This document shows, in pieces, positions 1-49,548 of a stretch of 49,548 nt of DNA. Under the pieces are notes generated by a model. The model was given only the letters and a program-made list of their open reading frames with translations, made no database searches and was not told the DNA's origin. The stretch is from Promethearchaeota archaeon (lineage in GTDB: Archaea; Asgardarchaeota; Lokiarchaeia; Sigyniarchaeales; SOKP01). Every line of letters starts with the position of its first letter. The stretch's first letter is position 1. Where the stretch lies: assembly GCA_016839745.1 (NCBI GenBank), contig JAEOTS010000188.1, positions 1-49,548 on the forward strand, written 5' to 3'. A program made the position numbers and the translations under genes.

Positions 1-339
1 ATAACTTCAAAAAGGCAAGATCTGGCAGTCCAAATTACAAAGATTTTAGGCATTTTTAAATACTTTGAATACATCATAGGGGAAAGCGAAAATGTAAAGA
101 GTAAGTTAGACCCTAACCTAAAAAAACATTTTCTAAAAAATTATAGCGAATATAACATTGTGATTATTGGGGATCATCCCAAAGATAGGGCTCTTGCTGA
201 AAACATAAATGCGCCATTTATAGGAGTATTAACAGGAAACCATTCTGCTGAAGAATTACGACGCGGAAACACAACGAAAACACTAATAATAAAAAGCGTT
301 AAAGAATTATTTCCAAACTTGATTTATTCTTTATTTTAA
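1..339 (+). CDS. HAD-superfamily hydrolase (phosphoglycolate phosphatase-like), 5'-truncated by window edge
   Basis: Manual frame +1 translation ITSKRQDLAVQITKILGIFKYFEYIIG...IVIIGDHPKDRALAEN...FIGVLTG...; HAD motif II (ITSK) and motif IV (GDxxxD); stop TAA 337-339. Confidence 0.85.
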   Translation: MTSKRQDLAVQITKILGIFKYFEYIIGESENVKSKLDPNLKKHFLKNYSEYNIVIIGDHPKDRALAENINAPFIGVLTGNHSAEELRRGNTTKTLIIKSVKELFPNLIYSLF

Positions 340-384
340 AAATAATCAGGTGAAAAATATAAAAAAAGTAAAAAATAAAATTAA

Positions 385-1839
385 CTACTCCTTCAAATCC
401 TCGTAAATTTTCATAAATTCTTCAGGTTTCCACTGTTCCTTCATGTATTTTCCAATTCCAGAACTATCCCGAGGACCCACTACTACATAGGCATCGGCTT
501 CGTCTTCTAAGGCTCCACTTAATCGTGCAGCCATACCTGGAATAATTAAAATGCGATGGTTCACCTTTTCAAACGCTCCAAATTCTTTTACCGCTTCCGC
601 GATTGCTCCTGCACTAAATTGACCTCCGGCTACAGCTGATTCAATACCAATGCCTTCTGAATCCACAACTAAAAGATATGCATTTAAATTTGCTCCTTTA
701 ATATCTATTTCTACAGGAATTTTGGTTAACCGGTAATTCGAAGTCACAAAAATAGCAGATTCTTTAGTTGGCTCTCCAATCTCATATAAACCAGGATCCG
801 TTGTAGGATAGATACGAGGATCGCTGAATACGCTCTGTCTTAAAGTCATAATTGCTAATAAAACCCATATATCTTCTTCCTCCTTACCACTATGGAGGAC
901 AATAAGACTTGTATCTATGGATTCCATGATCGCTGCCATAATAATCTCTTGGTATTGATGTTCCCAAAGCTTCTTTCCGTCATCAGTTTTCACTTGGCTC
1001 CAATATGCAGCGGGTAATCCCATAATAGGGAAGCTTGCGTTTGCGTCTTCCTTATCAATTGCAGCAATCCTCAATTGCATTATATTATCGTAAGTTAAAG
1101 CTAAATTTCCTGGACCAAAAACAGTCATAGCGTCTAAAACTATTTCCTTTACTCCAAGTTTCTGTAAAGAAGCACTTAATGACATCAATTCATCTAAGTC
1201 ATTTGAGACGGCTACGATAGGTAAATTATTTTGAACCGCAAATTTACCTACTTGTTCCCACGAATCTTTAGTTGCAGCATAAAGTAAAGGTTTATAATCT
1301 TTAATTTCAGCGGCAGCAGCGAGCAAGATATCTAAATTCATACATGCTAGCATTACGGGGAGATCTGATGCCTCTGTAAGTTTTTTTGCAGCAAGTTTAA
1401 ATTGTTCAGCATCACCTGATACACATCTCAATGTAATCCCGTTTACTCTTAACACATCTCCCATTCTTTCAATTACTAGATCTGTTAAGTATTTAGCTGT
1501 TTTTACCAGATCTGGATCATCATCTGCAATTTCCATGAATATTGCTGTTTCGTTATAATACGTAAGCTGATGGCGATTAAGAATTTCCTCGCCCCCAATT
1601 ATACATTGACGCTCACCAACTCCAATCACAACTGATTTTTGCGGAGGAGAAGCAAGAGCTATTAATTTTTCACGTTTTTTTGCTTGTTTTGGATCCTGCA
1701 TCAGGTGCGTGCAATCTTGGACTGTGACTTTCCGTTCGAGTAAATCTGTACCGAATGCCATACAAGTATCTCTACCACAGTCTTGACAATTACTTTTGTC
1801 TAAAAGAGCATAAATTTCTAATGGACTAGGTCTACCCAT
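385..1839 (-). CDS. cdhE: Corrinoid iron-sulfur protein large subunit (ACDS gamma subunit, AcsC/CdhE)
   Basis: N-terminal 4Fe-4S motif NCQDCGRDTCMAF...C, IGGEEILNRH, PLLYAAT, C-terminal corrinoid-binding region VTSNY..T, AVAGGQF, IIPGMAARLSG, VVGPRDSSGI. Confidence 0.92.
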   Translation of the reverse strand: MGRPSPLEIYALLDKSNCQDCGRDTCMAFGTDLLERKVTVQDCTHLMQDPKQAKKREKLIALASPPQKSVVIGVGERQCIIGGEEILNRHQLTYYNETAIFMEIADDDPDLVKTAKYLTDLVIERMGDVLRVNGITLRCVSGDAEQFKLAAKKLTEASDLPVMLACMNLDILLAAAAEIKDYKPLLYAATKDSWEQVGKFAVQNNLPIVAVSNDLDELMSLSASLQKLGVKEIVLDAMTVFGPGNLALTYDNIMQLRIAAIDKEDANASFPIMGLPAAYWSQVKTDDGKKLWEHQYQEIIMAAIMESIDTSLIVLHSGKEEEDIWVLLAIMTLRQSVFSDPRIYPTTDPGLYEIGEPTKESAIFVTSNYRLTKIPVEIDIKGANLNAYLLVVDSEGIGIESAVAGGQFSAGAIAEAVKEFGAFEKVNHRILIIPGMAARLSGALEDEADAYVVVGPRDSSGIGKYMKEQWKPEEFMKIYEDLKE

Positions 1840-2313
1840 TTTCCTTTCTCCAAAATTTTAAATTGTGCCTTTTTAAATAATTATTTATTATTTTTTTATA
1901 GTTAGTGTAGTCTGAATTTACATTAAAAATTTGTTTTTTTAAAAATCCACGCATTATTGTTTGAAAAATATAATTTTAAGATATTATTAATATAATGAGA
2001 GAATTTTCGAGAAGTTTGATTTTATAGAAAAAGAAAAAACTTTTGCGAAACAATTCAATGTTGAGCTCAAATCTTCTCGTAGTTCTCTCACTCAAGATAA
2101 GGTGAGATGATGAGACACTATAATTTTAATTAGAAAATATTTAAACTTCGAAATTTTTAATATTAAATTCGAGAGTCCTCAGTATCAGCTAGTTCCTCTT
2201 CTAAGTCATTTAGCTTTAAATGGTTACAAAACCTTTTTCTTTAAATATAGAAATCCTAAAAATAATCTATATATCTATTCTATAGGTAGAAATAAAATGT
2301 TAAGGCTCTTTAG

Positions 2314-3552
2314 ATGAATGTTAAAAAGATGTATGGAATTTTTTTCTTAGTCTATTTCACATTGGGAGTTTTTGAAGTGTATTTTGTTTTATACATTCCG
2401 TTGTTTTATTACGAAATTTTAGATGTTAATCGAAACAATTTAGCATTCATCCAATTCTTTGGGTACCTGTCGTTAATACTAACGCCTTTTTTTGCCTATA
2501 TTCTTGATGCTCATATAGAATCTGAACGAAATCATAAAACCTTTGTATTTCTTTGCGTCATTTTATTATGTTCGTGCTTCTCAATCTTTCTTGTTAATAA
2601 AAACATCCTATTATTGTATGGAATTTTTTTGGGCATCTATTTTCTTAGCAGGATGATTATTCGTACAATAATGAGCAAGATATTCCTTACACTAAGCGTG
2701 GAATCGAAAAAAATAAAACACCATATGATACTAATCGTAAACGGGGCAACAGGAGTTAGTTTCCTAATAGTATCGTTGGTTTTCGATTTTATTATTAAAG
2801 ATGTTTACTCTTTGCTGCAATGGGAATTGTTCTTCATGATTGGTTGGTTATTGACATTACCATTACTCTCTACAGTTTTGTTATTGAGAAATAACACTAT
2901 ATTCAAGAAAATAAACTTAAAAAACAAAAGTTTAGATACTAAAAACGAAGAAACAAATGAGAAATTCCAAACAGGGTTTTTAATATTTGGAGTTTTTCTA
3001 TTTATCAGTTTCTTTTTAGCCTCTTCAGATCTTATCTTTTTATCGTTAGTAAGTTCATGGGTTTTTAATAGATATAATGAGTCTTCGTTACGATTTTACT
3101 TTGCATTTTACTACGTAATCACGATATTTTCACTTCTTGGATATCTATTTGCTTCAAGAATCGCTAAAAAAAGAAGTAATATCCTTTTACTCTTTATTTT
3201 TTGTTGTTTCTATTTATTTTTCCTTGTTCTTTTACCGTTCTCAAATTTCCCAATGTTTTTAATGATTCAATGTGGTCTTGCGTTTGCAGGTTATATAGCC
3301 AATTATATGTTTGTATCTATTGCTCAAACTATTTCAGTGAACTCGCGATATAAAACTTTTGTGTATCAGATTTTGGTAATGTCCCAATCAATCGCAAATA
3401 TTGTTTTTATTCCTATAGGGACATCGTTATCTGCTTCTTTCAGTGTGGAAATATTAATTTCTCTTTCTTCAATCTTATTGGCTTTTTCTTGTGGAATTCA
3501 GTTAACTCTCGTATTGGTAAATAAAATCAAACAAATTAAAGAATTTAATTAA
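2314..3552 (+). CDS. MFS-type transporter (about 12 TM)
   Basis: 412 aa, two groups of ~6 hydrophobic segments separated by a charged central loop. Confidence 0.7.
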   Translation: MNVKKMYGIFFLVYFTLGVFEVYFVLYIPLFYYEILDVNRNNLAFIQFFGYLSLILTPFFAYILDAHIESERNHKTFVFLCVILLCSCFSIFLVNKNILLLYGIFLGIYFLSRMIIRTIMSKIFLTLSVESKKIKHHMILIVNGATGVSFLIVSLVFDFIIKDVYSLLQWELFFMIGWLLTLPLLSTVLLLRNNTIFKKINLKNKSLDTKNEETNEKFQTGFLIFGVFLFISFFLASSDLIFLSLVSSWVFNRYNESSLRFYFAFYYVITIFSLLGYLFASRIAKKRSNILLLFIFCCFYLFFLVLLPFSNFPMFLMIQCGLAFAGYIANYMFVSIAQTISVNSRYKTFVYQILVMSQSIANIVFIPIGTSLSASFSVEILISLSSILLAFSCGIQLTLVLVNKIKQIKEFN

Positions 3553-3700
3553 TAGTTTTTTTCCTATCCTGAGTATTTTACTTGATTTAATTGGTTTAAT
3601 TAACTAAATTACAAATTCCTTTACTATTAGATAACCTGATCAAAGACCAAACATTACCAGATATCTCGCATCATACTCACAAAAAAAGAGAAAAAATATG

Positions 3701-3745
3701 GTTTTCCCGCTTAGAGCTATGTGATAACTCTAAATGCGGGAGAAC
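3701..3745. other. GC-rich intergenic stem-loop
   Basis: GTTTTCCCGC(3701-3710)/GCGGGAGAAC(3736-3745) plus TTAGAG(3711-3716)/CTCTAA(3728-3733). Confidence 0.6.
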
Positions 3746-4049
3746 AATTTAAGGTATAATTCCTGAATTTGGCATTAACATCTTACCTCAACAAATTTAT
3801 TGTGAAATGAAACTTATGATGACTTAAATCGCTCTTAATATTACTTGCGATTCTTTAGAACCTTTCTGTATCAACAATATTTCATAACCTTTCTATTTAA
3901 ACTTAAAGAAAAGAAAGTGGGACATACGAGTAGTTTAAATAGTTTAAAAAAAAGTAAGAAAGCATTAAATTTGAAAATTAGCGACATAAAAAAATATATA
4001 AGTGGTAATACCAAATAAATTTATAATTCTAAATTTCTAAAGAGATTAG

Positions 4050-7000
4050 ATGAGAAAGCTAAATATTGATTTATTAATCAATACTCCAGTAGAAAGATTG
4101 GCAGAAAATCTAGATTCATTTTTTAATGATTTACTTCAAGAAATTGAATTATATCTCAATTTAGAACCAATTGATTATAGAATTGATATTTCCATTAAGG
4201 ATGAAGAAAAGGTTGATTCTAAATTACAAACAGATATTTTTTCTGTTGGAGTGGATAGATTTTATGACAATAAAGTGTTAAATATTCATATTTACCGTAA
4301 TTTCTATAGATTTATCCCAATTATTTTGCTGAGGGAGGCATATAAATGTTTTGTTCCATTACAAGCCTCTCAAATGAAATTCATTGATATTTTCATTAAT
4401 CAAAAAGTCGTCATCGACCTCGAAAAACTAAAGTCTATTAAAGAATGGAACTTGCTAATAGGAAGCAAACTAGTTGATTACGAGTTCCTCTCAGGGGAGT
4501 TAAATCGCCTAGAAATTTTTTTAAAACAAGAATCAAGTTCTGAAAAAGTTGATAGCCCATTTATATATTTCTTTAAGTATATTCGAAGAAATATCCAAAT
4601 CATTAGTGAAAAAGAACAAGATTTCTATCTTATTTTTTTCAAAGAATACCTATTATTATCATCAAAATCGCTGTTTAATGATGAAATTATTGAAACAATA
4701 AGAGTTCTCGTTAAAATCTTCGACGAAGTTCAATACTATACGGCGTTATTGGACTATCAACATTATTTTAAAGAATTCAAAGAACAGGGGCTCATTCAAA
4801 CCCCTCTAAGTCTAAATAAATTTACAGAAAACATGCAATGGATTAAACAATTTAGTACTTTATCGCCTAGTTATAGAGTAAACTGGCCAGCATTAAATAT
4901 TCTCTCGAATAATTGCTACATAAAATTCAATCCAGTTATAAAAAGATCAGAAATACACCAAGTTATTAACGAGTTGCCTTTTTTTGTTGTCCTTAAGGAA
5001 TGTAGAAATAGTTTCGCGTATGAAATAGATGGTTTTTTCGTTATTCCAAATCAATATCTTGCTGACTTACAAAATTTCTTAAGGAAATTAGAAGATAATG
5101 GATATATCCTTCAAATAAAATTTATGAATTTTGAAAAAGCTGAATCCTTTGTTAACTTAAATTATTTTCGTGAATATCATAATAAAAAAACCATAGTTAA
5201 TAATGAAAATGCATTATATGAAAAAAAATACGAATTAGTAAATTCAATGGATTATGGACAAGAAGTATATGGATCGAAATTAACGCTTCTTGATTGGTTA
5301 ATAATTGACAGAATCCGTTATTATTCCCAATATGGATTTAATTTCGAAAGAAAAGCGGGATCTCTTAAAGTATTGAAGTCAGACCTTATTAACGAGGTTA
5401 TTAGTCAAAGGAAATTTATCACAAACTTAAAGTCTAATCTGTTAATTATTCAATCATCACCAAAACTGAGAGATCTATTTTTAGAATTCTTAAAAACAAA
5501 TGAATCGTTTGGATTTTTTTACATAAAAAATATGCTCTCTAAATATATCATTATATTTGATTTAATTAAAGATATCCTATCAAACAATCCTTTCATCAAG
5601 AGTGTTTTCGAATTTCTTGAATATATTAAAAGACATGGTGTCTCCTCTTCCATTGAAAGAAATATTACTTTTAATAATTCGTTGATTAGAAGGACGATAT
5701 TTAAAGAATTCCTCCCAATTTATTTTAAGTCAAAAGAGAGTTTTGAAAAAGAAATAAACAAATTTAACAATTTTTTTAAAATCTTTAGCACTTGTTACGA
5801 CTTGAAGATTTTTAACTTACAATCTATTCGAATGATTGTACAAAATAAATCCTTGCTAAACACCATTTTTAAATCAAAGGAAAAAAAATTAAAAAGTTCG
5901 TACGAAAGCTACGCAATATCTGATATAACATATCAGTTGGTTGAAGAAAAGCTAGATAATTTCTTGAATAACATTCCACCTGTAATTAAACCTAATTTAT
6001 TGTTTAGTATCCAACCCTCTATGACCCTTTTTTTTGTATTATTACTAAAAAACAATGCAGAAACTGTTGAAAAACTGAAGTATGTTTCATATATTGCAAA
6101 AAGAAGGGCGATCGGTCATAATGATATATTGTACGCAGGTTTGTTTCTCCCATATTTAAATAGCGAAGAAAAAAGCATACTTATTTCAATATTCAAAAAC
6201 ATTTTTGAAGATAATTTAATAAGCGTTAAAAGATACGGGTGGAGCGGCCTTCAAAAATCTTTTTCACGAAAAGATTTTTACGATTTAGAACAAAAAGAAT
6301 TTTTTTACACTAAAGATATTTTTGAACAGTATTTTTTGAATGTCAGAGGTATTCTTGGTGAAGTACAAAAACCACTCTTAGAAGCAAAAACTATTCACCA
6401 AAATATATTTTGGTCAGAAGAAAATGAGCTATCTTATCTTGTTAAATCTGTTGAGGATCGCATCAGAGGTGAAAGTGTAGATTTAAGTGTAGATAAATTA
6501 CATAATCTTTTCGAATTTCATCGTAAGTTAAATGAATCCTTATTAGATCTTAGGGAGTTTAAAAAATCCCAAGAAAAATTCTTCTTTAAAAATTTTATTA
6601 AATCAATCGATTTTATACCCTCGTTTCAGAGTTTTGGTATGAGTCAGTATTTTTTGTATATATATCCCACAGATATCAATCAAATTGATTTTAAACTTTT
6701 AATGAACAACTCGTTCCAATCGGTTAGTTTTCCCGCCCAGTTTGATAACTCGAATTCTTTAATATTACAATACATTTCTCCATATCGCAACCCTGGCATA
6801 TCTTCGTATTTAAATTGGTTAACCAAATCGAAAAAAATCATTAGAGAATATTGTTTATTTTTCATTAAGAAGTTCTATCAAATTCTGCATTTTGATCACA
6901 ATCTGAGCACTGAAGGTTGGGATCTTTACCCAAATCGGTTTAAGGTATATTTCCAAAATATTTTGTTTAATCCTGATTATAAAATCCAAATTCCTGATTT

Positions 7001-7670
7001 AAAAGAGTTCAATGTTGGTGATTTAAACATTTCAAATTATTTCGGACCCACTTCCTCTGAATTTAAAGCGCTATCTCAGATTTATAACTGGAAACCATTA
7101 GATATAAAATCTTACTTAACAAAACGCTATTTTAAAATAAATAGTAGTATAACTGAATTATTAAAAAAGAGTTTGATTTTACCTTATATATCTTTAAAGA
7201 ATTTAGATATAATTGAAGAATATACCATAATTTTACCAAATGTTAAAAAAGAATTAAACCAGACAATACTTAAGATTTTTAACTTTTTTAACATAGGATT
7301 CATTTATGAAATGGAAGGAGAGTATTACATTCATGGATTTGATGAGGTAGTAAAATTTGAAAAAGGTTTCGTGATTAAATTATATTTTCCCGATTGCCAA
7401 TTCGACGAGTTTGAGAAACTTTTCGACTTAATATTTGAATACATGGAATTGGATTACTATTTAATTTTGCACGATTTAACCAATGGTAAAGATTTAATTA
7501 ATTCCACTTTTCAAGGTTTGAAATTTTTGGAGTCCTATAACCCTTTAACCAACCTAATTTGGAACGACAAGGATAAGAGATGGCGGAATCACAAATTATT
7601 TAACGAGAATTTTGAACCAGTTTATCCAGATTTGTTCTATGGAAAAAAGAATGACGATTTAGAGTCATAA
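4050..7670 (+). CDS. Large hypothetical protein, possibly with degenerate Lrp/AsnC-like modules
   Basis: 1206-aa soluble ORF; no clear catalytic motif; repeated P-x-F/W-xx-hydrophobic-G/N segments. Confidence 0.6.
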   Translation: MRKLNIDLLINTPVERLAENLDSFFNDLLQEIELYLNLEPIDYRIDISIKDEEKVDSKLQTDIFSVGVDRFYDNKVLNIHIYRNFYRFIPIILLREAYKCFVPLQASQMKFIDIFINQKVVIDLEKLKSIKEWNLLIGSKLVDYEFLSGELNRLEIFLKQESSSEKVDSPFIYFFKYIRRNIQIISEKEQDFYLIFFKEYLLLSSKSLFNDEIIETIRVLVKIFDEVQYYTALLDYQHYFKEFKEQGLIQTPLSLNKFTENMQWIKQFSTLSPSYRVNWPALNILSNNCYIKFNPVIKRSEIHQVINELPFFVVLKECRNSFAYEIDGFFVIPNQYLADLQNFLRKLEDNGYILQIKFMNFEKAESFVNLNYFREYHNKKTIVNNENALYEKKYELVNSMDYGQEVYGSKLTLLDWLIIDRIRYYSQYGFNFERKAGSLKVLKSDLINEVISQRKFITNLKSNLLIIQSSPKLRDLFLEFLKTNESFGFFYIKNMLSKYIIIFDLIKDILSNNPFIKSVFEFLEYIKRHGVSSSIERNITFNNSLIRRTIFKEFLPIYFKSKESFEKEINKFNNFFKIFSTCYDLKIFNLQSIRMIVQNKSLLNTIFKSKEKKLKSSYESYAISDITYQLVEEKLDNFLNNIPPVIKPNLLFSIQPSMTLFFVLLLKNNAETVEKLKYVSYIAKRRAIGHNDILYAGLFLPYLNSEEKSILISIFKNIFEDNLISVKRYGWSGLQKSFSRKDFYDLEQKEFFYTKDIFEQYFLNVRGILGEVQKPLLEAKTIHQNIFWSEENELSYLVKSVEDRIRGESVDLSVDKLHNLFEFHRKLNESLLDLREFKKSQEKFFFKNFIKSIDFIPSFQSFGMSQYFLYIYPTDINQIDFKLLMNNSFQSVSFPAQFDNSNSLILQYISPYRNPGISSYLNWLTKSKKIIREYCLFFIKKFYQILHFDHNLSTEGWDLYPNRFKVYFQNILFNPDYKIQIPDLKEFNVGDLNISNYFGPTSSEFKALSQIYNWKPLDIKSYLTKRYFKINSSITELLKKSLILPYISLKNLDIIEEYTIILPNVKKELNQTILKIFNFFNIGFIYEMEGEYYIHGFDEVVKFEKGFVIKLYFPDCQFDEFEKLFDLIFEYMELDYYLILHDLTNGKDLINSTFQGLKFLESYNPLTNLIWNDKDKRWRNHKLFNENFEPVYPDLFYGKKNDDLES

Positions 7671-7782
7671 TTTTCATTGTTAATATTGGGTTTTGTTCTT
7701 AAACACTGAGACCAACTTATAAAGGGCAATAAAATCTAAAATATCAGAAAAAATAAATCTGGTGCTATTTTTTCATACATGA

Positions 7783-9237
7783 ATGCCAGTCAAAGATTTC
7801 GATTTTGAAAAGTTCGAAACCTTGTTTCATCCAATCAATATCGCTTTTATAGGAGCTAGCGAAAAATCTGCTTTTGGGGCTATGTTATATTTATCAGCGT
7901 TTAAAACTTCGAAATGGAAAGACACATTCTTCCCTGTAAATCCAAAATATGATAAAGTCCTTGATTGGAAATGCTATAAATCAGTCTTAAATATTCCGCA
8001 TCATATAGATACTGCTTATATTTCTGTTAAAACTAAATTTATTCCCCAAAGTTTAAAAGAGTGTGTAGAGAAGGATGTTCCATGGGTAATAATTTTCTCA
8101 TCTGGTTTTTCTGAAACGGGGGATCTAGCGGGTTTAAAGTTAGAAAAAGAATTAAAGCAAATCATATTAAAATCCAATACGAGAGTTATAGGTCCGAATT
8201 GTTTAGGACCATTCAACGCAGCTGAAGGTATGGCATTTTCGTTCGGCGCAAAAAAGAATACTCCTGGGCAAGTTTCATTCATGTCTCAATCTGGGGGGCA
8301 TATGAGCCAGTTATTAGATGTAGGGTATAAAAGAGATATAAGGTTTAGGTACGGGGTGTCATTTGGTAATCAAATAGACTTGAATTGCAATGACTTTCTG
8401 AAACATTATCACAGAGATTCCACAACTCAAGCAATCGCCGCTTATTTAGAGTCATTCGGTTCTGCTACGGGCCACGAATTCTTTATAGAGTTGAAAAAAA
8501 CTACAAAAAGCAAACCAGTTATTATTTGGAAAGGAGGTTATACTGACGATGGCTCGAGAGCAGCGTTTTCCCACACTGGTGCCATAGCAAGTGATTTAAG
8601 GTTGTGGCATTCAATGGCGAAGCAAACCGGTGCAATTATAGTTAAAGATAACGAAGAATTTTGGAATACTATTAAAACTTTTGAATTATTATTTCCAAAA
8701 TATGTCCCTCAAGGTAGAAATGTAGGAATTATAACCCCGGGGGGAGGATCCAGTGTTAACACAACAGATTTATTTGGTCTTCATAATTTAAAAATACCGG
8801 AATTAACTTTAAATTCACAAAAGAAAATTAGTGAAATACTTCCATATGAAAATGTAAATGTGAAGAATCCTGTGGATTTAGGCGCACTTGGTTTTATCTT
8901 AGATGTATTTGCTAAGTGTATTGAAGTTGTAGTTGCTGATCCTAACATTGATATAATCGTGATTCCTTTATGGCCACATTTTATCTATACTCATGTATTT
9001 AAACGCATGATAGAAATCCAGAAATCAACAAAGAAACCATTTATGTTTTGTTTACCTAGCATTGCCGACTCTTCCGAACTTGCGCAACGCTTTTCAACAG
9101 TTAAAAAAATACTTCATGAAGAACGAGTGCTCTACTTTCTATCGTTAAGAGACGCTGCAAAAAGCTTATCACTTTATTGTGATTACATTGAATTCTTAAA
9201 ATCACACAATAATGAAAATTTATATAAAGAAGAATAA
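7783..9237 (+). CDS. Acyl-CoA synthetase (NDP-forming) alpha subunit / CoA-binding protein
   Basis: IAFIGAS, PVNP, SSGFSE, RVIGPNCLG, SQSGG, GVSFGNQIDL, phospho-His motif AFSHTGAI, NPVDL; no ATP-grasp beta domain. Confidence 0.88.
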   Translation: MPVKDFDFEKFETLFHPINIAFIGASEKSAFGAMLYLSAFKTSKWKDTFFPVNPKYDKVLDWKCYKSVLNIPHHIDTAYISVKTKFIPQSLKECVEKDVPWVIIFSSGFSETGDLAGLKLEKELKQIILKSNTRVIGPNCLGPFNAAEGMAFSFGAKKNTPGQVSFMSQSGGHMSQLLDVGYKRDIRFRYGVSFGNQIDLNCNDFLKHYHRDSTTQAIAAYLESFGSATGHEFFIELKKTTKSKPVIIWKGGYTDDGSRAAFSHTGAIASDLRLWHSMAKQTGAIIVKDNEEFWNTIKTFELLFPKYVPQGRNVGIITPGGGSSVNTTDLFGLHNLKIPELTLNSQKKISEILPYENVNVKNPVDLGALGFILDVFAKCIEVVVADPNIDIIVIPLWPHFIYTHVFKRMIEIQKSTKKPFMFCLPSIADSSELAQRFSTVKKILHEERVLYFLSLRDAAKSLSLYCDYIEFLKSHNNENLYKEE

Positions 9238-9242
9238 TAGGA

Positions 9243-9524
9243 TTACTTTTTTTTCATCATTTCTCTTAAGTAGAGTTTCATAAAATATCGTTCAATAGTA
9301 CAATAATCTAACTTTTGATTATTAGTTAACTCTTTATTGTTAGATAAAAAGAAGTGGATATTGATGATCTTATCATAAAACTTTGTTAGTTTATTGTCAA
9401 AATTTGTATTTGTAAAACTGTTAATATCTAATTTTTCAAAAACGGGCTCACGAGAGAAATCATAAACTTCCGTTCCTTCTAATATTTCCATAGTATAGTT
9501 TATATCCGCTTTTCCTGAACTCAA
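9243..9524 (-). CDS. Hypothetical protein
   Basis: 93-aa ORF, TTG start, no overlap with neighbours. Confidence 0.55.
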   Translation of the reverse strand: MSSGKADINYTMEILEGTEVYDFSREPVFEKLDINSFTNTNFDNKLTKFYDKIINIHFFLSNNKELTNNQKLDYCTIERYFMKLYLREMMKKK

Positions 9525-9827
9525 TTTTTAACACTTAGATTTATAAATTTATTTAATTAAACCCCTTGTTTTTGAAACTGAAGTGCTGTTTCTAATTTTG
9601 TCGGTAATCTGCTATAATGCCTACTAAATTGTCTATTTTTGAGGGTAATTAGGGCTATAATCTCAATTTTGCATATACTATTGTTTTTCTAATATTAAAT
9701 TAAGAGCTAACGATATATTAATGGATTAATAATGCAGAACTAAAATCTAAAATAACAGCAAATTATTAGATAAATAAAGTTAAATTGAATAACGTCCAAA
9801 AACATCTTTAAGAATGGTTGATTTTGT

Positions 9828-10856
9828 ATGGGATTTATAGCTGGACTTAAGGGCGTATTTAAAAAACCATTATACATTTTTATTATAAGCTCATTTATTC
9901 TAACTTGGATTCTGATTATTTCTTTTAAATTCTTACCCAGTGAAGTGTTAGGCTTATCAATATTAATATTTGGAGGAAGTTTATTATATTTTGTCATAAT
10001 TTTATTTCTCATCTCCTTCTTTAAACAAATTGAAGAAATGAACAAGTGGTTCTTCGTTATCATTTATGTGGTTTCGATAATTTTAACATTTATTTTAAAT
10101 CGCTCTATTTTTTTCCCCACCTCTGAATTATATTTTATTATTCCCCTTACCATTAATCAATTTTTTACAGCTTTCTTTGCATTTAAAATATGCATGGATT
10201 CATCTACAAAGATAGATGATTTTCTCTATAAAAAGGAGAAGTCTCGGATAATAACTCGAATACTTGAATTTTGCCTTTTTGGTTTTTTAAATTTGTGGAT
10301 AATTAGAATTACAGTAATTTTCTTCAGTTTTACACCAACAATATTGCTCCTTATTGTGATAAGAATGCTTCAAATAATGTTTTGGGTAAATGTAAGTTTA
10401 TTAGGGATTGTTTTTATTCGTTTAATTATAACAAAGAAGTTTTCAGCATACATAACTCTGTTTTTCCTGCTCACTCTTTTTTACGCTTTATACATACTTT
10501 TTGATTATTTATATGGAATCTTTTTCAGCACTGAATCAGGTGATCCTATATATGCCATTACTTCATTTCTCATTGATGCTTTACTATTTTTATATATCTT
10601 GGGTACGGTTTATAGTAGAGTTGATTACATCCAAACCAAGCTAAAAATCCTTAAAGTAGATACTATAGCATTATTTCTTATAATAATGAAAATATATGTT
10701 CAGGTTTCAAAAATTGTTCCAAAAATTGTTGCAGAAGAGATGCAAATCCTACAAGCAGGAGGACTATTTGCTATCTTTGTTTTCTTCACTCTACTCTTTG
10801 GAATATATTCGATTATCGCTCATAAACATAAAAAGAAAAAAAAAGCAGGAAGTTAA
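9828..10856 (+). CDS. Polytopic membrane protein, unknown function
   Basis: 342 aa, ~10 hydrophobic segments, basic C-terminal tail. Confidence 0.7.
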   Translation: MGFIAGLKGVFKKPLYIFIISSFILTWILIISFKFLPSEVLGLSILIFGGSLLYFVIILFLISFFKQIEEMNKWFFVIIYVVSIILTFILNRSIFFPTSELYFIIPLTINQFFTAFFAFKICMDSSTKIDDFLYKKEKSRIITRILEFCLFGFLNLWIIRITVIFFSFTPTILLLIVIRMLQIMFWVNVSLLGIVFIRLIITKKFSAYITLFFLLTLFYALYILFDYLYGIFFSTESGDPIYAITSFLIDALLFLYILGTVYSRVDYIQTKLKILKVDTIALFLIIMKIYVQVSKIVPKIVAEEMQILQAGGLFAIFVFFTLLFGIYSIIAHKHKKKKKAGS

Positions 10857-10860
10857 TCAC

Positions 10861-11358
10861 TTAATACATTTCTGCCTTCGCAAATAATAGCGCGAAACAA
10901 CCGTAAAAAATGCCGTTTACAGCCCCACTTAATATAAATCCAATAATTGCCATAAGGGGATCAGCTAACTGAATGAAGGCTAAAACACTCAAAGCCGCAG
11001 AGCCGATTAAAGCAGCAATCATCCAACCTCCAAAACTACCCCCTTTCCCGTCTCCAGTTCGTCCCGCAACTAATGACGCAACAAATGGAGAAACTATAAA
11101 TCCAATGCTTTGAATTAACATAGCATCAAAAGCGCCTAAAGAAATTTGAATAGACATCAAACTTATGACAGTTCCAGGCATTAAACTAATAGGTTCAAAA
11201 AATACTAAAATAATGATTAGAGGTTCGCTACTTATAGCCGAAAAGAGCAAATTTAATTCGCTGCTAACCGTATAAACGATTATAATGAACAGAAAATTTA
11301 GACCAATAAATGCTAGTAAACTGAAACCTAGCGCCTTACCTAACCCGATCTTAATCAA
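10861..11358 (-). CDS. Small membrane protein, unknown function
   Basis: 165 aa, Gly/Ala-rich TM helices; TTG start. Confidence 0.7.
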   Translation of the reverse strand: MIKIGLGKALGFSLLAFIGLNFLFIIIVYTVSSELNLLFSAISSEPLIIILVFFEPISLMPGTVISLMSIQISLGAFDAMLIQSIGFIVSPFVASLVAGRTGDGKGGSFGGWMIAALIGSAALSVLAFIQLADPLMAIIGFILSGAVNGIFYGCFALLFAKAEMY

Positions 11359-11577
11359 CTTTTTTTTACAAGTGTATTTTCAATTTAAATAAATAATACT
11401 ATGTATAAAATAGATTGTAAAAGTTATATAAATTTATTTAAGTCCAATTTTTAATGTTGAATTTTACTAATTCTAAAAAAGATACTTGAAAAAAGCCTTG
11501 AATTGGTAAATTTCACAAATTTTTTGTAGTTTCTCCTATATTTAAATAATAAATATTTCTAATTATAATTTAAGGCT

Positions 11578-12615
11578 ATGAGAGAGAATCAAAATAAATT
11601 CCATATAGGTAAATTAAAGCATAAATTTCTCAATAAGATGTTGGAAAATTTTGTATCAACTACCCATTTAAAAGATAGTAGAGTCGTTGTTGGCTCACAA
11701 ATAGGAGAAGATGCTGCTGTAATAGATATGGGCGATAAATATTTAGTCGCTAAAACAGATCCAATAACATTTGTAACTGGTGAAATTGGATACTATGCTG
11801 TAAACATTAATGTTAACGATGTTGTTTGCACAGGAGCCACACCTAAATGGTTTCAATCCACTATATTATTACCTGCAGGTCTAATTGATGAAGATTTAAT
11901 CGAGTATATTTTTAAAAACATCCATGACACATGCAAATCTTTAGGAATAACTGTTGTTGGTGGACACACAGAAATTACATCGGGAATTGATAGACCAATA
12001 GTAATTGGTTCTCTTCTTGGCGAAGTTGAGAAAGAACAACTAGTTTTATCTTCAGGGGCACATGCAAACGATTCAATTATCCTAACCAAGGGAATTTTTA
12101 TTGAAGGCACAGCCATTATCGCTCGTGAAAAAGAAGATATTCTAAAACAAAAAGGTTTTGATGATGAATTTATTAAAAAATGTAAAAAATACCTTTACAA
12201 TCCAGGAATTAGCATCTATAATGAAGCTTTAATATCCAACGATAATTTTCTTCTAACATCTATGCATGATTTGACTGAAGGGGGATTATTTTGCGGTCTT
12301 GCCGAAATAGCAATCGCGTCTGATTTAGGCTTATTAATCAAAAAAGAACAAATAAATGTTTTACCAGAACCATTGGAATTAAGTAAAGTTTTCAAAATAA
12401 ATCCATATAGCACAATTTCATCTGGCTCTCTTTTAATTTCAATCAATGATGAATTTGCTGAAGATTTAATTAATTTATTAAGAAAGAATGGGATTAGTTC
12501 TGGAGTGATTGGAAATTTTACTTCAGAAAAAAGGGAGTATTTAATTCTTGATGAAAATCATAAGAAATCGCAAATGAGTTATACTGAAGTAGACGAAATT
12601 ACTAAAATTTTGTAA
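11578..12615 (+). CDS. AIR synthase-related protein (PurM/HypE/ThiL superfamily)
   Basis: GEDAAV, KTDPIT, NVNDV..TGATP, VGGHTE, MHDLTEGG, ISSGSLL. Confidence 0.85.
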   Translation: MRENQNKFHIGKLKHKFLNKMLENFVSTTHLKDSRVVVGSQIGEDAAVIDMGDKYLVAKTDPITFVTGEIGYYAVNINVNDVVCTGATPKWFQSTILLPAGLIDEDLIEYIFKNIHDTCKSLGITVVGGHTEITSGIDRPIVIGSLLGEVEKEQLVLSSGAHANDSIILTKGIFIEGTAIIAREKEDILKQKGFDDEFIKKCKKYLYNPGISIYNEALISNDNFLLTSMHDLTEGGLFCGLAEIAIASDLGLLIKKEQINVLPEPLELSKVFKINPYSTISSGSLLISINDEFAEDLINLLRKNGISSGVIGNFTSEKREYLILDENHKKSQMSYTEVDEITKIL

Positions 12616-12798
12616 TTATTTAGCTAATCAATATCAAATTTGCATTTTTAAGATAAATATTTAGCTTTTGCACTTTTACTAAGATTTTTATTTTTAGATT
12701 TTCACTTTTAATATATACCAGTATTTTATATTTTTATAATTAAGGGTTGTTTTAACTAAAAATATACGAATAATTTATTAAATTAAAATCTGATTAAT

Positions 12799-14715
12799 TT
12801 GGTAAACAAGGAATTACTTACGATACTGAAATCCATCGGAGAGAAAGCAAGAGGGAAAGAATTAACTCTTAAAATGAATTCCCACGTTTTTTTTGACATT
12901 TTAGAATCTAAAAACAATTCCTTTATCGAATTTAAAGAAGAAATTAGAAAAGAATGGGGACAGTTCAAATCTAAAAATCAAAATAGAATAATCAAGAAAA
13001 CTTATAGTACGTTTTTTTTCCGATATTTTCACGAGTATTTTAAATTTTATCTGCAAAATTTTTGCGGGTTTGATACCAATTCCTTAGACTTAATAATAAA
13101 AGAGAAGATTTCTGACGACCAACTATTTTTAGAGTATAGCTATTACTTATCTCCCGAAGAACAGGATTATTTTAAGGAATTCAGCAAGACATTTAATGAT
13201 AGTGCTGATGGCATTACTTCACCATTTGGATATCTTTATCTAGTAGTAGCGATATTAGGTGTAATCCTAAGAAAGCTATTGGAAGAAAAATTTTATATTG
13301 TGTTAGACGGAGCTATATTAAAAAATGGTGAAAATAAGAATACTTTAAAATTCTTAGTAGTGATCAAAAATAGTCACGACGAATTGTATGACAACTATTA
13401 TAATATGTATTTATACTACTTTTTGAAATATTTTAAAGAAGTACCAAAAACATATTTAGATAAATTATTAGAAGGAAGAGAAAAATTATACAAAATCGCA
13501 CTTAATGAATATTCTTTTGCCAAAGATAAACTCGTCGATCTGTTATATTACTTTTATAAAAAGTGTAATCTGCTCCAAAATTTTTCACCGTTATTAGATT
13601 TCTTGAATTTTGTCTGTAGTAGAGTAGAAGACTCTGTTTTTCCTAAACTAGATATTATAAAAAAAGAATTTTTACAGAACTTTGATTATACTAATGAAAA
13701 GAAAAACTCCCTACTTAGAATTTTTGATTTTATAGACAAAAAATCAACTTTATACTCGACTTTTCAAGCAAATAATTTACCATCTCAAAAGGCTCAATTT
13801 AATTTGTTTTTATTGTATACAAAATATTTTTTTGGTAGCGGAAGTTTAGAAGCTTTAGAAGTTGGCGATCTGTTGTTTTTACCGGAGGACTTTAAAATTG
13901 CTTTGAATAAAACTAATAAAAAAATAGAAAACAAAATTAATGCTAATACAGTAAAAGATATTCAAGAATTTTTGGATAGTTTCGCAATTATTTCGAATTT
14001 AGAAAACCCAAATCTGGTTTTTAAAATAATATTCAATAAAGATATTTCTCAGATTAATTACGACTTCTTTAGAGCTTTCTTAACTAGTTTGAACACAAGC
14101 ATTAGATGTTTAATTGAAAGTGAAAACAAAACCTTAGAAGAAATCCCAAATAATGAACCTTTGAGTTTTAAAGTAGTTGTTGATCATATCTGTAGGATGC
14201 TCTACACCTTAATAGATAAAATATTTATTAGAAAACTCCCAGGACAAGCTTCTAAAAACTTTATTGACCCGAGAAGCCGATATATTGGGAGAAATATTGC
14301 TTTGAGAGTACTAGAATTATTTATATTCAGCGACTTAAATGTGTCAGACGATGTTTGGCCCGATTATATTATTAGCATGAATAAGGATGTCTTATTAAAG
14401 GATTTAGAAAATTACCATCTAAAAATTCCGGAAAAGCATTTTTACCAATATGAAGATATAGCCCGATTTGTAGTCACTTTTAATTTTTTATCTTCAGCTA
14501 ATCAGCTTATATTCGAAGAATGGATACTCAATGGGATTATTATTCCAATAAATAATTTTATTTTAAAAATTCGCAGATTAATTGAAGAGAGTAATAAGAA
14601 ATCTAAGACTTATGAAGTTTTAAGAGATTTTTTTATAAAAAACACAAAAGAAATCAAAAATGTTCAAGACTTAGAGTTTATATGCAAGCAAATCTCAGTC
14701 ATCTGGGAAGATTAG
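12799..14715 (+). CDS. Hypothetical protein (helical, lineage-specific)
   Basis: 638-aa ORF with no recognisable motif. Confidence 0.65.
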   Translation: MVNKELLTILKSIGEKARGKELTLKMNSHVFFDILESKNNSFIEFKEEIRKEWGQFKSKNQNRIIKKTYSTFFFRYFHEYFKFYLQNFCGFDTNSLDLIIKEKISDDQLFLEYSYYLSPEEQDYFKEFSKTFNDSADGITSPFGYLYLVVAILGVILRKLLEEKFYIVLDGAILKNGENKNTLKFLVVIKNSHDELYDNYYNMYLYYFLKYFKEVPKTYLDKLLEGREKLYKIALNEYSFAKDKLVDLLYYFYKKCNLLQNFSPLLDFLNFVCSRVEDSVFPKLDIIKKEFLQNFDYTNEKKNSLLRIFDFIDKKSTLYSTFQANNLPSQKAQFNLFLLYTKYFFGSGSLEALEVGDLLFLPEDFKIALNKTNKKIENKINANTVKDIQEFLDSFAIISNLENPNLVFKIIFNKDISQINYDFFRAFLTSLNTSIRCLIESENKTLEEIPNNEPLSFKVVVDHICRMLYTLIDKIFIRKLPGQASKNFIDPRSRYIGRNIALRVLELFIFSDLNVSDDVWPDYIISMNKDVLLKDLENYHLKIPEKHFYQYEDIARFVVTFNFLSSANQLIFEEWILNGIIIPINNFILKIRRLIEESNKKSKTYEVLRDFFIKNTKEIKNVQDLEFICKQISVIWED

Positions 14716-14733
14716 AAATAACCAACTTGATCC

Positions 14734-15246
14734 TTAAAGTTCCGTAAATAATTCAAAAATCTTACAGAATTCTTTGAAATTTTTTTCGACATCAACTACC
14801 GGCAGATATAATCCTTCACCTTGAGCAAAATCACTCGTAGTAATTATACCAGATATCATTTTAATATTTTCATTCAACTGTGATCCTATATGATTTAAAT
14901 CTTCTACACATAAAATAGTTGGGTAAGGTAGATTCCTAAAACTCTCAAAAAAAATCATATCTAATTTAAAGGGGCTGTCATCAAGCCATTGTATTAAATC
15001 GTCTAAAATGACTTCTTTCTTTAGAAAAATTGCACTTTCATCAAATCTATTTTTTATAATGGAAAAAACTGCGCCTGATTGAGAGAATCTAAACGAATCT
15101 TTTCCTTCTTCGTCGATCCGATGTTCGTGTATATATTTTATCACACCTACTTCAAGGTTAAGCTCAAACTTCAATTTCCTTATAAGATTTTCGATAAGAT
15201 ATGTCTTTCCACTCCCTGAATACCCAATTACACTAATTATTCTAAT
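14734..15246 (-). CDS. mobB: Molybdopterin-guanine dinucleotide biosynthesis protein B; start extended to ATT
   Basis: In-frame extension upstream of the ORF-track start gives IRIISVIGYSGSGKTYLIE (P-loop), followed by VGVIK..H, D.EGKDSFRF..SGA, D...FESF; GGTGG 6 nt before ATT. Confidence 0.85.
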   Translation of the reverse strand: MRIISVIGYSGSGKTYLIENLIRKLKFELNLEVGVIKYIHEHRIDEEGKDSFRFSQSGAVFSIIKNRFDESAIFLKKEVILDDLIQWLDDSPFKLDMIFFESFRNLPYPTILCVEDLNHIGSQLNENIKMISGIITTSDFAQGEGLYLPVVDVEKNFKEFCKIFELFTEL

Positions 15247-15364
15247 AAAAAACCACCAAATCTTAGATTTTGAAAAACAAGAGATTTAATATAATTATTA
15301 ATATCTAAAAAGTGTTAAAAGAATTAACTTTACGTTAAGATGAAAGAAAAAGTTCCTCGTAATT

Positions 15365-17362
15365 ATGCCTAGTAAAAATGAAATAATCGTGTTCGATGCA
15401 AATTTTTTTATTTGTATGAATTCTATTAGAGCAAAAAATATTCTGGGAAATTTAGAACAAGCAGGTTCAGATTTAGGGTTTAAATATTATATTAGCGCCG
15501 TTGTATTTGATGAAATTAAAGCGCCTACTACTTTTCGAGAAAAATTTCAAAAAGTAATAAATGTTGAAAAGATTGAAAGTTTAGAAATTGAATCTATTAA
15601 AAACGATCTTAGTGAGCATGGTATTCGTTTTCCTGCTCAAGATCCGGATTTATCCTTGTTATCTTTATCTCAGAAATTACTTGGTGATGATCATCGTTCT
15701 ATTAATTTAGTTTCTGACGATTTTAAACTCGTTAAAAACGCTAATTTGTTCTTCCACGGAAAGATAAACATTTTATCTCTGTCCAGTTTTCTATTAAAAA
15801 TTCATAGAACAATTTCTAATAAGCAACTACGGAGCTATTTCAAAAACACATGGAAGAAAAGTTTGAACTACACGCTTTCTTATATGATAGAACGCTCTAA
15901 GATTTATCCTGCTGAAGAAAAAATAACATGGTTAATTGAAAAGGCGATTAGTGTGACACAAGATTCAATAATAACCCAAGATGCACATTATATGGATAGT
16001 CAAAAACAGCCCGTCAAGTTTGAAATTGGTGCAAGCAAATACGAGCAAGAAATCACAATTTGTGAAAAATATATTGAAAACCAGAAACTGGCAAATAGTG
16101 AAGAGGAGCTCGTATCTGGAATAATAAATTTCCTTGAAAATTTAAAAATCTCTCGCGAATATGTAAAAGAAGCTCGTAAAGCGATTGAGAAACACGATTC
16201 TAAAAACGCTGTGAAATATTTAAAGAAGGGGAATGGTTTCTTAATTTCACTTTTGCAAATAGCCTCTGGTCAATTAACTAATTTAAAGGAGTACGATATC
16301 GTGGAACAGTTGATATGTAGCGAAATTTCAAAAATGGAATTCTTAAGGGCCTTTATTTTAATTTCTTTAGGAAGAGTAAATAACGCTATAGATTCTTTGG
16401 AAAGAGCAGCGCTATTTTCTACAATAATTCATAATCATCAAACGTGTTTGACTTTAAATTATGTAAAGGCTCTGATCTTGTTATTTCATGGGCTCTACAA
16501 TAATGCTATAATGGCTTATAATTTTACGGAAGAACTCGCTGATATCTATAACGACGAACGCCTTAAACTCAAATGTGCAATTGGAAAAAGTATAGCGCTT
16601 TACATTCAAGGTGAAGATGGCGAGACGGCTATGGCGATTATGGAAGAAATTTCAGCCATGGATATGGAGAAGAACTTTTTAGACGCTATCATCGTCTTTA
16701 GTGAACTTGGAGATTATTTTTTAGCACTAGGTCATTCCCAATTAGCTGCAAATCTTTACAACGAGGCTCTAGAAATCAGTATTGACTATAAACTAAAAAT
16801 CAGGAGCGATATCTTAATAGAAAAGTTAAAACGCTCTTACATCGCGACCGTTTTGAATGGATACTCTACAGAAGATATTATGGTTGATAAATTAGATGTT
16901 TTGCTTAATAAAGCGTATTCAGTAAAAGATGTAGAGAAATATAACGAACAAATCAAGAAGATTTCAAGTTTTAATGTTCTCTTTTACACACCTTTCCCTT
17001 ACATTACAGGGAAAAAAAAAATAGTTCCTTATATCAAACTTCCCAAAGAGTTACAAGACGATTACTTAGAAGTAGTTCACTTTGAAAAGTTGAAGAGTAA
17101 CGGTGCCTCTAAGTATCTTTTCATAGTCTCTCATTACGAATTAGGCTTGTTAGGAATCATTCTAAAAACAGATGAAACTGTGATAGGAATCGCTGAAAAC
17201 TACACGTTAAAAATTAAGCCTACATCTAAGGTTAAAATTTACAATCCGAGCGAAGCATTAAGAGATACCTATTTAATCAGAGCAATTATCGAAGTTATAA
17301 ATAAAAATGAATGCGAAATTATATACTCATTGCCCTCTTTCTTTAAAGCACTAAATATATAA
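15365..17362 (+). CDS. PIN-domain nuclease fused to TPR-like repeats
   Basis: N-terminal VFDANF, ISAVVFDEI, QDPDLSL, LVSDDFKL; central TPR-like helices (LGRVNNAIDSLERA, LGDYFLALGHSQLAANLYNEAL). Confidence 0.75.
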   Translation: MPSKNEIIVFDANFFICMNSIRAKNILGNLEQAGSDLGFKYYISAVVFDEIKAPTTFREKFQKVINVEKIESLEIESIKNDLSEHGIRFPAQDPDLSLLSLSQKLLGDDHRSINLVSDDFKLVKNANLFFHGKINILSLSSFLLKIHRTISNKQLRSYFKNTWKKSLNYTLSYMIERSKIYPAEEKITWLIEKAISVTQDSIITQDAHYMDSQKQPVKFEIGASKYEQEITICEKYIENQKLANSEEELVSGIINFLENLKISREYVKEARKAIEKHDSKNAVKYLKKGNGFLISLLQIASGQLTNLKEYDIVEQLICSEISKMEFLRAFILISLGRVNNAIDSLERAALFSTIIHNHQTCLTLNYVKALILLFHGLYNNAIMAYNFTEELADIYNDERLKLKCAIGKSIALYIQGEDGETAMAIMEEISAMDMEKNFLDAIIVFSELGDYFLALGHSQLAANLYNEALEISIDYKLKIRSDILIEKLKRSYIATVLNGYSTEDIMVDKLDVLLNKAYSVKDVEKYNEQIKKISSFNVLFYTPFPYITGKKKIVPYIKLPKELQDDYLEVVHFEKLKSNGASKYLFIVSHYELGLLGIILKTDETVIGIAENYTLKIKPTSKVKIYNPSEALRDTYLIRAIIEVINKNECEIIYSLPSFFKALNI

Positions 17363-17363
17363 C

Positions 17364-17636
17364 TTAATTTTTTCTTAATTGCTTATCTCGTTGGCTAACT
17401 TGATGGCTGTGAACAGCGCAGCTTATACAATAATATTTTTTCGTAGTTGGGGATTGAATAATCGTCCCAGTCTTCTTCAGTTCAGCATACATTCTACCAT
17501 CAACTAAAGAAGTTCGCCTAGTTACTGCCTTAGCCTTACTCCGAGGAACAGAACGGCCACATTTACTGCATTGTACATTGTTATAGCTTCCCTTACTTGA
17601 GCCGGTTTTACCGCCACTTCTTCTTTTCTTTGGAAT
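17364..17636 (-). CDS. rps26e: 30S ribosomal protein eS26 (missed by ORF track; ATT start)
   Basis: Manual translation (I/M)PKKRRSGGKTGSSKGSYNNVQCSKCGRSVPRSKAK...YYCISCAVHSHQV..R, 90 aa, Zn finger CxxC...CxxC. Confidence 0.95.
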   Translation of the reverse strand: MPKKRRSGGKTGSSKGSYNNVQCSKCGRSVPRSKAKAVTRRTSLVDGRMYAELKKTGTIIQSPTTKKYYCISCAVHSHQVSQRDKQLRKN

Positions 17637-17769
17637 GATTTTTTCAGCTTTTTTCTATTATCGTCTATTTCTACATCTTAGAATAGGACAAACCTTAAAA
17701 AATTTATTCTTTCGCTCCGAAAATTAGCAATTATTAGCGCTATGAAGGTTTCGCTAATAAATTTAGTAA

Positions 17770-18453
17770 TTAATTTTTATCGTGCGTTTCATTTTTGCTT
17801 AATGATTTGAAGGAAAATATTAATCTTTGAATTACGGTTAAAAGAAGTAGTCCTGTGAAGATTAATGTGAATATGGGGAAAAACAACGTGAAAGGAGTTC
17901 CATAAAAAAGGTTTGATAAATAAAAAATCCAAAATTCAGCGATAAAAGCAAACCACAATATAATTAATCTCTCGGCTCTTTCCATAAAGCCTACTCCTTT
18001 CATCTCAATTCCTTCGTTTTCAGCTCTCGCTCGAATATACGAAATCATAAGAATTAAAAATAGGATCATAAATCCTATAACGTAATTAAAATACCCCCCC
18101 ATTATTAACCCTAAGACTATTGCGGCATCAGAAAGTCGGTCTAGGTTTGAATCTAAAAACGCTCCTGATTTTGAAATATTATCTGTCTTCCGAGCTACTT
18201 CTCCGTCAAAGACATCAAAAGCACCTGCCCAGAACATCACAAATGGGACAATCCACGCTAAGGGAAAAGGAAAATGTAACCCCCCCCATGCAAGTAAAAC
18301 AGCAACTGCTATTGAACAGAAAAAACCACAAAACGATAAAATATTTGGTGTAAACCCATGTTTAATTAACAATTTAACCGGAAGATCAACAAATCTATTT
18401 AGAACTCTTCGTTGATTATTCCTCTTAATATTAGCTTGTTCAGATTTGCTCAA
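17770..18453 (-). CDS. CDP-alcohol phosphatidyltransferase (archaetidylinositol phosphate synthase-like)
   Basis: TPN.LS, DVFDGEVAR...SKSGAFLDSNLDRLSD, SYIRARAE, GFMERAER. Confidence 0.92.
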   Translation of the reverse strand: MSKSEQANIKRNNQRRVLNRFVDLPVKLLIKHGFTPNILSFCGFFCSIAVAVLLAWGGLHFPFPLAWIVPFVMFWAGAFDVFDGEVARKTDNISKSGAFLDSNLDRLSDAAIVLGLIMGGYFNYVIGFMILFLILMISYIRARAENEGIEMKGVGFMERAERLIILWFAFIAEFWIFYLSNLFYGTPFTLFFPIFTLIFTGLLLLTVIQRLIFSFKSLSKNETHDKN

Positions 18454-18517
18454 TATTTCTGCCTAAATTGTTATTAACGATAATTAAATTTAAAAGTACT
18501 CTATAATAAAAAATTTT

Positions 18518-19117
18518 TCATATTAATAATTGCAAATTCATTTTAATTAACCGAATCGTAGAGGATGCTAAATAAGAGCGATTTCCTAGGCTCAAGTTGG
18601 TCAAATTCAACTTTTTCAATTCTTTATTGTTTAGGAGATCACCACTTTGATCTCCTAGAATAAATAGCAATTTATCCTTTGAATTCATTTTCTCAAAAAC
18701 TTCTTTAAAATCCATCCCATTCTCGTTTAACACATAAATTTGATATTTTTTTTCAACGAAGTTTTTAATCGCGTCAAATATGCTTAAATTCGAATATTTA
18801 ACTGCGTCCAAAGGAGTTTCGGGATACTTTTCTCGCTTTTTCGTTTTTTTAATAAATTCTACAAAAAAATCTGTTAAAAGAATTTCGTTTTTTGGGAAAT
18901 ACTCATCACTAAACAGATCAGAGTCAAAAATAAATGTTCCATACTCATCCAGAAAAATCCAAATCTGGATATTTTCTTCAAGATTGTTTCCCGTTGTAAG
19001 TGCCGATAGGATACACCTTGAGATAACATCAAGTCTTCCAGAGGATCCTGGGATATCTTTAATATTATATTTGCTAATATCAACTGTTCCTGATTTTACG
19101 AAGAAAATTAATTTCAT
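18518..19117 (-). CDS. trmY: tRNA (pseudouridine54-N1)-methyltransferase, SPOUT family
   Basis: DIPGSSGRLDVISRC, L.E.G.D, FILGDQSG, SLG..SYLAS. Confidence 0.85.
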   Translation of the reverse strand: MKLIFFVKSGTVDISKYNIKDIPGSSGRLDVISRCILSALTTGNNLEENIQIWIFLDEYGTFIFDSDLFSDEYFPKNEILLTDFFVEFIKKTKKREKYPETPLDAVKYSNLSIFDAIKNFVEKKYQIYVLNENGMDFKEVFEKMNSKDKLLFILGDQSGDLLNNKELKKLNLTNLSLGNRSYLASSTIRLIKMNLQLLI

Positions 19118-19226
19118 TAATTTAAGATAAAACTATTTTTTTTAAAATGGTATTATAAACTTGAGAATTTACCATTTGAATAAATCCTTTGTTTTTCAGA
19201 AGTGATGTCACCTCTGAAATTACAGG

Positions 19227-19535
19227 TTATGTTAATTTGCTTCTCTTAAAGCGAGTAATTAGATAAAATGTACCCATTAATACTACTATAGAAAGAACAA
19301 TGCCGACTATTCCTGCAATATAATCGTTGGTAAGCCAACTTAAAAAAGGAATCCAAGGAGAAAATAGATTTTCAAGCCATTCTTCACTGTAATAATCCGT
19401 TAAAACTCTTTCTAACCCATCAGGATTTTCAGAAAGAAATCCAATTCTAAACCCTACTGCTAATACAAACATTAGTGTAGTAATTATAATCAGAATTGTG
19501 ATTAAAGGCCATTTATTCCTTTTGATTACACCCAT
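19227..19535 (-). CDS. PDGLE-domain Co/Ni ECF accessory subunit (CbiN/NikN-like)
   Basis: Two TM helices flanking SENPDGLE; directly downstream of cbiM. Confidence 0.85.
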   Translation of the reverse strand: MGVIKRNKWPLITILIIITTLMFVLAVGFRIGFLSENPDGLERVLTDYYSEEWLENLFSPWIPFLSWLTNDYIAGIVGIVLSIVVLMGTFYLITRFKRSKLT

Positions 19536-19538
19536 TTT

Positions 19539-20210
19539 TTATTTCACCTTGAGGAGTGATTCAGTTGTAATAAATTCAGGCTTGGTTTTATAAATATAAT
19601 ATACAATTAAAGCAGAAATTATTCCCTCACCGATACCTATTAGGATATGCCAAAAAGCCATAACCGGAACGGCAATTTCAATTGGAATTTTGCCACTAAT
19701 AGCAAGTTCAATACCACACACGATAGAAGCTAAAACAATAGCGATATAAGAACCTATACCAGTTGCAATTGTAAGTTTAAGTTCCTTTTTTATTGATGTT
19801 TTATTTAAAAGTTTTACGAATAGCATAACTAAATAGAAACCGAAAATACCACCAATTATTCCCATATTGAAAGCGTTTGCTCCCAACGCGGTGATTCCTC
19901 CATCTCCAAAAAGACTTTGAATAACTAATATTAAAAATAATACTATAACTGATGCCCAAGGACCAAGGATTATAGCTACTAAAGTGCCTCCTACTAAATG
20001 CCCAGATGTACCTCCTGGTATCGGGTAATTAACAAATTGGAAAGCAAATATAACTGCTGCAAGAACCCCTATGTAAGGGATTAATTTTTCAGAATCTTCC
20101 TTTTCAAAAATGTGACCCATTTTAAAATAGCCAAAAATCATAACTGTTATCGAAACGACCCAAAGCACCATAGTAGTGAAAGGATCTAATAATCCATCAG
20201 GTAAATGCAT
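19539..20210 (-). CDS. cbiM: Co/Ni ECF transporter S component
   Basis: Metal-binding N-terminus MHLPDG, PGGTSGHLVGG, GDGGITALGAN, HILIGIGEG. Confidence 0.93.
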   Translation of the reverse strand: MHLPDGLLDPFTTMVLWVVSITVMIFGYFKMGHIFEKEDSEKLIPYIGVLAAVIFAFQFVNYPIPGGTSGHLVGGTLVAIILGPWASVIVLFLILVIQSLFGDGGITALGANAFNMGIIGGIFGFYLVMLFVKLLNKTSIKKELKLTIATGIGSYIAIVLASIVCGIELAISGKIPIEIAVPVMAFWHILIGIGEGIISALIVYYIYKTKPEFITTESLLKVK

Positions 20211-20399
20211 ATTTTATTTCTCTATATTTTATTATCGATTAATTTTTTTGTCATGAATAATATTTTATCATAATTTAGTATTATTTATAAACGATATGAT
20301 AAATTTATATTTTAATATGAAGATTCATTTTGAAATCACTCGAGATTTATCTATGAAAGTTTCTTACGAATTTCGCTAATACATCGATTATTAAGGAGA

Positions 20400-21215
20400 T
20401 TGAAAAAATTGGATATAGAATTACCTTTCAAACACGAAGATGAAAAGAATTTTTTGAATAAAATTCATCCATTAATTCGTTTTTTGCTCCCCTTTATTTT
20501 TGTGATTCCTTTCCTAATTATTGATGATGTTTATTTAGTAATTACGACTATTTTCTTGGTTTTAATTATTAATCTGGTTTTTCACTTACATCTATTAAGG
20601 ATAATTTCAAAACTAAGAGCTTTACTTCCCTTTATTTTGGTCATTACAATTTTTATTCCTTTCTATGTAGGAAACACGGTAATTTATCAGTTAAAAATAG
20701 GAATTTCACTAAATATTTATAAAGAAGGATTAAATTTTGCTTTAATTTTATTTTTTCGAATTATAGGGGCAGCATTTGTATTCTTAACATTTCTAGCATC
20801 ATTAACTTATTCTGAATTTATTGAAGCATTAACTAAATTAAGAGCAATTCCCCCCTTTTTTATAGGTAGTATAGTTATCATGCTTCATTACATCCCAATT
20901 CTAGCAAAATCTAATAGAAAAGTACTGGAAGCACAAGATTTAAGAGGTAAAAACTTTACATCGTATTGGCAAAGGCTTAAAACTCATGCGTTCATAATGG
21001 GAAAGAATATAGTACACAATATGGAAAGAAGCGAGATTTTATATGAGAGCTTAAAAATGAGGGGCTTTTCTGGTAAAATCACCTTTTCTTCAAAGAAAAT
21101 AAAATTAGCTGATATACTAATAGTAATACTGTTTTTGTCTATTATCGTTTCTCTCATCTACTTTGTAAATCTAAAACAGATATATATGGAGGTTTTAAAA
21201 TTATTTATCTTATAG
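20400..21215 (+). CDS. cbiQ: ECF transporter T component
   Basis: IHP..R, TM helices, AQDLRG and SLKMRGFSG motifs; GGAG before TTG. Confidence 0.88.
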   Translation: MKKLDIELPFKHEDEKNFLNKIHPLIRFLLPFIFVIPFLIIDDVYLVITTIFLVLIINLVFHLHLLRIISKLRALLPFILVITIFIPFYVGNTVIYQLKIGISLNIYKEGLNFALILFFRIIGAAFVFLTFLASLTYSEFIEALTKLRAIPPFFIGSIVIMLHYIPILAKSNRKVLEAQDLRGKNFTSYWQRLKTHAFIMGKNIVHNMERSEILYESLKMRGFSGKITFSSKKIKLADILIVILFLSIIVSLIYFVNLKQIYMEVLKLFIL

Positions 21216-21952
21216 AAGTGAAAAACTTGAATTTTGATTATAATTCAAATTTTTCTATTGACGATTTATCATTAAAAATTGAAGAAAATTCAATCTATGC
21301 TCTAACAGGAAATAACGGGTCAGGTAAAACAACCTTACTTAGATTATTAGTTGGTTTACTGAAACCTAAATCTGGAACTATTAGAATTTTTAACGAAATC
21401 TTAACAAGAGACAGAAATCAATTATGGAAGTTACGCCAAAAAATTGGTTTTCTCTTTCAAAATCCTGACGATCAATTATTTGCTCCAACTATAAGAGAAG
21501 ATATAGGTTTTGGAGCAAGGAATCTTGGACTTGAAGAACCTGAAGTGAACAAGAGAGTTGAATGGGCGCTCGAGGCTGTTAATTTAACGCAATATGGCAA
21601 AAATTCTCCATACGATTTATCTTGGGGACAGAAGAAACGAGCTGCTTTAGCAGGGTTATTAGTAATGAAGCCTAAATTATTAATACTAGACGAACCCTTC
21701 GCAAATCTTGATTATAAATCAATATATAACCACCTACAAATTTTCAAAACTCTTAAAAAAGAACAAAAAATGACAATTTTATTTACTACTCACAATCTTT
21801 TTTTTATAGAGAATTGGGCAGATAAAATGCTTGTTTTAAATGATGGAAAAGCTATATTCGAAGGCATTCCTAAGGATGGATTAAATCATCCTAAAATCAA
21901 GCAATTATTGGGTTCGTATAGTGAACTCTTAACTCTTATTAACCAAAAGTAA
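21200..21952 (+). CDS. cbiO: ECF transporter ATPase (start probably ATT 21200; GTG 21218 alternative)
   Basis: GNNGSGKT, FQNPDDQLF, LSWGQKKR, ILDEP, TTH. Confidence 0.92.
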   Translation: MIYLIEVKNLNFDYNSNFSIDDLSLKIEENSIYALTGNNGSGKTTLLRLLVGLLKPKSGTIRIFNEILTRDRNQLWKLRQKIGFLFQNPDDQLFAPTIREDIGFGARNLGLEEPEVNKRVEWALEAVNLTQYGKNSPYDLSWGQKKRAALAGLLVMKPKLLILDEPFANLDYKSIYNHLQIFKTLKKEQKMTILFTTHNLFFIENWADKMLVLNDGKAIFEGIPKDGLNHPKIKQLLGSYSELLTLINQK

Positions 21953-22008
21953 TTTAATTTTCTACTAAATAGAATAAATTTTTTAGCTTGTTTTTAATAT
22001 TATTATTT

Positions 22009-22315
22009 GGGAAAATGATGATGGAACATCCGCATATTCGAGGACGCGTATGATAACCCGTGATTACGCGTGCAAAGTTATGCAAACATCCTGAGTTTAT
22101 TAATCAATATTCATCCTGTAAAAATGGGCTCTTAATCTAGCTATGGTAATACCGTGCGATGAGATTGGAGTCAGCACCCAGGCAGGGTACATGATTATGC
22201 CCCAAAAAGGCATAGAAATTACCGCCTAGCACGAGAGAACTAATTTGATTTATGGTATTACCATTAGATGATAAATTTGTGTTAGTGTTCTTAGGCAACA
22301 ATATATGCTGATTTC
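22009..22315 (+). ncRNA. Candidate large structured box C/D-type RNA
   Basis: Box C ATGATGA 22015-22021, box D CTGA 22308-22311, terminal stem GGAA/TTTC, several internal helices, GC content above flanks, no long ORF. Confidence 0.6.
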
Positions 22316-22355
22316 ATAAAGAAACAAAGTTTCATACAGAATAATAGAACATCTT

Positions 22356-22832
22356 TTATAGAAGGCTAATTGTGTCTGAATTAAAAAGCTCTTTTAATTC
22401 TTTATTCATTTCTCCTTTTTCTTCTTGAAGATATCTATCCAACACAGTAGAAATCTTGTGAGAATATTTGTTCATAATTGCTCTTACAAGTCCTATTTGA
22501 ATATTTTTATCGGTTGCAATACATAAGATGCCCTTCCCAACCTTGAGTGAAAAGATCATTCCTTTAAAATATTCAGTTATCTGTAAATGTATATTTCCAT
22601 ACCCTAAAATATATCCTTGCTCTTCTCCAGCCGTAAATACCGCTCCTCCAATTGCTCCTATTTTTTCAACGGAAATATCTTCTTCGGTAGAAGACTTCAA
22701 AATGAATTTAGACTCACTCATAATAGTTATACCTGTATCATCTATGATTATTACATATTTCAAGCCAGGAGTGCTATTAATAATTTCCTTCAAGAGCTTT
22801 TTCAAAATACGCTCATCCTGAGAATAACTCAA
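22356..22832 (-). CDS. Roadblock/LC7 (MglB-like) domain protein
   Basis: PGLKYVIIIDDTGITI, EKIGAIGGAVFTAGE, ITEYFKGMIF, LCIATDKNIQIGLV. Confidence 0.88.
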   Translation of the reverse strand: MSYSQDERILKKLLKEIINSTPGLKYVIIIDDTGITIMSESKFILKSSTEEDISVEKIGAIGGAVFTAGEEQGYILGYGNIHLQITEYFKGMIFSLKVGKGILCIATDKNIQIGLVRAIMNKYSHKISTVLDRYLQEEKGEMNKELKELFNSDTISLL

Positions 22833-23011
22833 TTGCTTACACCTTTTTTTAAGCGCGTTTGGATAATATTCAGCGTGTCTTATTATCTTATTATTTTAAA
22901 ATGAATTTATTTAAAGTAAACTGTAGTCTTTTACTACTTTCTTAATATAAAAATAAAAGTATATATATAAAAACTTAATTCACATGAAATAAATTCATGT
23001 TCCGCAACGAA

Positions 23012-23368
23012 TTAAAACAGTTCTTGCCCTCTAATTATGTTCTTTAAAGGTTTTACTCCACTTCTGTTATTTTTTGATTTTTCTAATAAAATGAACAATT
23101 TAAATTTCTTCCCTTTATCAATATCAAACTTTAGCTGAATTAAGTTGGGGTCGTTAACTAAATCTTTATTCTCTTTATTTTTAGAAATTGCCCATAAAGC
23201 TAATTTATTCTCATGTATCCAAAGTCTCTTTGAAATCTCAGAGCCTATAGGAAACCCATTCTTATCCGTGATGACTCCAGCAACAAAATTAGGGAAGTTT
23301 TTTTTAATCTGGTGTAAAAAATAATTGACCTCAATTTGATTGATTAACCTGTTATTTTCTTGTTTCAT
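23012..23368 (-). CDS. Divergent roadblock-like protein
   Basis: PNFVAGVITDKNGFPIGS resembles the roadblock beta-hairpin. Confidence 0.55.
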   Translation of the reverse strand: MKQENNRLINQIEVNYFLHQIKKNFPNFVAGVITDKNGFPIGSEISKRLWIHENKLALWAISKNKENKDLVNDPNLIQLKFDIDKGKKFKLFILLEKSKNNRSGVKPLKNIIRGQELF

Positions 23369-23513
23369 TCTATCATACCTATAAAAACCAATTGATCTAT
23401 AAAACTAAATTTAGCAAAAAGTCTTTAAATGGTATATTATCACGATATTATAAAAAAAAAAAAGAGAAAAAGAATGTTTGAAAAATATTTCTTTCGAAAT
23501 TAGTTTGAAGTGA

Positions 23514-24470
23514 TTATTTTTTTTGGATTCCAAGATTTAAGTTTTCTATCAGTTCTTGAAACCTATTCCTGACTGTTACCTCTGTCACTTGGGACACTTT
23601 GGCAATTATCCTTTGTGTCCTCCTTTCTTCAGACAAGATACTTGCAACATAGATAGCTGCTGCGCATACACCAGTTGGACCCCTTCCTGAAGTCAAACCC
23701 CTTAATTCAGCCATTTTAATAACTTTTTTAGCCATTTTATGACATTCGGTAGAAAGTTCCAATTCAGATACAAACCGAGTAAGAAAATCCAAAGGTTTTG
23801 TAGGATTTAAATTTAATTCTAATTCTTTTGAAATAAATCGATAGGATCGCCCAATCTCTTTTTTGTTGACTCTAGCGACTTCTGCGATCTCATTTAAAGT
23901 GCGTGGGACTTTGTACATCCTACATGCGGCGTAAAGACTTGCAGCAGCAACTCCTTCAATGCTCCGCCCCCTAATTAGATGAGCTTCAACAGCATCTCTA
24001 TAGATTTTAGCAGAACATTCGCGAAGATTTTTCTGAAGATCGAGATTTGATGCCATTCGATCTAATTCACTTAACGCAAAAGTTAGGTTTCGTTCGGTGG
24101 CATCGGAGACCCTAATCCGACTTTGCCACTTTCTTAGGCGATATATTTGACCTCTGATTTTAGCAGAAATCTCCTTACCAAAAATATCCCTATTTTTCCA
24201 GTCAATCATTGTACTGAGTCCTTTGTCATGGATCATATAAGTCATAGGCGCGCCAGTTCTTGTTCTTTTCTTTTTTTGATCTGAATCAAAAGCACGCCAT
24301 TCTGGACCCTGGTCAATGTGTTTTTCTGAGTGAACTAGTCCACATTTTTCACATACTAATAAACCTCTATTTTCATCAAATAAAATATTTTCACCGCATT
24401 CACCACAATTGTTATAACTTTGCTCCTGATTTTCTTCTACGAGAGCATTACTTTGATTCCAACTTGAAAT
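23514..24470 (-). CDS. tfb: Transcription initiation factor IIB (TFB); start extended to ATT
   Basis: In-frame upstream extension CGECG...LVCEKCGLV...[13 protein letters not shown], then [37 protein letters not shown]. Confidence 0.95.
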
Positions 24471-24519
24471 AATCTACACCTTTTTTAAAGATTTTTTTTT
24501 AAGAAAAGTTCCTAACATG

Positions 24520-24768
24520 CTAACGCATTTTAGCGTACAGGTTATCATTTGGATTAAAGTCCGTCTTAGAAGCAATTTTCATGGAAATGAATGGTAAAGA
24601 TATTGGGCCAAAAATCTCTTTAATAAAACCAATTTCTTCGAATTGTTCGGTGAAAACTGCTTTATTAGAAATCTTTTCTAAGTTTTTGTCCCATTTCTTT
24701 GCTCTAAAAATATGATGTTTTCGAGAAATACCGAGAAAAAACAGATTTAATTTAATATATTTTTGCAA
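24520..24768 (-). CDS. gar1: H/ACA RNP component Gar1/Naf1-like
   Basis: IGFIKEIFGPISLPF motif; immediately upstream of tfb as is common in archaea. Confidence 0.8.
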   Translation of the reverse strand: MQKYIKLNLFFLGISRKHHIFRAKKWDKNLEKISNKAVFTEQFEEIGFIKEIFGPISLPFISMKIASKTDFNPNDNLYAKMR

Positions 24769-24929
24769 ACAAGACCCTAACTATTATTTAAAAGTTAGAA
24801 TAGAGAATTGGTCGTTAATATTTAAATATAACTTTTTTTTAAAAAGAGATGAGAGAACCAATTATTCTGTTATGAGTGAACAATATTCTTAAAGTCTTCG
24901 ATTTTTTACAACCGTTATTAGGTTAATAA

Positions 24930-26033
24930 TTAAATAAAATTCTTCTGTAATTGATATTTTAACAAGCAATCGCATGAAAAATTTAAATCATTTTTTATCA
25001 AAGAGTTAATATTTTGAGTTAGTACAAATTCTTTAAGAGCTTTAATCATGAATTCGTTACAATCTCGTTTTAAACAATTGTGAATGCCTCTTTTAGTGCC
25101 AGCGCCCGAAGGAGAAGAGATTATCCTCACGGAGCTTAATATGTCGTTATTTTTGCATGCTTTTAGTAAACACTTAAACAGAGAATAAAACCAAGGAGGT
25201 CGATATCTATTTTGATAAAACAAGTATTCTACAAGTGAATTTTTATGAATATTCAGAGGATTAATCGAAATAGTGTTAATCTTTAATTCTGCCAATTTTT
25301 GGATTGAAATGGCGCAATCTTCTATTGCAGTTTGCTCATTTAGAAATGGTGGTTTAAACAGTAAATAAGCTCTTATACCTACATCGTTTTTTTTACATAA
25401 ATTAATTGCATCCAGAAAATCTTTAAATTTCAAGCCCTTATTTATGTACTTGTTTCTAATGTAATCATTTACAGTTTCCAAACCTATGGCAACCTCAACA
25501 TATTTGTTCTTTAAAATGCTCATCATTTTTTTAAGCTTCTCATTAGTTATATAATCAACTCGAGATTCTATAACAACTTCTTTAATTTTAGGGACACTTG
25601 CTATTTTCATGAATATATGTTTTCGAACATCTTCAGATATTTCATCATCGTCGAAAAAGCTTCCAGAATTATAAATCTTAACGATAAAATCCTCCTCATC
25701 TGAAGTAATATCATTGATTTTTTCTTTAAGAGCATAATTAAATTGGTTAATTATATGAGTCTGATCTATTTTTTCAATCGTAGAATCTTGGATATATCCA
25801 CACATAGAACAACCCCCAAAATCTCCCAAAGCCCAACTACACCCTTTCGTTCTTAATATAATTGCGAATTCCTTCCCCTTTTTTTTAAGCAATCGATCTT
25901 CTTTTATCCAGAAACTAACTGGCTTATCTAATTGCATTATTTCGTATTTAAATTTTCTTTTAATTGAAGAAGATCTAAAATCTTTGATTTTTTCAACGAG
26001 TATTGTATTTTCGTTAAATTTTTTCGTAGACAT
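24930..26033 (-). CDS. Archaeosine biosynthesis radical SAM protein RaSEA (TIGR01210-like)
   Basis: ILRTKGCSW...GGCSMCGY, YNSGSFFD, ESR, AIGLET, KPPFL.E, YRPPW, RGIHNC; overlaps arcS. Confidence 0.9.
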   Translation of the reverse strand: MSTKKFNENTILVEKIKDFRSSSIKRKFKYEIMQLDKPVSFWIKEDRLLKKKGKEFAIILRTKGCSWALGDFGGCSMCGYIQDSTIEKIDQTHIINQFNYALKEKINDITSDEEDFIVKIYNSGSFFDDDEISEDVRKHIFMKIASVPKIKEVVIESRVDYITNEKLKKMMSILKNKYVEVAIGLETVNDYIRNKYINKGLKFKDFLDAINLCKKNDVGIRAYLLFKPPFLNEQTAIEDCAISIQKLAELKINTISINPLNIHKNSLVEYLFYQNRYRPPWFYSLFKCLLKACKNNDILSSVRIISSPSGAGTKRGIHNCLKRDCNEFMIKALKEFVLTQNINSLIKNDLNFSCDCLLKYQLQKNFI

Positions 26034-28101
26034 TTACAATCTTACCTGTTTTTGAATTTTTAATATAGCTTGAACCGACTATCAGGGTTCCTAATCCTAT
26101 AAGTTTCTCTTGATTTTTATCGAAAATCAATGTTAAGTCTTTGGGTACGAGATTTGGACTAAATTTAACAATTCCTGGACGAAATAAGGTGTTTCCATTA
26201 ATTTTTTGACCATCAAATACAATACCATTCACTTGGTCTCTTAGAGGTAGTAACCTATTCCCTCCATTAAGATTTAATTCGATTTGACCTGTATTAAAAT
26301 TGAATTTTCCCAGTTTCTCACGAGTCTTTTGGTCACTTATTTCTATTTGATTACCCCTTTTGTTTCTCCATGTTTTAATCCCATTAGTAAATATTTTATT
26401 TCCAACATTTGGACCAAATTGATAATCAATTATTTTAATAAATTTACGTGTCAAAGTTTTTAGGAAATTTTTGTTTTCAGGTATAACATTTTCTAATTCT
26501 AATGAGTCTTTTAGAGATTTAATCTTACTTTCCAAAGACATTAGCGATTCCTTAGTTGTGAGATTGCCTTTAACTTCTGTAAAGTAAAATTTATTACTCA
26601 ATTTTAAACGAGCTTTATTGACAATTTTTAAGTACCCTTGGTCTTTTAAATGGCATAATACAGGAATTCTCTCGTTAAATTTCTTCAATAAGGAGATAAG
26701 CATATCTGCTGCAATTTCTATTTCTTCGTTATCCCAATCTCCCGTTACAGAAATATCGTACGAATTCACTGGATATATATTTTCTAATTGTCTTGGAATA
26801 GCGCCTAATGGAGATGTTAAAATAAATTCTTGGAAATCAGGAAAATCAGGAAATTTTCTTATAATACTCTGAAATTTTCTATGAGATTTCGATTCGGAGT
26901 AAGGTTTTTTTGCCGAGCAAGGGATTAATATTATCAATTTAGTCCAGGATTCTGGTGTAAAATTTTTTACCAATCTCTCCCGAAATTCTTGAAAATCTGG
27001 TCTGTTATATGAAGATGGACCAAAACAGTTAACAGATTTACTTACTTGAGTTATTGGGGTTTCAAATCTCAAAACATCAAAATATTGTTTATCGAGCAAT
27101 TTTAAAGTAGATATTATATTCATATCGTCATATGAGGATTTTTCGATAAATCCCCTAAAATCTTCCAGTCTCATGTATAATTTGATTTTATTCATATAAG
27201 TGTACGCTGAGATGATATTATGAAGAGTTAGTTGTTCTGTTTTTTCAGAAGAATATTTGTTATTTAGACTATATTTTAAATTTTTCTTACAAATAGTACA
27301 TGGACACGGGAAATATTTAATCTTATAAATTGGAAGTAAATATTCTATAGTATCATAAAAATTTTCAGAAGATAAATACAATAAATAAGAACAATCAATT
27401 AAATCGATTCCTAAATAGATCAAAATCGGATAAAATTTCGGAATAATTCTACCTGAAACCATTAACACTAAATTATTATCGAGCTCCTTTTTGATTTTAA
27501 ATATTACTCTTAAGATGTTCCTAAAATTACGAAAGTTGTCAAACAGATCTACTAAATTTAATATTCTCACATTTTCATTATTCTTAATTAAAGGAACGTA
27601 CAGATCAAATAGTTCATAATAATCATATATCTTAATAGATAATCCAAAATCTAAATTGCTATATTGTAATAAGATCTGATTAGACTCTTTTATAAAATTG
27701 TTAATTTCCTCTTCAGCAAATTCTTTATTTATAGCTGTTGTAGGAATATTGAATGGAATAGAAGGTATGATATTATCTTCTTGAAAGATGTCAATGCTAG
27801 ATGCTAATTTTTCTTTAAAACTATCCATTGAACCATTATGCGTGTAGATAAAACCAGTCTTCTTAAACTTATCTCGTAAGAAGCCAATTTTTAAATAAAA
27901 ATCTTTTAAAATTAAAAATATTTCGTGATCTTCAAACTCTTCAAGAAAACTTACATTATTCATTAAACTTTTCTTCATCGGAATAATAATATTTGGCGTT
28001 GATATGAACTTTTTAGCTTCTTTTGAACATACTATTCTTCCTACTCTTGAGAAACCTATACTTTTTGTAAGTAATTCGAAAAAATAATTCATACTTTTCA
28101 A
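26014..28101 (-). CDS. arcS: Archaeosine synthase subunit alpha
   Basis: TGT-like N-terminus with CPCTIC...H, PCSAKKPYSESKSH, TSPLGAIPRQLE..YP...YDI.VTGDW, C-terminal PUA (LFRPGIV). Confidence 0.88.
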   Translation of the reverse strand: MKSMNYFFELLTKSIGFSRVGRIVCSKEAKKFISTPNIIIPMKKSLMNNVSFLEEFEDHEIFLILKDFYLKIGFLRDKFKKTGFIYTHNGSMDSFKEKLASSIDIFQEDNIIPSIPFNIPTTAINKEFAEEEINNFIKESNQILLQYSNLDFGLSIKIYDYYELFDLYVPLIKNNENVRILNLVDLFDNFRNFRNILRVIFKIKKELDNNLVLMVSGRIIPKFYPILIYLGIDLIDCSYLLYLSSENFYDTIEYLLPIYKIKYFPCPCTICKKNLKYSLNNKYSSEKTEQLTLHNIISAYTYMNKIKLYMRLEDFRGFIEKSSYDDMNIISTLKLLDKQYFDVLRFETPITQVSKSVNCFGPSSYNRPDFQEFRERLVKNFTPESWTKLIILIPCSAKKPYSESKSHRKFQSIIRKFPDFPDFQEFILTSPLGAIPRQLENIYPVNSYDISVTGDWDNEEIEIAADMLISLLKKFNERIPVLCHLKDQGYLKIVNKARLKLSNKFYFTEVKGNLTTKESLMSLESKIKSLKDSLELENVIPENKNFLKTLTRKFIKIIDYQFGPNVGNKIFTNGIKTWRNKRGNQIEISDQKTREKLGKFNFNTGQIELNLNGGNRLLPLRDQVNGIVFDGQKINGNTLFRPGIVKFSPNLVPKDLTLIFDKNQEKLIGLGTLIVGSSYIKNSKTGKIVNVYEKI

Positions 28102-28216
28102 TTAAAGATATTATTCTTATGTAATTAAATTAATTTATTTCGCCTTTTTAAGACCAATACGCTTTTTTACTATGTAAATAATACAACTTAGAGTTTAATT
28201 TAGGAAATTAACTCTA

Positions 28217-28807
28217 CTATGGTTCAATTTTATATTCTCCTCGCTTATACATTTCAAACAAAATTTCAGCTTCATGAATTGCATCGTCAACTGCTCGATG
28301 TGCCTCTCTATAATTAGTGTTGGGAAAGAGATTATCCCAAGCTTCTTGCATCCTTGGATTTTTATAACCACCCTTTGCATACATAATTTTACACGCTTCT
28401 TTTGCTACTGCCATAATATCTGGGATATCCTTTTTTATAGTAAAACCCCTTGATTCCATAAATCCAAAATCAAAGGCATTATTATACGCTGTTAATGAAT
28501 ATTGATTTAATATTTCTTGAATTTCGTCTTTAACATGATCTAACCCAGGCGCATTAACGACATCTTCGAATTTCAAATCAGAGTTAAAAAAAATCCATGA
28601 GTTTCTGTGTATGTCTCCAAAGAGGGGTTCTTTTACTAATGAATCAAATAATATTCTAGTTTCTCCAGTCATTAAGTCTAGTTCAACAATACCTATCTCA
28701 ATTATACACCCTTCTGTTTTAATGTCTGTTGTTTCTATATCTATTATAGCAATTTTCTTATGATTAGGTTTTTTAAGAAAGTCATTAATATCTCGAAATA
28801 TATGCAA
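28217..28807 (-). CDS. DEDDh 3'-5' exonuclease (DnaQ-like)
   Basis: IDIETT, IIEIG, AYNNAFD, AHRAVDDA. Confidence 0.88.
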   Translation of the reverse strand: MHIFRDINDFLKKPNHKKIAIIDIETTDIKTEGCIIEIGIVELDLMTGETRILFDSLVKEPLFGDIHRNSWIFFNSDLKFEDVVNAPGLDHVKDEIQEILNQYSLTAYNNAFDFGFMESRGFTIKKDIPDIMAVAKEACKIMYAKGGYKNPRMQEAWDNLFPNTNYREAHRAVDDAIHEAEILFEMYKRGEYKIEP

Positions 28808-28945
28808 CTCCTCACAAGGATATGATTTTAATTATTCTATAATATTGATATTAATCTTAATAAAAAAAATGTAATTGAAATGAAATATAAATCATTAGAG
28901 AGTGATTAAAAATCAACTTGAGATTTGAAATGTTCACAGGGTAGT

Positions 28946-29932
28946 CTAATAAATCACAAAATTCGTATAAGTCTTCAGTTCGTCCAAAACAAAGCTAGTA
29001 AAGGTATCTTCAATTTCATCAGATTGGTACAAATTTTTTATGAAATCTGCGTATTCTTCGACTTTTTTAACGCGAACTATGGCAAATAAGCCATGTTGTT
29101 CCCCTATTCTGAATAGATCGGTTATATAGCTACTTTTCTCTAGATTTAAGGCAATCTCGTTATATTTCGAAGGATCCTTAGGTTTAATTCTTACGAGATA
29201 TTTTCCTCTAAACCCAATCTTTTTAGGACAAAAATTAAGAGCGTAATTAAGAATTATGTTCTTTTTTTCAAGCTTTTTAATTCTGTTATGAATAGTAGAT
29301 TGAGAGATTTCTTGTCGGTTCATCTCATTTAGAAAATCTCTATACTTGTCTTTAATTATATCCTTAATCTCGTAAGTTGAAATAGGCTTTAATGTTTGGT
29401 TTTCTTGCAATATTTTTAAAATTATATAATCGATGCTATCAATTTCGAAATTTGGATCAATTTTATTGTCATACAATTCAATTCCATTAGTCTTGAACAC
29501 TTTAATTGTCTCGATTATATGATACTTCTTGAAATATGATTGAGCCATTATTTTATCTATTATACTTAAAACCTGGTAATATTCTTCAGATGAATGAAAT
29601 ATAAGTAAAGCAAATAGAGAATATTCTCCTAAAATTCCATCAAGAATTTTTAATTGGGAGATTTTCAACAAATTTTCTAAGAGTTCCGGTTCCTTGGGAT
29701 TGGTTTTAATTTCTAATAATACATATTTTAAATTAATGGGAAGTAGATTCGGATTAATATTGATTGTAAAATTACTAATTATTTTTTCTATCTTCAGTTC
29801 ATCAAAGCGTTTTTTAATAGTCTGTCTAGTATAACCTAAAACCTGCGAAAGCTTAGTTATTACATATTTAGATTTATTATTGAAACTTTTTATAAGATCA
29901 AGGGTCCTATATTCATCTATAGCTTTGGCCAT
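28946..29932 (-). CDS. Tandem (duplicated) Lrp/AsnC-family regulator
   Basis: Two HTH+RAM units (TRQTIKKRFDELK...GEYSL; SQSTIHNRIKKLEKKNII...GEQHGL). Confidence 0.82.
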   Translation of the reverse strand: MAKAIDEYRTLDLIKSFNNKSKYVITKLSQVLGYTRQTIKKRFDELKIEKIISNFTININPNLLPINLKYVLLEIKTNPKEPELLENLLKISQLKILDGILGEYSLFALLIFHSSEEYYQVLSIIDKIMAQSYFKKYHIIETIKVFKTNGIELYDNKIDPNFEIDSIDYIILKILQENQTLKPISTYEIKDIIKDKYRDFLNEMNRQEISQSTIHNRIKKLEKKNIILNYALNFCPKKIGFRGKYLVRIKPKDPSKYNEIALNLEKSSYITDLFRIGEQHGLFAIVRVKKVEEYADFIKNLYQSDEIEDTFTSFVLDELKTYTNFVIY

Positions 29933-30067
29933 AAGAATATAGTAAAAATTATGCTATTTAAATGTTAATATTTCTGGGAGAATCTTCACCTTTTAACCAA
30001 TAATATATTTAAATACATATTTAAATTATCTACTATATCAACAAAAATATTTTAAAATTGATTTGTA

Positions 30068-31336
30068 ATGGTAAATTATAAAGTTGCAGATGAAAACTTA
30101 GCTGCAAAAGGTAAAGAAGCGATATATATTGCTGAGTCTAAAATGCCTGTTACTGCTAAAACAATTCGAGAACGCTTCGCTAAAGAAAAACCGTTGGAGG
30201 GAGTCACAATTGCGGGTTGTCTTCATATAACTAAAGAGACCGCTAATCTTGCGCGCACTTTAAAAGCAGGAGGCGCTGATGTTTGGTTATGTGGAAGTAA
30301 TCCCTTATCAACTCAAGATGATGTAGCGGCAGCTATGGTTAAAGAGGGAATTAATACATTTGCGTGGCATGGTAATACAGATGAGGAATTTTATTGGTGT
30401 ATTCGTGAGTGTTTAAAGGCAAAGCCTAACATTTTAATTGATGACGGCGCGGACATGATAGTTACAGCTCATAAAGAATTTCCTGAGCTCATTACAGATG
30501 GTGTAATTATCGGCTGCCAAGAAGAAACCACAACTGGAGTGAAGCGTTTCAGAGCCATGGATAAGGGTGGAGATTTAAAAGTGCCACTCTTCCCTGTAAA
30601 TGATGCAAGATGTAAAAATCAGTTCGATAACGAATTAGGCACTGGCCAAGGAATTGTAGCCGCAATTTATGGAATGCATGTATTATTTGCGGGTAAAGTT
30701 GTAGTAATAGCTGGCTATGGGCATTGCTCTTCTGGTATGGCATTAAGAGCTAGGGGATTAGGCGCCGATGTAATAGTAACAGAAGTAGATCCAATTAAGG
30801 CACTTCAAGCAAGGTTCGCCGGCTTTCAAGTAATGCCAATTGAAAAAACGCTCCCAATTGCTGATATCATCCTTACAGCAACAGGATGCAAGCACGTAAT
30901 TCCACCAACAAAAGAAATGTTTAATAAATTGAAGGAAGGTGTTATACTTGGCAATTTGGGTCATTTCGATATTGAGATTCCCACTAAAGAATTGTATGAG
31001 CATGCTAAAGAAATCAAACCTATTAGGCAAGATGTAGAAGAATTAATTTTTCCAGACGGTAAAAGAATTTATTTACTTGCCAAAGGAAGGTTAGCAAATT
31101 TGGTGCTCTCTGAAGGTCATCCTGCTGAAGTTATGGATATGTCGTTTGGTCTTCAATCCTTAATGTCCGAATATATTGTCAAAAATAAAGATTCATTGAA
31201 ACCAGGAATGGTTAATGTACCAGTAGAGATTGACGATAGAGTGGGCTTCTTAAAACTTCAATCAATGGGCATTAAGATTGATAAATTAACAGAAGAACAA
31301 TATAACTACATTCATGGGTATGAAGAAGGAACTTAA
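30068..31336 (+). CDS. ahcY: S-adenosylhomocysteine hydrolase
   Basis: GCLHIT, SNPLSTQDDVAAA, DDGAD, EETTTG, VND, GYG, GHFD.EI, GRLANL, GHPAEVMDMSF. Confidence 0.97.
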   Translation: MVNYKVADENLAAKGKEAIYIAESKMPVTAKTIRERFAKEKPLEGVTIAGCLHITKETANLARTLKAGGADVWLCGSNPLSTQDDVAAAMVKEGINTFAWHGNTDEEFYWCIRECLKAKPNILIDDGADMIVTAHKEFPELITDGVIIGCQEETTTGVKRFRAMDKGGDLKVPLFPVNDARCKNQFDNELGTGQGIVAAIYGMHVLFAGKVVVIAGYGHCSSGMALRARGLGADVIVTEVDPIKALQARFAGFQVMPIEKTLPIADIILTATGCKHVIPPTKEMFNKLKEGVILGNLGHFDIEIPTKELYEHAKEIKPIRQDVEELIFPDGKRIYLLAKGRLANLVLSEGHPAEVMDMSFGLQSLMSEYIVKNKDSLKPGMVNVPVEIDDRVGFLKLQSMGIKIDKLTEEQYNYIHGYEEGT

Positions 31337-31486
31337 TCAATTTTTATTTAGTTTTTTTATATTTTATTACTTTTTTTCAAGTTCTTTATATAATTCCCTT
31401 AATTTGTCTAAGTACATAAATTTAAATTAATTTCTGTTCAATTGTCATAATTACAAATAATAAAACCTTGTACAAATAATAATTAA

Positions 31487-31999
31487 TTGTTAAATATGAA
31501 AGAAAATATAGAATTAAATTTAGAAGAGCTACTGGAACTGATGAGATATGCTTTTCTCAGGTTGGATGGTGCGTGGTTCATGGCTTCGGTAGAAAAGTTT
31601 GGTTTGGAAAATGCGACAGAATTAGATGTAAAAGCATGGGAGAAGTTCTCTGAAAGGTTGGGAAAGAAAATCGCTTCAATAACGAGTTTGAAAGGTGACC
31701 TCTCTAAAGCATTATCAAAACTAATGAAGATTCAACATACACTTATGAATATGAATTCAGAAATAGAGGTTATTAATGAGAGCAAAATGATTCACAGAGT
31801 TTTAGAATGTGAAGTCTGGAGAATGGTTCAGAAAGTATGGCCTCAGGATGCAATTCCTTGTCACAAGGTTACACTAGCAAGCATTAGGGGTTTGCTAAAG
31901 GGAGCTTTTCCAGAAAAAGAGTTTATTTTAAAACATAAGAAGAAAATCCCTTTGGGAGATCCTTGCTGCGAGATTGAAATTTCCGTTAAAAATTCATAA
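31487..31999 (+). CDS. V4R/DUF6125-like small-ligand-binding protein
   Basis: DGAWF...EKFG, C-E-V-W, IPC, GDPCCE Cys pattern. Confidence 0.7.
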   Translation: MLNMKENIELNLEELLELMRYAFLRLDGAWFMASVEKFGLENATELDVKAWEKFSERLGKKIASITSLKGDLSKALSKLMKIQHTLMNMNSEIEVINESKMIHRVLECEVWRMVQKVWPQDAIPCHKVTLASIRGLLKGAFPEKEFILKHKKKIPLGDPCCEIEISVKNS

Positions 32000-32216
32000 T
32001 GACTTTTTATTTTTCAAGAACATAACTTCTTTTAGATATGTTATTTCCTATTAATGGGCATTATATATGTTACATCTTCTTCAATAATTACTACGCAACC
32101 ATAATTTCTACCTAAAGTATTTAAGATTGATTTAGCTTTTTTTTCTATTTTCTCAGAATCCATGATAAGCCAGAGAATCTTTATGAATTTATATATATCT
32201 CTAAGGATATTTAATT

Positions 32217-33254
32217 CTAAGACACTAATGGATTTAAAATCTCATGAGCTGTGGCATCATTATAAATTTCTTTTGCTAATTTTCTTAATCCATCTAATCC
32301 GATAGGTTCTTCTTTAAGTCTATTAGACTCCCATATTTTGTTATTTTTAAATTCCTTGTTAATCTCTAATAAATATCTCTGCTGAATTGAGGAAATTTGA
32401 CCACAAAAATCACACTTCTTCGCATGTTTTTTGGGAATTATCATATTGATATGGATGGCATCAAGGTTAATATACTTATTAGTCAAATCCCTCGCTCGTT
32501 TGACTTCTTCAAAACTTGGTTTCTCAGCAATTGAAACTAATCTTAATGATCCTACACTATGGATCAAATCAGTAATTCTTTCCCCTCTCTTCTCAAGATC
32601 AACCATCATTTTAAAGATTTCTTTACCCAATTCCTTTCTTTTTTCATAATCATCGTTGAACGGTTTTAAAATCTGTCTAAACATGTTTGAAAAATTTTTC
32701 ATTGCGTCCTTAATGGAATTATAAAAGTTCAAAGAATATTTTAAGACAACTTTGACTTGGTCCTCAGGGATTTCAAAAAGAGTAATCATGTTGGCAGTTG
32801 GAGGAAAGTCAGCTATAATGATATCAAATTGTTGTTCCTGAGAATTTTTATCTTCCGCGTCTAAGATTTTTTGAAAAAACATGGCATTCTTTAAAGCCAA
32901 GGGTATTGAATCTGTTGTAAAAGTGGTATCAATAAATTCCTCAATTTGTGGGATTCTACCAACTAAAGGCATCTGTTTCATTAGGGTCTTCATCTTATTA
33001 ACTAAATCTTTAGTATAAATTTCCGCGTATACATTTGCATCAGGCTCGATCGCCCATAAATTACTTGTTATCGGAGTTATTGCGTTTCCTATCTCTTTTG
33101 ATAGGAGGTCTGATAAATTATGTGCCATGTCAAAAGAAATAAGAAGAATCCTCTTTTCTGGCAATAAATCTGACAATTTCACTGCAGTTGCAGCACTTAT
33201 AGAACTTTTCCCGACACCACCTTTCCCACCTAAAACTAATATCTTTTCAATCAT
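32217..33254 (-). CDS. ArsA/Get3 (TRC40)-family ATPase
   Basis: GGKGGVGKSS, SFDMAHNLSD, DFPPT, CDFC, EEPIGLDGL; ATG at 33254 preferred over GTG 33263. Confidence 0.88.
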   Translation of the reverse strand: MIEKILVLGGKGGVGKSSISAATAVKLSDLLPEKRILLISFDMAHNLSDLLSKEIGNAITPITSNLWAIEPDANVYAEIYTKDLVNKMKTLMKQMPLVGRIPQIEEFIDTTFTTDSIPLALKNAMFFQKILDAEDKNSQEQQFDIIIADFPPTANMITLFEIPEDQVKVVLKYSLNFYNSIKDAMKNFSNMFRQILKPFNDDYEKRKELGKEIFKMMVDLEKRGERITDLIHSVGSLRLVSIAEKPSFEEVKRARDLTNKYINLDAIHINMIIPKKHAKKCDFCGQISSIQQRYLLEINKEFKNNKIWESNRLKEEPIGLDGLRKLAKEIYNDATAHEILNPLVS

Positions 33255-33352
33255 AGTTAACACTGAATGCCTTTAAAATCAGAAATTAAATAATAACAAC
33301 TAATAATAATTATATAAAATTAATTCAAGAATTTGAATAATTCGACATGAAT

Positions 33353-33640
33353 TTACTTAATCTTTTTTGGAAAAAAAACTAACCTTCCAGAAATAGAAGG
33401 TTGGTCAGAATTCTTATTTTCTTCGAAATAAAAATAAAATCTACCAATATCAGTATGGATTCTGTATTTATATTTCCTTTTTGTATTATTTGAAAGCCTT
33501 TTTAATAATTTATTGTTCCAATAAATACTCATACAACTGAAATCATAATCATAAAATAAAAAATCGCATTTTATGGAGATATTATAACCATGAAGGTCAA
33601 TTCTAATTTCATTCTTAAATTGACAAAAGATAAATTTAAT
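33353..33640 (-). CDS. Hypothetical small protein (95 aa from ATT, about 59 aa from ATG)
   Basis: Stop-free frame of 95+ codons in very AT-rich DNA: IKFIFCQFKNEIRIDLHGY...MSIYWNNKLLKR...FFPKKIK. Confidence 0.4.
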   Translation of the reverse strand: MKFIFCQFKNEIRIDLHGYNISIKCDFLFYDYDFSCMSIYWNNKLLKRLSNNTKRKYKYRIHTDIGRFYFYFEENKNSDQPSISGRLVFFPKKIK

Positions 33641-34062
33641 AAATTATTTTTATAAACATAATCATCAAAAAAATGTTGATTATTTATTGAGTTGCTAAAT
33701 AAATTTACCATTCATATTAATTATTAAAATTTTAATCGAATAAGTAAAATTTTCAAGAAACATCATCAATTAAATGAAATAATAAAAAAAATCAATTAAA
33801 AAAAAATTCAATTAAATTATTAAACTAAAATTATTATCCAGACTTATAACAATACACAGGAAGTAAATTCATAACTCAAGCTTAATAAAGATAAAAAAAC
33901 TATCTCAAAAGATAAAATATTAAAGATCTTAATTAGAGAAAATCAATTTAACGTTAGCTCCTATCCATTAGCAGGACTTTACTTCTTTTTATAAGTTTAT
34001 AATTAATTTTAGATTCATTAATAAGATCAAATATTAAATAGAAAAAATAAGTGATTAAAATT

Positions 34063-35232
34063 ATGTCTAATAATGTAGATTTTACTACTAAATACACTAT
34101 CGAAGCAAAATTTAAAATTAAAGGTGTCGTTGAGAAATCAGACATCGTTGGAGCGGTTTTTGGACAGACTGAGGGGCTGCTCTTAGACTTAGATTTGAGG
34201 GATCTTCAAAAATCTGGACGAATCGGGCGAATTGAGGTTGATAATGAATCTAAAGAAGGAGTTTCCGAAGGAATTATTCTAATTCCCTCTAGCTTAACTC
34301 GTAAAGAGACTGCTCTACTGGCGGCAACTGTTGAAACTGTTTCTCGTGTTGGTCCTTGTGAGGCTGAAATCAAATTATTGGAAATTCGAGATGTTAGAGA
34401 TACTAAACGCAAGAAAATTATTGAGCGTGCTGCAGAATTATTAAAAAAATGGGATCAGAATTCTTTAGAACATAGCGAAATCGAAGAAAGAATGGACGCA
34501 GGCATTAAAATTGGAGAAATTACATCTTGGGGTCCGGAAAACTTACCCGCAGGTCCCGATGTTGAATCTAGCCAAGAAATAATAATTGTTGAAGGTCGAG
34601 CAGATGTTTTAAACCTATTGCGAATAGGAGTTAAAAATACCATCGCAGTTCAGGGCACACAAGTACCCAAATCAATTTTAAAATTACTAGAAACAAAAAA
34701 ATCGGTCATAGCCTTTCTAGATGGGGATAGAGGTGGCACGATTATTTTAAATGAACTATTACAAGTCGCAAAACTTGATTATGTAGCTCGAGCACCGGAA
34801 GGTTTAGAAGTGGAAGAACTTACTCGGAAACAAATGATAAAATCTCTCCAAAACAAAAAACCAGCAGGAGTTAAAGATAAACGCACTACTAAAAATAAAA
34901 AAGAAGTTACAGGCAAGGATGCGCTATTCCAAAAACTCATGAAGAAGTTGAAAGTAAAAAATCAAACGCCATTAAAAGAAAGCCTTGAAAAAATAGAACC
35001 TGGGCACAGTATTGGGTTTAATAAGAATTTAGAGAAATTATTTGAAATTCCCGTAGGGGAAATCTTTGAAAAAATTAAAAATTTTAAAGATACACAATTT
35101 CTTGTAATAGATGGCATTTTATCTAAACGCTTGATTACACTTTTATTGCCTATGAAAATAAAATTTATTGCCTGCAAAAATAAGGAAGAAGAGCTCAGAG
35201 TTTCGCCTGAGATCACAGTTTTCTTCTTCTAA
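34063..35232 (+). CDS. dnaG: Archaeal DnaG-like primase / exosome-associated protein
   Basis: VGAVFGQTEGLL..DLRDLQKSGRIGRI, TOPRIM IIVEGRADV, FLDGDRGG, EVEEL. Confidence 0.95.
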   Translation: MSNNVDFTTKYTIEAKFKIKGVVEKSDIVGAVFGQTEGLLLDLDLRDLQKSGRIGRIEVDNESKEGVSEGIILIPSSLTRKETALLAATVETVSRVGPCEAEIKLLEIRDVRDTKRKKIIERAAELLKKWDQNSLEHSEIEERMDAGIKIGEITSWGPENLPAGPDVESSQEIIIVEGRADVLNLLRIGVKNTIAVQGTQVPKSILKLLETKKSVIAFLDGDRGGTIILNELLQVAKLDYVARAPEGLEVEELTRKQMIKSLQNKKPAGVKDKRTTKNKKEVTGKDALFQKLMKKLKVKNQTPLKESLEKIEPGHSIGFNKNLEKLFEIPVGEIFEKIKNFKDTQFLVIDGILSKRLITLLLPMKIKFIACKNKEEELRVSPEITVFFF

Positions 35233-35288
35233 AAGATACCTTCTTTTCTTTAAAACTTTTTTTTTTAATCCAATTTATTAGATATCAT

Positions 35289-35708
35289 TTATTTCTTTGT
35301 GCAATTCACATTAATAGGCAAGCCATTCGCGATCGAGTTTGTAACGATACAATATTCTGTAAATTCCTTCATACACCGATTAATCTCTACATCAGAATTA
35401 GTTTCCTTCGGTGTAAATTTCAAATCCACATCAACATTTACTAGTCTTAGAAGCATTTTCGGACCTGTGTGAGATAATGTTCCATCTACTACTACCTCAA
35501 ATGCTTCTATCTCTATATTATTCTTCTGTAGACAGTAAACAAAGGTTGTACCTAGGCAACCTCCTATACCAATTAATAAATACTCTACTGCACTCGGACC
35601 GAGATCTGTTCCGTGAAACGAAGCTGGCTCGTCGATGTTAAAATCCTTAAAATTTCTTGCAGAAGCTTTAAAATGAAGATTTTTGGAATAATCTAACAAT
35701 ACTTTCAT
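35289..35708 (-). CDS. OsmC/Ohr-family protein
   Basis: DEP...GTDLGPSAVEYLL.GIGGC and second Cys in YCIVTNSI. Confidence 0.88.
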   Translation of the reverse strand: MKVLLDYSKNLHFKASARNFKDFNIDEPASFHGTDLGPSAVEYLLIGIGGCLGTTFVYCLQKNNIEIEAFEVVVDGTLSHTGPKMLLRLVNVDVDLKFTPKETNSDVEINRCMKEFTEYCIVTNSIANGLPINVNCTKK

Positions 35709-35759
35709 TACAAATCATCTATAAAACCAATTTGTCTTTTTAATAAAAATGAAATTAAT

Positions 35760-36017
35760 TTATAAACTACCGATTCCCAAAACGGAATTAACTAGAGTAA
35801 AAATTAACTGAATAACATAGGATAATACTCCTAATACTAAAATTCCAATAGCACATATCTTAAAAACTAGAAAATATTCTTTCCTATTTGGTTTATTTGC
35901 TATTTTTATTATTCTTTTGGTATTTTGAAAGAAGACACCTATACGCTCGTAAAGGGATAATTTCTTGCCTTTATCGTATTTTGCATATTGGTCATACTTC
36001 GGGTAATTATTTGACAC
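35760..36017 (-). CDS. secE: Protein translocase SecE / Sec61 gamma
   Basis: RIIKIANKPNRKEY..V.KI.AIG...LG...Y.I, single C-terminal TM. Confidence 0.9.
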   Translation of the reverse strand: MSNNYPKYDQYAKYDKGKKLSLYERIGVFFQNTKRIIKIANKPNRKEYFLVFKICAIGILVLGVLSYVIQLIFTLVNSVLGIGSL

Positions 36018-36074
36018 AATTAAATTAAAAATAAATATTTAAAAAATTTAACTAATTAATTAGAATTTTCTTCT

Positions 36075-36977
36075 TTATTCTTCTCCAATATCAAGAATAT
36101 TTGAAATGAATAGTTCAGGATCGAATGGTTCTAAATCGTCATAACCTTGTCCTATTCCTATAAAAATAATAGGTTTTTTTGTTTCATAAGAAATAGATAA
36201 TGCGGCGCCTCCCTTTGCGTCAGCATCAAATTTAGTAAGGATATTTGCATCAATTCCGACGCTATTATTAAACTCCTTGGCTTGATTTAGTGCGTCATTT
36301 CCAGCTAAACTATCTCCAACAAATAAGGTTAAATCTGGTTCAGCTACTCTTACAATCTTTTGCATTTCTCTCATTAAATTTTTATTACTTACTTGTCTCC
36401 CAGCTGTATCCACTAAAACAACATTTACATTTTTTGCTTTTGCATGTTGTATAGCATCATAGGCGACACTCGCCGGATCTGATTTATACTCGTGCTTAAT
36501 AACTTTGATTCCAACATTTTGCATGTGATAAGAAAGCTGTTCGATTGCTGCAGCCCTAAATGTATCTGAAGCCGCAGCTACAGAAGAAATGTTATTTTTT
36601 TTCAGATAATGTGCAATTTTAGCAATTGTGGTAGTTTTACCTGTTCCGTTAACTCCTAAAAAACAAATTATGTATGGGTTGTTAGTTTTGTTCTTCTTCC
36701 TAATTTCTTCTAATAAATCGATGGTTCTCTCTGGAGTTAAAATTTCCGTAATTACATCTTTTAAAATTTCAAATAAGAATTTTCTTTTCGATGTTAGTCT
36801 ACCTATTTGTTCACCCTTAAGAGATAATTCTATTTTTTGGCATAGAATATCTGCTGTTTCTGTAGCTACATCATTTCCTATCAATAACAAATTCAGTTCA
36901 TTTAAAGCACTTTCTAGGCTTTCGGATGATAAAGTTTTTTTAACGAAAGCAGAGAAAACATTACTTAATTTCTTCAT
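36075..36977 (-). CDS. ftsY: SRP receptor FtsY (NG domain only)
   Basis: GVNGTGKTTTIAK, DTFRAAAIEQL, DTAGR, TKFD.DAKGG, GIGQGYDDL. Confidence 0.96.
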   Translation of the reverse strand: MKKLSNVFSAFVKKTLSSESLESALNELNLLLIGNDVATETADILCQKIELSLKGEQIGRLTSKRKFLFEILKDVITEILTPERTIDLLEEIRKKNKTNNPYIICFLGVNGTGKTTTIAKIAHYLKKNNISSVAAASDTFRAAAIEQLSYHMQNVGIKVIKHEYKSDPASVAYDAIQHAKAKNVNVVLVDTAGRQVSNKNLMREMQKIVRVAEPDLTLFVGDSLAGNDALNQAKEFNNSVGIDANILTKFDADAKGGAALSISYETKKPIIFIGIGQGYDDLEPFDPELFISNILDIGEE

Positions 36978-37029
36978 TAATATAACCGCTTGAATTGAAA
37001 ATCAATAACATCTTAAAAAAAGGTTAAAA

Positions 37030-37446
37030 TTATTGTTGAGTCATTCTACTTTGGAGTATTTGATTCATATTTTGAAGATTTAAATCTAAACTAAAAATTC
37101 TTTCTTGGAGAAATTTTAACTGGGTATTGTGTTGTTCAATAAGATTTGAGATAAATTCAATAGCTTCTTCAACGGATTTTTCAATTATCGTATCATTTTT
37201 CACATACACAAGAACTTTTTTAGTGTCTTTTATTGTTGCTTTTATACTAGCTAAACCCCCAATTGGGACCAGAATTTCATCATTTTCTTTAACACCTTCT
37301 TTGAGGTTATCTAAAGTTAGTTTAGTTGTGTATAAATTCCCAAGAGAAGCATTTATTATTTCAAATTGGCCTTGAAACATGTCTCTTTGTTCTTTAAAAT
37401 ACCGATATTGGCTTAATTGTTGTTCTAAATTTTGATTGTTTTCCAT
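37030..37446 (-). CDS. pfdA: Prefoldin alpha subunit
   Basis: Coiled coils flanking EILVPIGG...KVLV; position between LX and ftsY. Confidence 0.88.
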   Translation of the reverse strand: MENNQNLEQQLSQYRYFKEQRDMFQGQFEIINASLGNLYTTKLTLDNLKEGVKENDEILVPIGGLASIKATIKDTKKVLVYVKNDTIIEKSVEEAIEFISNLIEQHNTQLKFLQERIFSLDLNLQNMNQILQSRMTQQ

Positions 37447-37476
37447 AAAAAATCAATAAAAGATGTGAATAGTTTT

Positions 37477-37704
37477 CTATTTAGATAATTCTCTAATCAA
37501 ATAATCTTGACACTCTTCTGGAGTTATTTCTTTTATTTCTTGAATACTAATTTGTCTTCTAAGAATACCTATCGATGTAATTTGACTCAACGCTTTTTCT
37601 AAAGCATCTTTCTCTTTTAGAGCTCGAACCTCTTTCCGAAATAAATATTTTTTATACTTTTTCCTGTAAGTACCAATAATCCGATAAATTTTAATCTCTG
37701 ACAT
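37477..37704 (-). CDS. rplX: 50S ribosomal protein LX (L18Ae/eL20)
   Basis: KIYRIIG...FRKEVRALKEKDALEK..S...RRQISI.EIKEI. Confidence 0.88.
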   Translation of the reverse strand: MSEIKIYRIIGTYRKKYKKYLFRKEVRALKEKDALEKALSQITSIGILRRQISIQEIKEITPEECQDYLIRELSK

Positions 37705-37811
37705 AAGTTTTCAATTCCTGAGAATCCACGTAGTTAAAAATGATAATTATTTTAAAAATATTAAATTTTGCTTTTTTATTGGACAATAATACAACGCTAA
37801 AGAATTAAGCC

Positions 37812-38492
37812 CTATAACATTAATACATTAGTTAAACGCATCATCTCAGGACCTGTGCATTCATTTCCAAAAATGCCGCTCTGATCGTTAACTATTGCTC
37901 CTGAAGAGAGATAAGGAAATCCTCTATTAACTGTTGATACGTCAGCTTCCTCTACTTTTAAAATCTCCGAAATGATCTCAATCTCTTCATCAGTGGTAAG
38001 TGGATGAACTAGGCACCCTTTATTGTTAGTCAACGATATAGAACCTGGGAGATTGTTATTAACAAATTCATAGACAACAGTTTCAACCTTTAAAGTATCT
38101 TCAATTAGTTCTTTATAATCCTTTAAAAAAGAAGAAATTATAGCACCTTTATCGTTACATAGTATTAAATTACCAAAGGCATTATCCAAAGATTCCAGAA
38201 TCCCGATTTGATAACCACTATTTAACTCTTCTGAATACATTTTTAATTGTTGAAGTTCGTCTTCCCTAATAATGTGGGGTACGATGATTCCATATTTATT
38301 ACTAGCAGTATACACTCCGATTAAATTGGAATTATTAATCGAAAAAGGATAAAACGGTACCTTGAATACACTTTCAATTTTCTCGACAGTTGGTTTAAGT
38401 AGTGTAGATGGATATAAACCAAATAAGTTATTAACTGCTAAGTAAACACCTACTGAATTCTTACCAAATATCTGGTACTTTAAAATCGTCAT
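37812..38492 (-). CDS. eif6: Translation factor aIF6
   Basis: SNLIG, GNLILCNDKGA, NNKGCLVHP, TVNRG, TGPEM. Confidence 0.93.
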   Translation of the reverse strand: MTILKYQIFGKNSVGVYLAVNNLFGLYPSTLLKPTVEKIESVFKVPFYPFSINNSNLIGVYTASNKYGIIVPHIIREDELQQLKMYSEELNSGYQIGILESLDNAFGNLILCNDKGAIISSFLKDYKELIEDTLKVETVVYEFVNNNLPGSISLTNNKGCLVHPLTTDEEIEIISEILKVEEADVSTVNRGFPYLSSGAIVNDQSGIFGNECTGPEMMRLTNVLML

Positions 38493-38694
38493 TTAATAAA
38501 ACTAAGAAAATTATTATATGATGGATAAAGTTCTAAACCATAAATATTTTATTAAAAATGCGTAGGTTTAATGAATTTGCTATTAATCTTCCATAATCTC
38601 CTTTCTTATATTCTTTCGGTTATTGTTTTAATCTCGCTAGAGAATTTATTTTACTCATAAATCTTTATAAGTGAGTTAGATGCTATTATGAAAT

Positions 38695-40944
38695 ATGATA
38701 AATTGGATTATTGCATTCTTCTATTTTCTAGAAGAACTTGGATTTTTAAAAATTGAAGACATTCTTACAAAGAACCTTCCAATTTTGTTAATTTGCAGAG
38801 GACTCTATTGCCTTACCTATGTTCTGAATTATCGTGAGGGCTTTTCGCGCGAAAATAACGACAGAAAATTATTATTTACTCAAAAAGAGACAGGATTCTT
38901 TATTCTAAAGCAATTAATGATAATACTCTTTGGAACAATCCATATCGTTTTTACTTTGTTTATTAGCTTCTATTCCTTAATGATCAGTGGAAGATACATC
39001 AATAATCTCGCCGAAAAACAAAAAATTAGATTGCTAACAATTTTAGGAAAACTTATAACCTTTTTCGCTCCGATATTAGGTATTTTATGGTACACCTTTA
39101 TAGAGTCAGATTTATATTCACTTGCTGCTATTGGAGTGAGTATATTCGCTTTTCTCCACTATGGATTAAAAATTTCCTCCCTTTCTCTGCCTAAAATCTT
39201 AGAAAAATATAGTAAAAGGCGTATTGAGAAAATTCCTAAAATTGCCCAATATATTCTGCTAGTTTTTTTAATTGCTTTCCCTACAACGGTAATAATAGGT
39301 ACTGGAGTCTATAAATCTCAAGAAAAACAGACGTTCATGGTACCTATGCGAGATAGTATTAGATTAGCTACAGATGTCTATTTTGCACCTGGATCATTTG
39401 GTGCACCCCGTCCTGTTGTATTAATTAGGACTCCTTATGGTAAATCTGGTTGGGCAGATGATTTATACTCTCCTATCTACTTAAATCAAGATTATCATCT
39501 AGTTGTACAAGATTTAAGGGGCACTCACGATTCTGAGGGGGGAGAAAGCTTTCTTCTTTTTGTAAATTCGTATAAAGATGGCGTTGACACTATTGATTGG
39601 ATTTTAGATCAAAGCTGGTCTAATGGGAAAATTGCTAGTGCAGGAGTCTCTGCTTTATGTCTTAACCAATATTACTACGCAGGGATGGGTCCCGATGGAT
39701 TGTTGGCTCAACAATTATGGTTTGGCACACCAGAAATGTTTGACCATGCTATTTTCCAAGGATCTTATCATAAATCTTCTGTTGAAACTTGGGTAAAGAG
39801 TACTAGTCCCAGTAATTGGGAATATCAAATTGATACGCTTTTTAGTCTAACAATTCCAAAGAACGAAATTCTCTACAACTCGACATCGTTATCTAATCCT
39901 ATAGGACCTCACTATTCAAATGTTTCCGTCTACGGAATTCATGTTGGTGGCTGGTACGATCATTTTTTACAAGGTACCATCGATGGGTATATTGGATACG
40001 ATGACTATGGGGCTACCAGGGCACAAGGGCATCAAAAATTGGTGATGGGACCATGGACTCATGGTTCGATTTATGGCGGGCAACAAGGAGAGTTATTCTA
40101 TCCTGATAATTCTAATGGATTCGATTTATTGCTCGATTGGGAAATTGGAATCTTTGACGAAGCTTTATTAGGGATTCCTACCGATTGGACCGGTGCGAGA
40201 GTTGCTTATTATCTAATGGGTGATGTAGATGTTAGTTCGGATGATTGGAATTACTGGCGTTATGCTTATGATTGGCCATTAGATTACGTAAACGATACAT
40301 GGTATCTCACTGCAGATAAAGGATTAAGTAAAACTTCTGCCGGTTTAATGAATGCAAATTTTTCTTATTTATACGATCCCAGATACCCTGTTCCAAACGT
40401 AGGAGGACAAAATCAACCGTTTGATCTGGCAGGGCCTATGGATCAATCATCGATTGAAAACAGATCTGATGTTTTAATATTTGAGACCACTGAATTAACA
40501 GATAACGTGGAAACCGTTGGAAGAATTTGGGGTAATCTAGTTGTAACTTCAAATTGTACTGACACTGATTTTACTATCAAGTTAACCGATGTCTACCCAG
40601 ACGGGAGTTCTATGTTAGTAACAGACGGTTCTTTAACTGTTAGATATAGATATAATTACACTTCGGAAGTGTTTATGTCCGGGGATCAAATTACTACTTA
40701 TGATCTATTAATCGATTGTTGGTCAACTGCTTATACATTTGCTAAAGGGCATAAAATAAGAGTAGCTATTTCAAGCTCTAACTATCCTCGTTTTGCAAAA
40801 AACCCTAACACAGGAGCACCACTAGCCAGAGATTATTTAAATTTTAACATCGCGAATAATACTCTCCTTGTCGGACCACCGTACAATTCAAGCATCATCT
40901 TACCGAGATTAGTAAATATGAGTAGCACTCATACAATTTATTAA
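38695..40944 (+). CDS. Membrane-anchored CocE/NonD (Xaa-Pro dipeptidyl-peptidase-like) hydrolase
   Basis: PMRD.IRLATDVY, RTPYG, QDLRG..DSEG, WSNGK, GVSA, GWYD, GPWTHG, YDP..PVP, SSSNYPRF; N-terminal TM segments. Confidence 0.88.
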   Translation: MINWIIAFFYFLEELGFLKIEDILTKNLPILLICRGLYCLTYVLNYREGFSRENNDRKLLFTQKETGFFILKQLMIILFGTIHIVFTLFISFYSLMISGRYINNLAEKQKIRLLTILGKLITFFAPILGILWYTFIESDLYSLAAIGVSIFAFLHYGLKISSLSLPKILEKYSKRRIEKIPKIAQYILLVFLIAFPTTVIIGTGVYKSQEKQTFMVPMRDSIRLATDVYFAPGSFGAPRPVVLIRTPYGKSGWADDLYSPIYLNQDYHLVVQDLRGTHDSEGGESFLLFVNSYKDGVDTIDWILDQSWSNGKIASAGVSALCLNQYYYAGMGPDGLLAQQLWFGTPEMFDHAIFQGSYHKSSVETWVKSTSPSNWEYQIDTLFSLTIPKNEILYNSTSLSNPIGPHYSNVSVYGIHVGGWYDHFLQGTIDGYIGYDDYGATRAQGHQKLVMGPWTHGSIYGGQQGELFYPDNSNGFDLLLDWEIGIFDEALLGIPTDWTGARVAYYLMGDVDVSSDDWNYWRYAYDWPLDYVNDTWYLTADKGLSKTSAGLMNANFSYLYDPRYPVPNVGGQNQPFDLAGPMDQSSIENRSDVLIFETTELTDNVETVGRIWGNLVVTSNCTDTDFTIKLTDVYPDGSSMLVTDGSLTVRYRYNYTSEVFMSGDQITTYDLLIDCWSTAYTFAKGHKIRVAISSSNYPRFAKNPNTGAPLARDYLNFNIANNTLLVGPPYNSSIILPRLVNMSSTHTIY

Positions 40945-40957
40945 TTCTTTTTTTTTT

Positions 40958-41194
40958 TTATTTTAACATTTTTAGAAATTCTGTTTCATCAATGAAAGTT
41001 ACCCCTAACTTGCGCGCTTTATTATAATTTTTAGTTTCACCTTTAGAATCATTTGTGACTAAATACCACAGATCAGTAGAAATCTCTTCTCTTACAGTAC
41101 CTCCTTTCTCAATTACTTTTCTCTGCGCTTCTTCTTTATCCATTGTTTCTAGATCTGACGAAAAATAAAATTTTATTAACGATAAATCTGCTAT
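40958..41194 (-). CDS. Stand-alone BRCT-domain protein (ligase/RFC type); start probably ATA
   Basis: DLSLIKFYFSSDLETMDKEEAQRKVIEKGG...YLVTND....K.Y.KARKLGV.FIDE.EFL.ML. Confidence 0.8.
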   Translation of the reverse strand: MADLSLIKFYFSSDLETMDKEEAQRKVIEKGGTVREEISTDLWYLVTNDSKGETKNYNKARKLGVTFIDETEFLKMLK

Positions 41195-41325
41195 AGTTTT
41201 TCACCTTCTATATGTGATTGAGATAGACTTAAATTTTTAAGATAAAGTAAAAAGAATAACTTTTAAAACTAAAAGACTAGAGATAATTTTTAATTTTTAA
41301 AATTAGTAATATTAAGTATATTGAT

Positions 41326-41778
41326 TTATTCGGCTAAGTAGCAAACGACAAGACCATCAATATTCTTTGTTGCCCTTATCTTAATTTTTCTTGGTGGTTT
41401 TTGAATTCCGCGAGCCCATATTGCTTCATTAACTTCTTGCGAGATAATTAAAGATTCTGGTTTAAAATGACGCTCCATAAATTCTCTAAGGTACCTAACT
41501 CCCTTTTTAGCCCATTTATTACGTGGACCTCGTCGAGCTTTTGCAAGTGGAATTATATAAATTCGCTCGTCTATGATTTCTTCTTTTGGGGCTTCCTCTT
41601 CTATTTCTTCAAATTCTTCTTCAAAAACTTCACTAACTTCTTCTTCATCAGATATTTCATCTAATCTGAATTCTTCGATTTCTTCGATTTCATCCTCTTC
41701 TTCTTCGAGGTCCTCAGATTCAACTAGTTCCTCTTCTAAATCATCTAAGCTTATTTCTTTTGATTTCTTCTTTGCCAT
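41326..41778 (-). CDS. rpl31e: 50S ribosomal protein eL31 with acidic N-terminal extension
   Basis: ERIYIIPL...LREF..RH, VNEAIWARGIQKPPRKIKIR. Confidence 0.93.
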   Translation of the reverse strand: MAKKKSKEISLDDLEEELVESEDLEEEEDEIEEIEEFRLDEISDEEEVSEVFEEEFEEIEEEAPKEEIIDERIYIIPLAKARRGPRNKWAKKGVRYLREFMERHFKPESLIISQEVNEAIWARGIQKPPRKIKIRATKNIDGLVVCYLAE

Positions 41779-41805
41779 AATACATCAGATATATAATTTT
41801 ATTGT

Positions 41806-41967
41806 TTAATCTCTCTTTAATCTTGTATTTCGCCATTCTCTTCTAGAATAGGGACTGGTCCTCACTCTTCCGCCAGTTCTCCTCACAACCCAATTAGGGA
41901 CTGAACGACTTTGTTTCATCCTTTTAGCCCTCCTTAATTTTGAGGGTAAATCCTTATTACGCGCCAT
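41806..41967 (-). CDS. rpl39e: 50S ribosomal protein eL39 (below ORF-track cutoff)
   Basis: MARNKDLPSKLRRAKRMKQSRSVPNWVVRRTGGRVRTSPYSRREWRNTRLKRD, 53 aa. Confidence 0.93.
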   Translation of the reverse strand: MARNKDLPSKLRRAKRMKQSRSVPNWVVRRTGGRVRTSPYSRREWRNTRLKRD

Positions 41968-41982
41968 TTTCATACACTGAGT

Positions 41983-42321
41983 TTATTTTTTAATATTAAA
42001 TTCTTTTTTGCTTCCTGCAGTTATTTTTTCTAAAATTTTTTTAAATTCTTTATCGGGTAATGGAGTAGCTCCTCGTAATCTTCCTGATTGGAACAATTGT
42101 ATTAATTGTAGTTCGATTTGTTCTGCAAATTGAGGTTTAACTATTCTTATATTTTCTAACCGCTGGCGTCCTTCTTGACTCAATATCTTTCTCATTACTT
42201 GATATTTTTGGTTGTTAAACTCCTTTTGTTGCTGTTCAGCCATTTGTTGTTGGACTGCTTGTTGTTTTAGTTGCTCAAGCTTTTTTCTTCTAATGTTTTC
42301 TAATTCTTCTTCATCGCTCAA
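41983..42321 (-). CDS. PDCD5-like DNA-binding protein
   Basis: ELENIRRKKL, ILSQEGRQRLENIRIVKP.FAEQIE.QLIQL.QSG. Confidence 0.92.
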   Translation of the reverse strand: MSDEEELENIRRKKLEQLKQQAVQQQMAEQQQKEFNNQKYQVMRKILSQEGRQRLENIRIVKPQFAEQIELQLIQLFQSGRLRGATPLPDKEFKKILEKITAGSKKEFNIKK

Positions 42322-42353
42322 AGTTGAAAACCTTAGATAATGTAATTTTTAAT

Positions 42354-42773
42354 TTATTTCCTGGTAATTTTATATGCGGTTCTCTCTAGCAGACTTGTTC
42401 CTTCTGGAGAAACAATTCTACCGTCTCTTTCTTGCTTTACAATTAAATTGGCTTGTTCTAACTGTTGTAACGCTACGCGGATAATTTTTCCGCTTCCTTT
42501 AGCACTATGATGACGACCTGGTCCATTTTTATTTTTACCCCCATAATGCTTTCTGAGTTTAGTGACTCCAATAGGACCGAATTTCTTTATTTTTCTTAAT
42601 AGTGAAGCGCATCTGATATACCAAAAATTTTCATGATCAATTGGAGCTAATTCCTTAAAAAATGCTGTCTTCCAAAATTGGCTCCCTTCAGGTGGCTTGA
42701 TTTCAGGAAATTCTCTTAATTTTTCTGCAACTGTATTAATGAGCTTCTCGGGTTCAACGATAAATATCGACAT
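42354..42773 (-). CDS. rps19e: 30S ribosomal protein eS19
   Basis: KELAP...WYIRCASLLRK, PIGV..LR..YGG, GSGKIIR.ALQQLE; ATG 42773 preferred. Confidence 0.95.
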   Translation of the reverse strand: MSIFIVEPEKLINTVAEKLREFPEIKPPEGSQFWKTAFFKELAPIDHENFWYIRCASLLRKIKKFGPIGVTKLRKHYGGKNKNGPGRHHSAKGSGKIIRVALQQLEQANLIVKQERDGRIVSPEGTSLLERTAYKITRK

Positions 42774-42860
42774 AAACAAAATCAATTTTAATATTATATG
42801 ATACATTTAAAAAGAGTAATTAGATTAAAAATTTTTTGGTAAAAGTAGTATTTTGGGGCA

Positions 42861-43127
42861 ATGAGTAATCAAAACGAGTTTAAAAAAGTACTGTTATCTA
42901 CACCACACGCTACATTAGGAAAAAAGGGACTTACGGATGAATTTTTAACTCATGTACAGCAATTGCTTAAGAGATATAAAACAATTAAAATAAAAGTACT
43001 AAAATCAGTAGCTACAAAATCAAATATCACTAGTTTTGCTGAACAAATATCTCAAGCAACGAATTCCTATGCTTTAGATGTCAGAGGAAGAATGATCATT
43101 ATTTCAGTTTATGAACTAAAAAAATAA
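42861..43127 (+). CDS. YhbY/CRM-domain RNA-binding protein
   Basis: LGKKGLT, L.R...IKIK.LKS, DVRGR. Confidence 0.85.
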   Translation: MSNQNEFKKVLLSTPHATLGKKGLTDEFLTHVQQLLKRYKTIKIKVLKSVATKSNITSFAEQISQATNSYALDVRGRMIIISVYELKK

Positions 43128-43154
43128 AATTAAAACTAATGAGAAATAACCTAT

Positions 43155-43484
43155 ATGGCAAAAAATAAACGGAATAATAAAGCAATCATTAAACGGATAG
43201 CTGATACAAGAATGTACTACTTGTTTCAAAAAGCACACAACATATTCCCTAACAATAAAGAATTAGCTAATAGGTATATTTACCTAGCGAGACGTTATGC
43301 TCAAAGAGCTAAAATCCGAATTCCTAAAAATTGGAAGAAGCGGATTTGTCATAGTTGTAAAGGATTACTTTATCCCGGAATTAATTGTAGAACAAGAATA
43401 CATTCAAAAGGAAAGGGATCTCACGTTTCAACTACTTGCTTGGATTGTAATCATACTACTCGTTATTTTATTAAACTAAAATAA
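43155..43484 (+). CDS. rnp4: RNase P protein component 4 (Rpp21)
   Basis: IA..R...LF..A, LA.RY..LA, KRICHSC...PG...R.R, CLDC..T.R. Confidence 0.93.
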   Translation: MAKNKRNNKAIIKRIADTRMYYLFQKAHNIFPNNKELANRYIYLARRYAQRAKIRIPKNWKKRICHSCKGLLYPGINCRTRIHSKGKGSHVSTTCLDCNHTTRYFIKLK

Positions 43485-43521
43485 TATCTATAAAGAAAAA
43501 AGAAAAAACTTATCATTAAAA

Positions 43522-44196
43522 ATGCCATTAACAGTAATTTTAGCAGAATGTGGGTTAGAATTGATCCCAGAAGAAATTATAAACAATCCCGCTATTCAGA
43601 AAAACATAAAAAAGGAATCCTATCCATCAAAACTCCTTGATAACGCTTTACACCACTCAGCAATGGGAAAACTAAATGATGTAACTAAAAGAGGGCGTCC
43701 AGATATTGCTCACCTTTGCCTTTTAAACGCTTTAGGGTCCCCATTGAGTAAAAGCGGTAATTTAAAACTATTCATTCATACTCTAAATAACAAAATTTAT
43801 GAAATTAACACAGAAATCAAAATCGCGAGAAACTATAATAGATTCAAAGGTTTAATGGCAAAGTTGCTAATTGAAGATAAAATAAAAACATCAGATATAT
43901 TATTAATTTCAAGAATTAAAAAAAATTTAAGTGAGTTATTGAAATCTATCAGGAGTGAAGAGATAATACTTTTTTCTAGTAAAGGAAAACTGGTGAAAAA
44001 TCATTTTGAAGTATTTGATACAAATTTAACTAAAAATTATGTAGTTATAGTTGGTTGTTTTCAGAAAGGTTTTTTTTCAGACGAAATATTAAGTTTAAGC
44101 AAAAAGATTGTGTCAATTTCTTATTATCCTCTTGATGCATGGGTAGCGTTAAGTAAAGTTATCGGGTATTATGAAATTTCTAACGATATTATATAA
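43522..44196 (+). CDS. nep1: 16S rRNA pseudouridine N1-methyltransferase Nep1/Emg1
   Basis: LELIP, LLD..LH, RGRPDI.H..LL, FIHT, RNYNRFKGLM..LL. Confidence 0.93.
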   Translation: MPLTVILAECGLELIPEEIINNPAIQKNIKKESYPSKLLDNALHHSAMGKLNDVTKRGRPDIAHLCLLNALGSPLSKSGNLKLFIHTLNNKIYEINTEIKIARNYNRFKGLMAKLLIEDKIKTSDILLISRIKKNLSELLKSIRSEEIILFSSKGKLVKNHFEVFDTNLTKNYVVIVGCFQKGFFSDEILSLSKKIVSISYYPLDAWVALSKVIGYYEISNDII

Positions 44197-44282
44197 CCAA
44201 ATAGTATGAGAAAGTTTTTTTTAAATCGATAATAATTGCAAATATTAGAAATTTTTTTAAAAATTTCTTCAATTCTTACATT

Positions 44283-44354
44283 GCGCTCTTAGTATAGTGG
44301 TTAGAATCTCGGGTTTCCAACCCGAGGACCCGGGTTCAATTCCCGGAGGGCGCA
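44283..44354 (+). tRNA. tRNA-Gly(TCC)
   Basis: Acceptor GCGCTCT/AGGGCGC, anticodon arm TCGGG-TT TCC AA-CCCGA, T arm CCGGG-TTCAATT-CCCGG, discriminator A, no encoded CCA, no intron. Confidence 0.96.
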
Positions 44355-44396
44355 TTTATTTATTTATTATTATAAGTTCAAAGAAAATTCTTTTAT

Positions 44397-44954
44397 TTAA
44401 TAATAAATGTTATCCGAGATAACTTTTCCCTTATTTGAAAAAATTATTCCTTCCATTTCTAATAAAGCTCGTTTCATTTTAATACCCCCTTGAAATCCCC
44501 CAAGTTCACCATTTGACTTAATTGCTCTATGACATGGAATGACGATAGGAAAAGGATTTCTTGCTAAAGCGTTTCCAACTACTCTCGCACCATTTGGTAC
44601 CCCAATTTTATTAGCGATTCGTTTATATGTGCTAATCCAACCTCTCGGAATACCATGCTCTGCTAAAAGTACCTTTTTCTGAATATTAAAACATTGGTCT
44701 AAATCGATTAATTGTAAATCAAAGTTTATTTTTTCACCTCTTAAAACCTGGGCTATTTTTAATCCAAGCGCTTCGATTATTACGGAAGAGCCTAGTTCAA
44801 TTGTTGTGAATGCATCACGCGCTTTTATTTCAGATTTTTTTTCAGGATCGCTAAGAAATATATGTTGAACTCGTGCTTCAGAGTCGATTTCTTTCCATAC
44901 TATTGTAAACGTATCCAATAGAGAAGTAAATATAGAGAAAAATAGAAAGGTCAT
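44397..44954 (-). CDS. ogt: Methylated-DNA-protein-cysteine methyltransferase
   Basis: IPRG...TY..IA, ARVVGNAL..NP, IPCHRA, GGFQGG...K..LL..EG. Confidence 0.93.
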   Translation of the reverse strand: MTFLFFSIFTSLLDTFTIVWKEIDSEARVQHIFLSDPEKKSEIKARDAFTTIELGSSVIIEALGLKIAQVLRGEKINFDLQLIDLDQCFNIQKKVLLAEHGIPRGWISTYKRIANKIGVPNGARVVGNALARNPFPIVIPCHRAIKSNGELGGFQGGIKMKRALLEMEGIIFSNKGKVISDNIYY

Positions 44955-44967
44955 GCTTGATCATTTC

Positions 44968-45351
44968 CTAAATTTTATCTTCCCAAAGACTAATTAAATT
45001 TCCTTCAGAATCATTTATTTGAGCAAAGTAGGCAAAATCTGCTATGGGAACTTTGGCCAGAATTTGCTTTCCACCATTTTTTACTACTTTATCAATCGTA
45101 TTATCAATTGACTTTACTTTGATGAAAATACTTGTCACTTGCTGCTCATAAGTACCGCGTTGAAGTAATCCTCCGTTTATTCCACCAGGTTCAGTTGGTA
45201 GACCATTTTCATCTGTTGGAACAGTTGTCGCAAAATGATGATTTCCATCCATCCCAGTAGCCATAAAGCTCCAACCAAATGTCTTACTAAAAAATTTTTT
45301 CGCTCGTTCCATGTCATCCACGGGCAGTCCAAACAGATTTACTCCATCCAT
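44968..45351 (-). CDS. VOC/glyoxalase-family protein
   Basis: DDMERAKKFF...FGW, GINGG, V..GG, DSEGN.I.LW. Confidence 0.88.
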   Translation of the reverse strand: MDGVNLFGLPVDDMERAKKFFSKTFGWSFMATGMDGNHHFATTVPTDENGLPTEPGGINGGLLQRGTYEQQVTSIFIKVKSIDNTIDKVVKNGGKQILAKVPIADFAYFAQINDSEGNLISLWEDKI

Positions 45352-45466
45352 AATTACATCTATTCGAATAGAAATTAAAAATATATAGTTTATTTTTTAT
45401 AAAAACTCTAAAAGAAAATTTGGAGTTTATGATAAAGTTATATAAAAAAGCTATTTTATTATTTTT

Positions 45467-46540
45467 ATGCCGATACTGAACAAACTATTATTAAGGCCTG
45501 ATGTAAAAAAACTCCAACAAAGGAGTCAAAAAATCGTTACGAAAGGAGCACTTGAGATTGCGGAAAAGGAAGGAATCGACATGATAAAAATGCTCTCTAT
45601 AATTGCGGACGGAAATAAACGATTCTACGAGATACTCGAATCTGGGGAAGGTAAAACAGAGGATCTTTACAATCTTATAAATAGAGACCAAATGAAGCAA
45701 TTAGCAAAGATTTTTCGTGGTGCAATGGAATATAAAGGAAAAATTCTTCAAGAACAGCATCCGTTGTCTCCAGATGTAAAAATTGAATCTATTAATACTG
45801 GGGGAGTGGCTGCAGAGTGGCAAATCTCTGATGGTGTTGATGAAAATAAAGTCTTATTGTATTTTCACGGAGGAGGACATGTGTTAGGATCTCCAATGTC
45901 CAGCCGAGCTTATACAGTTGAAATTGGAAAAGCCGCGAATGTAAAAGTATTGAGCGTGGATTACGCTCTTGCTCCCGAACATCCATTCCCTGAGGGCCCA
46001 AACGATTGCTTTACATCTTATAAATGGCTTCTCTCAAATGGATATAAACCTGAAAATATTATTATCGGTGGAGCTTCTGCGGGCGGAAACATGGCTCTCG
46101 CAACTCTTATTATAATTAAAGAGGAAGGTATTACCATGCCCAGAGGTGCTATAGTTCTCTCTCCCGGTATTGATTATACGACAAACAGTAAAACAATTCT
46201 AGAGAATGCTCCTACAGATTGTGTTATGGCAGATGTGGGCGTTTTTTGGTGGATTCCTGCATATCTAAACGGAGCAGATCCTAATAATCCTCTCGTATGC
46301 CCAATCTTTGCTGACTTTACAGGTTTCCCTCCAATTTTAGCGCAAGTAAGCACAAGTGAGATGGTCTACGATCATTCTACTCGATTAGTGGAACTCGCGA
46401 AAGCTGTCGGTGTTAAGGTCATCCTACAAGAATGGAATGATATGCCCCATGTCTGGCAAAATTACGGTCTTTATGACCTTCCTGAAGCAAAAGAAGCGAT
46501 AAATAAAATTGGTCAATTTATAAAAGATTTGTTTGACTAA
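45467..46540 (+). CDS. HSL-family alpha/beta esterase
   Basis: YFHGGG, VDY.LAPEHPFP, GASAGG, E...D, MPHVW. Confidence 0.92.
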   Translation: MPILNKLLLRPDVKKLQQRSQKIVTKGALEIAEKEGIDMIKMLSIIADGNKRFYEILESGEGKTEDLYNLINRDQMKQLAKIFRGAMEYKGKILQEQHPLSPDVKIESINTGGVAAEWQISDGVDENKVLLYFHGGGHVLGSPMSSRAYTVEIGKAANVKVLSVDYALAPEHPFPEGPNDCFTSYKWLLSNGYKPENIIIGGASAGGNMALATLIIIKEEGITMPRGAIVLSPGIDYTTNSKTILENAPTDCVMADVGVFWWIPAYLNGADPNNPLVCPIFADFTGFPPILAQVSTSEMVYDHSTRLVELAKAVGVKVILQEWNDMPHVWQNYGLYDLPEAKEAINKIGQFIKDLFD

Positions 46541-46557
46541 TCAATTAATTTTTATTC

Positions 46558-48657
46558 TCATGAATCTTTCTTGTCCTTGTTAAACACCAAGCTCTTTACA
46601 GTAATTGGATATGCTTGTCCTGAGTAAAGAGGCGCACCGATATCAATAAAATCACCCGCTTCCAGAATCAATTCATCGAGGCAGATAAGATTATTCTGAA
46701 TTGATGTTCCACGACGGATGGCGATTCCCAAAACTTTAGCAATATCCATACTAAAGATTAAGATGATTGGTTTTTTCTGAGAAACGGTATGTGGGAGTGA
46801 ACTCTCGATTGCTTTAGCAAGTGTCGATAACAAGTTATCAGTGTGGTCGATAAATTCTTTAAAGTAGAGAGCAACGACATCTTCACTTTCTTTCATGTCG
46901 TAATTTTTGAAAGCTCGATTTATTTCATTCTTAATATTTTCAAAATTAAACTCTCTCCTTTTTACATTTACGGGCAAAACTGGAATATTGTTGAGCGGAA
47001 GGGCAACATCTTCGTCGACGTAGCACGTTGATCCTGATATCGAAAGAGAGAATGCCCCAGCACCAATAACCGTTGCTCTAATCTTGTTTTCAGGTTCGGT
47101 TATTGATAAACCTAGTTCTTTCACTAGAAGATTAATTTCATCCGCCAAATATTTTCCAATGTCTTTGTATTCTTCGTGTGAAATATCTCTATCATAAATC
47201 ATCTCTGCAACTCCACCGGAGAAGGAAAAATCGTCGATTGGGATGGAAAAATCCAAGTCTTCGGTCATCATCAGTTCTTTGGCAATTTTACTTGTTGCTG
47301 GACCTCTCATCACTTCGAGCAAGGCTTTTGCGTATTCCCGAGAGATGGTTTTAACATCTTTCTCAGGGATGATATCTCCTAGTTTATAATTCATGTTCAA
47401 CTCTTTCATGAGGAATGCACTGGGTTCATCTATCCTCCAAATTTTAAATTTTTCGTCAATTCCTAATAATCTCCCTCCTATGTTGATGCAAGAAGTGCTA
47501 TGTACATTTCCCTTCGAACATATCGCAACATTACTGGTACCTCCTCCAACATCAACATTTAATATAGTCCGTTGATTCTTGCGCGATTGTTCAACGATTC
47601 CACTTCCCATGGCTCCAAGAAGGGACTCGAAATTTGGACCTGCAACTGCACTGACGAATTTTCCACCCTCAGAAGATAATCGGTTAATTATCTCCGCAGC
47701 GTTTTGCTTTTTAGCTGTCTCCCCAGTAACTATAACTGCACCCGTATCTACCATCTCGGTTGTAATACCTGCTTTCTTATATTCTTCTTCGCAAAATTTT
47801 ATAATCGCCTCAATATCAATGGTATAACGATCAATTAAAGGCGTGAAAATGATATTACCTTCGTATATGATTTCTCGATTGGCGAGAATAAATCGATTTG
47901 ACATGTTAAAAAAACTTCTCTCTCTTTTTAGAGTAAGATGTGAGAAAACAAGATGAGAGGTGGAAGATCCAATATCAATTCCTACGCTTAATACCTCCAA
48001 GTATTCAACTTTTGCCTCTTTAGAATCTATATGACCCATTAGTAATTCGGCGGATAAGATTTCAATTTCAGGTTCAACTTCTTTACTCTCAATTTCCTCG
48101 CTAGGTACTTCTTCTTGAATCCTTACTATCTTAATTACCATCTCTTTATCACAGTGTTTTGGCAATTCTTTTTTTCCATCATCAGAGTCATCATTTAACA
48201 ATTGCTCTTTTATTTCTGCTGGAATCTCAAAATTTTGGTTACATACCATACAGTGATACATTAAATCCATCGACTTACTGCTCCCAGGCATTACTGGTCC
48301 TTTTTTTTTTGGAGGAAGTTTGTTTTCTTTAACTTGCCTTCGAATTCTATCTAAAGGAACATTGAAAGATGGTATAACAGCATCGCAACACATGTCAAAT
48401 TCCTTACCTGGTTTCAAAATCGTTGATAATGCTGGTTTAAACTCCATGATAAGTCTGTAATACCGAAGAAGATCATAAATATCTTCGTTTTCGTGCTCTT
48501 GAAGTAATTTTTTGTATTGTAGCAAAAATTCATCCCCTAAAGATTCTGCATTTGGGTTCGCATTCACTGCTAGAATTCTTTTTACGTAGAAAACAATAGC
48601 CACCATTTGTGATTCGATGTTAATCTCGATATCTTGTATTCTAATTTTTTTTCTCAT
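46558..48657 (-). CDS. eutA: EutA-family (ethanolamine ammonia-lyase reactivase-like) ATPase with ~220-aa N-terminal extension
   Basis: SVGIDIGSSTSHLVFS, IFTPL, TGAVIVTGETAKKQNA, FVSA.AGPNFES, NVDVGGGTSN, NIGGRL, FSGGV, IRATVIGAG, GDFIDIG.P...VKSLVF. Confidence 0.85.
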   Translation of the reverse strand: MRKKIRIQDIEINIESQMVAIVFYVKRILAVNANPNAESLGDEFLLQYKKLLQEHENEDIYDLLRYYRLIMEFKPALSTILKPGKEFDMCCDAVIPSFNVPLDRIRRQVKENKLPPKKKGPVMPGSSKSMDLMYHCMVCNQNFEIPAEIKEQLLNDDSDDGKKELPKHCDKEMVIKIVRIQEEVPSEEIESKEVEPEIEILSAELLMGHIDSKEAKVEYLEVLSVGIDIGSSTSHLVFSHLTLKRERSFFNMSNRFILANREIIYEGNIIFTPLIDRYTIDIEAIIKFCEEEYKKAGITTEMVDTGAVIVTGETAKKQNAAEIINRLSSEGGKFVSAVAGPNFESLLGAMGSGIVEQSRKNQRTILNVDVGGGTSNVAICSKGNVHSTSCINIGGRLLGIDEKFKIWRIDEPSAFLMKELNMNYKLGDIIPEKDVKTISREYAKALLEVMRGPATSKIAKELMMTEDLDFSIPIDDFSFSGGVAEMIYDRDISHEEYKDIGKYLADEINLLVKELGLSITEPENKIRATVIGAGAFSLSISGSTCYVDEDVALPLNNIPVLPVNVKRREFNFENIKNEINRAFKNYDMKESEDVVALYFKEFIDHTDNLLSTLAKAIESSLPHTVSQKKPIILIFSMDIAKVLGIAIRRGTSIQNNLICLDELILEAGDFIDIGAPLYSGQAYPITVKSLVFNKDKKDS

Positions 48658-49078
48658 TTTTTTATTCCTCTTTCTTTTTCTCCTGTCCTTCCTTCAATAG
48701 TAAGTCCATATTTGAAAGTACATATCCATGTTTTGAGAAAAAAATGAAAAATATTTAAAATCTTTAACGATTATAGGAAAAAAACACGGCAGAAAAGGAA
48801 TTTAAAGTCAATATATTCATCGTGAAACGATGATTTTACGATCTTTTTAATTATTACTTTTAAGACTATAGCAGAATTTTGATCTAGTTATAGTTTTATT
48901 TCTGATTTATTAAATTTTTAGACGGTCAGTCTTATAAACTATTTTTTCCCTTACTATTTTATATTTATTAAAAAATTGGTAAATTTTTAATAAAAAAACG
49001 CAACAGAAGTTTAAGAGTATTATAATTGGGCTTTTATTTATAAATACAAATTGGTTTATCTTTTATTTGAAGAAGCGC

Positions 49079-49128
49079 CCATTTTTCCATATTTCCATTT
49101 CCATATTTCCATTTCCATTTCCATTTTT
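49079..49128. repeat. Short imperfect tandem repeat, 7 units of CCAT followed by TT, ATTT or TTTT
   Basis: ccattttt ccatattt ccattt ccatattt ccattt ccattt ccattttt. Confidence 0.75.
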
Positions 49129-49256
49129 TAATCACTTTCTCAAAATAATAATTACGGGCGTTTTTTCTCATTTTCTTTCAAATTGCAGTTATATTAAATA
49201 ACTAATCTTATATTTTTTATTGCATTATTGAGCGTTACTGAGAATAATACTATACA

Positions 49257-49548
49257 ATGACGAAGAACTTTAAAATAACTTATAAAGAATTTAAGACAGC
49301 CTTAAACAAGCTAAAGTACCCCGATTCTTGGTTTTGGTGCAGATATACTATAAATCCTTACTCTGGATGTGCTCATACTTGTATATACTGTGATGCTAGA
49401 AGCGAACGGTACTATTTAAGTCAGGATTTTGAAACTGAAGTAATCGTAAAATCAAATATTGATAAAAATCTTGATCAAAGACTTAAGAGGTCCCGTACGC
49501 TACTACCCGATGTAATAGGTCCGGGTGGTGTTTGCGACGCTTACCAAC
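49257..49548 (+). CDS. Radical SAM protein (SplB/Rv2578c-like), 3'-truncated by window edge
   Basis: MTKNFK...YTINPYSGCAHTCIYCDARS...VKSN...CDAYQ; CxxxCxxC. Confidence 0.85.
   Translation, partial: MTKNFKITYKEFKTALNKLKYPDSWFWCRYTINPYSGCAHTCIYCDARSERYYLSQDFETEVIVKSNIDKNLDQRLKRSRTLLPDVIGPGGVCDAYQ

Follow-up and report, generated by a model that had tools for sequence, protein, structure and literature searches.

ATT and ATA as probable start codons of conserved genes, mostly behind Shine-Dalgarno motifs, in a lokiarchaeial genome

Prokaryotic start codons other than NTG are regarded as rare curiosities, and the gene finders in widest use ignore them. A stretch of 49,548 nucleotides from a Promethearchaeota archaeon of the Lokiarchaeia (contig JAEOTS010000188.1; the window) raises the question of where five of its genes, mobB, rps26e, cbiO, tfb and a stand-alone BRCT-domain gene, begin. 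An initial annotation made from the sequence alone had proposed that each carries conserved N-terminal sequence between an in-frame stop codon and the first ATG, GTG or TTG, and that translation starts there at ATT or ATA. The conserved segments could be confirmed in all five genes, and the codon positions, stop-to-stop frames and first canonical starts were verified as well (Table 1). The Pfam domains of mobB, rps26e, tfb and the BRCT gene start ahead of the first in-frame ATG, GTG or TTG. Position 1 of the MobB profile falls on residue 3, with the P-loop GYSGSGKT upstream of the first TTG (15174), and position 1 of the S26e profile falls on residue 1 of rps26e, where the first ATG is codon 55 of the open frame. 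In tfb, the TFIIB zinc ribbon occupies residues 22-61, and the first ATG, at codon 76 (24245), comes only after both zinc ribbon and B-reader. The BRCT domain starts at residue 7 and the first ATG follows at codon 18 (41143). In case of cbiO, the ABC_tran domain was confirmed; here a GTG is present five codons 3' of ATT 21203, but this GTG is not kept in relatives. Together with the comparisons described below, these sequence data make it very probable that tfb, mobB, rps26e and cbiO start at AUU and the BRCT gene at AUA, and that ATT, ATA, ATC and ACG are routine starts throughout the genome.

Table 1. Predicted genes and Shine-Dalgarno (SD) motifs in the window; d, distance in nt of the start from the first G of the GGAGGTGA register.
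Feature	Coordinates	Strand	Remarks
mobB, 170 aa	14734..15246	-	start ATT 15246-15244
mobB SD-like GGTGG	15253..15257	-	6 nt 5' of ATT; d = 14
rps26e, 90 aa	17364..17636	-	start ATT 17636-17634
rps26e degenerate SD-like GCTGA	17644..17648	-	7 nt 5' of ATT; weak match to GGTGA
cbiO/ecfA-type ABC ATPase	21203..21952	+	ATT 21203 most likely start; ATT 21200 alternative
cbiO SD GGAGGT	21188..21193	+	within cbiQ 3' end; d = 15 to ATT 21203, d = 12 to ATT 21200
tfb, TFIIB homologue, 318 aa	23514..24470	-	start ATT 24470-24468
tfb SD AGGTG	24477..24481	-	own GTG in frame, directly followed by TAG 24476-24474
stand-alone BRCT-domain gene, 78 aa	40958..41194	-	start ATA 41194-41192
BRCT SD AAGGTGA	41201..41207	-	d = 14; TGA of motif is the in-frame upstream stop

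Orthologous starts were compared across 15-17 independently assembled genomes (MAGs) of the same genus. ATT, ATA, ATG, GTG and TTG replace one another in the start columns of the five genes, no other codon type occurs there in the aligned genus orthologs, and many species have a stop 1-3 codons upstream. The tfb column is ATT in 14 and ATA in two of 16 orthologs, preceded 6-7 nt upstream by AGGTG (13/16) or by GGGTG or GGGAG (3/16) and, in most of the 16, by a TAG or TAA one or two codons before the start; in other families the tfb start is ATG. For three relatives the in-frame GTG of the SD itself is open upstream of the ATT and could be the start. BRCT genes from the window and 11 further genus copies show ATA (5), ATT (1) and ATG (6), and in one pair of very closely related genomes (G014, ATA; G015, ATG) the start codon differs in an identical context. 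Matches to mobB were found in 17 genus genomes; among the clear orthologs, to which the counts refer, GTG (2), ATG (10) and TTG (2) stand in the column occupied by ATT in the window gene. The two GTG orthologs share the GGTGG-TTTTTT context of the window, and two further orthologs have an extended, GTG-led N-terminus. The Met1 column of rps26e reads ATT in nine, ATG in four and TTG in two of 15 genus copies, that of the window included; in other families it reads ATG, GTG or TTG, plus one ATT. Finally, none of the 14 aligned cbiO orthologs departs from ATT 21203, two of them have a TAA two codons before this column, and the column of the window's GTG (21218) reads GTA, GTC or GTT in 9 of 14. 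An ATT start of cbiO thus stands, but at the second of two adjacent ATT codons and not at 21200 as initially annotated, since it is the second that relatives conserve.

Could these codons result from assembly or sequencing errors, with the G of an ATG read as T or A, or from pseudogenes in a draft genome? The source genome is indeed a MAG of 192 contigs with 89% completeness and 5.8% contamination. However, identical ATT or ATA codons are found in up to 15 further species-level genomes assembled independently, the reading frames are uninterrupted and show purifying selection, and the genome-wide enrichment of such codons is specific to SD spacing. Because of the conservation across MAGs we reject both explanations, whose remaining probability is negligible. 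Initiation at the first downstream ATG, GTG or TTG, which would leave the upstream conserved part untranslated and the proteins short at their N-termini, is also very improbable. It would agree with public calls of the BRCT gene, which use the downstream ATG to give a 61-aa protein (a cluster of 18 members in public collections), and with the GTG available in cbiO. Against it, truncation would cost MobB its P-loop, TFB its zinc ribbon and B-reader, the BRCT domain its first strand, and S26e more than half of its length including the zinc-binding cysteines. Further, the upstream segments are conserved at the protein level with synonymous changes in at least 15 species, and the cbiO GTG is unconserved. 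The assertion that gene callers truncate such genes therefore holds for the BRCT gene but not universally: NCBI proteins of relatives' TFB have their methionine placed at the ATT column. Exact look-up in the public collection returned neither ATG-truncated TFB (243 aa) nor ATG-truncated S26e (42 aa).

In four of the five genes an SD motif had been described as ending exactly 6 nt before the start codon. The motifs are present, but the constant distance is an artefact of differing motif ends. Measured from the first G in the common GGAGGTGA register, the starts of mobB, tfb, BRCT and cbiO lie at 13-15 nt, matching the modal distance of ATG genes genome-wide (d = 14-15). The SD of cbiO varies among relatives as GG(A/G)GGT, AGGGGT, AGAGGT and TGAGGT. 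Leaderless initiation, with the start at the transcript 5' end and no SD, does not describe these genes, as four of five have an upstream SD. No strong SD was found upstream of the rps26e ATT, only GCTGA, which is kept in genus-mates as aaGCTGA 6-7 nt ahead of the start column. A conserved TATA-like element about 60 nt upstream of this ATT implies a leader, as a prediction. SD positioning hence cannot account for every case, as rps26e shows.

To characterize the genome as a whole, in-frame ATH codons (ATT, ATA or ATC) were scanned by their distance from the SD register within frames that stay open 5' of the first canonical codon. The only peak is at d = 14-15, where 60 ATH codons were observed and 25 expected (Fisher odds ratio 2.8, p = 2e-8). 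All three codons contribute (ATT, 28 observed against 12.3 expected; ATA, 24 against 9.2; ATC, 8 against 3.7), and ACG occurs eight times with 0.7 expected. Reversed, complemented and scrambled control motifs gave no enrichment (odds ratios 1.1, 1.0 and 0.6). With chance subtracted, ATH starts make up about 7% of the SD-led genes at an SD run of 5, 22% at 6 and 24% at 7 or more. Ten further genes (listed under 11 names: pheT, a Ras-like GTPase, a Rag-like GTPase, Pop5, V-ATPase D, hisB, a metallophosphoesterase, a DeoC aldolase, a response regulator, rps8 and gatB/E) have a Pfam domain that begins before the first canonical codon and is matched from, or close to, model position 1; V-ATPase D and gatB/E carry GCG and CTG at the SD-optimal position and neither ATH nor ACG. 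No Pfam match was obtained for an rps4 fragment (L180) that lies at the end of a contig. The systematic, SD-positioned ATT/ATA initiation put forward in the initial annotation is thus supported by start-column turnover in the genus, spacing-specific enrichment and Pfam-confirmed additional genes. At least 100 genes across the genome probably start at ATT or ATA, and the start set takes in ACG and ATC as well. Together the four codons would start roughly 3-5% of all genes at minimum, and roughly 10% of the genes in the window and 20% of those with the longest SDs.

As an outgroup we used G026, a closed genome that belongs to another family but matches this one in GC content (31%) and SD spacing. 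Its ATH signal is weaker and falls short of significance (9 observed, 7.5 expected), so AT-richness alone does not produce the signal and was rejected as its sole cause. The ratio of ATH to canonical starts, 71:377 in this genome and 14:133 in G026, is suggestive of a difference (p = 0.06). In G026, rpoA1 starts at ATC and rps19e at ATH, and the habit extends beyond the genus. Mapping Met1 from G026 to this genome gave two clear ATH codons among 38 pairs and the reverse mapping one among 43, a noisy comparison (N-termini of unequal length) that provides a rough lower bound only. By a hexamer mixture, the genes with coding potential ahead of the first canonical codon were estimated at 10-17% in this genome and 10-14% in G026, values that drift with the threshold and do not separate the genomes.

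The initiation machinery looks conventional. The initiator tRNA is canonical (CAU anticodon, A1:U72, G29-31:C39-41), single-copy and intron-containing. It was located by hand with a looser pattern: ARAGORN, run with and without introns, reported 11-16 tRNAs and no tRNA-Met, Rfam RF00005 detected 21 tRNAs and missed the initiator, a strict anticodon-arm pattern matched nothing, and no second initiator-like tRNA gene was found in the genome. The anti-SD motif GGATCACCTCC of the 16S 3' end is found nowhere in the MAG, and the anti-SD was therefore deduced from the consensus SD of ATG genes. The aIF1 protein aligns well to that of M. jannaschii, with zinc knuckle and basic loop intact, and this alignment revealed no sign of relaxed proofreading. 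The relaxed start-codon selection of the initial annotation is thus still something that we infer, given a canonical initiator tRNA and an aIF1 without obvious defect. The sole SUI1/aIF1 gene itself (G000:C94) has no ATG, GTG or TTG before the zinc knuckle; its open frame has ATT at codons 4 and 9. In the mechanism that we propose, SD:anti-SD pairing would anchor the small ribosomal subunit and put a near-cognate codon, lying 13-15 nt after the first G in the register, in the P site. The ordinary initiator tRNA would presumably pair there despite the third-position mismatch, so that the protein begins with methionine, and start-codon proofreading by aIF1 may be set permissively in the lineage.

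Two further explanations accept ATT as a start. For cbiO only, termination-reinitiation coupling with cbiQ might render the identity of the start codon hardly important. The genes overlap, the cbiQ stop (21213-21215) lies 8 nt 3' of the ATT 21203 codon, the cbiO SD lies inside cbiQ, and tight coupling is established for overlapping gene pairs in archaea (PMC10666635). However, SD and ATT at d = 15 are as conserved in cbiO as in the stand-alone genes, and coupling is impossible for mobB, rps26e, tfb and BRCT, which are preceded by AT-rich intergenic DNA; we regard it as unlikely. A broader alternative holds that ATH starts are real and proofreading is normal, the codons being weak, down-tuning starts (about 10% of AUG) partly offset by a long SD. 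They would attenuate expression gene by gene, as in bacterial infC and pcnB and S. aureus ccpN and cvfC1, and the lineage would not be permissive as a whole. The rise of the ATH share with SD length, as if a strong SD had to offset a weak codon, the apparently intact aIF1 and the switch of several lineages from ATT to ATG or TTG in rps26e point this way, as does S. aureus, where all four non-canonical starts lie behind extended SDs and yield about 10% of AUG output (PMC13009471). On the other hand, gene numbers here exceed those of any bacterium in the literature consulted by one to two orders of magnitude (four in S. aureus; PMC13009471), and the highly expressed housekeeping genes among ATH starts (rps26e, rps8, pheT and tfb here, rpoA1 and rps19e in G026) make a tenfold attenuation implausible for them. 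The ATA/ATG swap in the BRCT gene, by its appearance, is close to neutral. Such attenuation is possible, though we lean against it. Equally tentative is the strongest form of our own proposal, in which initiation in Lokiarchaeia would be constitutively permissive, with AUU, AUA, AUC and ACG efficient and near-neutral relative to AUG when the SD fixes the P site, a state held by aIF1 translated from its own AUU. If true, the poor-context feedback of eukaryotic eIF1 would have its archaeal counterpart, and possibly its forerunner, in the aIF1 AUU start, and the N-termini of a tenth of Asgard proteins, small GTPases and other eukaryotic signature proteins among them, would be mis-annotated.

SD-positioned non-canonical initiation, our preferred reading, has practical consequences. 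If one in 10-20 genes started at ATT, ATA, ATC or ACG across the lineage, the Asgard proteomes used to study eukaryogenesis would hold many truncated or missed proteins, here among them TFB, ribosomal proteins and Ras/Rag-like GTPases. Wrong N-termini would affect domain inventories, structure predictions and expression constructs. No other prokaryotic system is as closely related to the eukaryotic scanning machinery as aIF1/aIF1A/aIF2, and the testable question is raised how this system tolerates third-position mismatches and whether an AUU start of aIF1 could form a feedback loop comparable to those of IF3 and eIF1.

Our literature search returned no systematic description of an ATH-start habit. 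Animal mitochondria are alike in that ATT, ATA and ATC are routine starts in an AT-rich genome. Mitochondria, which have no SD, initiate and elongate with one and the same tRNA-Met, carrying a modified C34; here, in contrast, a dedicated canonical initiator tRNA, and not a single tRNA-Met of the mitochondrial type, goes together with an SD-positioned codon. A precedent is AtubA from a MAG of the Kariarchaeaceae (Heimdall-type Asgard), for which a 'rare ATT start codon' was reported: the deposited protein was too short, and an upstream ATT, plausibly spaced from a ribosome-binding site, restored the first beta strand, a repair made manually (PMC13394414). That case concerns a single gene in a methods section, called rare and without a genome- or lineage-wide claim (PMC13394414). 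In ribosome profiling of Haloferax volcanii, near-cognate codons made up about 30% of the putative sites of alternative initiation (PMC7261190). Those sites are alternative or internal and were set aside by the authors as possible false positives (PMC7261190), unlike the present ones, on which conserved core genes would depend as their only starts. The bacterial AUU and AUA starts (E. coli infC and pcnB; S. aureus infC, cvfC1, ccpN and citZ) resemble ours in that a near-cognate AUH follows a strong or extended SD at normal distance and the non-canonical codon is conserved among relatives (PMC13009471). In both, a fidelity-factor gene lacks a canonical start, that of IF3 in bacteria and that of aIF1 here. 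Bacteria, however, use such starts in a handful of genes per genome, at about 10% efficiency and in a regulatory role (PMC13009471), whereas here tens to hundreds of genes, including those of ribosomal proteins, TFB and a tRNA synthetase subunit, would be started in this way by an archaeal machinery of aIF1, aIF1A and aIF2 in place of IF3.

Translation initiation at ATT and ATA codons, positioned by Shine-Dalgarno (SD) motifs and proposed as systematic by the initial annotation for five genes of the window (mobB, rps26e, cbiO, tfb and a BRCT gene), is supported with high confidence by the start column in relatives, spacing-specific enrichment and Pfam analysis of further genes. The genome (3.53 Mb, 192 contigs, 32% GC) carries the window on contig C180, and close protein relatives are named in databases as Lokiarchaeota or Promethearchaeota MAGs. 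The ATT/ATA codons were confirmed at all five proposed positions, and in each gene the stop-to-stop frame runs upstream of the first ATG, GTG or TTG (canonical codons), as had been claimed. Family-defining sequence was placed by Pfam in these upstream extensions. The MobB domain begins at residue 3 (ATT as residue 1) with its P-loop ahead of the first TTG, model position 1 of the S26e profile falls on residue 1, the TFIIB zinc ribbon of tfb spans residues 22-61 with the first ATG at codon 76, and the BRCT domain begins at residue 7 with the first ATG at codon 18. cbiO is the weak case because a GTG lies just five to six codons downstream. Near-cognate starts were thus found in 5 of approximately 48 window genes.

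Features with near-cognate starts and associated elements (next canonical codon in codons downstream of the start)
Feature	Location	Start	Next canonical
mobB	window 15246	ATT	
rps26e	window 17636	ATT	
cbiO	window 21203 (initially 21200)	ATT	
cbiO downstream GTG	window 21218		
tfb	window 24470	ATT	
tfb SD (loci L003-L016)	window 24474-24481 (-)		
BRCT	window 41194	ATA	
BRCT, truncated form	window 40958-41143 (-)	ATG	
tRNA-Gly(UCC)	window 44283-44354 (+)		
Initiator tRNA	G000:C94:7810-7934 (+)		
pheT		ATA	+18
Ras-family GTPase	G000:C20:36604-37158 or C20:11601-12530 (L179, L181)	ATT	+24
Rag/Gtr1-like GTPase	the other of the L179/L181 pair	ATT	+33
Pop5		ATA	+21
V-ATPase D		GCG	+29
hisB	G000:C88:141-743 (L187)	ACG	+51
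Metallophosphoesterase		ATT	+101
DeoC-type aldolase		ATT	+26
Response regulator		ATC	+12
rps8		ATA	+7
gatB/E-like (GatB/GatE-like)	G000:C155:4183-5634 (L195)	just CTG nearby	+197

Orthologs of each gene were taken from 30 relatives (18 same-genus species, plus 12 relatives representing three other families within the order), and codons were read around the homologous N-terminus. For tfb, ATT in this genome, the 16 genus orthologs carry ATT (14) or ATA (2) while other families use ATG. An SD-like motif precedes the start by 6-7 nt in all 16 (AGGTG in 13), the codon before the start column varies (ATT, GCT, TTT, AAT), and TAG or TAA lies one or two codons upstream in most. The tfb SD contains its own in-frame GTG. 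Most genus-mates have TAG/TAA directly after it, which makes a minimal 'start-stop', but three relatives lack this stop and leave the GTG open. TFB/TFIIB-like matches number seven in this genome and 3-10 in genus-mates, the window's ATT-started tfb being the best-conserved copy across the genus. The rps26e column before PKKRR, own copy counted, reads ATT 9, ATG 4 and TTG 2 in the genus, and ATG, GTG, TTG and once ATT in other families. Genus-mate G005 has rps26e twice (C36, C67; L028, L047) with ATG and TTG starts, which may reflect a strain mixture (MAG contamination ~8%). mobB has GTG in the two closest relatives within an identical GGTGG-TTTTTT context, and ATG (10) or TTG (2) in most other genus-mates; other families were not comparable. 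The BRCT column, own copy counted, holds ATA 5, ATT 1 and ATG 6, and two near-identical relatives differ solely by ATA versus ATG. Neither BRCT nor cbiO was found in other families. For cbiO, a second ATT is kept in the window and in 14 of 14 aligned genus orthologs. Since TAA lies two codons ahead of it in two relatives and the downstream GTG reads GTA, GTC or GTT in 9 of 14, this codon (d = 15 from GGAGGT, where d is the distance from the first G of the SD register to the start) is the cbiO start; the proposed ATT initiation holds, shifted by one codon.

The comparison of orthologous starts bore out the interchange of ATT/ATA with ATG/GTG/TTG. A stop-bounded column with just ATG, GTG, TTG, ATT and ATA across independent assemblies is a start-codon signature. 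It rules out misread bases, pseudogenes and initiation at a later codon.

Genome-wide, G is enriched at -14 to -8 upstream of confident ATG starts, and SD words peak at the fixed register GGAGGTGA, whose first G lies 14-15 nt from the start. SD matches of at least 5 nt were located relative to in-frame codons that precede the first canonical one by 7 codons or more in open frames of at least 100 codons, with expected counts taken from off-peak offsets within the same frames. ATT, ATA and ATC (ATH) showed a sharp peak at d = 14-15 over background elsewhere (28 observed vs 12.3 expected, 24 vs 9.2 and 8 vs 3.7, respectively; combined Fisher odds ratio 2.8, p = 2e-8); ACG was likewise enriched at the SD-optimal offset (8 vs 0.7). 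No other codon was enriched at the peak in these frames, AT-rich control codons were flat, and reversed, complemented or scrambled motifs gave no ATH enrichment genome-wide. SD-led open frames that have a stop close upstream were tallied in a census, which gave 377 canonical, 71 ATH-only and 7 ACG-only frames for SD matches of at least 5 nt (132, 34 and 3 for at least 6 nt). Cases in ATPase subunits D and E appeared in this census; a near-cognate start of rps4 was not confirmed. Among SD-led genes, ATH starts taken together match or exceed GTG in frequency. Based on the window proportion and a crude homology lower bound of 2-5% of genes against G026, a closed genome from another family of the order, the genome-wide number of genes with near-cognate starts is estimated at roughly 100 to a few hundred.

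AT-richness as the origin of this habit was rejected. In a 1.2 Mb sample of G026 (31% GC, same SD register; sample loci L118-L177), the ATH peak was not significant (9 observed vs 7.5 expected, odds ratio 1.3), and the ATH:canonical ratio of 14:133 was about half of the 71:377 seen here (p = 0.06). Yet G026 rpoA1 starts at ATC (next canonical +26) where this genome has ATG, and its rps19e starts at an Ile codon aligned to our ATG. Near-cognate starts therefore exist across the order and are stronger in this genus. A MazF-like toxin gene in G026 also appears ATT-started.

Twenty census candidates were translated from the proposed codon and scanned against Pfam. In 10-11 of them the domain match opened among the first residues, before any canonical codon, and started at model position 1 or close to it. 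Both small GTPases are eukaryotic-signature proteins whose P-loops precede the first canonical codon; truncated calls would therefore lose nucleotide binding. The V-ATPase D codon has two mismatches to AUG, the hisB IGPD domain begins at residue 32 within a stretch devoid of canonical codons, and GatB_N of the gatB/E-like gene begins at residue 8 (CTG at d = 13).

The claim that gene callers shorten such proteins holds for BRCT, where public collections contain a 61-aa ATG-truncated form in an 18-member cluster, and less so for TFB. Some NCBI TFB proteins of relatives (P0019, P0021) carry their initial M at the ATT column (vs locus L002), so ATT is sometimes called by one pipeline or more. In other entries the first codon is either the GTG of the SD itself or a GTG or TTG further downstream. 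JGI names some BRCT cluster members 'DNA ligase (NAD+)', a misnomer produced by domain transfer, as the BRCT protein stands alone.

After subtraction of chance ATH, the ATH share rises with SD length (5 nt, ~7%; 6 nt, 22%; at least 7 nt, 24%), and ATH starts are thus concentrated behind the longest SDs. Proofreading may be truly relaxed, or a long SD may compensate for each weak codon. The single-copy initiator tRNA has A1:U72, three anticodon-stem G:C pairs and a CAU anticodon, and is canonical except for an intron of ~49 nt after position 37; both ARAGORN and the Rfam tRNA model missed it in this genome. The genome, with only 21 detectable tRNAs, yielded no second initiator-like gene and hence no sign of an alternative initiator. 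The tRNA-Gly(UCC) gene of the window is the second-best RF00005 match of the genome. The aIF1 protein, aligned to M. jannaschii aIF1 (4mo0), keeps the zinc knuckle and basic loop with no proofreading defect visible in this alignment, yet its single gene offers ATT codons only, without a canonical start before the zinc knuckle. Because the affected genes include housekeeping ones, and switching between ATG and ATA in close relatives looks near-neutral, we lean towards a permissive start-codon setting rather than compensation by long SDs.

Full-text searches turned up no account of ATH starts as a systematic feature of Asgard archaea. A 'rare ATT start codon' in one Heimdall-type tubulin gene was repaired by hand (PMC13394414), near-cognate sites in Haloferax were left unpursued (PMC7261190), and S. 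aureus has four SD-dependent AUU/AUA starts of ~10% efficiency (PMC13009471). The aIF1 arrangement matches that of bacterial infC, whose AUU/AUA start is coupled to autoregulation; for aIF1 such feedback is putative.
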